Source: Folioceros fuciformis (taxonomy: Eukaryota). Taken from it: a DNA stretch of 51,648 nucleotides. Each line of letters starts with the position of its first letter. Positions within the stretch are counted from its first letter, which is position 1. Position numbers and translations under genes: made by a program. Below the pieces are notes generated by a model. The model did not search any database. It saw nothing but the letters and a program-made list of their open reading frames with translations, and had not been told where the DNA came from. Location: the NCBI GenBank assembly GCA_049999805.1, contig JBNGIO010006279.1, positions 436,167-487,814 on the forward strand. Reading direction: 5' to 3'. Positions 1-51,648 of this stretch are shown one piece after another.

Positions 1-1723
1 GCGCAACAGTTATAGTGAGGTAACCTGGTCGACGTGCAAAACAAGAAGAAAGGATACCAAACGCAATATGAGGATCACCGATTAGTGAGAGGTCCATGAT
101 ATGAGCCAAATCTTCATCCAACGCTTCATCCACAAACCTATGAACAAAATCAAGAGGTCCCACAGGCACACCCAAGACTCGAAGTCCCTGCGAGGGGGTG
201 ATATCCCCCCCCAAATATTGAAGAGGGGGGTGTGATGCTTGAAGGGGACCAAACCCTGCATTTAGATAGCTTGACCTGCAACCCCACCTTAGAGAGCTCT
301 AATGAGAAGAAATCAAATGTTGCTTTGACTGTGACTCCTTGCCCAAAAATATGAGTGTCATCAGCCACGGAAGGGAAAAGGCATTGCCGAAATGCTAAGG
401 CAATAGAGGACAACGCACGAAAATGCGCCATTGCTAAAAGAGCACCCCCCAACGGATCCCCTTGCCTTGTGCTTGTTGCTGAATCAAAAACTAAGACCTC
501 CTCAATAGTCGGGCCGTGTTGGTAGTAAAGCTTGGATGGCGAGCCATAGAAGGAGCGAACAAAAGGGAGTGGGGTGCAAGATGCGCTTGGAAGTACTCCC
601 GAAGTTGAATTGCGATACTTTGGCTGATAAGGCTCAAAAATACCTCCCCCATAATAATAGGGCACACTCCTGAGGTGGGCTTTTCCAATGCAAGTAGCCT
701 ACTAGCCGCCAAAACTTGAAAGATTTGATTGGGAACTTTGTCCCTAGCCTCAGCAGCTACTAGTGTATAAAGCTCCGAAAAACCACTTGAGGGATCCTCA
801 GGAGAAAAATAATCTCGAAAATGGTCATAAGCTGTGCCAGACAAACCCCCTGAAGAAAGTCGCGGCGCAGAAGAGAGTGCAAGCCCAAAAACAACCCTAT
901 CCAAGCAAAAAGGCTCCTTGACCGTGTGGTCAAGAAGATCTTGCGATATAGTGTCATGAGGTTCTGAATGAAGGGCACGAAGTGCAGCAATGGTGTCCTC
1001 AGTTGCAGATGCAGCCGGCTCTGGGCACAATGTTCTAGCAGACCGAGCATATTCACCATCCTTGCCCAACATGAGACACCGCTTGAGATGCGCTTTAAAT
1101 GGGTCATGGCATACCTTGTCAACCTTAGCTGACTCCAATCGAGATTTTGCTGCTAGTAGATCCTCCTCCTAAAGAGCTTGCCAATCTCCGGATCGAAAAC
1201 GGCGAAGTTGAGAGGCCACCTCCCTATGACCTGACGGACCACCCCTAGAGCGTCGAAGACACCATCTAGGCAAGAAAAGGAACAAAATCCAAGCACCCTC
1301 ATCCCTCGGGTGCCGAGCAAGGCGATCCAAGGGAAAACGATAAGCAAGGCGGATATCATCATGTAGGCGCCTAGGGAGACGTCGGAAGAGGCGAGGACAT
1401 GGAAAGCGAGCATGGAAAAGAGCCAACAAGTGATCAGATTGCCCTCGAAGCCACAACCAAGCCTTCGGGGACGGCCCTAGAGGATCGGTTAGAAGAGGAT
1501 TGGTAGCTGGTTCGGAGGAAGAAGCAAGTCGCACTTGTGCCACCCAAGTGGTCCTATCAAAGTCCTTATGCTTGTGACCAATATGGCACTTCTCCCCCTT
1601 GACCCCGGAGCAAAGTTGAGAACACACTAGGCAAGGGGTGTCCTTGACAAGTAAAGGCTGGGTGTCACGCACCATGTGATAAAGGCATGTAGAAAGTCTT
1701 GTAAAATGATCAAAACCAAACAA
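1..1723 (-). mobile_element. Degenerate non-LTR retrotransposon ORF, early-branching CRE/Zepp-like type (N-terminal C2H2 zinc finger + reverse transcriptase); runs off the window edge
   Basis: Frameshifted ORFs 1169..1723, 491..1138, 150..665 and 1..200 give C2H2 CLVCSQLCSGVKGEKCHIGHKH, LLALEKPTSGVCPIIMGE (GVRPIAVGE-like), RQGDPLGGALL, FPSVADD, GLQVKLSKCRVW and GLRVLGVPVG. A stop, several frameshifts and an apparent deletion of the DxxNAFN block show it is dead. Confidence 0.8.
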
Positions 1724-1739
1724 TTGTACTTCTCATTAT

Positions 1740-2240
1740 AACCCATAACCCTATAATGCCCTCTATATGCTCTACTCTAAGCCGCTCAACCCTAGACCCA
1801 TTTTGCTCCACAATGTTTATAAAACGCTAAACCCACTTTTCTACATCGTGTAACTAAACCCTAAACCTATTCAGCTTTGCCATGTCACTAAACCCTAAAC
1901 CCATTTTTGCTTCGTAATGCTGATAAAACTCTAATCCATTTTTCTCCATCATGTCGCTACACTCTAAACCCCACTCCACTTTGCCGTGCGGCTAAACCCT
2001 AAGCTATTCTGCTCCATCATGTCGCTAGATTCTAAACCTATTTTTCTCCGCAATGCCTCTAAACCCTATATCCATTCTCCCCCACCATGCCCTAAATCCA
2101 TTCTGCTGCTCCCACGCTTGTAAACTGTAAACCCTTGTTGCTCTGCCGTGCCACTAAACCCTAATCTCATTCCGCTATACTATTTTACTAAACACCAAAC
2201 TCATTTCGCTTTGCCCTGCCGCTAAACCCTAAACCTTACT
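1740..2240. repeat. Degenerate ~38-40 bp minisatellite built around plant telomere motif (CTAAACCCTAAACC)
   Basis: About a dozen recurrences of (c)taaaccctaaacc or variants, e.g. 1854, 1888, 1992, 2153 and 2222, separated by tttt/ctcc/catgtc spacers. Confidence 0.75.
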
Positions 2241-2534
2241 TGCTTGCTCCACCATGTCGGTATACTATTTTCATCCAGTATACCATTCCTACAAGCAATT
2301 CTACACCACTCGTACACCACCATATATACTAGTGCTGAATGCTTGAACCTAATTATGTATGTACGGTAAGCCTACTCCACCGCCTTCCTTACGTGGACAC
2401 AAACGCACACCCAAGCCCTAATGAACATAGCCTTGCCCTACATCACTTTGCATCATCCAAACTCTTCCTCCAAAGAGCACCTCTTAGAAACCCTAGGCCC
2501 ATAGCCGCGTAATGGCATAGCAAAGTTGCGCACA

Positions 2535-2730
2535 CACCTATGCCATACCACCACCCTACGCTCCATGTTCATCACCACCGCCCTACTCTCCATCACCACT
2601 GCCCTATGCTTACCATCGCCGTACGCACCATCATCATCGCCCTATGCTCACCATCATGACCGCCTTATGCTCACCATCGCCCTACGCACCATCACCACCA
2701 CTCTACGCTCCATCACCACTCCATCTACAT
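2535..2730. repeat. Low-complexity C/A-rich tandem repeat (ccatcaccaccgccctacgct-like units)
   Basis: Repeated catcaccac / cgccctatgct / ctacgctcc units of about 18-24 bp. Confidence 0.6.
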
Positions 2731-2935
2731 ATACACTATAAATTATGCAAGGTGTGCAAATTACACATGCCATGTAATTTTACTAACTTTACAGGTGTAA
2801 CCCTGTATTTTGTTGCAATTTAAGTGTAATAAAAAATCACATTTACTGACCCCTTACGAAGAGGTCCGGTAATTTATACCGTAATTTATATTGATAATAT
2901 AAAATGTAAAATAGATAAAATATAAAACCATAAGG

Positions 2936-3483
2936 TGACATTTTCACCTTGCGGAAGCAATTTTGGCAAGACTTGAGCGAGTGGGAGCGTAATCAAAGAC
3001 GCAGGCAGGCCGTGTGACGTCGGGACGCGGGAATAGGGAGGCTGCAGAGCAAGGCGTTGTGAGCTTGGCTTCAGCTTGGCTCGGCTAAGTTGGCTTCGGC
3101 TTCGAGCAGCGGCAGGGGGGCTGGGTTTGGGGCCCCACCTCATGTGCCTCCGCATCATAGGTCAGGGGAAGTGACGGTGGTTTGTTCATGGCGCATACAA
3201 GTTCGCTGACATCGAGCATAGTATTTATCTTTGATAGTTCAATACTATTTGGGATGTAGGTCATCGATCTATAGCAATATTATTCTAACTTTTGTTGGTG
3301 TTATCACCGTATATGTGCACGTTGGGGATACGGGTGTGAATATGTACTAAGAAACATGTCAGGATTTGAACCGCGTTGGTCAGCAATATGGAATACCGAT
3401 ACGGTCACGGTGTCTTTTACAGAAACTTTTCCTCGGCGGTATATGTTCCAAACATCTGGACGTAACACATCTGCCCTCTTCGG
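2936..3483 (-). mobile_element. Possible LTR remnant with polypurine tract (Ty3/gypsy-like)
   Basis: On the minus strand, purine-rich GAAGAGGGCAGATG is followed by TGTTAC (3467), and ~530 nt later by TTGCTTCCGC...TGTCA (2936), a typical LTR end. No partner LTR or coding region is seen. Confidence 0.3.
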
Positions 3484-3795
3484 TCGTAGGGGGCCATCTA
3501 GGTCTCCCGATTGGGACACCTACATTATCATAATATTTTCTCCCCTCCCTCACACGTTCGGATATATCTCTCTCCACTCATAGTCATTTACTTTTTTTTT
3601 TTTGTTAGGGTTAGGGCTTGTGGGTTCAGCATCCCAGCGGCCCTCAACGTTCAGCGTTTTGTCTTTTGTGCACACATTTCTCCCGCTCCATGCACACCCC
3701 ATCCTGCCTCGGTTTCATTTCTGAGTTTTCGCCACTCCATTCTAGAACCTATTGAAGGGGACGTCCCTTCCTGCCTTCATATGCAATCACATGGA

Positions 3796-5118
3796 TGTGA
3801 GGAGGACAAGGGGGACAAACAAACGGTAGGGAATGAAATGACCACTTTTATTTCACAACCCATGAGTGCAAGGCAAAGCTACAAAGGGTCTCACCCCACA
3901 ACAAACACGTTCTTAAGGCATTGGATGAAGGATCGCTAGGGGAGAAACATGATGAAGGAGGAGAGGAGAAAGCAAGGTCTCTTTATTGCAAAGGAGCTCA
4001 AGAGGGTATTCATACCCTCTAGAAGAGCTCCGAAGGAAGCTTCACAAGAAGCTCACAGGAAGCTGCACAAAAAGCTTTCTAAAGATTAGCTTAAGCCAAT
4101 CTAAACAAATGATACTTAATTAGACACTAATCTTATACTAAACACATTAGTCTAAGCATATTGGGCTTTAATAACCCTACAACCTCCCACTTAAAGGCCA
4201 ATTTACCTTCATAGGAGAGTGGTCTACCTCATGCCCGTGAGTGTTCGAGCTTGTGCGAATTGCTCCGTATAGAGCCCCTTGGTAAGAATATCTATAGGGT
4301 TCTAAGTGGTGTGAACTTTAACAAGCTGTACCCTCTTGTTTTCCAACACCCCTCGAATGAAGTGATACTTCACTTCCACATGTTTGGTCTTCGCATGAAA
4401 CACTGGATTCTTTGCCAATTGGATAGCACTTTGGCTATCACAATGCAACACTGGCAGCTCAACCTTGATCCCCAAGTCTTCCACTAAACGAGCAAGCTAC
4501 ATGGCTTCTTTGCAAGCCTCAGTCGCTGCAATATACTCGGCCTCTGTGGTAGATAGCGCTATGCACGATTGCAAACGAGATCGCCATGAGATTGCCCCTC
4601 CAGTGCGCATGCAGACATAACCTGTTGTGGACCTCCTTTTGTCTATATCCCCTGCATAGTCAGCATCCGTATATCCAAGGACAAATGCATCTTCACTACC
4701 AAAACATATGCACAAAGCTTTTGTACCATTTAAATACCCCATAACTCCTTTTACTGCCTCCCAATGCTTCTTGCCAAGGTGTGACATAAACATGTTAAAC
4801 ACTCCCACTGCAAAAGCAATGTCAGGACGTGTAGCAATCATTGCATACATCAAACTCTCTATAGCTGATGAGTATGAAACCTTCTCCATTTCAACTTTGT
4901 TCTTCGCAGAGCTTGGGCAATCTTTGCCTGAAAGTTTCACATATGGAGGCAATAGAGTACTCAATACCTTCTCCTTCTCCATGTTAAATCGTTGAAGCAC
5001 CCTGTTAATGTATTCAATCTGAGACAAGTAAAGCAAATGCTTATGTTTGTCTCAACGAATACGCATGCCAAGAATATGGCTGGCCTCTCCCAAGTCTGTC
5101 ATGTCAAAGCGAGCATTC
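3796..5118 (-). mobile_element. Ty1/copia LTR retrotransposon 3' fragment: RT-RNaseH, PPT and 3' LTR (3796..4181)
   Basis: ORFs 4497..5036 and 4302..4484 carry YSSAIESLMYAMIATRPDIAFAVG, GYTDADYAGD, ALSTTEAEY, CDSQSAI and HAKTKHVEVKYHFIR, split by an in-frame stop. Minus-strand PPT AAGTGGGAGGT is followed by TGTAGGG...CCTCACA (386-bp TG..CA LTR). Confidence 0.9.
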
Positions 5119-5296
5119 TGTTAGAGTAAATATCTTTTTATCCTAGGTTAATCTGACTTAAGTTAGTGGTTAATTACCATAACTACAGTTAATACTTTTA
5201 TTTGTATATATTTGGACATCATTCATTATTCAAGTGCTTTTTTACAATTCTCTTTGTTCACAGAATATTTCCGCAGCGTATCGTGGCATCACAGCC
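5119..5296 (+). mobile_element. Short LTR (~165 bp) followed by tRNA-iMet-type primer binding site, truncating the copia element
   Basis: Starts TGTTAG exactly where copia RT homology stops. It is AT-rich and ends TTCCGCAGCGTATCG, followed by TGGCATCACAGCC (11/13 match to TGGTATCAGAGCC). Confidence 0.6.
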
Positions 5297-5951
5297 CAAA
5301 ACAACATTTTGATTTGTAGCATTGGTCAGATGTATGTGCACATGAGTCTCACTCAGCAATCTGCTGAATGGGAACGTGTGTGCTAAGGTTCTGGTCAGTA
5401 CCTACACAATTTCGAAGTGTTCGAAGATGTTCATGGGTGCCTAAGGAAAAATTTCTAAATAATTTTTCTAGATCAGCCACATGAGGCAGAGGCACTATGG
5501 CCAAAGGCAGAGGGCGTCGGGTTCTTGAGCCACTTCTGCAGCAAGTTGCTTGTGATCTGCCTGCATGTCCAAAACGGAGAGATGTGAGGAATTTATTCGG
5601 GAGTGCCCGATTACCAACAGAGAAAAGACAACCTGGATGTTTTCGAAAGGGATACAGGCTTCGAGTGAATCGAGTAGGTGCCCTGGAGCGGTGTCAAGAA
5701 CTCTGTGATGAGTTTCGGGGATCCTTGTTGCCGTTGAATCCAGGTGCATAGGATCTCGTCATTTATGAAGTCTCTCCTGGACGTATCACCTTCCGGTACT
5801 GAATCCTTGGGGAATTCTCATTCATGCCTTGTGTGTCTTTGCATCTCCACAAACCACCTATCAGTACGCCCGAATGGTGTGGTCATGCACATCACCTGGG
5901 CAATTTGCCTGTCTGTGATAACATTCGTCTTCAGACAACGGTCCCTGAAGG

Positions 5952-8900
5952 ATGCCCACGGTATGCAAACCGGACTCGATGTCCACCCGACAAATTGGTT
6001 TGGGTACAGGGATTCTACCAGGATCTGCAGCAAATAGATCCTCCAGGTGCAGCACTGTAATGAGCCCAGCACTTCCCCTTCTGAGAAAATGTGTGGGTAG
6101 GGGCTGGTTACCGAGCAATGGTTGCTGCCACGAGCAGGAGCAGGAACACGAACAGGAGTTCTTGTGGCAACAATTTTTCCTGGACCCTACCATGTGGTGG
6201 GACAGAAGACGAGATAAGAGGAGCTCCCGTTCGCCTGATTTCCGACGGAAGGGGTCCGGCGAGCTGCTGTGGTTAAACAACATGTTCAAGCCAGCTTGGG
6301 TTGATGAGCAGCTCGGTTCCTTGGATGTGCAGATGGGCCATGGGGTCTCTCCTTATGAGTCCAGCCCACCGGATAAGCCTGAACCTGGGAGGCATGCAGG
6401 GTCGGCAATGAGCGTCGTCACGCCTGGAACAGTGAGCATGTTATGTCAGCAGGGGAAGCTTCTGGAGGCCGTCGGAGCCCTGGAATGTCTGGCGCAGTCA
6501 GACTCGGTCGTTTCCGAGTCTCTGCTTTACACTGTGCTCAAACTGTGTACAGCGAAGAAGGATTTGGTTGTGGGGCGACGAGTTCATGATCTCATTGCCA
6601 AATTTGGGTATGGATCGAGTGCGTACTTGAAGAATCATGTCTTGCGCATGTATGCAAGTGGAGGTAGGCTGCAGGAGGCCATGGATGTGTTCACCAGGAT
6701 GGGGAAACCAAATGTTTTCATGTGGTTCTCCATTATTTCTGCACATTCTAAGCACGGGAAACCTCATGACGCCATACAATTGTACCTTGAGATGCGTAGG
6801 TCAGGAGTGCAGGGTGATGCTCACGTCTTTGCAGCTACGCTTCAAGCTTGTGCATTTGCCGCCGACTTGGAATCTGGCAGAAAAGTGCACAGTGATGTGG
6901 TGCAGAGTGGCATTCCTACTAACTTGTTTGTTGGGACCTGCCTGGTGGACATGTATGCAAAATGTGGCCAACTGGATGAGGCACGACAGGTTTTTGACAG
7001 CTTAGCCACGAAGAATGTGGTGACATGGACCGCCCTGATTGCTGGGTATGCACAGCAAGGGCGTGGGCATGAGGCGCTTGTCGTGTATGGACAAATGGAG
7101 CAGGAGGGCGTGGTTTTGGCTAACCATGCTACTTTTGCTTGCCTTCTGAAGGCTTGTGCAAGCACAGGTGCCTTGCAGAAAGGTAGGCAGCTGCATTCAC
7201 AGGTTGTCGAAAGAGGACTGCTGGATGATGTAGTGGTGGGCACCTGCCTGGTGGACATGTATGCAAAATGTGGTGAACTGGAAGATGCACGCCAGGTTTT
7301 TGATGCCATGGCCACAAAGGATGTGGTGACATGGACAGTGCTGATCGCTGGGTATGGACAGCAAGGATGCGGCCAAGAGGCACTTGTTGTGTATGAACAG
7401 ATGGAGCAGGAAGATCTGCTGCTGGCTAACGATGCTACTTTTGCTTGCCTTCTTAAGGCTTGTGCAAGCACTGGTGCCTTACAGACGGGCAGGCGGCTGC
7501 ACTCACAGATTGTTGAAAGAGGACTGCTGGATGACGTGGTGGTGGGCTCCTGCCTGGTCGACATGTACGCAAAATTGGGTGAACTGAAAGACGCGCGCCA
7601 GGTTTTTGACATGATGAACACGAAGAATGTGGTGACATGGAATGCCCTCATCGTTGGGTATGTACAGCAAGGGCTCGGTCATGAGGCGCTTGTCGTGTAT
7701 GGACAAATGGAGCAGGAGGGCCTAATGTCAGCTAACCATGTCACTTTTGCTTCCCTTCTGAAGGCCTGTGCAAGCACTGGTTCCTTACAAAAAGGCAGGC
7801 AGCTGCACACGCAGATTGTTGAACGAGGACTGCTGGATGACAATGTGTTGGGGAGTTGCCTGCTGGACATGTATACAAAATGTGGTGAACTGGAAGATGC
7901 ACGCCAGGTTTTTAACACCATGGCCTCAAAGGATGTGGTAACCTGGACAGCGCTGATGGCTGGGTATGCACAGCAAGGATTCGGCCAAGAGGCGCTTGTT
8001 TTGTATGGAGAAATGGAGGAGGTGGGCCTCATTTTGGCCAACAATGTCACGTTTGCTTGCCTTCTGAAGGCCTGTGCAGGCACTGGTGCGTTGCAGACGG
8101 GCAGGCAGCTGCACTCACAGATTGTCGAAAGAGGACTGTTGGCTGACGTGCTGGTGGGCAACGGCCTGGTAGACATGTATGCAAAATGTGGTGAACTGGA
8201 AGATGCGCGCCAAGTTTTTGACAGCATGAATTCGAAGGACGTGGTGACATGGAATGCCCTGATCGCTGGCTATACACAGCAAGGACTGGGCCAAGAGGCG
8301 CTTGTGGTGTATGGAGAAATGGAGGAGGCGGGCCTCATTTTGTCTGACCATGTGACCTTTGCTTGCCTTCTGAAGGCGTGTGCAAGCACTGGTGCCTTAC
8401 AGAAGGGGATGCAGCTGCACTCACAGATCGTGAAAAGAGGACTGCTGGATAACGCAGTGCTGAACAACTGCCTGGTAGATATGTATGCAAAATGTGGCAA
8501 ACTAGATTCTGCACGCAGGGTTTTTGACAGCTTAGCGACAAAGGATGTGGTGACATGGAACGCCATGATATCTGGGTACGGTGCTTGTGATGAAGGTCAC
8601 AAAGCACTAGCTTGTTTTGAGGAGATGTTAGTGGACGGAGTTCAGCCTGACGATGCAACTTTTACTTGCCTTCTAGCTGCATGCAGTCATGAGGGACTGG
8701 TCCACGAGGGTCGCAAGCACTTCGCTTCCATGGCTGAACAGCATGGCATCAAACCTACACTTGAGCATCACAGTTGCATGATTGATCTTCTTGGTCGTGC
8801 TGGCCATTTAGATGAGGCAGAGAAGATTCTATTAGCATGTGAGGAGCAAAGTAACGTCGTGGGCTTGACGTCCATGTTGAATGCCTGCAAACGTCATGGG

Positions 8901-9458
8901 GATATAGAGAGAGCGGTGTGGTGTTTCGAACACATTGTTAGGCTGGACCCTCAAAGGGCGTCGGCATATGTGCTCATGGCCAATGCCTACGCAGATGCAG
9001 GTATGTGGACCGATGTAGACAGGATTGAAACACAGAGAAGGGCAGCGGGGGCAAACAAAAAACCTGCAGTGGCAACCATTGAAGTGAATAAGGAGGTGCA
9101 CAGATTCCTGGTGGGAGAAAGGAGAGAGGATATTGCACATCAGGTAGAGAGTACAAGTGCACGCCTGAAGCAGGAAGGTCATATACCTCACACAAAGTTG
9201 GTGTTGAAGCCAATGTCTGAGAAGGGAAAGGAAGATGCGCTCTGTGGGCATGCTGAGAAGCTGGCTCTGGCCTTTGGTCTCGTGAACACTCCAAGTGGGA
9301 CCCCTCTGATTGTAACAAAGAATCTACGCATGTGTAGTGACTGCCACACTTCCACGGAGATCATGTCAAGGCTTGAACAGAGAGACATCGTTGTAAGGGA
9401 TGGGTACCGGGTTCATCGATTTGCAGCTGGTCGTTGCAGTTGCAAGGGTCGACCATGA
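5952..9458 (+). CDS. PLS-class PPR protein with N-terminal PDF-like motif, E1/E2 and DYW:KP deaminase domain ending GRP (putative U-to-C organellar RNA editing factor); start at 5952 or 6060
   Basis: Single-exon 1168-aa ORF with ~23 P/L/S motifs and 306-bp triplets. KKPAVATIEV replaces the PG box; also HAEKLA, KNLRMCSDCH and the C-terminus RCSCKGRP. Confidence 0.95.
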   Translation: MPTVCKPDSMSTRQIGLGTGILPGSAANRSSRCSTVMSPALPLLRKCVGRGWLPSNGCCHEQEQEHEQEFLWQQFFLDPTMWWDRRRDKRSSRSPDFRRKGSGELLWLNNMFKPAWVDEQLGSLDVQMGHGVSPYESSPPDKPEPGRHAGSAMSVVTPGTVSMLCQQGKLLEAVGALECLAQSDSVVSESLLYTVLKLCTAKKDLVVGRRVHDLIAKFGYGSSAYLKNHVLRMYASGGRLQEAMDVFTRMGKPNVFMWFSIISAHSKHGKPHDAIQLYLEMRRSGVQGDAHVFAATLQACAFAADLESGRKVHSDVVQSGIPTNLFVGTCLVDMYAKCGQLDEARQVFDSLATKNVVTWTALIAGYAQQGRGHEALVVYGQMEQEGVVLANHATFACLLKACASTGALQKGRQLHSQVVERGLLDDVVVGTCLVDMYAKCGELEDARQVFDAMATKDVVTWTVLIAGYGQQGCGQEALVVYEQMEQEDLLLANDATFACLLKACASTGALQTGRRLHSQIVERGLLDDVVVGSCLVDMYAKLGELKDARQVFDMMNTKNVVTWNALIVGYVQQGLGHEALVVYGQMEQEGLMSANHVTFASLLKACASTGSLQKGRQLHTQIVERGLLDDNVLGSCLLDMYTKCGELEDARQVFNTMASKDVVTWTALMAGYAQQGFGQEALVLYGEMEEVGLILANNVTFACLLKACAGTGALQTGRQLHSQIVERGLLADVLVGNGLVDMYAKCGELEDARQVFDSMNSKDVVTWNALIAGYTQQGLGQEALVVYGEMEEAGLILSDHVTFACLLKACASTGALQKGMQLHSQIVKRGLLDNAVLNNCLVDMYAKCGKLDSARRVFDSLATKDVVTWNAMISGYGACDEGHKALACFEEMLVDGVQPDDATFTCLLAACSHEGLVHEGRKHFASMAEQHGIKPTLEHHSCMIDLLGRAGHLDEAEKILLACEEQSNVVGLTSMLNACKRHGDIERAVWCFEHIVRLDPQRASAYVLMANAYADAGMWTDVDRIETQRRAAGANKKPAVATIEVNKEVHRFLVGERREDIAHQVESTSARLKQEGHIPHTKLVLKPMSEKGKEDALCGHAEKLALAFGLVNTPSGTPLIVTKNLRMCSDCHTSTEIMSRLEQRDIVVRDGYRVHRFAAGRCSCKGRP

Positions 9459-10037
9459 GAACATTGAAGAAGTCGCCAGTGCTTAGTAGGGTGACTTTGC
9501 TCGCTTAGCTCCATTCCACTCCAAACTGAGACCTGGGCGTGATCCTGGGCTAGCTCAAACAGGCCATCACAGTCAAAAAAATTCTTCACGGGCCATCGCC
9601 ATCGATAAATTCTTCAGAGGTCAAAGGGATTAGAGATTTGACATGGTGCCTTTTCTTCTTAACTTTTTGGTTATATAGTGTAATTCTGGGTCATATCTGT
9701 ACGACGAAAGGCTTCGGTTCAAGGCTTTGCTTCAATGGCGGATAGTCCAGTTCAGCACTAGCTTAGACATGTATAGGTAGTTCAGTTCAGCACTAATTAT
9801 GCCTAGTGCCGAGGAGTAGAGGTAGTTCGACCTAATTGCCAATGACTTGTACGCTCATTCCGCGAACTCCTATGTCGGGCTGGATCGGTGTGTCTGGCTC
9901 GAAGACCGCAGGTGTCACAGCTCGGACTTGGAATTGGAACTTAGGGGTGGTGGCTTATGGAAGGGGACAAGGGAAGGCTGGATAGGTAAAGGGCAGGGTG
10001 GTGTACTGCATCGGATTGTGAAGAGGGTTTGGGGGCA

Positions 10038-12023
10038 ATGTCGTGCCACGCCCTGGCACTGCAGCCGGTGAACGGGAATGACATCCTGCTGCAATCGAGG
10101 GAATGGTTCCCCCCAGCGAGAGCTTCCAACGCCAGCACCACCTTCAGACGTGCTCGGGCAGTATACTCCGGCAGGGGCCAGTCCCTGGAGTCCTTGGAGG
10201 CGTTCGGGGTTGGGATGGGAGATGATGCAATCACGGCCTCCACAGGACAGGTGGTCTTAGGCAAGGAGGACAAGTACCGGGTGGTGTACCGGCTGGTGAG
10301 CGCCGTGTATGTGCTCGGGATCACCAGCGCAGATGACGAGAACAACAACGTGTTCGAGTGTGCTGCCACTGTCAACCAGGCCGTCAGTGTTCTGGTGGCT
10401 GCTTGCAAGGGGATCGATGTCACTGCGGACAAGCTCATGCGGAAGTATACGGAAGTGTACATGGCTCTGGATATGGTGTTGCACGGGGTCAGCACGGCCC
10501 GGCTTGGCACGATCTTGGCAACAATGCATGGGGAAGGTCTGCAGTCTGTTGTCACGGGTACTGATTTGGAGAACCGGGCTCGCGGTGCCAGCCAGTGGAG
10601 CCAGTTCAAGGGGCAGTCGGTTGCGCGGATCGCTAACATCGATGTGTTTGCTGCTGCTATGTTTGAGCTGCCGGAGGAAACCTTAGCTGCGGGAGACGAG
10701 GTGGCTGCGGCGCTAGGGCCTCCGTTGCACAGCGCTGGGGATGCGGCAGTTGTGCAGAAGCCTCCGGAGCCGAAGAAGCCAGTCTCGGAGGATCCGTTTG
10801 AGGCAAGCACAGCTCTGATTGATCCGCAGAACATTGCCGGGGATTTCCAGAAGAGCAAGGAAGCTCCTTCCGATCCGACGTTGGCTCTTGCTGGCCTTGA
10901 AGTGACGGCTACTATAGCTCCTGAGACTGCGGCTGAGTCTACGTATGTCGGATTGGAAGGTTTCGAAGGTGATTACGGGGGTGTTGATTTTGAGGCAGAG
11001 GACGATGGTTTCAGTGGACTGGGAGCTGCTTTCGAAGGATTGGATGGCGCATTTGGTGGAGGCTTGGACGTTTCGGAATACGACGGGGCTTTGAAGACTC
11101 CTTTAGATAAGGGACTGGCCGGTTTAGAGGAGTTGCAAGGTGGAGGTGGCAAGAAGGCTGACAGTGCGGTTGCTGAAAATGCCAAGTCAACTGCTGCACT
11201 AGGATTTCTTGCTGCTTCTGATGCCGCTGGTGGTGTGGAGCCTGTCGCGGCGGCTGGCCCTCCCCAGAAGGAGTCCTTAGTCGTCTCCCTTGCTGAAGAG
11301 TTTTTCGCAGTATTTGATGGCCTACAACTCGCCCGTGTTGGACTTCAGGGCACCTTGAAGGTCAAGACTCCATCTAGTGGGCAAGAAAGTGTGGAATTTT
11401 CTTTCAACCTCGAGGGTGCAGCGGGCATAAAGAAGGCCGTTTTAAAACATGAGTTTGCCAGCAACGTGGGGGAGGGGCTATACCATGTTCGGGTGCCTCC
11501 AGTGGACGGGCCAGTGACTGTCTTGAGGTATCGGCTAGAACCTCGGTTTACTCCAATTCCTCTGCGGGTTAGACTGGTCACCTCCAAGAGTAATACATCT
11601 ATTACCTTTCTCGTTCAGTACGTTGCCAACCCCTATTTGCCAGGAGTTCTGAAGGATGTAGCTTTTATCGCGTCTTTACCTTCCAGTCCAACGTTCGTCA
11701 AGATGTCGCCGCATGGTTATCTTGATCGGAAGGGGAAACAGGTGAAATGGATCATCCCTGAAATAAGCGCAGCTTCTCAAGGTCGGCTGCGGGCGCAGCT
11801 ACCAAGGGAGCTGGTAGGGGATCCTTATGACTTGGACTTTTCAGATGAGAAGGCTGAGAGGGAGAAAAATGAGGAAGCAGAAGCACCTAAGATAACAGTG
11901 AGGGTGGAGTTCAGTTATGGTGGACAAACTCTCTCAGGGATCGTCGTCAATCCTGTCGGGCACGCACCTGAGCTGGAATTGGAACACAGTTACAAAGTGG
12001 CCAAACTTCAAGTCCTTGAGTAG
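10038..12023 (+). CDS. TML: TPLATE complex muniscin-like subunit (longin + mu-homology domain), intronless
   Basis: N-terminus MSCHALALQPVNGNDILLQSREWFPPARA, KYRVVYRLV, NVFEC..VNQAVSVLVAACKG and KYTEVYMALD match plant TML as I recall it. An acidic/Gly linker precedes a C-terminal MHD (PIPLRVRLV, VQYVANP). Confidence 0.88.
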   Translation: MSCHALALQPVNGNDILLQSREWFPPARASNASTTFRRARAVYSGRGQSLESLEAFGVGMGDDAITASTGQVVLGKEDKYRVVYRLVSAVYVLGITSADDENNNVFECAATVNQAVSVLVAACKGIDVTADKLMRKYTEVYMALDMVLHGVSTARLGTILATMHGEGLQSVVTGTDLENRARGASQWSQFKGQSVARIANIDVFAAAMFELPEETLAAGDEVAAALGPPLHSAGDAAVVQKPPEPKKPVSEDPFEASTALIDPQNIAGDFQKSKEAPSDPTLALAGLEVTATIAPETAAESTYVGLEGFEGDYGGVDFEAEDDGFSGLGAAFEGLDGAFGGGLDVSEYDGALKTPLDKGLAGLEELQGGGGKKADSAVAENAKSTAALGFLAASDAAGGVEPVAAAGPPQKESLVVSLAEEFFAVFDGLQLARVGLQGTLKVKTPSSGQESVEFSFNLEGAAGIKKAVLKHEFASNVGEGLYHVRVPPVDGPVTVLRYRLEPRFTPIPLRVRLVTSKSNTSITFLVQYVANPYLPGVLKDVAFIASLPSSPTFVKMSPHGYLDRKGKQVKWIIPEISAASQGRLRAQLPRELVGDPYDLDFSDEKAEREKNEEAEAPKITVRVEFSYGGQTLSGIVVNPVGHAPELELEHSYKVAKLQVLE

Positions 12024-12345
12024 ATCTGGAGGTTTCAAGGTGTCGTGCACGCGTTTGTTTGCACCTTTCCTGGTGCGGCGCCATTGGTGGTGATAGCCAG
12101 CATTCATTCTGGGCGACGTATGGTTCTTGTACATAGCATATCATTCTTCCCTGTGGGTCATATTTGGTTGAGAGGGATACGTATCATCGTATTTTTCTTG
12201 GCACTCACAAGTTCGTCCATGTCATGAGTCATTTTCTCTTATTGAAATGTTTAGGGTACAAGCTTCTCCGCTGGAGACGGAAGGGATGATCATGTATCAT
12301 GATCGATGAAATTCTGCTCAATCCATGGATGGATGGAGTAGAAGC

Positions 12346-15030
12346 TTATGACTCAGGCGGAGTCGAGAAAACCAAAGAGGCATTGGTACCACCAAATCCA
12401 AATGAATTTGTGAGTACTACTTGTATGGACATCTCCTTGGGAGAAGACAGAGGAGAGAATCTTTCCCGGAACAAAGCGTCTGGCTTGTCCAAGTTCAACG
12501 TCGGTGGCGCTACTCCCTGCCAACCATTTTCCCGAGTCAACGGGTCTGCGAAACATTCAAAAACTTTCTGCCATGCGAGAGTCAGGCTATGGCTTACGTG
12601 ATGTAGGGCAAGCACAGAGAAGATTGCCTCCACGGCACCAGCTGCTCCCAGCAGATGACCAGTGGCACCCTGTTGCAAAGATCCAACTCAGGGTATATGA
12701 AACTTGGATGCATGAGGCAAAGGCAAACCTAGAGCGGGATATTCCATTCGTTGTCCTAGAACTGTTGTGGAACCTTTGTCGAGGAAAACGCGAAGTTTTC
12801 GCTGAATACGGTATCTTTGAATACTGTCTCAATCGCTCTTGCTTCCACTGCGTCACCTGGTGCACGGTTGTGACAAGTCAAGCCATGCACGACGTTTAAA
12901 ACCCACGTGGAGTGTGTTCAACGCTACACTATGACCTAGTACCCAGTGGAGTGGAGGTAGCGTGCGCGTTGACGTAGTCCACGTCCTTCGCCTCTACACC
13001 TGACTGGCAAAACATGGAAACCATTAAACTGACATTCACACGCTTTCCAGAGGGGTGGATCTTATGCGCTGCAAACCTGTTTCAAAGCACGCGTCATGGA
13101 CAGTGTGGCTCCTCTCCCTTCGCTAGAAGGTTGCGTAATGTGGTACGCATCCCCTACCACCAGTATAAAAAAAGAGTCGGCCAAATTTGCACTTGCTTTC
13201 CTTTGCCAAGGAGGAGCATAATTCGCTTTGACACCCACCTGACATTCCGTAGCCTCGCACCTCAGCATAAATCTTAGCCCCTCTTTGTCTAGCATGTTCA
13301 AGCTCCTGGTTCATGCGAAACTCTGGAAATCAGTTCAGTAGGTCATCTGACTTACGTCCACGGTATAAGGAGTGCAGATGCTAATTCAGGTTGAGAGCCC
13401 CTGCTTTTCACCTCTAGCACCATGATGCCTGCTCCTTCGCCCATTCTGTACAAAGAAATTGAAGGCTCGCTGAAAATGACGCCATGGATGGGCCCAAGGA
13501 CTGACCAAGAGGCATAGTGGGAGGGGAGAAAGAGTTCTGTTACACGAAACCGTCGCGATCCTGGTCGAATGGCCGAGATGCTCGTTCTGGTTCTCTGTTG
13601 AAGTTTGTACTCAACGCTCGAGCTCTGCGATCCAAACCATGAATCAGCCAAAAGAACGACTGCAGTTGCAGGAACGATGAAGCAGTGTTGCATGCAACAA
13701 CTGACGGACCTGCAAAAACCAGCAATCGAAAGAGCGTCAACGCTTGATTCGGTTCCACCTGCCACCATAACGTCGGCATCCCCAAATCGTATCATACGAG
13801 ATGCGTCCCCTATCGAGTGAGCTCCACTCGCACAAGCTGTGACAGCTGCATGATTGGGACCCTGGCACAGTAAAGCGTCAGTGAGCCAGTCAGTCAGCCG
13901 GTCAATTCAGTCCTAGAAACATGGCTTCTGCCCTGCCATGAAACAACGCTGGCATTTGCTGCTGAATATTGAAATGGCTCGAGACGAAGCGAAGCACCTG
14001 GAACCCATACTTGATGCTGACATGACCTGCTGCCATGTTGATAAGAACACGGGGGATAAAATATGGACTAATTCGGCGAATTTTCTGCACCATCCAAGCA
14101 GATGCGATGCAGATGAGGTCCATGTGACACCATGGATACAACTGCCAACAGCCGCGCATATCATTTCCCGAACCTCCGTTGCAATGAGTCCCGCAGCTTC
14201 GACCATGTCACTGATGCAGCCAATTCCTCCTCCAATAGCAACACCCTGCACCAAAGCGTATGTTGAGCCTCGAGACGAGAGCAGGAACAAACAACAGACG
14301 CCACACCCTCACCGTTGTCTCAGTCCCCTCTGCATCGGGCTGGACCCAATTCGCATCCACCAGCGCTTCCTCGGCGGCACAAAGAGCATAGGCAATGAAG
14401 GGCGCAATTCTCTTGTCCTGCTACACAACGAAAAGTGAGCACTACAGCCGACGTAACCACTCCATTCGCGCCATCCATTCATCCTTGCGGCAAGGCCAAT
14501 CTCCCGTAACCTGAGGCTGAAGCCATCTGGAGCCGTCAAACTCCCCGTAGCCCGACCCATGTGGCACAGCCGCCACGACTTGAGACGGCAGCTGATCCCA
14601 GGTGTGCTGCACAAGGGACGCATTCGCCCCATTCAACTTCAGGTCCTCCATGGTTAGAGCTCGCACTCCACTCCCACCAGCCAGCAGCCGTTTCCATGCC
14701 GCTTCCACCCCAGTTCCCAACGGAGTCACGAGCCCCAACCCTGCCCACAGCCCGTACAAGAACTCGTGCTGTAAAATCCCTCCCTCTCCCACCTGCCACT
14801 CCCCGCACAATTCTTGCAGGCTCGAAAGCTCGTGTCCTTGGCACAGGAAGCGGAATGCGCCATCAACAGACCACCGTCACTTCCTCTGACTGACCTGTGA
14901 CAACCACCCGACGCGGAGGCAGATGAGGCGGGGCCCCAAACCCAACCCCCCTGCCGCTGACGCTGCCGCTGCCGGAAGCCAAGCCCCTCCTCCACCACGC
15001 TCGCAATCCCTTGCTGTGCAGCCTCCCCAT
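12346..15030 (-). CDS. mtKAS: Mitochondrial 3-oxoacyl-ACP synthase (KASII/FabF type), 14 exons
   Basis: Exons approx 15030-14895, 14740-14511, 14417-14313, 14245-14174, 14084-13998, 13861-13710, 13624-13544, 13445-13412, 13305-13239, 13153-13077, 13003-12943, 12856-12774, 12669-12598, 12516-12346, all GT-AG. R-rich presequence, RRVVVTG, catalytic [21 protein letters not shown], and NSFGFGGTN. The ATG sits 2 nt from an assembly gap. Confidence 0.92.
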
Positions 15031-15032
15031 TT

Positions 15033-15132
15033 NNNNNNNNNNNNNNNNNNNNNNNNNNNNNNNNNNNNNNNNNNNNNNNNNNNNNNNNNNNNNNNNNNNN
15101 NNNNNNNNNNNNNNNNNNNNNNNNNNNNNNNN
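15033..15132. other. Assembly gap (100 N); a second 10-N gap lies at 37973..37982
   Basis: Run of N in the sequence. Confidence 1.
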
Positions 15133-15517
15133 CCCCCATTTCCCCCGGTCCCGTCCCGTCCCGGCGTCACGCCCCGATTCCGCCCCAGGGGTGGGTTTAA
15201 GCCACCCAAGCCGAGGCAAGGCAAGCCAGGGTTTAGGGCTCGAAACCCCGAATTCGGACCTGACTCGAGTCATCAGTCTTTCACCGGGTCTGAACCAGTC
15301 GTGAGTCGCAACCCTCGATCCTCCATCTCCCGACCACCTCATGAGCAACAGTCCCCAACCATCCTCTTCCCCGCTACCGGCCCCGCACACCACGTTTTCT
15401 CCAAACTAAACGAGGCCGCGGAACTCTCACCGACTCCGACTTCCTCCGAGCCACACCTCTCCCTGTCCCGCGCCGTCGCACACGTCTCTCGCGCTTCACT
15501 TCACTGACGCCGCATCG

Positions 15518-16938
15518 CATCACATCACATCACATCACATCACATCACCTCCGTTCCGTCCATTCCACCGCACCATCCCACTCACACACCCCGTGGCACA
15601 GCTTCCTGCATGGCCGCCACAAGCCTCCGTAATGCACTCCAACGCTCGCCGTGACAGCATCTCATCATCATCATCAAGCCAGTAATGAGACCCCACTAAC
15701 ACTCACACTCATTCTCGCTGGGATTCGCATCCTGCTGGACTGGCATGCACAAACGCCACGGCCACGGCAACGGCAACACCACCGGGCACACCCGCCGACG
15801 CTGTGTGCCAGACGGAAGTACAGTCCAATGCTGCAGTGCAGCTGGCCAGCAAGCCCCAGCCGCACCAAGAGCGCAGCAATCGGGCAGGGCCCAGAAAGTT
15901 CCACGACGCCACCATCCTAGCCCCAGCTCCCAGCTCCCAGCTCCCAGCTCCCAGCTCCGGTCGTCCTGGCCGAAAGAAAAGCAAGTCATCCAAGGAAGAA
16001 AAGCCTCCAGCTCCCGGCAAAGTCGCGGACCATGCCATGGCCGGCGCATGCCATGGCCGGCGCATGCATCCATCGTCATGGTCCTCCTCCCCGTCCGGTT
16101 TCCTGGCCCGATCTTTCCTTCTCCATCTTTCCGGAGATCCCGTCTTTCCGGCCCTTCCTTCCCGCATCTTTCCCAGCCCTTCCGACACGGGACTGCTCTC
16201 CTCCGCGTGGGGCCTCAATTATTTTCCCGTGAGACCACAGCGGGTGGTGGAGAATAGCACGTGACGGGCGTCGGCCCATTGGCCCAGCCTGCATTATGCG
16301 GGCCTGGCCTGCCGGGGACCATTCGATGGGACATAATACAGACACACACAGACGTCACTGCCCCAAAAACTCCCCTCCTTCCGCTCTCTTTCCACTCACG
16401 TGCACTCCCTTCTTTTCACCCTCCGGACTCTCCATTATTTCTTCACCCTCACATCCTCCACTCCATACCCTATTTCTATATTCCCGCCCCTTTTATCATT
16501 ATCATATAACTCTAACCATTACTCTTCATCCATTACATACCATTTACAAAATTCGTACACCAATACCAATACCAACACCAACACCAACACCAACACCAAC
16601 ACATTAATTAACATAAAATTCTCACCCTACAGGATCCATCTTCCCCTATAGTACACGCAAGAATCTCCATCTCCATACCCAGCTTTTCATCAACAACAAA
16701 CATATAGAATCTCCATCCCAGCTTTTCTAATCTTCCAATGAACAAGAGGAAACCTATTGAATGTGCACATAGCTCAAGCTCAAGCTCAAGCTCAAGCTCA
16801 AGCCGTCCTCTTCTTCCCTTTGTTCTTGCTCAAATTGAAAACAGTTGTGAAGGAAGGAAGGTGGGAAGGCATTCGTCTTCTTCCCTTTGTTCTTGTTCAA
16901 ATTAAAAACTGTTGTAAAGGAAGGAAGGAGGGAAGGCA
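15518..16938. repeat. Cluster of microsatellites and short repeats between divergent mtKAS and TAT
   Basis: (CATCA)n 15518-15547; (CCCAGCT)5 15922-15958; CATGCCATGGCCGGCG x2 ~16031-16069; (CAAYAC)n 16559-16602; (AGCTCA)5 16771-16803; 67-bp-period direct repeat pair at 16809 and 16876. Confidence 0.85.
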
Positions 16939-17563
16939 AGAATGAATGAATGACTGTGCGAAGTTAGTTGTAGTTGGAGACATTTCTTGGGTCTTTGTTA
17001 TGTGCCGGCCTTGGGTCTCGGTAGTTGTGTTTGCAGCCGAGGAGAAGGCTTGAACTGGGATGCATTTATGTATGTATGTATGTATGCGCGGCGTAGTGAA
17101 GGAGGTACGAATGTACGCGGTGTGAATCGAAGTTGCCGGTGTCGATGTTGATAGTCGAGAGAGCACGTGGCCATTTGTATACCAGGCCAGGCGGGGGCGC
17201 GGTTAGAGAGGTTGATTAGAGAGAGAGGCAGCTGTGGTGAGGTTAAAGTTGACTAGGGTCAAGGGGCAGGCTGGCCGCGGCTAATATATCCCGCTCCATA
17301 TGGCCGAGATCGTCAAGCTCTTTTTCTCTCCGGCGCTGGCTGCTCCTGGCCTGGCTGCAGCTTTGTGAGTGAGGGTCGGAAGGGGCTGGTTCTCCTCTGC
17401 CTCACAGCCTCGCCTCGCCTCGGACGGTCGTGCGCCGTGCGGCATTCTCGATTCCCGCCCGGAGCTGCGCATATCTGCCAGCCTTGCGCTTCTCCTCCGG
17501 CGCCTTCTGCGCTCCGAGCCTTTTTGTTCGCAAATTGCTGTGGGTGTGACTGGCCAGGCGGAG

Positions 17564-19719
17564 ATGGCTTCGGTGCTGAACCAGAAGCGGCAGACGGAGA
17601 TCGTGCATGGAAGTGGGGTGGAAGGCGGCGGGGGCGGGATGGCCGTCTCCAAGATGATGATCAAGCCTGTGGTTGAGAAGTTTCCGGTCGGGAGGAAGCC
17701 GGCCGGGAAGACTGTGGACAAGGAGTGGAATGTGCGGCCCCGGATGGCGGCTTTGGAGAGCCGGAACCCGATTCGGGATATTGTGGAATCGAAGCTCAAG
17801 GTTCGGAGCTGGATTGACCTCTGGAAGGTGTTGGGGAGGGGTGTGAGAGTGTGTGGAGGTGTTCTACGGTTTGTGGAGGTGTCTTCGTTCTTGCATGTGT
17901 CGTGATCCTGTGTGTCTTACTTTTCTGTGCTGTCTGCCTGCTTTTGCGCCGTGCAGCCGAACCCGAATTTGGGGAAGAAGCCCATTTCTTTGGCGCAAGG
18001 GGATCCCACGGTGTACGGACACCTCAAGGTGCCGGAATCGGCTTGCGCTGCCCTGGCTGAGGGGGCTATGAGCTACAAGTATAATGGTTACGCTCACTCC
18101 GCTGGGATTTTGGAGTGCCGGAGGTAAGACTTCGGCGTTGCCGACCGACGCTGGTGCTAGTGTTTGTCGTTGGCCGACTGTGGGACGGGTTTGCTCATGG
18201 CGTGTGGTGGTGCTCGTCTTGGTGCTGGTGCAGTGCTGTGGCTGACTTCCACTCGGAGCACCTCCCCTTCGAGCTTACCGCAGAGGACGTCGGCATTGTT
18301 GTGGGATGCTCGCAAGCGATCGAGTTCTCGATCGCCTGCCTCGCGGCGGAAGGGAGCAACATGTTGGTCCCCAGGCCCGGGTTCCCGATTTACGACACCT
18401 TCTGTAGATACTACGGTGTCGAAGTTAGATTTTACGACCTTCTGCCTGAGAGGGGTTGGGAGGTGGACCTCGAGCAGGTTGCGGAGCTGGCGGACGATGA
18501 TACGGCGGCCATGATATTGTGCAACCCGAGCAACCCGTGTGGGACGTCCTTCAGTTATCAGCACCTGGCCGAGGTCTGCTCTCTGTTTCTACGCTTTCCC
18601 AAGATTTCCTCATATTTGTCGTTTTCGACTGCCGCTTCATGCTCCCGCCTCTCATGTGGCTGGCCTGGCACACTGCAGATCGCCGCTGCGTGCGAGAAGT
18701 TGAAACTGCCTATAATATCTGACGAGATTTACGAGCACATGCTGTTTGGGGAAAAAAAATTCACTCCTATGGCCACTTTTTCATTGCAAGTGCCAGTGTT
18801 GACTGTCGGAGGAATTTCCAAAAGGTGGTTGGCCCCAGGGTGGCGGTTGGGATGGGTTCTCATCTGTGACCCATGCAGCATCCTCGAGACGAGTGGGGTA
18901 AGAACCTGCCTCAGCCGCGCCTCTCGTGATTACCTGCTTGTGATTCTCTCGCCACGGAGGATCTCAAATTTCCTCGGTTTTTGCGTTCAGGTTGTGGAGG
19001 CCCTCAAGAGAATCATGCAGATGACTATCGGAACCTCTGTTCTCGTTCAGGTAAATTTCTTTCGTTTGCCTCTCTCGTTCTATCTCTTCTGTTCTTCCGA
19101 TTGAATGCTGAGTTGTTGAACAATGTCCCTGTGCAGGCTGCGGTACCGGCCATGCTGCAAAATACTACTGCCGAATTCTACAAGAAAACTATGAAGACTC
19201 TTGAGGACGGCTGCGACTGCTGCTACAGGCGCATCCAAGGAATTGTAGGATTGGATGTGCCGACAAAGCCCGATGGCGCCATGTACATGATGGTGAGTGC
19301 TTCCTCCCTTGACTAGTTATTATTTGCAATCCTTCGTGGCGTTTCGGTTCGTCAGGGTTGAGAATTTTGTGAAGTCATGATGCATATCGAGCCCGTGAAC
19401 TCTTGCCAGGCCAAGGTGGACCCTAGTGCTTTTAAAGATATTTCGGATGATACCGTGTTCGCCGAGAAACTCGTGAAGGAGGAGAATATCGTTGTGCTGC
19501 CAGGTAGGTTGCGCTGCCTACCTAGTGAAATCAGTGTTTGAACGATATGTAGGCACGAGTTTCTTCACTCAGCGAATGACTTGAATGCTTTGTGCAGGCT
19601 CTGCTTTCGGTATTCACAACTGGGTACGTCTGGTTTTTGCGATACCTGTATATATGCTTGAGGAGGCGTTTGACAGGATAGAGGCGTTTTGTCTTCGACA
19701 CGCAGCCGTCCCAAATTAG
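17564..19719 (+). CDS. TAT: Tyrosine aminotransferase (TAT/NAAT/SUR1 family, PLP-dependent), 8 exons
   Basis: Exons 17564-17800, 17957-18123, 18234-18573, 18679-18897, 18991-19050, 19137-19292, 19410-19503, 19598-19719 (GT-AG, in frame). Motifs ISLAQGDPT, YNGYAHSAG, GCSQAI, PRPGFPIY, NPSNPCG, SDEIY and PLP-lysine GGISKRWLAPGWRLGW. Confidence 0.93.
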
Positions 19720-20589
19720 CGGACTGCAATTGAGATCTTACATGCTCATAAATTTGCAGCCATGTGAGGCTATATTTTTTGTGCTAGTTCTGAGTTCTCC
19801 CAAGGCTTGGCTCCTTCCTGGACGAGGAGTCTTTTTCCTCATTTCCCTCCCATTGGATCAGACAACCATCTCTGTAGTGAGTTCGTTAGAAGCAGCCCAA
19901 GCGGACAATGCGACGAGACTGTCGCTGACAAGAGTTTTTTTGGCATATACTCGACAACGCGCGAAGTTGTCAAGGTTGAAGTGTCCTTGGGAAATTTACC
20001 ACAGATCATAACAAGGAGGAGCAACACAGTTGATAGTCATGGTGTTGCTAGTCAAATTTGCTCTTTCTTTCGTTGTACAAAAATATTTTTCCGTTGTAAA
20101 CGGCTCTGAATGGAGAAGCAAACCAAATGAAAGTTTTCGCTAATGTAACTTAGCTCGGCTTTTGCAAAGCAGCACAATACATGTCTACAGCCAACTGTAG
20201 TACCCATTTCGACCTTACTTCCTTAGCACCCATATCAGTAGCACCGAAGTTTTACCCAACGATCTTCACCTCGTACGTCCCTTTGACCACCTTCATAGAT
20301 CAGTTGCTATCCGAATGCTACACCGTCGATCATTCAGTGCAGGACCGAGAACGTAGAAACGATATCTCATAAATCTCGCCTTGGGATAAGGAACCGAAGC
20401 AGAGCTTCCTACCATTCTGCTTTGCAAGGCGTTTCACAATGCACCGAAGAGATCAACGGTCATTGTTAACCTCACGCTTGAAGAAGGAGACAGAACACAA
20501 GCCTAGAGCAACTCAGAGGAAAGCATTGGTACAGAAATGGATCAAAGCACTTGGATTTCAGAGCTCATCCAAAGGAGACGATGTAGGCT

Positions 20590-21580
20590 CTATTTCACCT
20601 TTTTCAGACTTAAAGCTGGGATCCGCAAATTCATGGCAATATCCTCAGGTGAAAGTACGTGGGAACAGACAAAACCAACCAGAAATGCAAGACTAGGGTC
20701 GGACCCGCTTTTGCTGGTCAGCACAACCTTCTTTTCACCCAGCCAGCCAAATGCGGGTGTTACTAGGCAGTTGAACATAGGGCAGTCGTAGGACAGGAGT
20801 TCTGGGGATCCACCCAGGATTGCATCCAGACATATGGGGTACCGCAGGCCGTGTTTGTCTCTGAACACATATCGAACCTCCTGAATCTCTTTTCTTGGCT
20901 GGACAAAGTTCTTACCCGGCCCTCCAACCTTCTGTACCACCCACCCTTTGCTCCACACATCCAACACCCCCAAAGGTTCTTCCATGTAACGGTCTCTGTA
21001 AAACCCAATCCGAATAGAGAATTCCCACTCCCTCCGTTTCCAATACAGCATGGGTATAGAGTAGCTGTCACCCGATATGGGTGAGTCGGACCAGTATATT
21101 TCTGACTTCACATCAGGGGAGATGCCGTACTCCTCGTGTCCTGAGCTCTGATAGGACTGGTTCTTCTGATAAGCTGGAAGGTGACACCAGCAGATCACAT
21201 CACCTTCTTCGGAAAAGGGTGGTCGCCTGGAATCCAAAGATTTTTTTTTTTTTGAAAACGGAGTTAGCACCCCTCAGAGCCAGTACAGTAATGCAGCCTT
21301 GAGAAACAGCAGTGCTCAGTTTTGAAAGCTACACGACCGAGGGAAGAAGTTACCAGAAATTCTCAAGGACAAAATAGGACTCGTTCTCTCCTGAAGGTGT
21401 GCCTCTGACGTGCAGAAACAGCCAGAGAGGTGCATTCTCGTCAGCACCTTGGAAAACGTTATAGTTGTTCGACATCACAGAATTTTTCGTGCAAGTGAAC
21501 GTCGATGGACCAGACGGATCCGGCAGCAGAGTGGTCGGCCTTGGGGTGATGTAGTCACTGGAAGACCAGCAATTTCCCAT
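20590..21580 (-). CDS. Uncharacterised 287-aa protein with MGNC N-acylation motif; possibly Tubby-C/LURP-one/scramblase-like fold; 2 exons (21580-21354, 21226-20590)
   Basis: ORFs 21350..21673 and 20590..21270 join in frame across a GT-AG intron (TG|gtaact...ttccag|G). It starts MGNCWSSS and ends with a DPSLAFLVGFVCSH helix like Tubby/LURP C-termini. The fold call is weak. Confidence 0.65.
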
Positions 21581-22684
21581 CTGCACGACCTGCTCTAAAA
21601 ATGCCAAACTCACAGCCAGACAAAAGTTCCACTCAACGATCTCAGAGCTTGAAGTCCTAAGATTCTGCTGCAAATAACGAAGTTCACGGCCGGGCAGTAC
21701 GTCCTAACACCAACTCTTGCCTCACAGTGGGAACGCATAGTCACGAAGCCCGCACCCATGTGAAGGACAGTCCCTCTCTCCGTTCCTGACTGCCGAACCA
21801 GACATTTCCCCACCTCCTTCCATCGACTGCACACCTTCCATTCATACATCCGGTCACATCAAGAACAACAGCCGCTTGCCCTTGCACTGTGAAATCTCCC
21901 GGAACATCTCTCAAATTCAACAAAGACCTAGACGACCACTGCCACCCAGGAAATCGAGGTCGAACAAGATACAAGAATCGACGTCGTGGGGATCTGCTCC
22001 CAATTCCGAGCAGCAGATCAACAAAAGCTCTCTTCTTCTCGTCCACACGGTGACGTGGTTACACGAGCAATTCAAACTACCCACAAACACTGCCGGCATT
22101 CACCACGCACAAACAGCGGGCAACATTACACAAGCTCCAAATCCCATCAAGCGGTCCGCATTATTTGCTCAGTCCCCACCACATCCCACCACCCTCTGAG
22201 AAGCTTCCAACGCAAGAGCCGAGGAGTCACAGCACCGGTGTCCACTACCGATCATACCCAGCACCCAGGAGATTCATCAACATCCTGCTCGCCACAACCA
22301 GAGTGAGCCTCAGGTGCACCATGCAATCTTTCCCCGCCTCCGAACAAGGATGTGGAGGAAGGAGGGCAGACAGGACCAGAATTGGCCAGTAAACAGCACA
22401 GAGCTCGACCTTGCACTCTTTGTAGGGGCAGCTCCACACTCGTACTGTCGTGGAGCCAATTGACGTCCAGAAGACACGATTGACCCTCAAAGCAGCCGCC
22501 GAGCGCGATGGGGAGGCTGGCGCTTTATCCCAACGGTCTTCTTCTCTGCTCTACGGCTCCCTTAGAGATGCACTACGCGTTCCAGGAGCTTCGGCGTTAG
22601 TGTCGGACTGGACTTCCTTCTGCTGTTTTATCACACTTGACAAATTCGTTGGGTGGACAGTGTAATAACGCTTATTTTGAATAG

Positions 22685-22760
22685 AAACGACTAGGTCGTC
22701 TTGGTTAAGACCGGATAACTCTAGGGGTTCAAAGATTCCGGTTCGAATCCCGGGAACAGT
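22685..22760 (+). pseudogene. Degenerate tRNA-like / Pol III A-B box element (tRNA pseudogene or SINE head)
   Basis: Perfect D-stem GGTC..GACC with TGGTTAA loop and B box GGTTCGAATCC at tRNA spacing. The acceptor and anticodon stems do not pair. Confidence 0.4.
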
Positions 22761-22849
22761 AATTTGAGACCAGCATGTTGCCGGTCCGAATTACAGAGCC
22801 TGTGAACATGTCAGCGTAAAACCGAGCCGAGTGCGCGTGAAGTCTCTGT

Positions 22850-25800
22850 TCAACCAGACATAAGGCCTTTGTCTATGTGAAATCGAGTGAGTGCAGGGTC
22901 TCCTTTCATGGATAGGGAAGGCTTTCGTTGGAAGCCGAGATCCATGGATTCTTCTACACCCATGGTAGAAGTTCTGATGGTGATCTCCAATTTCAGGATT
23001 TCTAGGTAAGCTAATAGGTCTTGGTGCTGCGGATGCCTGCTGTCTCCTACCACAAACGTGTGCACCTCCTGCTCATGTTCGATCCAGCTCTGGCCAGGGC
23101 TCTTCCAGGCACCTGCTCTACGTCTCAGCTGGTCGATCTCCTGTGCGCTCTCCCACATGCCAGCCTCGGAGTAGATGTTAAACATTAGCAGATATGCTGA
23201 ACAGTGTTCTGGCTGTGTTTGGGACGCACGGTTGAACGCACGTCTTGCAAGCTCAACGTTGCCGTGTTTCTGGCACGCACTGAGGAGAGATAACCACATT
23301 GGTAAAGTGGGCTCCACTGGCATTTCTGCCAGCAGATGTTCTACCTTGCTGAAAAGGCCTGCACGAGCAAGGAGGTTGAGAAGACAACCGTAATGCTCGG
23401 TTGTGGGGGCAATGCCATGCTCGTTGGTCATGGATTCGAAGTAGTGCAGGCCTTCGTCCACCTTGCCAGCATGACTGCACGCAGCAAGGACGGAGAGAAA
23501 GGTGATGGAATCTGGAACGATCCCTGTCCTGCACATTTCTCTGTAGGTTTCCTTGCACCTCTCGTATTCACCTTGCTGGGCATAGCCTGTGATAAGCGCA
23601 CTCCAGGACCATAGATCTTTGTGGAGGAGGGAGTCGAAGAAGTTGTGCGCTTCCTCCATGCTTCCACACTTGCTGTATGCATCAATGAGAGCAGTTGCCA
23701 CGATGGGATGGCTTTCCAACCCATGCTTTAACACATCACGGTGAAGCTGAACGCAATTATTGAGGGCTCCTGTATTGCTGCACGCCTCCAGGACGCTCAA
23801 CAATGTGACGTGGTTAGGCGTTACGCTTTCTGCTTGCATCTGTGCATATAATTGTAAAGCCTTCTCTCCTTGACCCCGTTGTGCATGGGCTGTAAGTAGA
23901 GTATTCCATGATACCACATCCCGCTGGCGGGAGCTATGGAAAACATGGTCTGCATCCATGATGCTTCCGCACTTTGCATACATGCTAAGAAGTGCGTTGG
24001 TGAAAAATGTATCCCGAGCATAACCGTGAGAAGCCGCTCGAGCGTGCATACACTTCCCTTTTTGCAGTGAAGCCACTTTCATGCGTTGCCTGTCCACAAG
24101 AGCGTCCTGTTCCTTCTCAGCAAGGCAACCACATGCCTGGACCATGCTTGCAAACGTTCGCTGATTAGGACGGATACCTTCGGCTTGCATCTGCTTGAAC
24201 AGGTCCAACACCTTCCCCACCTGACCCTGCTGAGCGTATGCAGCCAGCATTGCATTCCAGGGCACCACATTTCGCTGGGGCACCCTCCCAAACAATTTTT
24301 CTGCATGGATGATGCTCCCGCACTTGCCATACAAAGTAACAAGACCGGTGCTTAAGAAAGTGTCAGTGTCATAACCCCTCTGAACAGCTTCCGCGTGGAT
24401 GACCTTGCCTATGTGCAACAATCTCACTCGCTTGAAATGGACATCCCGACGGTTCTCGAATTCCTTTTCTGCAAGGCTACAGCAGGCCTGGAGAACGCTA
24501 AGAAAAGTCCGACGATTGGGACTGACGCCCATCTTTTGCATTTCAACGTACAGGTCCAGGGCCCTCTCTCCCTGTTCCTGCTGAGAGTATCCAGAGAGCA
24601 TTGCATTCCATGAAACTATATCCCGCCGGGACAAATTGTCAAACACTTGTCGTGCATTACTCAGGCCCCCACACTTTGCATACATGGTAACAAGTGCATT
24701 ACAGATGAATGTATCCCCATGGTACCCACGTCTATGAACTTCAGTGTGTACAGCCTTGCCCTTCCGCAGTGACTCCACTTTGACCAAAATTCCATCTTCG
24801 AGGGCACTTTCTTCCAGTTCTGCTAGACAACCACAAGCTTGGAGCACACTAACAAAGGTCCGATCATTCGGAGTAAAGCCGTCCTTCAGCATTTGGCTGT
24901 AAAGCTGCCAAGCTTTGTCTCCTTGCTGTCGCTGAGCATGTCCAGCAATCATAGCATTCCAGGACACTGTATCGAGCTGTGCCAAGCCATCAAATACATG
25001 TTGTGCATCAGAAATGCTTCCACACTTTGCATACATATCAACCAGAGCCGTTCCCACAAACATATCAGCCTCGAATCCGTGTTTCACAATATCGACATGG
25101 ATATCCTTGCCCTTTTGCAGGTCCGCTAAGCTACTGCAAGCTTTAAGTAAGTTTACAAAAATGTACAAGTTGGGGTCAACAGCTTCTTCCCGCATTTGCT
25201 GATAGATCGTTAAAGCCTCCTGCCATTGTCCTGCCTTACTGTATCCACAGATGATTGCTGTCCAAGAGAACACAGAGCGAGAGGGCAGCATCTGAAACAT
25301 GTGAAGGCCATCCACAAGGCTACCACATTTGACAAGAGCGTCGACCATACATTCACCCAGATAGAGATTTGATTGTAGCCCATTCTTTACCAAATGAGAA
25401 TGCACTCCCTTTGCCTGAGCGACGTCTTTGTTCTTGATGCACGCCTGCAACAAGTTCTTATACACCTGCACGGAAGGCACACTACCTTCCAGGTCCATGC
25501 GGGCCAGGGCTTCCAACGGTTTCTCAACCTCCGCATGCTTACGATAAGTCTCCACATTAAGACCAGCACCCTGACAGCTCTGTACGCTACAGACAAGCAG
25601 TTCTTACTCCTCTCATCAATTTGCAATACGGAGCTCTCTTGATAAGTCATGTGCTAGGTTTGATCACACAGCACTGATGCTCTGCAAGCTTCGATGGGGG
25701 TTTAGTAGGTACTCACATCTTGGGTGCCTGGCTAGTAATCCCAGCAGTCAAGTCAGACGTAAAGCCATCTGGCCCCCTGACATGTTCGATTAATCTGCCT

Positions 25801-26060
25801 TGCGGAAATCCCAAGCGTCCAAACCTCCATGATTCGAAGGAGCGCACGTGTCGTCTCCTTTGCTTTGGCCTACGACCCAATGCATGCTGACACCCTTCTA
25901 GCCAGAAATTGCGAGGCTGGAGACTTGAGCTTGCCCACCATGTTTCCTGACTCTTAGCCATCTTCGATGAAATCCAGCAACTGCGTCCTCTCTCCCTGTT
26001 TCTGCATTTTCCCAGTGCAGACTCGTTCGAGATAATAACAGCCTCAGCAAGGCTCTCCAT
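22850..26060 (-). CDS. PLS-class PPR protein with LL motifs, E1/E2 and PG-box E+ (no DYW); 2 exons (about 26060-25717, 25586-22850)
   Basis: 901-aa PPR ORF. The upstream ORF 25713..26150 joins in frame through intron 25716-25587 (AT|gtgagt...ctgtag|C). The C-terminus has KSPGQSWIEHEQEVHTFVVGDSRHPQ but no HxE/CxxC. The start codon is uncertain. Confidence 0.9.
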
Positions 26061-26331
26061 GGAAATCTCCAAATCACGTGGAGCAGAGATGCACAAAGCC
26101 CCCCATGATATTAGCTGGGAAACGACCAAGGCAGTAGTAGACGTTAGCAATCGAGCTTTGGATTATCGGTTGCACAGATTCTACCATGTCTGAAGGGAAA
26201 CTGATCGCCGTGCGGAGAGATGGTGGTTAAACATGATTTCTGGTTCAGACATCGAGCTCAGCGCAGATGAGGCAAACTGGTTTTGTAAATTTGTCGAGCT
26301 TAAGTCAAGGCAAACTCTGTCCTCTGGAGGG

Positions 26332-29300
26332 ATGGTGCCGGCGTCTATCCTCGGCAGGTCAGCAAGGCAAGCCTGCAGGTAGGCCCAGTAATTGTTTGCT
26401 TGCCCGCGGGCATGTATCTGGCCGCTTCTGAATCTGGCTTGTAGCTGCTAGAAAGCACATCCCGAATTCCTGCTTGTGTTTGGTTGTCGTAGAAGCAAGA
26501 GCAAGGAAGGGATTTCTGGTAACCGAAACTACGGACAGCCGGGTAAACAAGGTAACAGAATTCATGGATTGGTTGTGGCTACAAGCAACAACCAAGGTTT
26601 GATAAATCTTTGCGCATTGCAGCCAAACCTCAATGATCTGGATTTCGTGCACAGCAAAACCTGGGAGGCCATTGGGCGGGGCGAGGATGAAATGCCATCA
26701 GCAAAAACTGGATTTCAGCCTGGATTCCATTTTGGAGCTCACTGTCAGGGTTTTTCGGGTTCTAAGTACGTCCCTCTTCGAATGAGTCTGAACTGAAGCA
26801 ACGATCATGGCAGGGCACTAGCTTATTTCCCTGCGCCTTGATCTTGCAGGGTATTTCGCCATGGAGGGCCCTTGGAAATCGGAACACGGAGCAGACTCTG
26901 GGAAGAAGGGCAGCTCAGTGAGGATGTTGATGTTTTGGATGCCCTGGTGCATGGAGGATATCACATTCCTGCATCAGTTTGCTATCCTGTCCTCAAGGCG
27001 TGCATTGCAAAACAAGATCTCCCTGCTGGCCGGCGGGTTCATGCACTTGCTGTCAGATTGGGTTATGAGTCAAACACATTTTTGGCCAACCATATCATTC
27101 GCATGTATGGGTCTCACGGGGAGTTGCAAGAAGCCACTGCGGTGTTTTACAAACTTGCAGCACCAGACTCCTTCGTCTGGTCCTCCATCATTCTGGCACA
27201 TGCTAAATCTGGGCAACTTATACAGGCTCTTGAACTCTATCAGCAGATGCGGCAGTTGGATGTGACACCCGACAATTATGTGTTTGCTGCAGTGATCAAA
27301 GCATGTGCCAGCGCAGCGGACCTAGCATACGCAAAGCAGATCCATGCTGACGTTCTGCGTTGTGGGGTTGAATCAAATCTTTACGTTGCAAACTGTATGG
27401 TTGACATGTATGCCAAATGTGGGAGTTTAGAGCATGCCCGCCAAGTATTCGACAATATGCCAAGGCGGGATGTGGTTACTTGGACAGCCATGATGGCAGG
27501 GTACTCTCAGCAAGGACTTGGTTATGAAGCGCTTTCGCTGTATGAAGGTATGCAGGAGGAAGCTGTCACTCTGGCTAATGATGTCACATTTGTGTGCCTG
27601 CTGAAAGCGTGTGCAAGTACAGGAAATCTACGCAAGGGCCAGGAGCTGCATTCTCAGATCCAAGAAAGAGAACTCGGAGGAGATGTTGTTGTTGGCAATT
27701 GCCTGGTTCATATGTACGCAAAGTGTGGGAGCTGGGCAGATGCTCGCGAAGTGTTTGATGCACTCCCTAAAAGAGATGCGGTAACATGGACATCTATGAT
27801 TGCAGGATATGCTGAGCAGGGTCTCTGTCAAGAGGCCCTCGCTCTTTGGGCAAGGATGGAGCAGGAAGGCACCATGTTAGCTGACCCCGTCACATTTGTC
27901 TGCCTTTTGACCGCCTGCATCAGGGTTGGCGCTTTAAATGAGGGCAAGGAGCTCCACTCTCAGATTCGGGAAAGGGGGCTCGAGGCCGTCACGGTTGTTG
28001 GTAACAGCCTCGTGGACCTGTATGCAACTTGTGGCAGCTTAGAGGATGCACGCCAGGTTTTCGATGGATTGTCAAGACGAGATCTGGTGACATGGAATGT
28101 CATGATTGCAGGATATTCTCGGCACGGGTTTGCTCAAGAAGCTCTGCTTCTGTACGCAGAGATGCAACAAGAGGGTATCATCCAAGCTGATCATGTAACA
28201 TATGTTAGTCTCTTGAAAGCGTGTGCCAGGGTTGGAAACGTGGGTCAGGGGAAGGAATTACATGGTCAAATCCAGGAAAGAGGATTTGAAGCCCATGTGA
28301 TTGTAGGCAATGCACTGGTTGACATGTATGCGAAATGTAACAGCTTAGAGGATGCTCGTAGAGCCTTTGACAAAATGGCCTCAAGAGATATGGTGGCATG
28401 GACTACAATGATTGCAGCATATGCTCAACACGGGATAGGCCAAGAAGCACTTGCTCTCTATCAAAGTATGCAACAGGAGGGCGTGGCTCCAGTGGATCAA
28501 GTTACATTGGCATCCCTTCTCAAAGCGTGTGCCAGCATCGGAGCCCTGGGTCAGGGAAAGCAACTCCATTCGCAGGTTCAAGAACGAGGACTTGAAGGTG
28601 ATGTGGTTGTCGGCAGCAGCCTCGTGGACATGTATGCAAAATGTGGCAGCCTAGATGAAGCACATATGGTGTTCGATAGATTGCCAGCGAAAGATGTGGT
28701 GACATGGACCGCCCTCCTAAATGGGTACGCCCAGCACGGTTGTGGCCAGATGGCAATGAAGTTGTTTAGAGAGATGCAGCAGCAGGGAGTCAAACCAAGT
28801 GCTTCAACTTTCAGTTCTCTTCTGGTGGCCTGCAGCCATGAGGGCCTGGTGACTACCGGTCAATACTATTTCAGATCGATGATGGAAGACCATGGCATGG
28901 TTCCGAATGAGTATCATGTGTCTTGCATGGTTGATGTCCTTGCACGATCTGGCCACCTAGATGAGGCAGAAGATTTGATGCGGACCATGCCACCTGGGAA
29001 TGGCCTCGTTGTGGGCTGGACATCTCTACTCAGTGCCTGCAAGGCGTATGGCGACATCGACCTTGCAAGGCGTTGCTTCGACCATCTCATCAAAATAGAA
29101 CCTCAAATTGCAGCTCCATATGTGCTGTTGGCAGATATCTACGCTGGTGCTGGCAAGTGGGCGGATGCAGTCTCCATACAAGCCTTGAGAAAGTCAGCTG
29201 GTGCTTCCAAGAAGCCTGCCATGGCCTGGATCGAGGTGGACAACAAGGTTCACTCCTTTATTGTTGGGGAAAACAGGGCTGACATCTCATGCAAGTTAAG

Positions 29301-29613
29301 AAGTGTAAACCTGCGGGTAGCAGAGAAAGCAGGTTATATTCCGCACCCTGAGCTAACTATGAATCCACCATCAGATAAGGACGATGAAGCTGCCTTGTGT
29401 GGACACGCTGAGAAACTTGCGCTTGCATACGGTCTTCTCAATACTGCAAACGGCACAACTTTGGTGGTCACCAAAAACCTTCGAATGTGCAATGACTGCC
29501 ACAATGGCACCAAGGTGATGTCCAGGATTGAGAACCGAGAGATTATAGTTAGAGATACCCATCGTGTTCACCATTTTGTGAATGGTTTTTGCACATGTGG
29601 TGATCGCCATTAG
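26332..29613 (+). CDS. PLS-class PPR protein with DYW:KP deaminase domain ending DRH (putative U-to-C editing factor); 3 exons (26332-26378, 26493-26765, 26850-29613)
   Basis: Two phase-2 GT-AG introns join R-rich MVPASILGRSARQACR.. in frame to the 913-aa PPR ORF. Motifs KKPAMAWIEV, HAEKLA, KNLRMCNDCH and C-terminus FCTCGDRH. Confidence 0.93.
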
Positions 29614-29832
29614 CAAGAAGGGGTTCTGTATGTTCCCACACTCCTACTCTCGAATCCCTGGACCTCACCAATCTCTGAATACATGTGTAATAGAAGCATG
29701 GAACAAAGAAAAGGCTACTGCACGATTGCTCGCCAGTTGTCGCATATTTGCATTGAGCCTCATTTTGGTTTGGGTAAATGGGTCCAGGAGGCTTGATTCC
29801 CCGCATACCTCCAGCACACAGTTCCGTGAAGC

Positions 29833-32800
29833 ATGCTGGGTTGGAGGGGTGCACTTCATTCTCGCAGAGGGAAGCAAGGTCTGTTGTGGCAACAGCTGTC
29901 CTGGATTCAACAAAGAAAATTCTTCGGGAACGGCGAAGCTCCCAAGGCCAGGAGCGATGCAACGAGCTCAGTTGGTACTCCAAGGAACCGTTTGGTCGCA
30001 AGCAGGTCTTCCAGCGATGGTGCGCGGGAGGAGCTCCTGTGGCGACAGTTTTTTTTGAACCATACACTTTGGTGGGACAACAGGCAACACAACAAGGAGT
30101 CCGGCTCTCCTCACTTCCGACACAAGGAGTCCAGCCACGTTCTGTGGCTCAAGAGCTTGCACAAGCCACCTTGGGTGGATAGGCAGCTGGCTGCTCTAGA
30201 TAAGCGGTCGGGTCGTGGTGCTAATTCATCTAAACTGAGATTGCTGGGTATTCCTGGCCCTCGCAGCAGAGCAGGATACGGAATTGGTGAAACCTTAATA
30301 ACTCTATGTCAACGGGGGGAGCTTAGGGAGGCAGTGGAGGCTTTGGAGGATCTGGAGCAGACAGGGTCTCGTATTCCTAGGTCTCTTCTTTCTGCTGTGC
30401 TCAGAAGATGTGGGATGCAGAAGGACCTGGGGCTAGGTCGCAGAATTCATGTTCTCGTCAAGACGGGATACAAGACAGACACATTCCTTTGCAACCACAT
30501 CATGCGAATGTATGCCTCTCATGGCAGGCTGCAAGAGGTGATGGCTGTGTTCACCGAGGTGGATGAACCAGATGCTTTCATGTGGTCTTCCATAATCTCT
30601 GCACATGTCCAGCACGGGCAAGCTAAGCAGGCTGTACGGCTTTATCGTCGGATGCGGAGGTCTGATGTGAACCCAGATGGACATGTGTTTGTAGCAGCCT
30701 TACAGGCTTGTGCGAGGGTGGGCGACCTGAAAGCTGGGCAGCAGGTACATTCTGATTTGTTGGCCAGTGAGATTGAGCCTCACTTGGTCGTGTATAATTG
30801 CTTAATTGACATGTATGCAAAGTGTGGCAGCTTGGAGGATGCTCAAAGAGTGTTCGATGGCCTCTCTGATAAGGATGTCGTCACGTGGAATGCTATCATA
30901 GCAGGGTATTCTCAGCAGGGCAAGGGGCGGGAAGCACTACGGCTTTACCGTGCTATGAACCAAGGGGGTATCGCTGAACCTGATTCTGTGACATTCGTGT
31001 GCCTTCTGCGAGCATGTGCAAGCGTGGGTGTCCCAGCGATTGAGAAGGGACAGTGGCTCCATCGACAGATCGAAGCACGAGGACTTAAGGCTGATGTGGT
31101 TGTAGGTTGCAGTCTGGTAAACATGTATGCAAAGTGTGGCAGTCTAGAGGATGCTCAGTTTGTGTTTGACGGTCTTCCTCGGAAGGATGTGGTGACGTGG
31201 AATGCCTTGATAGCGGGATATTCACATCAGGGCAAAGGGCAGGAAGCACTTCGCCTGTACAGTGCAATGCAGGCAGAAGGCATCATCTCACCTGATGCTG
31301 CCACTTTTGCTTGTCTACTGCAGGCATGTGCAAGTATTGGCATCCCGGCTATGGAGAAGGGCAGGAAACTTCACAGACAGATTGAAGGAAGAGGACTTCA
31401 AGGTGATGTGGTTGTGGGTTGCAGCCTAGTAAACATGTATGCAAAATGCGGCAGCTTAGAGGAAGCTCGCAGCGTGTTTGACAGGCTTCCCAAAAAAACT
31501 GTGGTGACATGGAATGCCATGATAGCAGGTTATTCTCAGCATGGGAAAGGCCAGGAAGCTCTTCATCTTTACAATGCTTTGAAGGAAGGAGGCGTCATGT
31601 GTCCTGACGCAGTGACATTTCTGTGCCTCCTGCAGGCATGTGCAACTATAGGGATCCCGGCTTTGGAGATGGGAAAGGAGCTTCATAGACTAATTGAGGA
31701 ACAAGGACTTCGAGATGACGTGCTGTTGGCCAACAATTTAATAAATATGTATGGAAAGTGTGGCAGCCTAAAGGATGCTCGTAAGGTGTTTGACAGTCTT
31801 CCTCAAAAAGACTCTGTTTCATTTGTGTTCCTCCTGCAGGCGTGTGCAATCTTGGGTGCATCAGCTCTGGACATGGGCAAGCAGCTTCATGTGCAGATTG
31901 GAGAACAAGGACTGCAGAGCGATTTGGTTGTAGGCTGCAGCCTGGTAAACATGTATACAAAGTGTGGCAGCCTACAGGAAGCCCAGAGCGTGTTTGACAG
32001 GCTTTGTAAAAAAGATGTGGTGACCTGGACTGCTCTGATAGCAGGATACTGCCAGCAGGGCAAGGGTGAAGAAGCCCTTCGCCTTTACAGTGCTATGCAA
32101 GAAGAAGGTCTCACTTCTCCTGATTCTGTGATATTTGCGTGCCTTCTTCAGGCATGTGCAAGTGTGGGTAACTTGGCTATGGAGAAGGGAAAGCAGCTCC
32201 ATAGACAGGTTGAAGAGCGAGGACTTGAAGCTGACTTGACTGTAGCCAACAGTTTGATAACCATGTATGCAAAGTGTGGCAGCCTTGAGCATGCTCAAAG
32301 CGTGTTTGACAAGCTTCCTCATAAAGCTTCTGAGACATTTGTGTGCTTCCTGCAGGCATGTGCAAGTGTGGGTAACCTCGCTCTGGAGAATGGGAAGCAG
32401 CTCCATGCACAAATTGTGGAACAAGGACTACAAGATGACGTGGTTGTGGGCTGTAGCCTTGTAAACATGTATGCCAGGTGTGGCAGCCTACTCCATGCAC
32501 AGACCGTGTTTGACAGGCTTCCTCAAAAGGATGTTGTGACTTGGACTGCACTGATAGCAGGATATTCCCAGCAGGGTATGGGTCAGAAAGCCCTACATCT
32601 ATACACCGCTATGCAACACGAAGGCATCGCTGCACCTGACTCCGTCACATTTGTGTGCCTCCTACAGGCATGTGCAAATGTGGCAGCTTTGCACATGGGG
32701 AGGCGGCTGCATGCACAAATTGAAGAAGAGGGGCTTGAAGCTGATGCGTTTGTGGCCGTCACTTTGATAAACATGTATGCCAAGTCAGGGAGCATGGAAG

Positions 32801-33522
32801 GTGCACAGCTGGTGTTTGATGCATTGCCCAAGAAGGACATTGTAGCCTGGAATGCATTAATCACAGGATACACCCGTCAAGGAGACAGTGAAGCGGTGTT
32901 TGACCTGTTTCACAGACTTAGAGAGGATGGTCTACAGCCGGATGGCATCACGTTCCTTAATGTGCTCACCGTGTGCAGTCATGTAGGTCTAGTGAACAAG
33001 GGGCGAGAGTACTTCGAGGCTCTGAGCAGGCACTCTGCCATCACTCCCACCGCAGAGCACTACTCGTGCATGGTGGATCTGCTGGGTCGTGCAGGCAGTC
33101 TTGACGAGGCACTAGAGGTGGCACAGACAATGCCTGTGGAGCCGCATGCTGTAGTTTGGCGCACTCTATTAGGTGCTTGTCGAAAGTGGAGTAACGTGGA
33201 GATAGGACGCCGTGCTTTTGATGAAGCAGTGAAGCTTGACGAAAAGGATTCCGCAGCATACGTGTTAATGTCCAACATCTACACGGGTGCCCAAATGTGG
33301 GATGATGCAGACGAGATGCATGTGAGGAGGAAAGGAATGGGAGCATGGAAGCAGCCAGGCCAGAGCTGGTGGACAGATATGGATGGGTTGGCGCATACCT
33401 TTGTGGTTGGAGATCAACAGCATCCCGAGAGTGAGGGAATATATGCAAGGCTGAACAGCTTGTTTACAGAATTGAAGGAAGCCGGGTATGTATCACAACT
33501 AGGCCTGGTCATAGCAGGATAG
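29833..33522 (+). CDS. PLS-class PPR protein with N-terminal PDF-like motif, E1/E2 and WW-type E+ (no complete DYW)
   Basis: Single-exon 1229-aa ORF with an R-rich presequence and ~27 PPR motifs. KQPGQSWWTDMDGLAHTFVVGDQQHPES is followed by a stop shortly after EAGYV. Confidence 0.93.
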   Translation: MLGWRGALHSRRGKQGLLWQQLSWIQQRKFFGNGEAPKARSDATSSVGTPRNRLVASRSSSDGAREELLWRQFFLNHTLWWDNRQHNKESGSPHFRHKESSHVLWLKSLHKPPWVDRQLAALDKRSGRGANSSKLRLLGIPGPRSRAGYGIGETLITLCQRGELREAVEALEDLEQTGSRIPRSLLSAVLRRCGMQKDLGLGRRIHVLVKTGYKTDTFLCNHIMRMYASHGRLQEVMAVFTEVDEPDAFMWSSIISAHVQHGQAKQAVRLYRRMRRSDVNPDGHVFVAALQACARVGDLKAGQQVHSDLLASEIEPHLVVYNCLIDMYAKCGSLEDAQRVFDGLSDKDVVTWNAIIAGYSQQGKGREALRLYRAMNQGGIAEPDSVTFVCLLRACASVGVPAIEKGQWLHRQIEARGLKADVVVGCSLVNMYAKCGSLEDAQFVFDGLPRKDVVTWNALIAGYSHQGKGQEALRLYSAMQAEGIISPDAATFACLLQACASIGIPAMEKGRKLHRQIEGRGLQGDVVVGCSLVNMYAKCGSLEEARSVFDRLPKKTVVTWNAMIAGYSQHGKGQEALHLYNALKEGGVMCPDAVTFLCLLQACATIGIPALEMGKELHRLIEEQGLRDDVLLANNLINMYGKCGSLKDARKVFDSLPQKDSVSFVFLLQACAILGASALDMGKQLHVQIGEQGLQSDLVVGCSLVNMYTKCGSLQEAQSVFDRLCKKDVVTWTALIAGYCQQGKGEEALRLYSAMQEEGLTSPDSVIFACLLQACASVGNLAMEKGKQLHRQVEERGLEADLTVANSLITMYAKCGSLEHAQSVFDKLPHKASETFVCFLQACASVGNLALENGKQLHAQIVEQGLQDDVVVGCSLVNMYARCGSLLHAQTVFDRLPQKDVVTWTALIAGYSQQGMGQKALHLYTAMQHEGIAAPDSVTFVCLLQACANVAALHMGRRLHAQIEEEGLEADAFVAVTLINMYAKSGSMEGAQLVFDALPKKDIVAWNALITGYTRQGDSEAVFDLFHRLREDGLQPDGITFLNVLTVCSHVGLVNKGREYFEALSRHSAITPTAEHYSCMVDLLGRAGSLDEALEVAQTMPVEPHAVVWRTLLGACRKWSNVEIGRRAFDEAVKLDEKDSAAYVLMSNIYTGAQMWDDADEMHVRRKGMGAWKQPGQSWWTDMDGLAHTFVVGDQQHPESEGIYARLNSLFTELKEAGYVSQLGLVIAG

Positions 33523-33729
33523 ATTGGAAATTCGACAGTTGCTCAGAACTTGGGACATGTACCCCCCTTATGCAGCGTTAATCAGTCGCCTAGTTCTCGG
33601 CGACAGTGTTGTGGACTCTACGGATCCATGCAACTTCAAAATCTGTTGTAGGATGAGATCCTGCTATGAAGGGAGCGATCCAGACTCATGCACAAATTAG
33701 AGAACGTCGACTTTAAGCAGAACACTTCG

Positions 33730-33950
33730 GTAAACACGTCGGCAAGCTCAAAAGTAGATGATGCTCCGGCCCGCTTGACAGCCCTGGGTAGGAATGTAGT
33801 CGCATGGAGGGCCACTGGATAGCAGGGTATTCCCAGCAGGGCACACTATGTAGAGCAAGTCTACCATCTTGCAGTACTAGATCCGTGAGAAGAAGGCAGT
33901 GAGGTACGTACCTGAGGCTATAGCGTTTGTCTGTGCCCTGGAGGCCTGTT
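33730..33950 (+). pseudogene. Frameshifted PPR fragment
   Basis: Translates in pieces as ..VDDAPARLTALGRNVVAW, IAGYSQQG and PEAIAFVCALEAC, i.e. broken S/P/L motifs. Confidence 0.55.
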
Positions 33951-36267
33951 GAAAATGGTGCACCTGTGCACCATCTTCAAATCAAGTGAAAGCTTCAATC
34001 TATGGGATGCAACTGTCGTCTACTTGGAGTTATGTATGTCACTGGCACGAAATCTTCAGCACTTCATACCCGCTATGATCTGAATTCTCTTCTGCTTGTG
34101 GCTAGCAAATGTTGTGCTTGGACGGAGATTTTGGTGAAGAAGACGGTGACTCCGAAAAAGGAGAACAAGTCTCAAAAAGAGAAGTGCTAGGTGCCGGGGT
34201 TGGCCAGGCGCTGCATAGGGAACCGCAGAACTACCTGGGGCTTCCCTGGTTGGATGGCATCGACTCCGGGAAGTACAGTACGGGCCATCGCGACCAAGGT
34301 GTTTCCGAGCTATACTCCTCCGATTTTCGTACGCGTCGTCTTCAATTTCGGTGCGGATTTGGCTTAGCTGCCGAGGAATTATCTTGAGGTTTCTCCTCTG
34401 CCCTAATAGGTTTTATCCCTTCGTGTGGCAGAGAGCTTGTCGAACACACTCATACTAGTATGTCAACGAGGCCAGTGCAAAGCTCTTGCTTCCAATTTTA
34501 ATCTGCGATCTGCATACATCCAAGCATAGGGTAGAGGGCCCGACACAGATTCACATGTGGCAAGGGTCTATACACAAGTCATTGCGAATTCCGCAACGAG
34601 GCTCGGGCAAAACCTGCACAAAATCGCAGGTGCCGCTGCTCAGCGTTGTGGACAGGTGCAATATCAATCCTGCACAGTTGCTACAATGGTGTACAGTTCG
34701 ATCCAGACGTGACACTGTCAAATGGATTGGCACCACAGGGAAGATCGTGCAAGACTCCACATCAGCGGTGAGTTGCAGAAGCTTGCGATTGGTGAAGCGT
34801 ACAAGTAACATGCCAGAAGTGTGCACGTCCACAACATTCGGGACGGAAGTCTAGGGTTGCGGCTGTGAGATAATGCTTAGCAAATGGCTTTGCCGAGAGA
34901 CGTCGTTGGCCACGACACCTTGAGTTATAACAAGTTTAGGGTAAACTTGTGCCGTCTCCTTCATCATGAGAATTCGTTATGGCACGGATTCTTTACGTGT
35001 TATGTGAACTTCCTCTCACACGTGGTGTTGGGTCTTAGGGATACCGTCTGAGGTTAGTGGTTGATGGTTGTTGGTTCGTGATAATTGATGGTTGATGATG
35101 ATTGATGGTTGGGGATAGTGATACATGGCAAGTGGTTTGTCGTTAGTGGTTCTAGTTTCTGGGTAAGGGGCCAATAACCACTAAGGACAAGCCGTTCAAC
35201 CCCTGCGGTTAGTCACGAGTGTCTTCTTTAGTGGTCTGGCGTTAGTGGTCGGTTAGTTACTGATTAGGCGTTACAGGGTAGCAGTTAGTTTTGAGACATT
35301 ACTGGGTGGCAGTAAGTGGTTTGGGTTGGCAGTTAGGGTTTAGGTGTAGTCTATACACCTACGTCCTACGCGAGATAAGCCTGGAGCTAGGCCAAAGATA
35401 TAAATCTTCCTCAAAGCTGACTCTATTTGCAAAACAGTGCAATGCCTTGGTACACGTTCTTAAGGAAGAGAATACCGTAGCTATAAGTTGCAGGGACCAA
35501 AATCATGTCCATGAACAGCTACTTGAAGGACAGTCTGCTACCGGGAAAAGGGCCACTGTCGTAGTGGGAGAAAAACACGCTAGCGTGGTGGACTCCTATT
35601 CACGAAGGAAGCGTACACAAGGCTCACTTCCAACTACGACATACTGGACGTGGCAAATGCCTACCCTGCTGTACAGGGTGGGCATCATCCAGGTTTTCCT
35701 GTCCCGAAAATAGACCCGGTGGAGGATGCTCTTTCGAAGAAGAGTACTTTACCAAAAGGCTAAACTACATACTGTACCGCAGCAGACGTGAGGGCGGTAA
35801 GCCGTGTTTCTATTGGCAGCGCTTGGCACTGCCAATAGTCGGGGAAGACGAATCCTCCCGCCCGCTCCGATCACATCACCTCCACCCTGCTTAGATTCGA
35901 TGACCTGTGGATAAGGCGCCGAGTCGACCTCAAAGCTTGTGATGGCTCTCATATCATATTTAGATCCAAAATTCCGGGAACTCACTGAGGACACTAAGGC
36001 GGGTTTCACACTTTCAGCCAACCGTGCAAGACCACGGTTACACTAGGTACTCCGTCAGAACTGACCTTGGATGGTTCTCCGCAGCTGCGAACAGACCTGA
36101 ACAATGGCAAAGGAAGGTTACGCCTTTCTTTCTCGAATGCAGTAAGAATAAGCGAACATACAGGATTCCACAAAGTAGTAGGCAGGTTCTGGTTCCAAGT
36201 TAAGGTATACAACGATGAACAGGATCCGTGCAAATGGATGCTCACAGCAGCGTGTTGCAGCTCAGAC

Positions 36268-37080
36268 TCAGAACTTCCAGCATGTTGCTGCTCTCAAAAA
36301 TTCTGCAAAACTCCATGCGCTCGGTGATCTGGACACATCGAGCATCATTGCCTTAAAGTCTTCAAAGTTCACGAGGCCGTCACCATCTCTATCCACAGCC
36401 CTGATCATGGCAAGAAAATCACGAGCAGGTCTTCCTTTCCTGAGGTTCAGGCTCTGGACCACGCCCTTCAACTCGCTTGGCGAGATAAATCCATCATTAT
36501 TGCTGTCAAACACCGTGAAGGCGTCCCGCAGGCATTGTTCCCTCTCCGCCTCATCGATTTCCTCCTTGGACAGACACAAGGAAGCATAGAGCTTCACGAA
36601 CTCGGCATACTCCAACACGCCATCCCCGTTCTCGTCAGCGGAGTTCAATACGGCGTGCGCACGCTCCAAGGCTAGCGACAGATTGAATTTCTCCAAGAAG
36701 GCGACTAGCTCAGTTGTGGATATTCTCTTATCGCCGTCCGCATCAATAAGTTCGAACACCTCTCGCACCTTGGACACATCCGGAACTCCACCCCTGCGTA
36801 ACACAAACATATCCGTCCGTTCCACTGGAGAGCATGAGCTAGCATGGATTTCGCCTCTCCTGCCACCGCAATCGAAATTCGCAAGACTCACGAACCTCGA
36901 AACGTGACCAGTCTCCGCTCCCCTCTCACAACTTTGTTGCTCATCGGACGATGCACGGCACGGATCAGAGGAGCAGGCAGCAGCGATCCGCGGGACGTCT
37001 TGATAATGCCACAACTCCTCCATGTGCTGCTCCACTGCTCGCAGTTGCTCCTCATTCTGCAGGGAGGCAGCATTTGCCAT
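36268..37080 (-). CDS. Calmodulin-like (CML) four-EF-hand calcium sensor with ~105-aa N-terminal extension, intronless
   Basis: EF loops DADGDKRISTTE, DENGDGVLEYAE, DSNNDGFISPSE and DRDGDGLVNFED. Confidence 0.88.
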   Translation of the reverse strand: MANAASLQNEEQLRAVEQHMEELWHYQDVPRIAAACSSDPCRASSDEQQSCERGAETGHVSRFVSLANFDCGGRRGEIHASSCSPVERTDMFVLRRGGVPDVSKVREVFELIDADGDKRISTTELVAFLEKFNLSLALERAHAVLNSADENGDGVLEYAEFVKLYASLCLSKEEIDEAEREQCLRDAFTVFDSNNDGFISPSELKGVVQSLNLRKGRPARDFLAMIRAVDRDGDGLVNFEDFKAMMLDVSRSPSAWSFAEFLRAATCWKF

Positions 37081-37421
37081 TTCGCGATCCGCGACTCAAT
37101 TGCCCAGTGGATTCACGATCACGACACTAGCAGCATATCAAGAGCTGCCAGGATGTTCCAGCTGGTAGGTTCCGCGAACCTTGGAAACATCCCTTTTATG
37201 CAACTGAACGAGAAGTACAGTGCCGTAACTTGCTACGCTTTTTCAACGAAACTGCCGCCGATTTTCAAAAGAAATCACTTCGTGCCTTCCCAGCCGATAG
37301 TTGTGCTAGATATGTGTGCAACAGCACAGAGCACTTGCACATACAGTTTGTCCCAGTTCTAAGTAGTTATATATATATCATATAATAATAGTCCTAAGTA
37401 ATTTTATATATATATATGAGC

Positions 37422-38028
37422 TTCTGAGCAAGTGCATTCGCTTAGTATAGCCAAAGTCTTAGATTCAGGGCCTCGGGTTCAAGTCCAGACAAATCCCTAA
37501 AAAATTCTGAACAAGCACATACATATAGTATAGCCAAAGTCTTAGATTTAGGGCCTCGGGTTCAAGTCCAGACAAATCCCTAAACGATAGGTCAATTATT
37601 TTTGAGCTTGAGAATCAAGCTCAATGCAACTTCATCTGGGTAGGTTGAAAAGAAGCAGTGCCATTCAGAAACCCAGAGGCAAGGCTACAAAGCATAGAGC
37701 TTGTACCTTTCTCATAGAAGAATGGAGGTGGAATCCTTCTCCATAGAAGAGAGTGATGAAGGCGAGCTCACGCAAGTGAGGGAATGAGAGAGGCGGCAAA
37801 AGGGAGTTAGGGTTGTGGGAAGGTGCACCAAGGTCCACGTACATGAGTTTAGGGTTGTGGGAAGGTGCACCAAGGTCCAGGTACATGAGAGGAGAATTTA
37901 TACTAATCCGTCTTTTGTCAAGTTATACTAATCCGTCTCTTGTCAAGTTATACTAATCCGTCTCTTGTCAAGNNNNNNNNNNTACTAATCCGTCTCTTGT
38001 CAAGTTATACTAATCCGTCTCTTGTCAA
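37422..38028. repeat. Patch of tandem repeats: 83-bp x2 (with B box GGTTCAAGTCC), 39-bp x2, 25-bp x5+ spanning a gap
   Basis: tagtatagccaaagtcttagatt..gggcctcgggttcaagtccagacaaatccctaaa at 37443 and 37526; ttagggttgtgggaaggtgcaccaaggtcca at 37808 and 37849; (tactaatccgtctcttgtcaagtta)n at 37901-38028. Confidence 0.85.
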
Positions 38029-38343
38029 GGAGAGTGTGAGAGGAAAACTTAAAGAATTGACACCCTAGCTTGAGTATGCAAGAGTACCTTACCTGTACAA
38101 ACCTGGAAGGAGATCAAAAGAGTGCCTACCTTCTTGCAAAAGTTGTTGGTGCCAAGGCCTCCACTTAGTCTATAAACTCCCATGGCTTTTACATGGCCTC
38201 CAGTAGTCATCCAAAGCATGCAAGGTTAGTAAGTAGAAAGATTGTTGTTCCATATTTGTGTCTGGTCGTGTTCACTTGGAGGAGAGCTGATGATCCTCTC
38301 CTTTTCTTCGACGGTGTGACGGCTACGCTGTGTCCATGTGTGT

Positions 38344-40327
38344 ATGGAGCACAATATTTTCGCCAACTTCTCGTATTGTGGAGATGGACTGGCAAAGGCT
38401 AGTGTCTCGATGGTAAAATTGCCCACGAACGCGTGCTCGGAGATCTCAGCTTCCGTTGTGGAACACGACGATGGAAAGGACGCAGAAAATAGCGGGAAGG
38501 TGCTGCTCTCTGTCAGTAGAGAAATTAGGCAGGTCAAGAAGGAAGCAGAGGAGGAGGAATCTTCTGTTGGCAGGAGCGCTGCGGAGAAGAGGGAAGCAAA
38601 GAGGATAACGTCTTCTGGTCAGAGGAGAGCAGGAAAGTTGGAGGAGTCTGCGACAGTGAAGAAGTTCCGGGTTGCGAAATTGCCCAGCAGGGTTGAGCGT
38701 CACGTGAAGCAGGAGTTGGAGATTGAAGATATGGCGGATGTGAAGACGGAGGTTTTTAGTGCTGGGGAGCAAGCCGATTTCGTGGAAGCTCCCACTGTGG
38801 GAAGCGCGGTGGCTGGACCACCGGCCAATTGGGAAGCTATTCTTGATTTGATCAGGTCTTGTTATGCCAACCAGCCCTCTGGTGTTGAATGTCGATTGAT
38901 ACCTTAGGTGGTCTGTTGCATCTTCTTGAGTTCTGTGTGTGTCCTTGCACTATCCTGATGGACGTTTTAGTGCTCGATGCAGATGTGGAAAAATGTCATC
39001 TGACGTACCGGCTTGTTATGCACCTTTTCTCTAACCTAAATCACATGATACAGAGACATGAGGATAGACCGGAATGCCCCTGTAGACTTGCTGGGTCCAC
39101 AGCAGGTATGGTGTTTTAGTCTGGCTTGTGAGGTTCTTGTGTGACGCTTTTGGAGAAACGAGTGACACGTGCTTCTGCTGGTGGTGTGCTGGTTGAGATG
39201 AACTATGCCAGGTATAACAAGCACGCACCCTTTTGCTTTGCAGCTCATGGATCCTGATGCTCCTGCAGAAACGCAGAGATTTCATGCTCTAGTGGCGGGA
39301 ATGATAAGCTCGCAGACCAGGGATGCTGTAACTGCAGCTGCCATGAGAAGGCTGCATGCCTTGCCTGGGGGGTTGACTGTCAATGCAATTGAAGATGATA
39401 GAAACACCATTGCTACGCTGGCTGAAGTTCTCAAACCAGTTGGATTCTACAGGTGGGAATGCAAGAGCCTGTCACGCCCAGTCTTTTCCAATTAACCCAG
39501 CGCCTTTATCCTTCCTGCTGAATGGCTGATTGAGGACTTATGTTTCACTGCCATCGTGGATCGTAGGCAAAAAGCAAAGCATTTGAAGGGCATAGCACAG
39601 ATACTGTCAAAGCCACCATACAATGGGACAGTCCCTTCTGAACTTGAAGAGCTGGTAAGCCTAGGAGTCCCTGGACCTTTGAGCTGCCCTATTTCTTGTT
39701 CATAGTTTTGGCCGTTGTTGCTGTATGCGTGACTGACCTGCAGCCTTCGCCCCTCGCTCAAAGATAAAACTACCTGGTGTGGGTCCAAAAGTTGCGCTTC
39801 TTGTCATGTGCGTGGCATTTGGAAGGTGAAACAAGCAAGTACCAAGATCCTGATGCAATCATAGCAAGTTGTTGCTCAGTCTGATGGGTGTGATTGGTGT
39901 CACCCTTGACCTGTGCCTGGTTGGTATGCAACGTTGCAGGAGTGAGGAAGGAATTATCGTGGATACGAATGTGCGGAGAGTTTGCTGCAGATTAGGATGG
40001 GTGCCCGAGAAGTCAAGTCCAGAGCAGACACGGAAGGCACTAGAGCCGTGGTTGCCGAGAAATTTTTGGAGAGAGTTGAGCTTCTTGTTCGTGGGATTCG
40101 GTCAGCAGGTCCGTGAGGTGTTATCTTGTGAATTTGTCGTTTGCAGACTTGATTGCTGTCAGCAATTCTGTGTAGAGTGAAAATGTTCGTGTGCGCCATT
40201 GTTACAGGTCTGCAAGCCCGTTTCCCCTCAATGTGCAATCTGCAAAGCGCAAAGCCTGTGCCCCTCGGCATTCATGAAGGTAGAGAGGACAGTTGGCGGA
40301 AGCCGTACAAGTAAGAAGCGTAAATGA
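38344..40327 (+). CDS. NTH: Endonuclease III homologue (HhH-GPD DNA glycosylase/AP lyase with 4Fe-4S cluster), ~7 exons
   Basis: Spliced motifs PPANWEAILDLIR, APVDLLG, RFHALVAGMISSQTRDAVT, LKPVGFYR, HhH KLPGVGPKVA, GIIVDTNVRRV, VGFGQQVCKPVSPQCAICKAQSLCPSAF; stop TGA at 40325-40327. The start codon is uncertain. Confidence 0.88.
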
Positions 40328-41112
40328 ATCAGCGCATCTGTTCCCACTGAAACGCTGATGACGGTGTTCACCAAAGGATATGAACAACTGCTTGCGAAGG
40401 GAGTGGTGATGAGCGGTGCTAAGGACGAACGATTTCTGCCTTTAGAGGACATATCAGTGCAGTATGTTACGAGTCTGCGGCCAGTAGACATTCGAACTAC
40501 TTGTACAAGACTTTAACGTCACTCTGTCTCTTGTATCGCCGGGTACAGGAATTCATTCATGTCATGTTGCCTGTCCATTCACGTCACGTTGCGTTTGATG
40601 CCAATCATCATGAAGCGCTTTTGTACGTGCCATCTGCATTTGCCCTCTGTCAGTACTGAAAGGAGCCAGGGAGCCCATCTTCCAGGAAAAGTGCAAGCAC
40701 AAAGAATTTTTTTCAGGATACAATTCTAATAAATCACAAGGCAGCGCCTGCTCCAATCCCAGAGCCCGGAGGAACACCAGTTCCAGGAGGCAACTGCCAA
40801 CAGACAAATCTATCTCACAGCCACAGATTAAACGAGAAACTAGGACCCCACCATCGCAAGTCGATGCTGGCCTACAACGGACAGGTTTTGTACAAGCTGA
40901 TGCTGTATTCAAGCGATTAACTCCAAAGCTAACACTTCTTGTCATCCGCAAGCTCTAACAAGTCTCGAATTTCAGAAAACAGAACTGTCCATGTTGCTCT
41001 GAGCGTTAGGCTACTTGAAGCCTAACCCACCATGCTGTACTGGACTGAAGTTGTGTGGCCCACAGAAATAAACCACCCCTGCATCTGTGCACGAGATCTC
41101 AGGCCACAGGAC

Positions 41113-42212
41113 TCACATATAGTCTGCGGTGAAGGGAGTGACAAGCGGCTTCCCTCCAAAGTGGGCATCCAGATTGGCAACCACCAGGTTGCCCATCCCC
41201 CGCCTGGTTTCCCAAGTCAGGCTGGCGGCATGCGGCAGAAGGACCACATTGTCCAGACCCCAGAGCTCCTGCGGCACATGAGGTTCGTTCTCATACACGT
41301 CCAACCCAGCTGCTCCCAATCGACCTTCCAGGATCGCGCTCACCAGCTCCTGCTCGTCCACCACAGGGCCCCTGGCAATGTTGATGAGCGTGCCCTGGGG
41401 CCCCAACGCATCGATAATCTCCTTCCCGACGAGGTGGAAAGTCTCCTTGGTCAGGGCACAGGACAGCATCAGCATATCGCAATTCTGCGCCAGCTCCAGC
41501 ACCGTGGAGTAGTGGGTGTAGGGAATCTTGGCCTTCTTGGATCTGGAGTGGTAGGAAATGAGGCAGCCGAACGCCTCCGCCCTCTTCGCAATGGCCAGCC
41601 CGATCCTCCCGAGGCCCACGATCCCCAACCGCTTGCCATTCAGCTGCATCCAACCCGCCCTCAGAACCCATGAGCAGGAGAATAACCAAAGCAAGCAAAG
41701 TGCGGGGCAGAATCAAAGAAAAGTGCGGAGCAGAATCAGGCAAGAGTGCGGAGCAAAATCAAGCAAAAGTGTGTTACCCTGGGAGTGAGGGGAAAGTCGC
41801 CATGAATGGGCCATAAGCCCTTCCGCACATATCTGTCCATGGCGCATACTCTCCGCACAGTGGCGAGCAACAGCGACATGGCCATGTCCGCGCAATCATC
41901 CGTGAGCACATCAGGAGTGTAGGTGACCAGCACGCCCCTCTCCCGACACCGTGGGATGTCGATGGCGTTCACCCCAACACTGAAGGAAGCCACGATCTCC
42001 AGTTTGGGTAAGGCGTCAATGAGCTCCGCGTTGGCTCCCGACGCGTTGGCCACCACAGCCCGGATCGACTGCGCGTGCTCCGCCACGAATGCCTTGGGAT
42101 CAGCCGCCTCCCACATTCTGTAGTGCGTGTACTTGGCGCTGAGCGCCGCCTCCAGGTCCTCCAGCATGGGCTGCGTCTGCAACACACCGGGCTTCTTCCC
42201 CGTGGCCACCAT
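41113..42212 (-). CDS. HPPR: Hydroxyphenylpyruvate reductase / HPR2-type D-2-hydroxyacid dehydrogenase, 321 aa, 2 exons (42212-41778, 41643-41113)
   Basis: [35 protein letters not shown], Rossmann [16 protein letters not shown], and catalytic NIARG / DVYENEP / LPHAAS. Phase-0 GT-AG intron. Confidence 0.92.
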
Positions 42213-43948
42213 GGTCGCAGCAGCGGCAACAAGCGTCCCCCGTCCCCGATCCGCCTCCGCAATGCCCCCCTCCTCCTGGCTCCGGTGCTGGGCTCGCACG
42301 CGGTCGGGAGCAGGGGCGGAGGTGCTCAGTCCGCGATCGGAGACGGAGAAGAGGAATATGAAAGAGACGCCAACAGGGCGCCACCGCCCGCCCCAAAAGG
42401 AGGAAACGGAGGAGGAAGAGTAGGCGGAGAAGACGCAGAAGCAGGCGCGCATCAACGCCTGGCTGCCCTTGCTCCGGGCCTGACACTCCCGTCACCGTGC
42501 GGCCTGCCGCGATCGCCTCCTCCTTCGCTTATTAGAGCGAAGCGCGAATTTTCACGACCCAGGCCAATCATGCTGGGAAGGAAGGAGCGGTAAGAGAGAT
42601 TGGAATTGACCCCATTTCACATGCAATCATGCAGGCAGGCCAGGCCAGGCTAGGCCCCTGGTTCTACCAGCACACTCTCTCCACACTACTAGCACACAAG
42701 CCCAAGTCCCCAGTCTCACCCGAACGCTCGCTCGGTTTCTCCTCCCTTCCCGCCTCTCTCTCCTCTCTCTAGCCGCCCGGAAGTTGGAATGGCCGCAGTC
42801 AACCAGCACGATGCTGCAAGGCTCTGCAGAGGACGCGGAGGTATGTAAAAGAAGCCGTGAAGAGAAAGACAACGGAAAGATGGGGGGAGCGTCCATCTTT
42901 CCGGCGGAAAGAGATTCGGTGGCCGGAAAGATGGAGCGGGTACCATGGTGCGCATTATTGGCAGGAGACCGGCGGTAGGCGGTTGCGTGAGCCACGGCGG
43001 GCCACGTCCTGCACCGTCCACTTTCGCGGCTGCTTCTGCTCCGCTCCGGGGAGAGGGCAGGTGACATGAATGGTTGGGGAGGCTGGGGCGGGCGGACCGA
43101 CCTTTTTTACATGGCCTACGCCAGGTCGTCAGCCCTCGCCTCTCTGAGGCTGCTAGCCCGCCTGCTTCTACATGCTTGTTAACAAACACTTCACACACAG
43201 GGCTGAGCTTGTCGCTACTCTGCGGCAAGTACAGTACCGGCTCTGTTCGTACCTCGTCTCGGAGTTCGGTGTTTCTCAGCCTCGCTTCCCAGATGCTTCG
43301 CTTTCGAGCCGTGTGACTGCCTGATGGACTGGTTCCACTGTAACATTACAACCATCAGCTTGTCTGCACTGCTGTCGAAGTGCCTGCTTGAAGCAAGCAC
43401 GGTGGTTGGAGTGGCGGCCCACGAGAATCGCTCACCTGCCTCTTCGCTCTCTGGCAAGGCGCAGGAACGTTGGAAGGTTGGAGGAACCGGGGTGGGAGTT
43501 GGGCATGGGAGAGGGGTCATTTGACTCAATCCAGCTGGAGGTAACTTGAGCTTTCGTGCTCACAAAGAACAGCAGATCACTCTGACGTGGTAAAATTACA
43601 CATGTTTTCGCAATGTAGTTATTTGATGGAAGTACACCAAAGGGACAAAGGGAGAGCATCCCGGCTTTAGTGGCCAAGTACACTAAAAATCTTAACCTGG
43701 ACATAAGCGAGTAATCCGCGATCGATTGGCAGATCAAAATTCAAGGTCTCAACAGACGCCGACTTTTCCCAGACGCTGCACTGGCTGGAATGGTCGAGCG
43801 GTACTCTCTGTAACGTACAATACAGCCTTTTCCGACTCCCGAAGCAGGGGAGTGGAGAAACCAAATAATGGACCCGATTCCACCGCTGTGGCAGGTTGCG
43901 GCAACAAGTGGAGTGCCACCTGCAGCCGTGGAAGATGGGTCTTCTACC

Positions 43949-46033
43949 TCACAAATGCAGGACGGTAACGCCGGTGATGAATTTCGGCTCCATCTTGTCA
44001 GGTCCCCTCGGGATGATGCTGACTACCAAGGGCTCGGTGCTGGACTCGGAGACGCCGGTTTGAGCAAGGACTCCACTGATGGCTATGCGGAAGTTTTGGG
44101 TGCGCCAGTCCTGATGCTCCACTTCGCCGTTAGGTTTGATAGCGGCGGAAGTGTGAGGAATTTCGTAGAACGTTCCAGCATACTCGGCGATGGTGATCGG
44201 CGTGCTGCTGTCGGCTTCCGGGAGATTTATGAAGATGTCAAAGATGTTCGTCTTCATCATCGGGGTGACGAGCCCCTCGATCTCCAGGACCTCCTCTGCG
44301 ACAGGCGCCAGCCTCGCGGCCTCGGCACCACGCCTGAGCAGGGACTTCACGGGTCTGTTAACCCGGAAGTGAAACGGCTGCCCGCCGATAGTGACCTGAC
44401 TTTGCCCCGGCATGGAGGCGGGCCCCATGACCGGAATACCCGCCACGTGTGTTACTGCCCAGTCGTGGTCAGCCTCCAGAATATTCCAAGCAGGTGCAGA
44501 CTTTCCTCTCCACCACTCGCTGGCCCAAGACGGAAGGACACAATTCACCAACGCACCGATTTTGGACTGTTTCTGCTGCGCCCTAGCCGCGGTTTGAAGG
44601 ATTCTGGAGCCTTGCGACAGCGGGAAATAATTCGCCCAAGAGTTCTCCACCTCCTCGTATCTGTACCGCAATCTCTCCGTCTCCTGGCTGCCAGAGACAT
44701 TCACCACCACCCCGTCGCCGTTCTCGTCAAAGAAAATGAACTCCGTGTCTAGCCAATCCGATTCTGTGGGATTTTGTCGCCGGCCTCCAGGAAGATTGTT
44801 CCACACAGTCCACAACCTATCCAAATTGCAGTGCAATCCGTAGAAGACCGGGTCGCGAGCAGCAGAATAGAAATTCCCCATGTTCTCGTGGTCAGCAGAG
44901 GTGAGATCCGCCACCCAGTCGTGAATGCTGTTGTGCGGAATATACTCAATTGACCCGCCTCCAGGTGCCGCCGGCGTCCCTTCCACAAATTTGTGGCCGA
45001 AGAAGGTGTGAGGGACAGTTGAAAGAAAAATATTCCTGTTCATGCTGATCCTATTGCGCTCGTTCAACTCCGCATCAGAGTAAGGAGAATCCCCTACATT
45101 GAATCATACAAGGCAGAGAGCGTCAGACTGGACCGATTTGGCATCCATTCTCCTCCCGGACATGCTGCAACTCGTCCGTCCCGGAGGATCAGACAGTAAA
45201 TGCACTCAAACCAAAATTGCTACAACCAATCGGACACAAAGATGCACAGCTCATTTCAATTCATTTCACCAAACTACTACCTTGTGGTCTCTGCTCCACA
45301 ATCTGAAATCTCCCAAGTGCAATGCTCGAATTACGTCACACGCAATCCACACTACATCGTCAGCAATGGTTGAAAACTGACCAGAATCCACGATGAGATC
45401 GAAGGGGATATCGATCGTTCGTGGCGGCATGTGGAACTTGCTCCGCAAAGGATCCCCGAGGGCGCTCCACTCAGTATACTGCACGGGGAATCGGTTGGCA
45501 GGATGATGCTCCTCAGCGGCGGTAAGGTTGTCGAAGTTCCAGAAGGGAAGAGCGAAGGTATCGTCGTCGATGAGCTTGGCCAGGATGCGCTCATGGAAGT
45601 AAACATACCAGCGGTGCCAGGGCAGGAAGAGCCAAGACTTGTGGATGAGGAGCACGGTTTCCGGCGCCACGCCCCGCTGAATGAGCGCGTTGTTGCAGTA
45701 AGCACAGTGCATCCAGGCCTGGATGTTGTGCGTCCGGGGATCGTCATCCGGCAGCGCCCGCAGCGCAGCGTAGGCCCGATTGTACTTGTCCCAATACTCG
45801 GTGTCGTTCACCAAGGTGTGGATGGGGCGCCTAACCCGCATCGGCAAGTCTGTTTGATACTGGAATGGCTTCACGGATCGGGGCACCGGCGGGCAGCACC
45901 GGTAGTTAGCGTGCGAGAGCTTGAGCGTGATGTTCCGGCACACCGCGAAATCGGGGGTCTTGAGCGGAGCTCCTGACACGCATTGCACTAGCAAAAGGGC
46001 CAGACTCCATCCCAGCCACCGCATCGTCGTCAT
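43949..46033 (-). CDS. PPO: Polyphenol oxidase (type-3 copper), 598 aa, N-terminal signal peptide; 2 exons (46033-45382, 45093-43949)
   Basis: CuA HCAYC...IHKSWLFLPWHRWYVYFHE; CuB EYIPHNSIH...MGNFYSAARDPVFYGLH; DWL, FDIFIN (KFDV-like) and EYAGTF motifs. Phase-1 intron G|gtcagt...tgtag|GG. N-terminus MRWLGWSLALLLVQCVSG/AP. Confidence 0.93.
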
Positions 46034-47155
46034 CCTGCTGCTCACACTCGTCACTCCTCTCCGGGCTTGCGCATCGAGGATTCAGGTGAGCTCAGATAGC
46101 CGCAGCGGCAAAGGACCTAAGCAATCAACGGCGGCAAAGCCGAACGCTGTGTAGACACAGCCCGGACACTGTCTGGAGAGAAAGGCACACGACAGAGCAG
46201 CTAGCGCGCCTCGTGGCGCAGAAGCACATCAATATAATGCACAGCATTGAACAACTGGCCAGGCGGGCGACTAGACTAGGCCCAGACTCCGCCACGCTTT
46301 CTCCTCCTTGTCTCTCTCAAATAATGGACAGGAATGGAGGAGCACCCGCGAGTTGCGCCTCTTACGTACATACGTACTTTCGGGTAAAGTTCCTTGCACC
46401 TGACACGTTCCGACGTGGCCGACATCCTGCTCCCTGTGACGCCCACAAAGCAACGTTTCGTTTTGCACAGGACGGTCTTGAAAGAAGCGTCACCTTTATG
46501 GAAGCAGGGCCACAGATTGCTTGTGGCATCCATTTTCGCTTTCCAAAGTTCACTTTGCAGGCTGTCTGCCGCACCAGGCACCAAAGGAATCAGGCATGTT
46601 CGATGAACGAATTACTGCACTGCGTGGCAAGTCTCAGCTCCCAGTCTTGTTCAGGGTGTACGAAACTGGTAACAGGATGTGAGGTGGGAATTTGGAGTTC
46701 ACATACTCTATTCGCACTTCTTTCGCACTACTCTGTTCCATTCGGTCATTGGTAGATGAAGAGCGATTTGCTTCATCGGCGAATTGCATGTCAGTGAACT
46801 GTAGCTGTTGTCCAGTTAGATAGTGAGGAAGGAGTTGAATGGAATCATCCCTGTCCTGTTCATCAGGCCGACGCCTGGAATCGACCCAATAAGAGCGTGT
46901 CAAGCAGCAGCCATCTCATGAGTTGTTATAATAGTCTGTTTCGAAACATGGATTAGGTAGAAATCTGTCAGGGACAAATATAAGAAAGAATAAAAAATGG
47001 CCGATAGCGACAGATTCCGTCACATCGCCCGGATTCCCTATCAGAACCGCGAAGACACTGACTAAGAACTCCTGGGAACCTAAAGCTATGCCTGTGAGAT
47101 GAGAAACGATCTCGCAAGCAATATCTACGAAGACCAAAATTGGTTCTGCAGCCAC

Positions 47156-48347
47156 TCACACCTGAGGAGTTTCATGCTTGTAGGAGTAGGGCGCCCCGAA
47201 CAGCACATGGTCATACCAGTCGAAAATTTCAGTCTTCTTCAGACTGGTGACGGCATGTACGCCATAAGCCACGTTGAGCTCCTCGGCTATCTCCGTCTTC
47301 CAGCACAGTTCCGCAGCGCACTCGTCCAGCACCTTGTCCCTCCGGAGGACCTCCACCCACTCCTCGTTTAGACGCGGATTGTCAGTGAGGTAGCCGTCGG
47401 CATTGATCCACCCGCTGGCCCTGAGGGAATTGAACACCGCGATGGACAACTCGGGGGTGAAGCACGGAATGCGCTCGATAAAGATGAGCGGGTAGAGCTG
47501 CATATCCCCACAGACGATGGTGTCGTGGTCCACCCCGAGCCCCGCCACCTGCGAGATGCCATACAGGATGTAGGGCACCAGTTCATCCTTGGCCATGTAC
47601 ACAAAGAGCGTCGGCGGGAAGAGGTGATTGGCCTGATCCAAAGCCTCAGGCCTGCCAGGGGCGACAACAAGGCCGATCGCGTCCAGGTGATAGTACAGCG
47701 CCAGCACCGTGGAAAAGTTCCCGCCGTTAGACACTCCCAGAGACACGATCGGCAGGTCCGCGATCCCCTCCCGGTCCCGCCAAATCTCCAGAATGCTGAG
47801 ATACGCACGCAGGTCGGTAGAGTCCTCGGGAGGCCACATCTGCAAGCACAAACTTAGGTCAGGCCGGGACGGAAAAACGTCTCACAGGCAGCCGGGAACG
47901 CAAACCCTCGACACTCACATCGTACTCGTAGCCCCCACTCCGGATGGCGATCACGTTGCCATAGCCGCGTTGGATGCCCTCGAGGATGTTGAGCCTGTCT
48001 TCCGGGAGACCCGTGCAGACGGGGCACCTGGGCGTCCTATCGAAGTAGCGGAAAGGGTCGCCCCCTCGGGCATGAATCATCACCAGCACGGCCTTGGCGC
48101 CCGGGGTGGTCTGCCAGATGACGTCTCGGCCGTCAATGACCTCGTACACGGGGTCGAAGAGCGGGTCCGGGATGTTGCATCCCACATTGGAGAGCTCGCC
48201 TCGAGCCCGCTCCGTGGGCATGGCGATCTGCAAAGGCTCGCCCTCCACATCGGTGGCGGGCAGAATCCTGGAGGCGTACCCCGGGCACAGGATGGAGAGG
48301 AGCAGCAACGCCAGCATCGTGCACTTGCCCATGGTTTCCCCGGCCAT
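47156..48347 (-). CDS. Signal-peptide alpha/beta-hydrolase-fold protein of unknown function (~370 aa), 2 exons (48347-47919, 47839-47156)
   Basis: Hydrophobic signal MLALLLLSILCPGYAS, oxyanion-region AVLVMIHARGG, CPVCTGLPED, nucleophile elbow LGVSNGG, acid PTLFVYMAKD and His EELNVAYGVH. Phase-0 GT-AG intron. Confidence 0.8.
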
Positions 48348-50152
48348 CGCAGCAACCTTCTGCCGGGTAGGGCTTCGCAGAATCTGAAATTCCTGCCTTC
48401 TCCAAGGCATACCGACCTTCTCTAGTTCGGCCAGGGCTTTAAAGGGACCGAGGAGAGAGATTATAGGCGGGCACCAGATGCTTCGTTGATTGGCGCAAGG
48501 TGAAGTTTCTCCGGGCAGGAATGCGGCCACGCACGCCTCCTTCATCTCTCTCAAATAATTCCCTTCTCTTCTCACCCGATCGCCATTTGAAGGCCGCGGA
48601 CGACTCCGTTGTACATTCTGTACATACGCTGTCTTCTGACGAAACACGTACCGAATGATCGGCAGGTACAAGTACAGTGGGAATATACCATTCAATGTGC
48701 ATATAATAAAATATAGAGTCAAATCAAAATTAAGATACCTAGGTGCCTGTGAACAGGAATATATATATGTACACGCCGGGTGTTAATGTTTTAAGTTGCA
48801 AGGTTTTCAGTGGCAAGTGTTGGAACATATGTTTAAGGTTGAGATTTTGTTATCAAAAAGAGGCGGACCTCAAAAGAATGCTTATCGAGATAGAGAAGAT
48901 GTGGAGGAAGTATGCCCCCACCAAATTGTAAGACCAACCACATTTGTCTTGTGTGTGTATAGGTGGATCATGTTCCATGCTAAACCTAAGGAGGAGAAAA
49001 ATTTCAGCCCTTCTCCCTGGACAAATGTTCTATAGGATATGACCAATGAGTTTGCTCATATAGACCAAGTCTGTTGCTCTCTTCGTTTGGTGTTCTATCT
49101 TTGTTTAGTGTACTTTCTCCATCTTGTTTTGCCAATTTATATATGTGTTCAATGCTGAAATGCTCATCTACCTTAAGACAAAAGAGCACAAAACCATCCG
49201 GACTAATCCTTATGGTCAAAAATCTTCTACTTGCTTACTGCGCCTAGGATATCAAAATTCAAGGATAAAAAGGGTCTACAGTACTTAGTGCCAATATTGA
49301 AGATGTTGCTTCCACTACGCTTGCCATTGTCTTTATACACTATGTGAGCCAATGCTTATTACTAGGTGATGGACACTCTTTGCCTATAAAATACACAAAA
49401 GAGAGAGGGCACTTCCACATCTCCCACAATTGTATTCCTAAGCAAGGACAAGGCTTGAGAAAGACACACTTCTCACCAAAGGCGCTTGCCCTCTTGCATA
49501 GCATCTACAAATAGTCTACACATAAATTGAGAACCTCCTATGGTGTGGACATTAAAGCTAGGCTTAGACATGTTGTTTTCCTTAGAATTTGCAGCTCTTT
49601 CTCAAACTCTAGCACCATTGCACCCTCAACTCACAACCGTCTCCTCCTCAAAGCCTCCTAAGATTATTTCCCCTCAACTTTTTCCACTATTTTCTTCAAG
49701 TTCGGTTTGCTTGCACAGAATAACGACATAAGCAAAAACCTAGGCCATTTAGTCCACAGAACACTAGGAAACTTTTGCCATACATTTCCCTTGCTTCACA
49801 TCTGTCCATGACCCTGCGCCCAATGCCACTATAGCCATCTTAGCTGCCACCTTCATTCATGTTAGTTGCTATGACACGGAAACATCTTATTTAGTTGTTA
49901 TCTCCTTTGAACAATAGGTTAGCCACCTCAACCTCCAATGGCTCCCTCTTCATATCTATATTCCCTTCTATAGTTCATTGCAACTCCCCCATAAGTCATT
50001 TAGGGTTACAAGGACTTGTCTCTGCTGACCTTGAATTCAACATTGAATTCCTTCTACTTAGGCTTACCCCTTCCCTTGGCCTTAAATTGTGGTCACTTCT
50101 TGCTTGGCTTGCATGTACTTTCAAGAATCCAATATTGATGCAAGGCAAGCCA

Positions 50153-50692
50153 TCAACCTATAGGAAGAATCCCATCTACAGAATTTTGCACCAACCATAG
50201 TGGGTACTCTTTAAACAATTCCATCATCAAATTCGGTTGATTTATAATCAGAGTTTGGTCCACCCTACGGGGTGAAAGAAAAACAATGTCCGCCTTTAAA
50301 TTTGGCACAAGTTTAAAAAAGTCTCCTACAATAAATTGAATGCGATCTTGTACTCCACAAATTTTTGCATTATGCTTTGTAAGTTTAATTTTCTTGGGGT
50401 CGATATCAATTGTTATAACTTTATAACCTTGCAACGCAAACTAGATAGTGTTTCCACCTGCACCAGCAAAGCCATATATGATTTTTGATTTTGTTGGACA
50501 CCTGCATACTTGATGCTTGGCTAATACCTCAGGAGTTATTGAATATAACGACTCTTTGTCCAATTTAATGCCCCAATCATATTTGGAGAATAGTTCATAC
50601 CTATTTCTCCAATACTTTTCCAATGATTTGTCTTCTCTTATGCATTGTAGAGTGGGTCTTGGATTGACGCGGACCCGAAGAAGTTGCATCAC
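50153..50692 (-). pseudogene. TGS1: Intronless trimethylguanosine synthase (RNA cap N2-methyltransferase) pseudogene fragment
   Basis: KYWRNRYELFSKYDWGIKLDKESLYSITPE, GFAGAGGNTI*FA (in-frame TAG at 50441-50443), IDIDPKKI, HNAKICGVQDRIQFIVGDF and DIVFLSP followed by a disrupted PPWGG. AT-rich context. Confidence 0.85.
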
Positions 50693-50957
50693 TATTCCTT
50701 AGTTTGGAGCATGACATACTTAATATATCTTGCTAAGGTTGGAAACATGTCTTTAGAAGTACGTGGTTGTATGGTGCGCCTCCCTTTGTTGTGTAATAAT
50801 GTCGTGTTAAGTTTCTTGATTGCATGATGATGATTTGTTGTGTTGAGTTACTCGATTCCATGATGTTGATTTGATGTCCTATGGAAAGAGTAGACATCCT
50901 CAGCCAGAAGAAAGTAGACGGTTGATGGTGCTATTATGGTGGAGTGGTGCTTTCAAG

Positions 50958-51272
50958 TAATATAATAGTAGATATAATATACACATGTATAGGCCCTAAT
51001 TCCTAAACCCTAAGTCCAAGTGTAATTGTCAAACTCTAAGACATTGACCAAGGCTTATAAAGCCATGTAATATACTAGTAGATATAATTTACACATATGT
51101 AGGCCCTAATTCTTAAACCCTCAGTCAAAGAGTAATTGTCAAATCCTAAGACATTGACCAAGGCTTATAAAGCTATATAATATAATAGTAGATATAATAT
51201 ACACGTACATATGCCAAAAGTGGAAGAGTGATTGTTGAACCCTAAGACATTGAGGAAGGCTTATAAAGCCGT
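50958..51272. repeat. 110-bp tandem repeat, two close copies plus a diverged third
   Basis: Units start at 50958, 51068 and 51178 (taatata(a/c)tagtagatataat...ctaagacattgaccaaggcttataaagc); the first two contain ggccc and aaaccct motifs. Confidence 0.85.
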
Positions 51273-51648
51273 TAAAGAGGAATAATAAGCAAATAGGGGC
51301 ATATTGCCAAAAGTTAAGGACACGAAGCAAGACACATAAATACATTAAATAACATTAATAAGTAGAGGGTATTTTATAAAGCCTAAGGAAAGGAGGTAAG
51401 GTCAGACAAGGTACGATACTAAACACAAGTATGCCCTTTGTTATCTCTAATCACAACATCATGCTCTAGGTGGACCAGCCAAGCTACAAAGGATCTTAAA
51501 CAAATTAGGTGAAGAAGCCACTAGACTTGCACTCACATTTGCCAAAGCTCTTTGTCGAGCAATGGAGGCATATAAATAAGAGAATATATTCGTCTCTAAT
51601 GGCGAACATATGTGTGTCGAATAGGGTGAAAAAAGAAAACCAGTGGTC

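Follow-up and report, generated by a model that had tools for sequence, protein, structure and literature searches.

[quoted passage not shown] The question is raised by a gene in the window analysed here, which is the whole 51,648-nucleotide stretch of DNA from Folioceros fuciformis. PLS-class editing factors are usually described as consisting of a transit peptide, a PPR array and C-terminal E/DYW domains, and to our knowledge the native editors of hornworts and ferns are the only natural U-to-C editors. The original prediction, made from the sequence of the window, was that a PPR-DYW:KP protein encoded here carries in addition an OSB-type PDF motif close to its N-terminus. We ask whether the gene and the motif are what they were taken to be, how widely such a fusion occurs, and what it might contribute to the proteins that carry it.

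Layout and class of the gene

The open reading frame at 5952-9458 on the plus strand runs for 1168 codons in an uninterrupted frame from presequence to GRP end, and it encodes a PLS-class PPR protein of the DYW:KP type, GRP subgroup. Residues 1-58 (5952-6125, plus strand) are likely an organelle transit peptide, as predicted from their composition (7 K/R against 1 D/E, 12 S/T and 13 P/G) and from low pLDDT. The PDF motif occupies 6144-6329 (plus strand; residues 65-126), as delimited by an HMM of OSB copies, hhalign, residue conservation and a model of the motif, and is followed by a flexible linker at 6330-6422 (plus strand; residues 127-157), which is Pro/Gly/Ser-rich (9 P/G and 6 S/T in 30 aa) and again of low pLDDT. 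No Pfam family matches residues 36-163. The PLS-class PPR array, delimited with Pfam, extends over 6423-8894 (plus strand; residues 158-981; PPR 3.5e-118, PPR_2 1.7e-113, PPR_1 5.9e-71) and comprises about 23 repeats when estimated as length divided by 35. An E motif at 8895-9083 (plus strand; residues 982-1044; Pfam PF20431, E 1.5e-13) and a DYW:KP deaminase-like domain with GRP end and stop codon at 9057-9458 (plus strand; residues 1036-1168) complete the order of PPR array, E motif and DYW deaminase-like domain by which a PLS-class editing factor is recognised.

DYW:KP domains have been reported to be 132-133 aa long, to have an altered PG box and to conserve Lys88, and the hornwort subgroups GRP and DRH are named from their final three residues (PMC9478123, PMC11845758). 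The domain encoded here matches Pfam DYW_deaminase over residues 1076-1166 (E 7.7e-31), is 133 aa long, reads KKPAVA at 1036 in place of the PG box, and retains the zinc-binding HxE...CxxC as HAE at 1100 (HAEKLA) and CSDC at 1128 (CSDCH). It ends in CSCKGRP, and a Lys stands at domain position 88 when counting from KKPAVA, a numbering start that is an assumption. Because the KP box, the 133-aa length, Lys88 and the GRP end fit the published description, we assign the protein to the GRP subgroup, and the DYW:KP classification of the original prediction stands. By this type the product is a candidate U-to-C editor. With the hornwort GRP PPR-DYW:KP proteins it shares the PLS array, the E motif and all of the domain features just listed; it differs in what precedes the array, since the published descriptions, in the parts of those papers available to us, give PPR motifs and C-terminal domains only (PMC9478123, PMC11845758). 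The designer DYW:KP proteins differ at the same place, having a thioredoxin/His tag where this product has presequence, PDF module and linker (PMC9478123).

A PDF motif of the OSB family

The PDF motif has been defined as a stretch of about 50 aa with a conserved Pro-Asp-Phe signature (PMC6963530), and such a stretch is found here. Its conserved core is the 52-aa peptide FLWQQFFLDPTMWWDRRRDKRSSRSPDFRRKGSGELLWLNNMFKPAWVDEQL, which corresponds to residues 70-121 of the 1168-aa product (coding bases 6159-6314, plus strand) and has the signature SPDF at residues 94-97. The motif had been placed between presequence and PPR array, which holds for these residues; of the predicted interval 6156-6314 the end is correct, and the start lies one codon too early (6156 begins the preceding Glu codon and the true start is 6159).

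Searching 1.84 billion representative proteins with residues 62-126 by phmmer brought up 573 matches at E<=1e-3; E<=1e-10 is reached by 131 of these and E<=1e-30 by 15, and many of the matched proteins hold several copies of the motif in tandem. Among the best 150 of the 573, 32 have the Pfam SSB domain PF00436 upstream of the motif copies (10 of 50 at E<=1e-4 and 22 of 100 at E<=1e-5), 11 have PPR repeats (9 + 2), one has a kinesin motor, and most others are without any Pfam family. The SSB-bearing matches fit the architecture reported for OSBs, which is an SSB-like domain with C-terminal PDF copies (PMC6963530, PMC4166229, PMC6451138, PMC13393729), the number of copies here being one to three. 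Clusters of two of them, from Phtheirospermum and Drosera, are named OSB1 by their sources, and many of the best 120 of 553 matches in a profile search with 13 PPR-borne copies are named OSB1, OSB2, OSB3 or OSB4. A word-index homologue search with the single motif and longer proteins allowed recovered no relatives; it was the HMMER and profile searches that found them.

An HMM built from OSB PDF motifs had been proposed as a check, and we constructed one of 63 positions, using only the 60 motif copies present in the 32 SSB-domain proteins. Run with filters off on the 1269 six-frame segments of the window of at least 25 aa, this OSB-only HMM gave two matches, in the open reading frames beginning at 5952 and 29833, the next best having an E of 2. 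The first of these is significant at E 2.2e-21 (residues 65-126, model positions 2-62 of 63), a value to be read with the fact that the OSB copies in the model were recovered by this same query and are hence the OSB copies nearest to it. An hhalign comparison of the 13 PPR-borne copies with 25 OSB copies gave a probability of 99.94% and an E of 1.1e-36 over 62 columns. At the level of single residues, the motif keeps 11 of the 12 that are invariant in the 25 OSB copies, the exception being Asn to Arg, and 16 of the 18 that are conserved in at least 90% of them. We regard it as secure, from sequence comparison, that residues 65-126 form a true PDF motif homologous to those of the OSBs, and the central claim of the original prediction, an OSB-type PDF motif on a PPR-DYW:KP protein, is borne out by the HMM, the hhalign score and the invariant residues together.

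The likeness to the OSBs extends to membership of the same sequence family, with the residues W, WWD.R, K, PDF, LW and P.W kept, and, as far as the predicted presequence indicates, to life as an organelle protein. The differences lie in the surroundings. Where OSBs have 1-5 C-terminal copies, there is a single N-terminal copy here, and it is attached to a PPR array; no PF00436 match, hence no SSB-like OB fold, was found with Pfam in the product at E<=1; and the PPR-borne signature reads KP.WVD, whereas in OSBs P.WV is followed by K, L or similar. We considered whether the product might itself be an OSB and rejected this, given that it is without an SSB-like domain and that its sole copy stands at residues 65-126 of 1168.

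Other PPR genes of the window

The window holds four PLS-class PPR genes, and two of the four carry the module, namely the GRP-type DYW:KP gene at 5952-9458 and an E-type gene at 29833-33522. The second PDF motif lies at 30028-30204 (plus strand), corresponding to residues 66-124 of the latter reading frame, and is matched by the OSB-only HMM at E 1.4e-17. This gene is of the PLS + E type, with a PG-type box and a shortened DYW region; Pfam finds PPR repeats and the E motif and no DYW match, and inspection by eye of 33300-34300 revealed no remainder of a DYW domain 3' of the reading frame. Its motif keeps 10 of the 12 OSB-invariant residues, reading PHF instead of PDF and Asn instead of the invariant Lys, so the constraint on the module is not absolute.

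The DRH-type DYW:KP gene at 26842-29613 is without the module, and no PDF copy was found upstream of it in any frame of 25500-27400. The minus-strand E-type PPR gene likewise lacks it by the OSB-only HMM. That the module is missing from two of the four PLS PPR genes is an observation which we count against the functional reading preferred below.

Spread of the fusion among PPR proteins

The fusion is not peculiar to this locus. Named PPR proteins among the best 150 of the 573 phmmer matches come from Adiantum, Ceratopteris, Pteridium, Selaginella and Sphagnum. In the profile search, the best 120 of 553 matches include 41 PPR proteins, of which 40 belong to Diphasiastrum complanatum and the remaining one to Adiantum; a DYW domain is present in six of the 41. 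Across the 53 PPR proteins that were inspected, 1-3 copies of the module lie inside roughly the first 350 residues, some of the second matches being weak fragments of 11-26 bits, and in one of these proteins, P0184, another copy follows at 677-737. Aligned homologues follow a common order of variable presequence, motif, linker variable in length and sequence, and first PPR-like helix pair.

The C-termini of these proteins are of several kinds. GRP ends occur in the product studied here and in P0112, which is 47% identical to it over residues 1-340, and canonical DYW ends in Sphagnum P0127 and in six Diphasiastrum proteins. The original prediction had framed the module as a feature of a U-to-C editor, and this framing does not survive: the module is also present on the E-type protein of the window and on canonical DYW proteins, and is missing from the DRH-type DYW:KP gene. 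Because GRP, E-type and canonical DYW proteins all carry copies, there is no fixed link between the module and U-to-C editing. On the sequences compared, the fusion is widespread in non-seed plants (hornwort-like, fern, lycophyte and Sphagnum), irrespective of C-terminal type. No seed-plant PPR protein with a PDF motif occurs among the matches listed (best 150 of 573 and best 120 of 553), which agrees with the original prediction that the architecture is absent from typical angiosperm editing factors.

Contigs from four runs of related organisms pile up over about 5930-6800 at an identity of at least 80%, each run contributing between 1795 and 8033 of them, and at the listed positions within the motif the coverage is 40-121 contigs in each of the four; these counts are inflated by fragments and alleles, and as the RNA status of the runs is a guess they are silent on expression. 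The pile-up over the motif region fits a large paralogous family in those organisms.

When 97 motif copies are placed on a tree, those borne by PPR proteins separate from those of OSBs: the labels change 4 times, where shuffling gives a mean of 29.7 and not one of 500 shuffles goes as low. The PPR-borne copies form two main clusters, one of 12 rows with a starred SH-aLRT value of 98 and one of 23-24 rows without a star; the two copies of the window join P0112 (starred, 96) within the 12-row group, which includes fern copies (starred, 98). The tree rests on 64 columns, too few to decide whether the PPR-borne copies have a single origin.

Predicted structure of the module

AlphaFold2 modelled the motif alone, with a 52-row alignment, at a pLDDT of 92.7 and a pTM of 0.77, as a helix (2-16 in model numbering), two strands (21-23 and 36-38) and a second helix (55-64). 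A model of residues 1-340 of the product, folded with nine homologues, places the module at residues 59-127, with helix 59-77, strands 82-84 and 97-99, and helix 115-127 in protein numbering; the mean pLDDT of 10-residue blocks is 85-92 over 61-120 and 63 over 121-130. The pLDDT is below 50 for residues 1-56 and again in the linker at 131-139 and 141-152, and PPR helical hairpins begin at residue 158 with pLDDT above 90. The module is thus predicted to be an independently folding mini-domain of helix-strand-strand-helix form, joined to the first PPR repeat by a predicted disordered linker of about 30 aa. Its core is both basic and aromatic, with 10 K/R and 10 W/F/Y in 52 aa.

Comparison of the motif model with solved structures identified no structural relative. 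The PDB yielded a single Foldseek match, with an E of 9.6, and nothing at E<=0.001; VIA-align, run on 48,161 chains, reached no Z of 5 or more, the highest being 3.8. This result, obtained with a predicted model, is no proof of a new fold.

What the module might do

The literature offers a ready starting point. In OSBs the PDF motif has been described as responsible or sufficient for ssDNA binding, an activity known only for those of Arabidopsis (PMC6963530, PMC4166229, PMC6451138), in agreement with the original prediction, which had it contribute to ssDNA binding in these proteins. The OSB OB fold, in contrast, is reported to have lost ssDNA binding (PMC6963530, PMC6451138). By analogy, we put at roughly 60% the probability that the PDF module serves the PPR protein as a sequence-independent grip on single-stranded nucleic acid, 5' of the PPR footprint, or as a nucleoid tether. 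As in OSBs, it would bind through its Trp/Phe residues and basic centre. In PPR arrays the N-terminal repeats face the RNA 5' end, which would put the module on the 5' side of the footprint, and the last repeat has been reported to lie at -4 of the edited base (PMC10482289). As the array has about 23 repeats, a module anchored at its first repeat would then lie upstream of the edited base by 25-30 nt or more.

There are two versions of this reading. The module might add unspecific affinity for RNA and keep the RNA single-stranded beside the footprint. Alternatively, it might hold the editor on nucleoid ssDNA where transcripts emerge, so that editing would take place close to transcription. We favour the DNA tether over the RNA grip because AtOSB1 and AtOSB2 have been reported to prefer ssDNA over dsDNA or RNA (PMC4166229).

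In either version the module would assist the editor rather than form part of its active machinery. U-to-C editing has been obtained, both in E. coli and in human cells, with designer DYW:KP proteins that lack a native N-terminus (PMC9478123), and moss PPR56 stripped of its own still edits in E. coli (PMC10482289); since both are active in this form, the module is dispensable for catalysis and basic activity, and we regard it as an accessory outside the catalytic machinery. An accessory nucleic-acid-binding domain ahead of a PPR tract has a precedent in the RRM of maize PPR4 (PMC9459714). The likeness lies in a general nucleic-acid-binding domain being N-terminal to the PPR tract; maize PPR4 differs in being a P-class protein of splicing with an RRM, where we have a PLS-class protein of the editing type with a domain for which no solved structural relative was detected.

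The same module could instead be a protein docking or oligomerisation element, contacting PDF-bearing OSBs, other PPR proteins or an editosome partner and making no contact with nucleic acid. Such a role would suit the report that AtOSB2 is tetrameric (PMC6963530), the occurrence of PDF copies in arrays of up to 13, as is often seen in adaptor repeats, and the predicted flexible tether that carries the module. We nonetheless think it unlikely: the published work assigns ssDNA binding, and not oligomerisation, to the PDF motif (PMC6963530, PMC4166229, PMC6451138), and Trp, Phe, Arg and Lys make up most of the conserved residues.

A bolder extension of the single-strand grip is suggested by the distribution of the fusion. 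MORF/RIP proteins are, by functional analogy only, comparable with the module as accessory factors of PLS-class editing PPRs; they differ in being separate proteins of unrelated fold found in seed plants only (PMC13386178), whereas the PDF module is fused in cis and, among the matches listed, found only in non-seed plants. MORF/RIP being restricted to seed plants (PMC13386178), the matches listed fit a complementary distribution of PDF-PPR proteins in non-seed plants and MORF in seed plants. It might be speculated that the module is a cis-fused single-strand clamp which serves the editors of non-seed plants as MORF does those of seed plants, and which was lost from PPR proteins when MORFs arose; this we offer as a long shot.

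It is also conceivable, and in our judgement quite improbable, that the module is without function in the mature editor, being removed with the presequence, acting in import or sorting, or representing the decaying relic of an old fusion. Its position directly behind the presequence would invite such a view, as would the heterologous editing achieved without it (PMC9478123, PMC10482289) and the loss of the D of PDF in the copy of the E-type gene at 29833. A relic or a discarded leader would hardly be expected to keep 11 of 12 OSB-invariant residues and a fold predicted with high confidence, or to retain the same placement in PPR proteins whose origin is hornwort-like, fern, lycophyte or moss, and in OSBs the motif belongs to the mature protein (PMC6963530, PMC13393729). 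That the fusion is an artefact of reading too long a frame, the true start lying downstream or the locus being a pseudogene with a motif from another, degraded gene, is very improbable in view of the 1168 open codons from presequence to GRP end with no stop, a layout that recurs in another gene of the window and, in several other species, in annotated proteins, and contigs of related organisms that continue past the motif into what lies downstream (records 9-13 and 17-18, spanning 6153-6461).

Novelty and significance

The PDF-PPR fusion is apparently undescribed so far. Our search for literature linking PDF motifs to PPR proteins found none in searchable text, and a mention in full texts, supplements or key hornwort PPR papers is possible. 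For instance, the accessible portion of a 2026 survey of OSBs contains no occurrence of PPR or pentatricopeptide (PMC13393729), that of a 2026 survey of editing factors contains none of OSB, PDF or single-stranded (PMC13386178), and in the corresponding part of the Anthoceros angustus genome paper the expansion of PLS proteins is the only related mention.

Heterologous constructs usually omit all sequence upstream of the first PPR, and the module for this reason bears on the cloning of native hornwort and fern editors and on the design of editing tools. If our reading is borne out, the editing machinery of non-seed plants would include one more component, a module from a family of DNA-maintenance proteins placed ahead of the array in many factors, and the PDF-PPR fusion provides a connection, open to test, of RNA editing with the nucleoid or with nascent transcripts. 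Through its fusion to PPR proteins the known range of the PDF motif extends beyond the OSBs, and proteins with this fusion are already present in public databases as hypothetical proteins.

PDF motifs in PPR proteins and in other contexts

We note that the N-terminal pairing of a PDF motif with a PLS-class PPR array recurs in the lycophyte Diphasiastrum complanatum, where at least 40 such proteins were counted among the best 120 of 553 profile matches, each carrying one to three N-terminal copies of the motif. These 40 proteins (working labels within P0172-P0264) are annotated at source as "hypothetical", and a canonical DYW end is present in 6 of them.

Contexts other than OSB and PPR proteins also hold PDF copies (P0002, P0012, P0051 and P0034, as labelled in our searches). 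A protein of Kingdonia uniflora has 13 copies in tandem, a eukprot protein has seven, and a Striga protein named as an ICR2 interactor has three; a gene model of Coptis chinensis likewise shows three, placed N-terminal to its kinesin motor. These proteins may represent gene-model fusions.

The motif and its surroundings in the window

A second PPR gene of the window (29833-33522, + strand) bears a PDF motif, with PHF in place of the PDF triplet, and a PG-type box, PGQSWW. Its DYW region breaks off after approximately 40 aa, and inspection by eye of the 800 bases 3' of the ORF did not reveal the rest of the domain. Upstream of the DRH-type DYW:KP PPR gene (26842-29613, + strand; C-terminus CTCGDRH) no PDF motif was found in any frame; the frame of this gene is not open before 26842 and has no ATG until 27103, so the N-terminus is provisional.

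Within the presequence of the main PPR gene, the block at 6041-6102 (aa 31-51) is spread about as widely as the motif among contigs of related organisms (aligned at ≥80% identity), and numerous loose ends fall precisely at 6041 and 6102. This block appears to be a presequence segment conserved among paralogues. A 140-aa antisense ORF overlapping the motif region (5861-6283, - strand) is taken as a chance occurrence, its only support being the openness of the frame.

As to the neighbouring ORFs, the 161-aa ORF at 4497-4982 (- strand) had no Pfam match at 1e-5 and looks like a copia-type pol remnant. Downstream lie an ORF for a 661-aa protein whose mu-homology domain is of the adaptor-complex or muniscin type (10038-12023, + strand) and an ORF containing fragments of polyphenol oxidase type, namely tyrosinase, PPO1_DWL and PPO1_KFDV (43949-45043, - strand).

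Follow-up and report, generated by a model that had tools for sequence, protein, structure and literature searches.

A hornwort neighbourhood of TAT, HPPR, polyphenol oxidase and hydrolase genes that is probably neutral

The window analyzed here, which is the whole stretch of 51,648 nucleotides from the hornwort Folioceros fuciformis, contains four intact enzyme genes within 31 kb, encoding a TAT, an HPPR, a polyphenol oxidase (PPO) and an alpha/beta-hydrolase. We consider these to be, probably, four ordinary genes that are neighbours by chance in a compact genome of the Anthoceros type. Their association merits attention in that TAT and HPPR catalyze consecutive steps, yielding the hydroxyphenyllactate half of rosmarinic acid. 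For rosmarinic acid synthesis in hornworts, an ester-forming enzyme and an aromatic 3-hydroxylase are still missing (PMC8891189; PMC12774947). Hydroxyphenyllactate is not a substrate of AaHCT6, the closest BAHD enzyme of A. agrestis, and that species has a single CYP98, which performs poorly on the precursor ester (PMC8891189).

Layout and transcription of the locus

All four genes are present where the preliminary description had placed them, as judged from Pfam, solved relatives and spliced models, and the distances it gave agree with those measured (Table 1). The HPPR, PPO and hydrolase genes are consecutive on the minus strand, with 7,235 bp from the HPPR stop to the hydrolase start (7.2 kb in that description), and the end of TAT lies 21,394 bp from the end of HPPR (previously ~21 kb), a distance whose true value is uncertain because of an assembly gap in between. 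The three minus-strand genes are arranged head-to-tail, the transcript ends being separated by intergenic gaps of ~1.3 and ~0.8 kb, and they provide the three adjacent non-homologous enzyme genes that a plant biosynthetic gene cluster has as a minimum. The six unrelated genes said to separate TAT from HPPR proved to be roughly that number: five are recognised, namely three PPR genes, an EF-hand ORF and an HhH-GPD gene, and ORFs without any family also lie in the interval.

Table 1. Features of the window, with positions counted from its first letter
Feature	Position	Strand	Structure and basis
TAT gene	17564-19719	+	8 exons, 464 aa; Pfam Aminotran_1_2; A. agrestis TAT homology
TAT exons 1-4	17564-17800, 17957-18123, 18234-18573, 18679-18897	+	
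TAT exons 5-8	18991-19050, 19137-19292, 19410-19503, 19598-19719	+	
PPR gene	22850-25603	-	Pfam PPR; between TAT and HPPR
PPR gene, DYW	26842-29613	+	Pfam PPR, DYW_deaminase; between TAT and HPPR
PPR gene, E/E+	29830-33522	+	Pfam PPR, E_motif; between TAT and HPPR
EF-hand (calmodulin-like) ORF	36268-37095	-	Pfam EF-hand families; between TAT and HPPR
Assembly gap, 10 N	37973-37982		Between TAT and HPPR
HhH-GPD (endonuclease III-like) gene	39202-40327	+	Pfam HhH-GPD on two exon ORFs
HPPR/HPR2-type D-2-hydroxyacid dehydrogenase gene	41113-42212	-	2 exons (41778-42212; 41113-41643), 321 aa
HPPR intron	41644-41777	-	X1 contig 41467-42428
PPO gene	43949-46033	-	2 exons (45381-46033; 43949-45092), 598 aa
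PPO intron	45093-45380	-	X1 contig, 2152 nt: 43700-45092 + 45381-46138
Hydrolase gene, putatively secreted	47156-48347	-	2 exons (47919-48347; 47156-47839), 370 aa
Hydrolase intron	47840-47918	-	X1 contig
Nucleophile elbow G-V-S-N-G-G, Ser180	codon 47729-47731	-	
Hydrolase Asp228	codon 47585-47587	-	
Hydrolase His338	codon 47255-47257	-	

The HPPR, PPO and hydrolase genes are transcribed. Their introns, all GT..AG in gene orientation, are bridged with no mismatches by contigs from a single RNA run (X1), the depth of whose contigs cannot rank genes. The exon borders of TAT are based on homology, not RNA. In the HhH-GPD gene, which is convergent with HPPR, GT..AG joints on the plus strand were located at 39823/39938 and 40105/40205, and one X1 contig spans HPPR exon 2 into the last exons of this neighbour.

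Identity of the four enzymes

The enzyme names given in the preliminary description were upheld by the matches that follow, whereas its designation of the hydrolase as an orphan had to be abandoned. For TAT these included Pfam Aminotran_1_2 (E 2e-35) and solved structures in the PDB, the best four of which are all TATs (3pdx at E 4e-55, then 3dyd, 1bw0 and 4ix8). The best database match was the A. agrestis TAT (P0001), to which the GT-AG spliced model is of equal length and identical at 433 of 464 positions, and on sequence grounds the window TAT is the orthologue of this biochemically characterised enzyme (AaTAT). The AaTAT study (PMC8041713) describes activity on L-Tyr and L-DOPA, and reports that the A. 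agrestis databases yielded only one TAT isoform. Since plastoquinone and tocopherol synthesis must depend on this sole isoform as well, TAT would not be a recruited duplicate.

The reductase contains the catalytic and NAD(P)-binding domains (2-Hacid_dh, PF00389, and 2-Hacid_dh_C, PF02826), and among solved structures Coleus HPPR (3ba1, E 5e-72) comes closest to it. The two are identical at 187 of 312 positions (60%), with the G-x-G-x-x-G segment aligned as well as Arg, Glu and His positions whose roles are presumably those usual in the family. Identities of 55-63% to moss, lycophyte and angiosperm members place it in a conserved land-plant HPPR/HPR2 type. Neither an N-terminal extension from the chosen ATG nor a C-terminal SKL-like end was found. 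A thesis is said to describe an HPPR, an HPPR2 and an HPR from A. agrestis. Members of the HPPR/HPR2 family use both 4-hydroxyphenylpyruvate and hydroxypyruvate/glyoxylate (PMC10978636).

The PPO is of the complete three-domain plant type (Pfam Tyrosinase, PPO1_DWL and PPO1_KFDV). Its CuB histidines align to those of the walnut (5ce9), grape (2p3x) and apple (6els) enzymes, and the three histidines that are presumably those of CuA, together with the Cys of H-C-x-x-C, were placed in the exon 1 translation by their motif; with CuA so placed, all six histidines of the copper site are present. The three-domain architecture is common to biosynthetic PPOs (aureusidin synthase, larreatricin hydroxylase, walnut PPO). 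Most seed-plant PPOs carry a plastid transit/thylakoid signal, whereas no plastid transit peptide with a thylakoid transfer domain was apparent from reading the N-terminus of the window PPO, which instead has a short hydrophobic stretch resembling an ER-type signal peptide and, in this, the secretory-type N-terminus of vacuolar aureusidin synthase (PMC7010833). Further PPO-like X1 contigs align piecewise at <100% identity, indicating that PPO is multi-copy; for Physcomitrella a family of 13 PPOs has been reported, and for Marchantia one of 64 (PMC7010833).

The fourth gene product is, to judge from its conserved residues, a serine alpha/beta-hydrolase with a predicted Ser-Asp-His triad. Across 35 and 37 sequences of its family, conservation of the S, D and H columns is 90% or higher, and the window protein has all three residues. 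The AF2 model of its exon 2 (pLDDT 93.5) has a strand-elbow-helix arrangement at the Ser, and that of a homologue (P0243) reached pLDDT 90.3. In fold searches, many unrelated esterases ranked equally (VIA Z 18-21) and no esterase subfamily was singled out. The window protein belongs to no Pfam family, and none of 35 family members matched Pfam at E <0.001, the weak matches being Esterase_PHB (1/35, E 0.055) and BD-FAE (3/35, E 0.005 or weaker). HMMER searches place it in a widespread, uncharacterised eukaryotic family outside Pfam. Of 20 representatives looked up, 13 carried an organism name and 7 had none; by these names the family reaches far outside the hornworts and occurs in algae (Mesen1, read as Mesotaenium; Klebsormidium; Closterium), in land plants (Calypogeia, Riccia, Selaginella, Diphasiastrum, Lycium, Setaria, Eleusine) and in two non-plant protists. 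Its conserved cysteines are of a kind typical for secreted proteins, and the N-terminus of the window protein is signal-peptide-like.

Against the PDB, the best matches of the family profile were esterases of the feruloyl, acetylxylan and PHB-depolymerase type (8iy8, 9j07, 5x6s, 8daj), with which the window hydrolase has three features in common: the fold of alpha/beta-hydrolases, the G-x-S-x-G elbow and, following strand 3, a segment of the HG type. All are marginal matches, with E from 2e-4 to 0.06, and the best of them are two feruloyl esterases, 8iy8 at E 2e-4 and 9j07 at E 0.02. The caffeoylshikimate esterase of A. agrestis, AaMAGL3, is likewise an alpha/beta-hydrolase, and one that acts on hydroxycinnamoyl esters, but it is a MAGL-family enzyme that leaves rosmarinic acid unhydrolysed (PMC12774947), whereas the window hydrolase family profile matches monoglyceride lipases only at E 0.27-0.47.

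Neutral neighbourhood and alternative readings

In the neutral neighbourhood that we favor, TAT would convert tyrosine (and L-DOPA) to the 2-oxoacid, an activity demonstrated for the A. agrestis enzyme, to which it is 93% identical, and the reductase, given its likeness to Coleus HPPR, would convert 4-hydroxyphenylpyruvate, and probably also hydroxypyruvate, to the 2-hydroxyacid. The two very likely act in sequence in the cytosol, feeding primary metabolism as well as rosmarinic acid; their 21-kb proximity would not be needed for this joint action and was most likely not selected. The PPO would be a secretory-pathway copper oxidase of a multigene family, probably serving general phenol oxidation in the wall or vacuole, and the hydrolase a secreted serine esterase, probably serving general ester hydrolysis in the wall or vacuole. 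We infer these substrates and compartments, and the absence of co-function; with TAT and HPPR showing no targeting signal and PPO and hydrolase appearing secretory, the compartments of the two pairs likely differ.

Supporting the neutral reading are the unrelated genes between TAT and HPPR, the single TAT isoform, the conserved HPPR type, the wide spread of the hydrolase family, the multi-copy nature of PPO and the density of the genome. With 24,700-25,800 genes packed into 117-133 Mb in Anthoceros (PMC8075897), any gene would be expected to have several enzyme genes within 30 kb. Also in favor is that TAT-like and HPPR-like genes were on different contigs in five of the six other plants with both genes and contig data, and that a TAT, PPO or hydrolase homologue stood alongside the HPPR-like gene in not one of the 79 metagenome loci that carry such a gene, although these counts exclude deep conservation only and not a hornwort-specific cluster. 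In a genome of 117-133 Mb, one particular gene would fall within 21.4 kb of another with a chance of ~3-4 in 10,000, or ~3-7 in 10,000 for 1-2 HPPR copies, which is small if the hypothesis was preset but would not be small after scanning thousands of windows for any pathway-neighbour pair. Against the neutral reading, TAT and HPPR, as enzymes of consecutive steps, lie at this low-chance proximity in a lineage that accumulates rosmarinic acid, and the two missing steps suit the enzyme classes of a PPO and an esterase-fold protein. The acceptance of L-DOPA by AaTAT (PMC8041713) also fits an early hydroxylation. The weak feruloyl esterase matches of the hydrolase family and the occurrence of spliced HPPR, PPO and hydrolase contigs in a common run count on the same side.

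The missing steps, the feruloyl esterase matches and the spliced contigs would also suit a functional module of HPPR, PPO and hydrolase, with or without TAT, in which HPPR makes 4-hydroxyphenyllactate, the PPO adds the 3-hydroxyl or couples rosmarinic-type phenols oxidatively, and the hydrolase acts on the caffeoyl ester by transfer or trimming. The compact head-to-tail order is consistent with such a module, as is the existence of PPOs with specific biosynthetic roles, e.g. aureusidin synthase and larreatricin hydroxylase (PMC7010833). We nevertheless consider it unlikely, given that HPPR lacks the signal-peptide-like N-terminus read from the sequence of its two neighbours, that the hydrolase family extends to plants not known for rosmarinic acid, that the fold searches favored no esterase subfamily, and that a dense genome will commonly have three enzyme genes side by side. 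Plant biosynthetic gene clusters likewise consist of adjacent non-homologous enzymes, of which the window has three, plus the related TAT step nearby. The members of those clusters are co-expressed and act in one pathway. In the window, PPR, EF-hand and DNA-repair genes are interspersed, and TAT is a single-copy primary-metabolism gene and not a recruited duplicate.

It is quite unlikely that PPO and the hydrolase alone are paired, as a secreted or vacuolar duo that frees o-diphenols from hydroxycinnamate esters and then oxidises them, in wound browning/defence or wall remodelling rather than in biosynthesis. Their signal-peptide-like N-termini, the cysteines of the hydrolase family and its nearest profile relatives, which are secreted esterases, would fit this role, and a preprint reports PPOs among the genes that A. 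agrestis upregulates when starved of nitrogen (bioRxiv 10.1101/2024.05.22.595400), but adjacency is the only link between the two genes.

A full four-gene cluster for rosmarinic acid or the tyrosine branch, which the points made for the three-gene module would also suit, gains from the nearby TAT, from its orthology to the enzyme proposed as the pathway entry point and from the low a priori chance of its proximity to HPPR. It is very unlikely in view of the at least five unrelated genes and the assembly gap between TAT and HPPR, and of the requirement for the only A. agrestis isoform (PMC8041713) in primary metabolism. Moreover, a scan of 32 window ORFs gave no phenylpropanoid gene (PAL, C4H, 4CL, BAHD, CYP98), and AC-type MYB elements were not enriched in the window (18 observed, 21 expected), with none upstream of TAT, HPPR or PPO. 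The pathway of Lamiaceae and Boraginaceae (TAT, HPPR, BAHD rosmarinic acid synthase, CYP98A) has its first two enzymes in common with the window but differs in its BAHD and CYP98A genes; no clustering of the angiosperm pathway was reported in the literature searched.

Highly improbable is the proposal that PPO is the missing 3-hydroxylase (tyrosine to L-DOPA, or hydroxyphenyllactate to dihydroxyphenyllactate) and the hydrolase the missing ester-forming transacylase, an esterase-fold enzyme using an activated caffeoyl ester in place of the BAHD enzyme, in one cluster with HPPR and TAT; if true, it would give bryophytes their first phenolic biosynthetic gene cluster, and rosmarinic acid would have an independent route that uses neither a P450 nor a BAHD enzyme.

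The four enzyme genes and their arrangement

All four genes proposed in the preliminary description to form a rosmarinic-acid or tyrosine-branch cluster, namely those for a tyrosine aminotransferase (TAT), a reductase of the HPPR/HPR2 type (HPPR, hydroxyphenylpyruvate reductase), a polyphenol oxidase (PPO) and an alpha/beta-hydrolase, were found to be present on the basis of Pfam, PDB and homology, with spliced contigs adding to this for the last three. Pfam and PDB placed TAT among tyrosine aminotransferases, and 433 of its 464 residues are the same in P0001, a tyrosine aminotransferase sequence derived from cDNA of Anthoceros agrestis. The window, which is eukaryotic, therefore probably stems from a near relative of that culture and not from the same strain. 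The exon borders of TAT are homology-based, the RNA contigs having been compared over 28901-48900. The A. agrestis enzyme AaTAT has the same length of 464 aa, prefers L-tyrosine and also accepts L-DOPA, and only one TAT isoform turned up in the A. agrestis databases (PMC8041713).

Main features of the region, in window positions
Feature	Position	Strand	Description
PPR gene	5949-9458	+	long, intron-less
TAT	17564-19719	+	8 exons joined at GT-AG sites, 464 aa
PPR gene	22850-25603	-	long, intron-less
PPR gene	26842-29613	+	long, intron-less
PPR gene	29830-33522	+	long, intron-less
Assembly gap	37973-37982		10 N, between TAT and HPPR
HPPR-like reductase	41113-42212	-	2 exons, 321 aa, both D-2-hydroxyacid dehydrogenase domains
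PPO	43949-46033	-	2 exons, 598 aa; tyrosinase, DWL and KFDV domains
Hydrolase	47156-48347	-	2 exons, 370 aa; G-V-S-N-G-G elbow

The closest solved relative of the HPPR-like protein is Coleus hydroxyphenylpyruvate reductase (3ba1, E 5e-72), and over the full length identities were 187/312 to Coleus HPPR, 176/317 to Physcomitrium HPR2 and 263/321 to a transcriptome protein. Relatives at E <= 1e-30 (6008 of 8000 scored candidates) span all land-plant groups. Two papers cite a thesis for the HPPR, the HPPR2 and a peroxisomal HPR of A. agrestis (PMC10978636; PMC13710588). The CuB region of PPO could be aligned to the walnut, grape and apple PPO structures, and its N-terminus, judged by eye, carries a short, hydrophobic stretch resembling an ER signal and not a plastid transit peptide. 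PPO is multi-copy, with paralogous contigs among the matches of the public sequencing run X1, and PPO family sizes likewise support this (PMC7010833).

Contigs of X1 that are identical to the window skip exactly 41644-41777, 45093-45380 and 47840-47918, each of which has GT..AG in the orientation of its gene. X1, which contains 0.59 of the window's words where two other runs from its study contain next to none, had been labelled as RNA by guess only, but because the introns are skipped exactly, with GT..AG, its contigs represent spliced RNA. The X1 sample contains transcripts of each of HPPR, PPO and the hydrolase, and their introns are confirmed. The contig depth of X1 is unusable for ranking genes and was left aside; contigs of runs X2 and X3 matched only the PPR repeats and a short piece of PPO. 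One RNA contig at 39823-41496 spans exon 2 of HPPR on the minus strand and the final exons of a convergent plus-strand HhH-GPD (endonuclease III-like) gene, whose introns in this shared contig are of plus-strand orientation; at their 3' ends the transcripts of both genes either overlap or adjoin.

On the minus strand, HPPR, PPO and the hydrolase follow one another head-to-tail within 7,235 bp, in agreement with the 7.2 kb first estimated. From the end of TAT to the HPPR stop we measured 21,394 bp, which matches the earlier figure of ~21 kb, although the true distance is uncertain because the 10-N gap lies between the two genes. Six unrelated genes had been placed in this interval, of which at least five were recognised (three PPR genes, an EF-hand gene and the HhH-GPD gene), together with some family-less ORFs. 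Among the 32 scanned ORFs of the window there was no PAL, C4H, 4CL, BAHD, CYP98 or other phenylpropanoid gene. AC-type MYB elements, for which we assumed the consensus ACCWAMC, were not enriched (18 found versus 21.0 expected).

The hydrolase family

The hydrolase had been called an orphan, a label that no longer holds: HMMER, run exhaustively against 1.84 billion representatives, found 277 relatives at E <= 0.001, 73 of them at E <= 1e-10, the top match being 36% identical. In a word-based homologue search with exon 2, none of 441 candidates scored, and a metagenome scan gave 70 pattern matches and zero relatives. Twenty representatives of the family were looked up, 13 of which carried organism names. 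These 13 were streptophyte algae (Klebsormidium, Closterium and two proteins tagged Mesen1, presumably Mesotaenium), bryophytes and lycophytes (Calypogeia, Riccia, Diphasiastrum and Selaginella), angiosperms (Lycium, with Anisodus, Eleusine and Setaria) and the protists Phalansterium and Abedinium. The family is old and widespread, reaching from streptophyte algae as far as the grasses and the Solanaceae and occurring in two protists as well. For all 35 of the aligned members there was no Pfam match at E below 0.001, and no characterised member was found in our searches. Conservation in the family reaches 90% or more at the Ser, Asp and His columns, which correspond to Ser180, Asp228 and His338 of the window protein, whose N-terminus looks like a signal peptide. 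Beside these residues, family members (P0241-P0390) also have a conserved C-x-x-C-x-G-x-P-E segment.

Confident AlphaFold models, with a pLDDT of 90.3 for the homologue from Calypogeia and of 93.5 for exon 2 of the window gene, predict an alpha/beta-hydrolase fold for the family. Foldseek and VIA fail to separate esterase subfamilies: VIA gave many esterases at a similar Z of 18-21 with none favoured, and Foldseek with the exon 2 model gave zero matches at E <= 0.001. Look-alikes in the atlas, which serve as a lead only, were generic bacterial alpha/beta-hydrolase clusters at 0.91-0.94. A PDB search with the single sequence returned nothing below E 0.1; the best matches of the family profile were the feruloyl esterases 8iy8 (E 2e-4) and 9j07 (E 0.02), with an acetylxylan esterase and a PHB-depolymerase-type esterase also among the best. 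These profile matches hint weakly at hydroxycinnamate or acetyl ester chemistry.

Vacant pathway steps, linkage and chance

Hornworts, ferns and two families of angiosperms each acquired rosmarinic acid independently. In Anthoceros, targeted work on the obvious BAHD and CYP98 candidates has yielded neither the enzyme that forms the ester nor a 3-hydroxylase that works well (PMC8891189; PMC12774947; PMC13710588). The first of these papers reports that AaHCT6, the A. agrestis BAHD enzyme nearest to rosmarinic acid synthase, refuses 4-hydroxyphenyllactate and that the sole A. agrestis CYP98 barely hydroxylates the precursor ester, and its authors call for 'other enzyme classes' and for the 3-hydroxylation to take place earlier (PMC8891189). 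Since papers of January and October 2026 continue to list ester formation and 3-hydroxylation as missing (PMC12774947; PMC13710588), the roles proposed for PPO and the hydrolase are vacant. As candidates for these steps both come at little expense, and for that reason the region retains a moderate interest.

No cluster of this kind was described among the papers listed on gene clusters, TAT, PPO and rosmarinic acid in hornworts or Anthoceros, a set that did not extend to the hornwort genome paper of 2025 (pan-phylum), the thesis of Busch (2022) or the supplements. TAT-like and HPPR-like genes are on separate contigs in five of the six species listing both (Ceratodon, Adiantum, Protea, Tetracentron and Malania). 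The exception is Ensete ventricosum, in which the TAT/NAAT-like OPV22_011629 (P0118) and the HPPR-like OPV22_011611 (P0198) are 18 locus tags apart on the same 68-Mb contig, a second, unrelated case of the two families lying close together, possibly by chance. A metagenome scan with HPPR gave 79 loci (best identity 75%, zero hornwort-grade matches), all of which lacked homologues of TAT, PPO and the hydrolase. There is thus no sign of linkage outside hornworts, and these controls speak to non-hornworts only, not to a hornwort-specific cluster. Linkage within Anthoceros would prove little because the A. agrestis and A. punctatus genomes are 'highly collinear' overall (PMC8075897). The same source gives Anthoceros some 25,000 genes, about one per 5 kb, and from gene density we would expect one or two chance pathway-neighbour pairs per genome.

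A neutral neighbourhood of ordinary genes is the best-supported reading, and we consider it probable. The pair of TAT and HPPR came from scanning many windows for any suggestive neighbours, and at least five unrelated genes separate them. TAT is a single gene that also supplies primary metabolism, the reductase is of the conserved HPPR/HPR2 type, and neither has the look of a recruited duplicate. PPO is multi-copy, the hydrolase family is old and widespread, and TAT and HPPR look cytosolic whereas a secretory location seems likely for PPO and the hydrolase. In favour of a functional link, the TAT and HPPR reactions are consecutive, and their proximity has a low a priori chance (~3-7 in 10,000 with HPPR present once or twice in a genome of 117-133 Mb). 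The enzyme classes of PPO and the hydrolase also fit the vacant steps, there is the weak tie to feruloyl esterases, and the three adjacent genes are transcribed together in X1. That HPPR, PPO and the hydrolase constitute a functional module is unlikely, a functional pair of only PPO and the hydrolase is improbable, and the full four-gene cluster seems very doubtful. Should the genes beside HPPR fill the vacant roles, this would reveal a novel enzymatic route and a cluster without precedent among bryophytes; otherwise the region is an ordinary gene-dense stretch. Either way, the annotation of four genes is corrected and a widespread plant alpha/beta-hydrolase family is recognised outside every Pfam model.

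Other features of the window

At least three of the four PPR genes have DYW or E/E+ ends; by motif, two carry DYW deaminase ends and two E or E+ motifs. Thousands of X1 contigs match these PPR genes in part, and the 4,928 contigs on 28901-48900 are mostly over the PPR part. ORF translations at ~37780-38070 show a short direct repeat on either side of the gap between TAT and HPPR, and a second assembly gap of 100 N is at 15033-15132, where a ketoacyl-synthase-like gene lies (ORF 13355-13906, minus strand). A decayed retroelement may explain a weak reverse-transcriptase match below the cut-off (RVT_1, E 0.004) near the window's left edge, at 153-698 on the minus strand. A long plus-strand ORF at 9990-12023, unrelated to the four genes, encodes a mu-homology domain (Adap_comp_sub and muHD).

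Follow-up and report, generated by a model that had tools for sequence, protein, structure and literature searches.

A predicted secreted serine hydrolase in a loose cluster with tyrosine aminotransferase, HPPR and polyphenol oxidase genes in the hornwort Folioceros fuciformis: a candidate enzyme acting on hydroxycinnamoyl esters

In the hornwort A. agrestis, whose cultures contain caffeoyl-5-O-shikimate beside much rosmarinic acid (PMC12774947), the enzyme that forms the ester is stated to be missing, as is an effective CYP98 (PMC12774947, PMC13646711, PMC8891189). A window of 51,648 nucleotides from Folioceros fuciformis, by which we mean the whole stretch of DNA analysed here, carries a hydrolase gene next to genes for a polyphenol oxidase (PPO) and an HPPR-type hydroxy(phenyl)pyruvate reductase (HPPR), which raises the question of whether this hydrolase takes part in the metabolism of such esters. 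The original prediction, made from the sequence of the window, had proposed it as the missing ester-forming enzyme or as a rosmarinate esterase, given that a BAHD rosmarinic acid synthase had not been demonstrated in hornworts; statements in papers up to 2026 support the view that hornworts have no known rosmarinic acid synthase (PMC12774947, PMC13646711). In the open-access literature we found no published description of the cluster, and no paper on the hydrolase family or on a plant rosmarinate hydrolase. On balance, our results suggest that the hydrolase acts on hydroxycinnamoyl esters and is co-regulated with PPO, within a loose cluster of tyrosine aminotransferase (TAT), HPPR, PPO and hydrolase genes.

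The hydrolase gene (Table 1) is intact, spliced and expressed. Contigs of run X1, which was taken to be RNA from the splicing seen in them, join position 47839 to 47919 exactly, and the same junction is crossed by an intron-less fragment of 197 nt (91% identical) on contig C5148. Spliced X1 contigs cover the hydrolase, PPO and HPPR in one run, although such contigs cannot rank expression. Runs X2 and X3 yielded nothing of use. The spliced translation contains all the motifs that had been read in it originally (GVSNGG, MAKD, YGVH and CxxC-GLPE), with the G-x-S-x-G nucleophile elbow and the Ser-Asp-His order of a serine alpha/beta-hydrolase, and its ESM Atlas features match Abhydrolase_2/Peptidase_S9 clusters (0.94, 151/256 features). 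The predicted signal peptide was likewise recovered, as a basic n-region, an 11-mer with a hydropathy of 2.97 and the residues P-G-Y-A-S (as read from the sequence itself), and the protein is predicted to be secreted. No Pfam family matched either exon. The hydrolase lacks the BAHD motifs HxxxD and DFGWG, a Peptidase_S10 domain (no PF00450 match on its contig), and the GDSL motif, the SGNH DxxH and a PF00657 match. Its first strand reads HARGGD, which corresponds to HxxxxD; this was discarded as a sign of a transferase, being a weak motif present in only 6 of the 141 rows of the family alignment described below. The fragment on C5148 (L102:6684-7500) consists of a Sec6 piece followed by the 197 nt of spliced hydrolase sequence, a chimera lying amid Copia-type remnants.

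Table 1. Positions of the features of the locus in the window (position 1 is its first nucleotide)
Feature	Position	Strand	Remarks
TAT	17564..19719	+	8 exons, 464 aa, single copy
HPPR	41113..42212	-	321 aa, 134-nt intron, 2-hydroxyacid dehydrogenase type
Three GTAC motifs	43229..43252		roughly 1 kb before the start of HPPR; motif scan
PPO	43949..46033	-	599 aa, predicted signal peptide, 288-nt intron
Upstream block, PPO copy	46291..46325	-	with GTAC motifs at 46366 and 46374
Hydrolase gene	ATG 48347, stop end 47156	-	two exons, 370 aa, one stop
Hydrolase exon 2	47156..47839	-	Ser180, Asp228, His338, stop
His338 codon	47257-47255	-	YGVH motif
Asp228 codon	47587-47585	-	MAKD motif
Ser180 codon	47731-47729	-	GVSNGG = aa 178-183
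Hydrolase intron	47840..47918	-	79-nt GT-AG
Hydrolase exon 1	47919..48347	-	predicted signal peptide (about aa 1-25), HAR strand, CxxC-GLPE
CxxC-GLPE	48026-48015	-	hydrolase exon 1; CPVCTGLPE = aa 108-116
HAR strand, aa 92-94	48074-48066	-	hydrolase exon 1
Upstream block (34 nt), hydrolase copy	48526..48559	-	15-nt exact core 48545-48559
Five GTAC motifs (65 nt)	48611..48675		predicted SBP-box/SPL sites before the hydrolase gene

The original view that the hydrolase belongs to a conserved, uncharacterised family holds. At least 15 full family loci and one fragment (C5148) were found in its own genome, and a profile of these loci retrieved 1894 representative relatives at E<=0.001. Of these, 150 were listed, and 126 entered an alignment of 141 rows (15 own proteins and 126 retrieved proteins of 250-560 aa), of which 122 retain the Ser, Asp and His together. 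All 20 representatives that were looked up are unnamed or hypothetical, and one cluster member bears the automatic label 'dienelactone hydrolase domain'. This widespread plant family has no Pfam model, and weak Abhydrolase and BD-FAE matches were obtained for a few of 109 members. Members of this streptophyte/eukaryote family such as Lycium XP_060175116.1, Setaria XP_004969942.1, Calypogeia CAM6092062.1 and Selaginella XP_002986311.2, all uncharacterised, resemble the hydrolase in the WQ-P, CxxC-GLPE, GxSxGG, MxxD and terminal His motifs. The best identity to the hydrolase is 35% among the 150 relatives listed, and its closest paralogue in the genome, L002, is 36-37% identical. Word-indexed protein searches with the hydrolase gave no match, a result that carries no weight given the 1894 profile relatives.

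When the family profile (109 rows) was compared with the PDB, the best match was the feruloyl esterase 8IY8 (E 1.5e-5), followed by the PHB depolymerase 8DAJ (7.4e-4) and the acetylxylan esterase 5X6S (2.4e-3). The 8IY8 match covers profile positions 71-183 of 373, i.e., the N-terminal half, beginning at the HGC strand and reaching as far as the nucleophile elbow. All three structures belong to the ESTHER Esterase_phb family, and they are described as having a disulfide near the active site in common (PMC12103068), which aligns with HGC and CW of the hydrolase family. The Esterase_phb/CE1 enzymes (AsFaeE 8IY8, LtPHBase 8DAJ, AlAxeA 5X6S and AoAxeB 9J07) are secreted serine esterases, of which AsFaeE has been solved with ferulic acid (PMC12103068). 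In contrast to CE1, the hydrolase family has the CxxC-GLPE insertion, the match is weak and of half length, and the conserved disulfide near the site (C40-C75 in AlAxeA) is missing from the hydrolase. PF10503 (Esterase_phb) matched neither the hydrolase nor the 109 family members. As far as sequence comparison can tell, the kinship with CE1 is remote, and the CE1 matches include acetyl and PHB esterases. The presence of an acetylxylan esterase and a PHB depolymerase among them favours the main alternative, which is that the hydrolase is a general secreted esterase (for wall acetyl or feruloyl, cuticle or lipid esters) brought beside PPO by local rearrangement, together with a promoter piece that has no link to a pathway. 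We give this explanation a substantial chance, somewhat below even.

The place of the hydrolase within its family was examined in a tree of 40 rows (15 own proteins and 25 high-ranking relatives chosen from the 150), with a midpoint root only. One own protein, L004, grouped with moss, liverwort, lycophyte and seed-plant proteins (support 100/98) in what we call canonical clade A, and the other 14, the hydrolase included, lay across a branch of support 95/96 with proteins of Calypogeia and Selaginella and unnamed proteins (clade B, defined here). Inside this derived subfamily, the hydrolase falls into a subclade of six rows with L002, L003 and Calypogeia P0010 (support 98/94), on a long branch of 1.26. 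HGC, CW and HE are kept in all 10 canonical rows counted (the eleventh, P0044, was left out), whereas HGC or CW occurs in none of the 20 clade B rows, where HE is lost as well. The hydrolase accordingly lies outside the canonical orthologue group characterized by HGC, CW, GASSGG and HE: it carries HAR and YEYDMW where canonical members have HGC and CW, has HA as against HE, and bears a signal-like stretch at its N-terminus, while the hydrophobic stretch of the canonical clade mostly lies further in. By sequence, it is a long-branch paralogue in a derived subfamily common to liverworts and lycophytes. The single-copy housekeeping orthologue, which would have spoken against the original prediction, is excluded, since L004 is the canonical orthologue and the genome holds 15 loci. 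A hornwort-specific paralogue is rejected at the subfamily level, as liverwort and lycophyte proteins share the clade; in this 40-row tree the gene is a paralogue, not the canonical orthologue, but its subfamily is not confined to hornworts. The claimed divergence at the oxyanion strand stood in one part, as HA in place of HG was found in the hydrolase alone among the 141 rows (HG in 121). The next position, however, varies freely across clade B, with Arg the commonest residue (5/20), and the HAR divergence is therefore mostly a trait of the subfamily. Members of the subfamily are found in Calypogeia and Selaginella as well, for which rosmarinic acid is not reported (for liverworts, according to PMC8041713), and this again favours a general esterase. 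The paralogue L031 (C6150) has no signal-like stretch and no CxxC, and carries a long Gly-Arg-Pro repeat insert that is also found in Calypogeia P0023.

Pfam matches to Tyrosinase, PPO1_DWL and PPO1_KFDV, and the HPPR-type 2-hydroxyacid dehydrogenase, bore out the two neighbours named originally. HPPR, PPO and the hydrolase are consecutive on the minus strand within 7.2 kb, with gaps of 1.7 and 1.1 kb, and TAT, which ends 21.4 kb from HPPR, comes within 31 kb. Six unrelated genes separate TAT from HPPR, namely three PPR genes, a calmodulin-like gene, a DNA glycosylase gene and one unassigned gene. A search of the genome with TAT gave one close match of two listed, the other being 28% identical. 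The spliced TAT sequence of 1395 nt encodes Asp263, Lys296 and Arg435 and has a second early ATG; its length, catalytic residue numbers and second early ATG equal those given for AaTAT (PMC8041713), and its start reads MASV as against MATV in the published AaTAT primer. We infer that the window TAT is the orthologue of the characterised AaTAT. HPPR is present in two copies in the genome, and enzymes of this type also serve photorespiration (PMC10978636). Under uniform scatter, and estimated post hoc, the chance of TAT lying this close to HPPR is about 0.001, and that of some hydrolase of the 15 lying beside some PPO is about 0.03; PPO genes occupy about 30 loci on 27 contigs. At least three enzyme classes of one plausible pathway lie side by side here, as they do in plant biosynthetic gene clusters. 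A general esterase would leave the position of the single-copy TAT near HPPR to chance.

The CuB site of PPO consists of Glu267-His271-Asn272-His275-Asp276 (Glu-x-x-Pro-His-Asn-x-x-His-Asp). An Asn after HB1 with a Glu four places before it was proposed as a rule for monophenolase activity, which was later partly disproved (PMC8672867), so that we take these residues only as a lead towards such an activity. PPOs and phenylpropanoid genes are reported to rise under nitrogen starvation (10.1101/2024.05.22.595400). A second secreted PPO gene, the closest paralogue of the first (L034:276-2265, minus strand, C6279), lies about 25 kb from it; this second gene, which is 75% identical over the CuA region, has the same CuB residues but lacks the upstream block described below. 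Elsewhere in the window, one RNA contig (39938-41496) spans the 3' end of the DNA glycosylase gene and the 3' half of HPPR, which reflects either a convergent gene pair that overlaps at its 3' ends or a contig that was merged. The window holds four long PPR genes, and those at 5949-9458 and 26842-29613 end in the deaminase-type GRP and DRH, which we take to mark hornwort-type editing factors. At 50153-50698 (minus strand), a broken fragment of an RNA cap methyltransferase gene (TGS1-like) lies in AT-rich repeat DNA.

Comparison of the upstream regions revealed a block shared by the hydrolase and PPO (Table 1), whose 15-nt core is located 212 nt before the ATG of the hydrolase and 292 nt before that of PPO on the same strand, and occurs exactly twice in 87 Mb, at these two places. 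None of 1000 shuffled promoter pairs had 15 nt in common, and at least 15 nt were shared by 13 of 6555 real upstream pairs, with 10 overlapping pairs set aside. The 34-nt block scores 39. When either promoter was compared with other upstream regions, none of the 218 comparisons came up to this score, and 1 of 1461 random pairs did. Corrected for the 15 promoter pairs that had been compared before the 15-mer was noticed, the chance amounts to a few percent if only the 15-mer is considered, and to less for the 34-nt block. The flanks of the block no longer align between the two genes. Clusters of three GTAC motifs in 40 nt occurred 15 times in 514,708 nt, and the cluster upstream of the hydrolase is the only one in that DNA with five in 80 nt; GTAC is the SBP-box core, which SmSPL6 is reported to bind in promoters of Salvia phenolic acid genes (PMC8348295). 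No copy of the block was present near PAL or HCT, nor near the second HPPR or PPO gene, and it therefore marks no pathway-wide regulon. A scan of the upstream regions for AC elements gave nothing telling. The upstream regions of PPO and TAT have 13 nt in common, a match that was set aside because control pairs often reach this length and the 14-mer is absent from TAT. These sequence patterns suggest that the block likely reflects co-regulation of the hydrolase and the adjacent PPO, and it may also be a relic of local duplication. Under the general-esterase explanation, the preservation of a genome-unique block between flanks that no longer align would be another coincidence.

The surroundings of the 14 other paralogues were surveyed over about 10 kb on each side where contigs allow, using ORF filters and Pfam on selected ORFs. 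No phenolic-pathway gene adjoins 13 of the 14 in the stretches covered, in which small multi-exon genes may be missed. The neighbours are mostly housekeeping, PPR or transposon genes, which, in a family of 15 paralogues, is what a general esterase would lead one to expect. The one that remains, L011, begins some 2.2 kb downstream of the only HCT-type BAHD gene (L076:6096-7677, plus strand, C5933), the next best BAHD match being 39%. Counted from its second Met, as in AaHCT6, this HCT has 434 aa, with 47.3 kDa and a pI of 6.0 vs 47.5 and 6.22 for AaHCT6. This second pairing, of L011 with HCT, would also be left to chance if the family comprised general esterases. An acyl-activating enzyme gene lies two genes away from L014, and L012 and L006/L007 are located 27 kb and 43 kb from PPO genes, respectively. 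On C6371 (62-84 kb, L113-L115), PAL, two secreted PPOs and a gene that we presume from its motifs to be carboxylesterase-like lie within about 21 kb, which argues for the general-esterase explanation in that such groupings can recur where PPOs and esterases abound. An SCPL gene is found about 30 kb before PAL on the same contig.

Plants have lactone-forming carboxylesterases, and under a further alternative the hydrolase would be a lactonising or non-hydrolytic partner of PPO, or a weakly active accessory, downstream of rosmarinic acid (e.g., towards megacerotonic acid-type lignans, which occur in hornworts according to PMC12774947). The long branch with a best identity of 36%, the HA peculiar to the hydrolase and the co-location with a secreted PPO fit such a role, but the triad and nucleophile elbow are intact and nothing at the locus points to lactone chemistry, which makes it very improbable. 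Action on hydroxycinnamoyl esters remains our preferred reading, and the nearby single TAT, the block common with PPO and the distant feruloyl esterase kinship make its context stronger than that recognised originally.

For an enzyme acting on hydroxycinnamoyl esters, established alpha/beta-hydrolase chemistry would have Ser180 attack the ester, His338 and Asp228 forming the relay, to give an acyl-enzyme that probably carries a caffeoyl or coumaroyl group. In AoAxeB, the oxyanion amides are those of Arg76 and of Asn150 beside Ser149 (PMC12103068), and by analogy the backbone amides of Arg94 and Asn181 would form the oxyanion hole here; as backbone amides would be used, HAR need not impair catalysis. 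The hydrolase and PPO would presumably occupy the same vacuolar or apoplastic compartment. TAT and HPPR have no signal peptides, so that transport steps must be assumed, which speaks against this reading. By default, water would take up the acyl group, and caffeic acid and hydroxyphenyllactate would become available to PPO; alternatively, transfer to (di)hydroxyphenyllactate would yield rosmarinic acid or a precursor. We lean modestly towards hydrolysis. Transfer is conceivable in view of the caffeoyl-5-O-shikimate in A. agrestis cultures (PMC12774947) and because caffeoyl esters serve as donors for secretory SCPL and GDSL enzymes, which transacylate them without CoA in the vacuole and the apoplast (PMC13415971). 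These acyltransferases (EpCAS, SlCGT and IbICS) are functional analogues only, with no sequence relationship to the hydrolase. The caffeoylshikimate esterase AaCSE1 of the MAGL family is a hornwort alpha/beta-hydrolase that acts on caffeoyl esters and has HxxxxD in common with the hydrolase, but it belongs to a different family and is described as not cleaving rosmarinate (PMC12774947). That the hydrolase is specifically a rosmarinate-forming transacylase appears unlikely.

A convergent, clustered hornwort route to rosmarinic acid would employ TAT and HPPR for the supply of 4-hydroxyphenyllactate, the CE1-related hydrolase as the transferase that provides 4-hydroxyphenyllactate with the coumaroyl or caffeoyl moiety of a shikimate or glucose ester, and the co-regulated secreted PPO, with Asn and Asp next to its CuB histidines, for the ring hydroxylation, a step at which hornwort CYP98 performs poorly. 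The locus offers one candidate each for ester formation and hydroxylation, tied to TAT and HPPR. If the route were real, both missing steps would be filled at once, a fourth class of plant acyltransferases would stand beside BAHD, SCPL and GDSL enzymes, and the family, with its 14-member derived subfamily in this genome, would gain its first function. We consider the complete route doubtful. In a fern, one of 47 BAHDs was reported to be the rosmarinic acid synthase, after an earlier failed search (PMC13710588). Because the fern synthase was a BAHD and the present genome has 13 BAHD loci, a non-BAHD route is disfavoured; these loci, together with some 17 SCPL loci, are rival candidates for the rosmarinic acid synthase. 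Among the BAHDs, the divergent L081, L083, L084 and L087 are conventional candidates for this enzyme.
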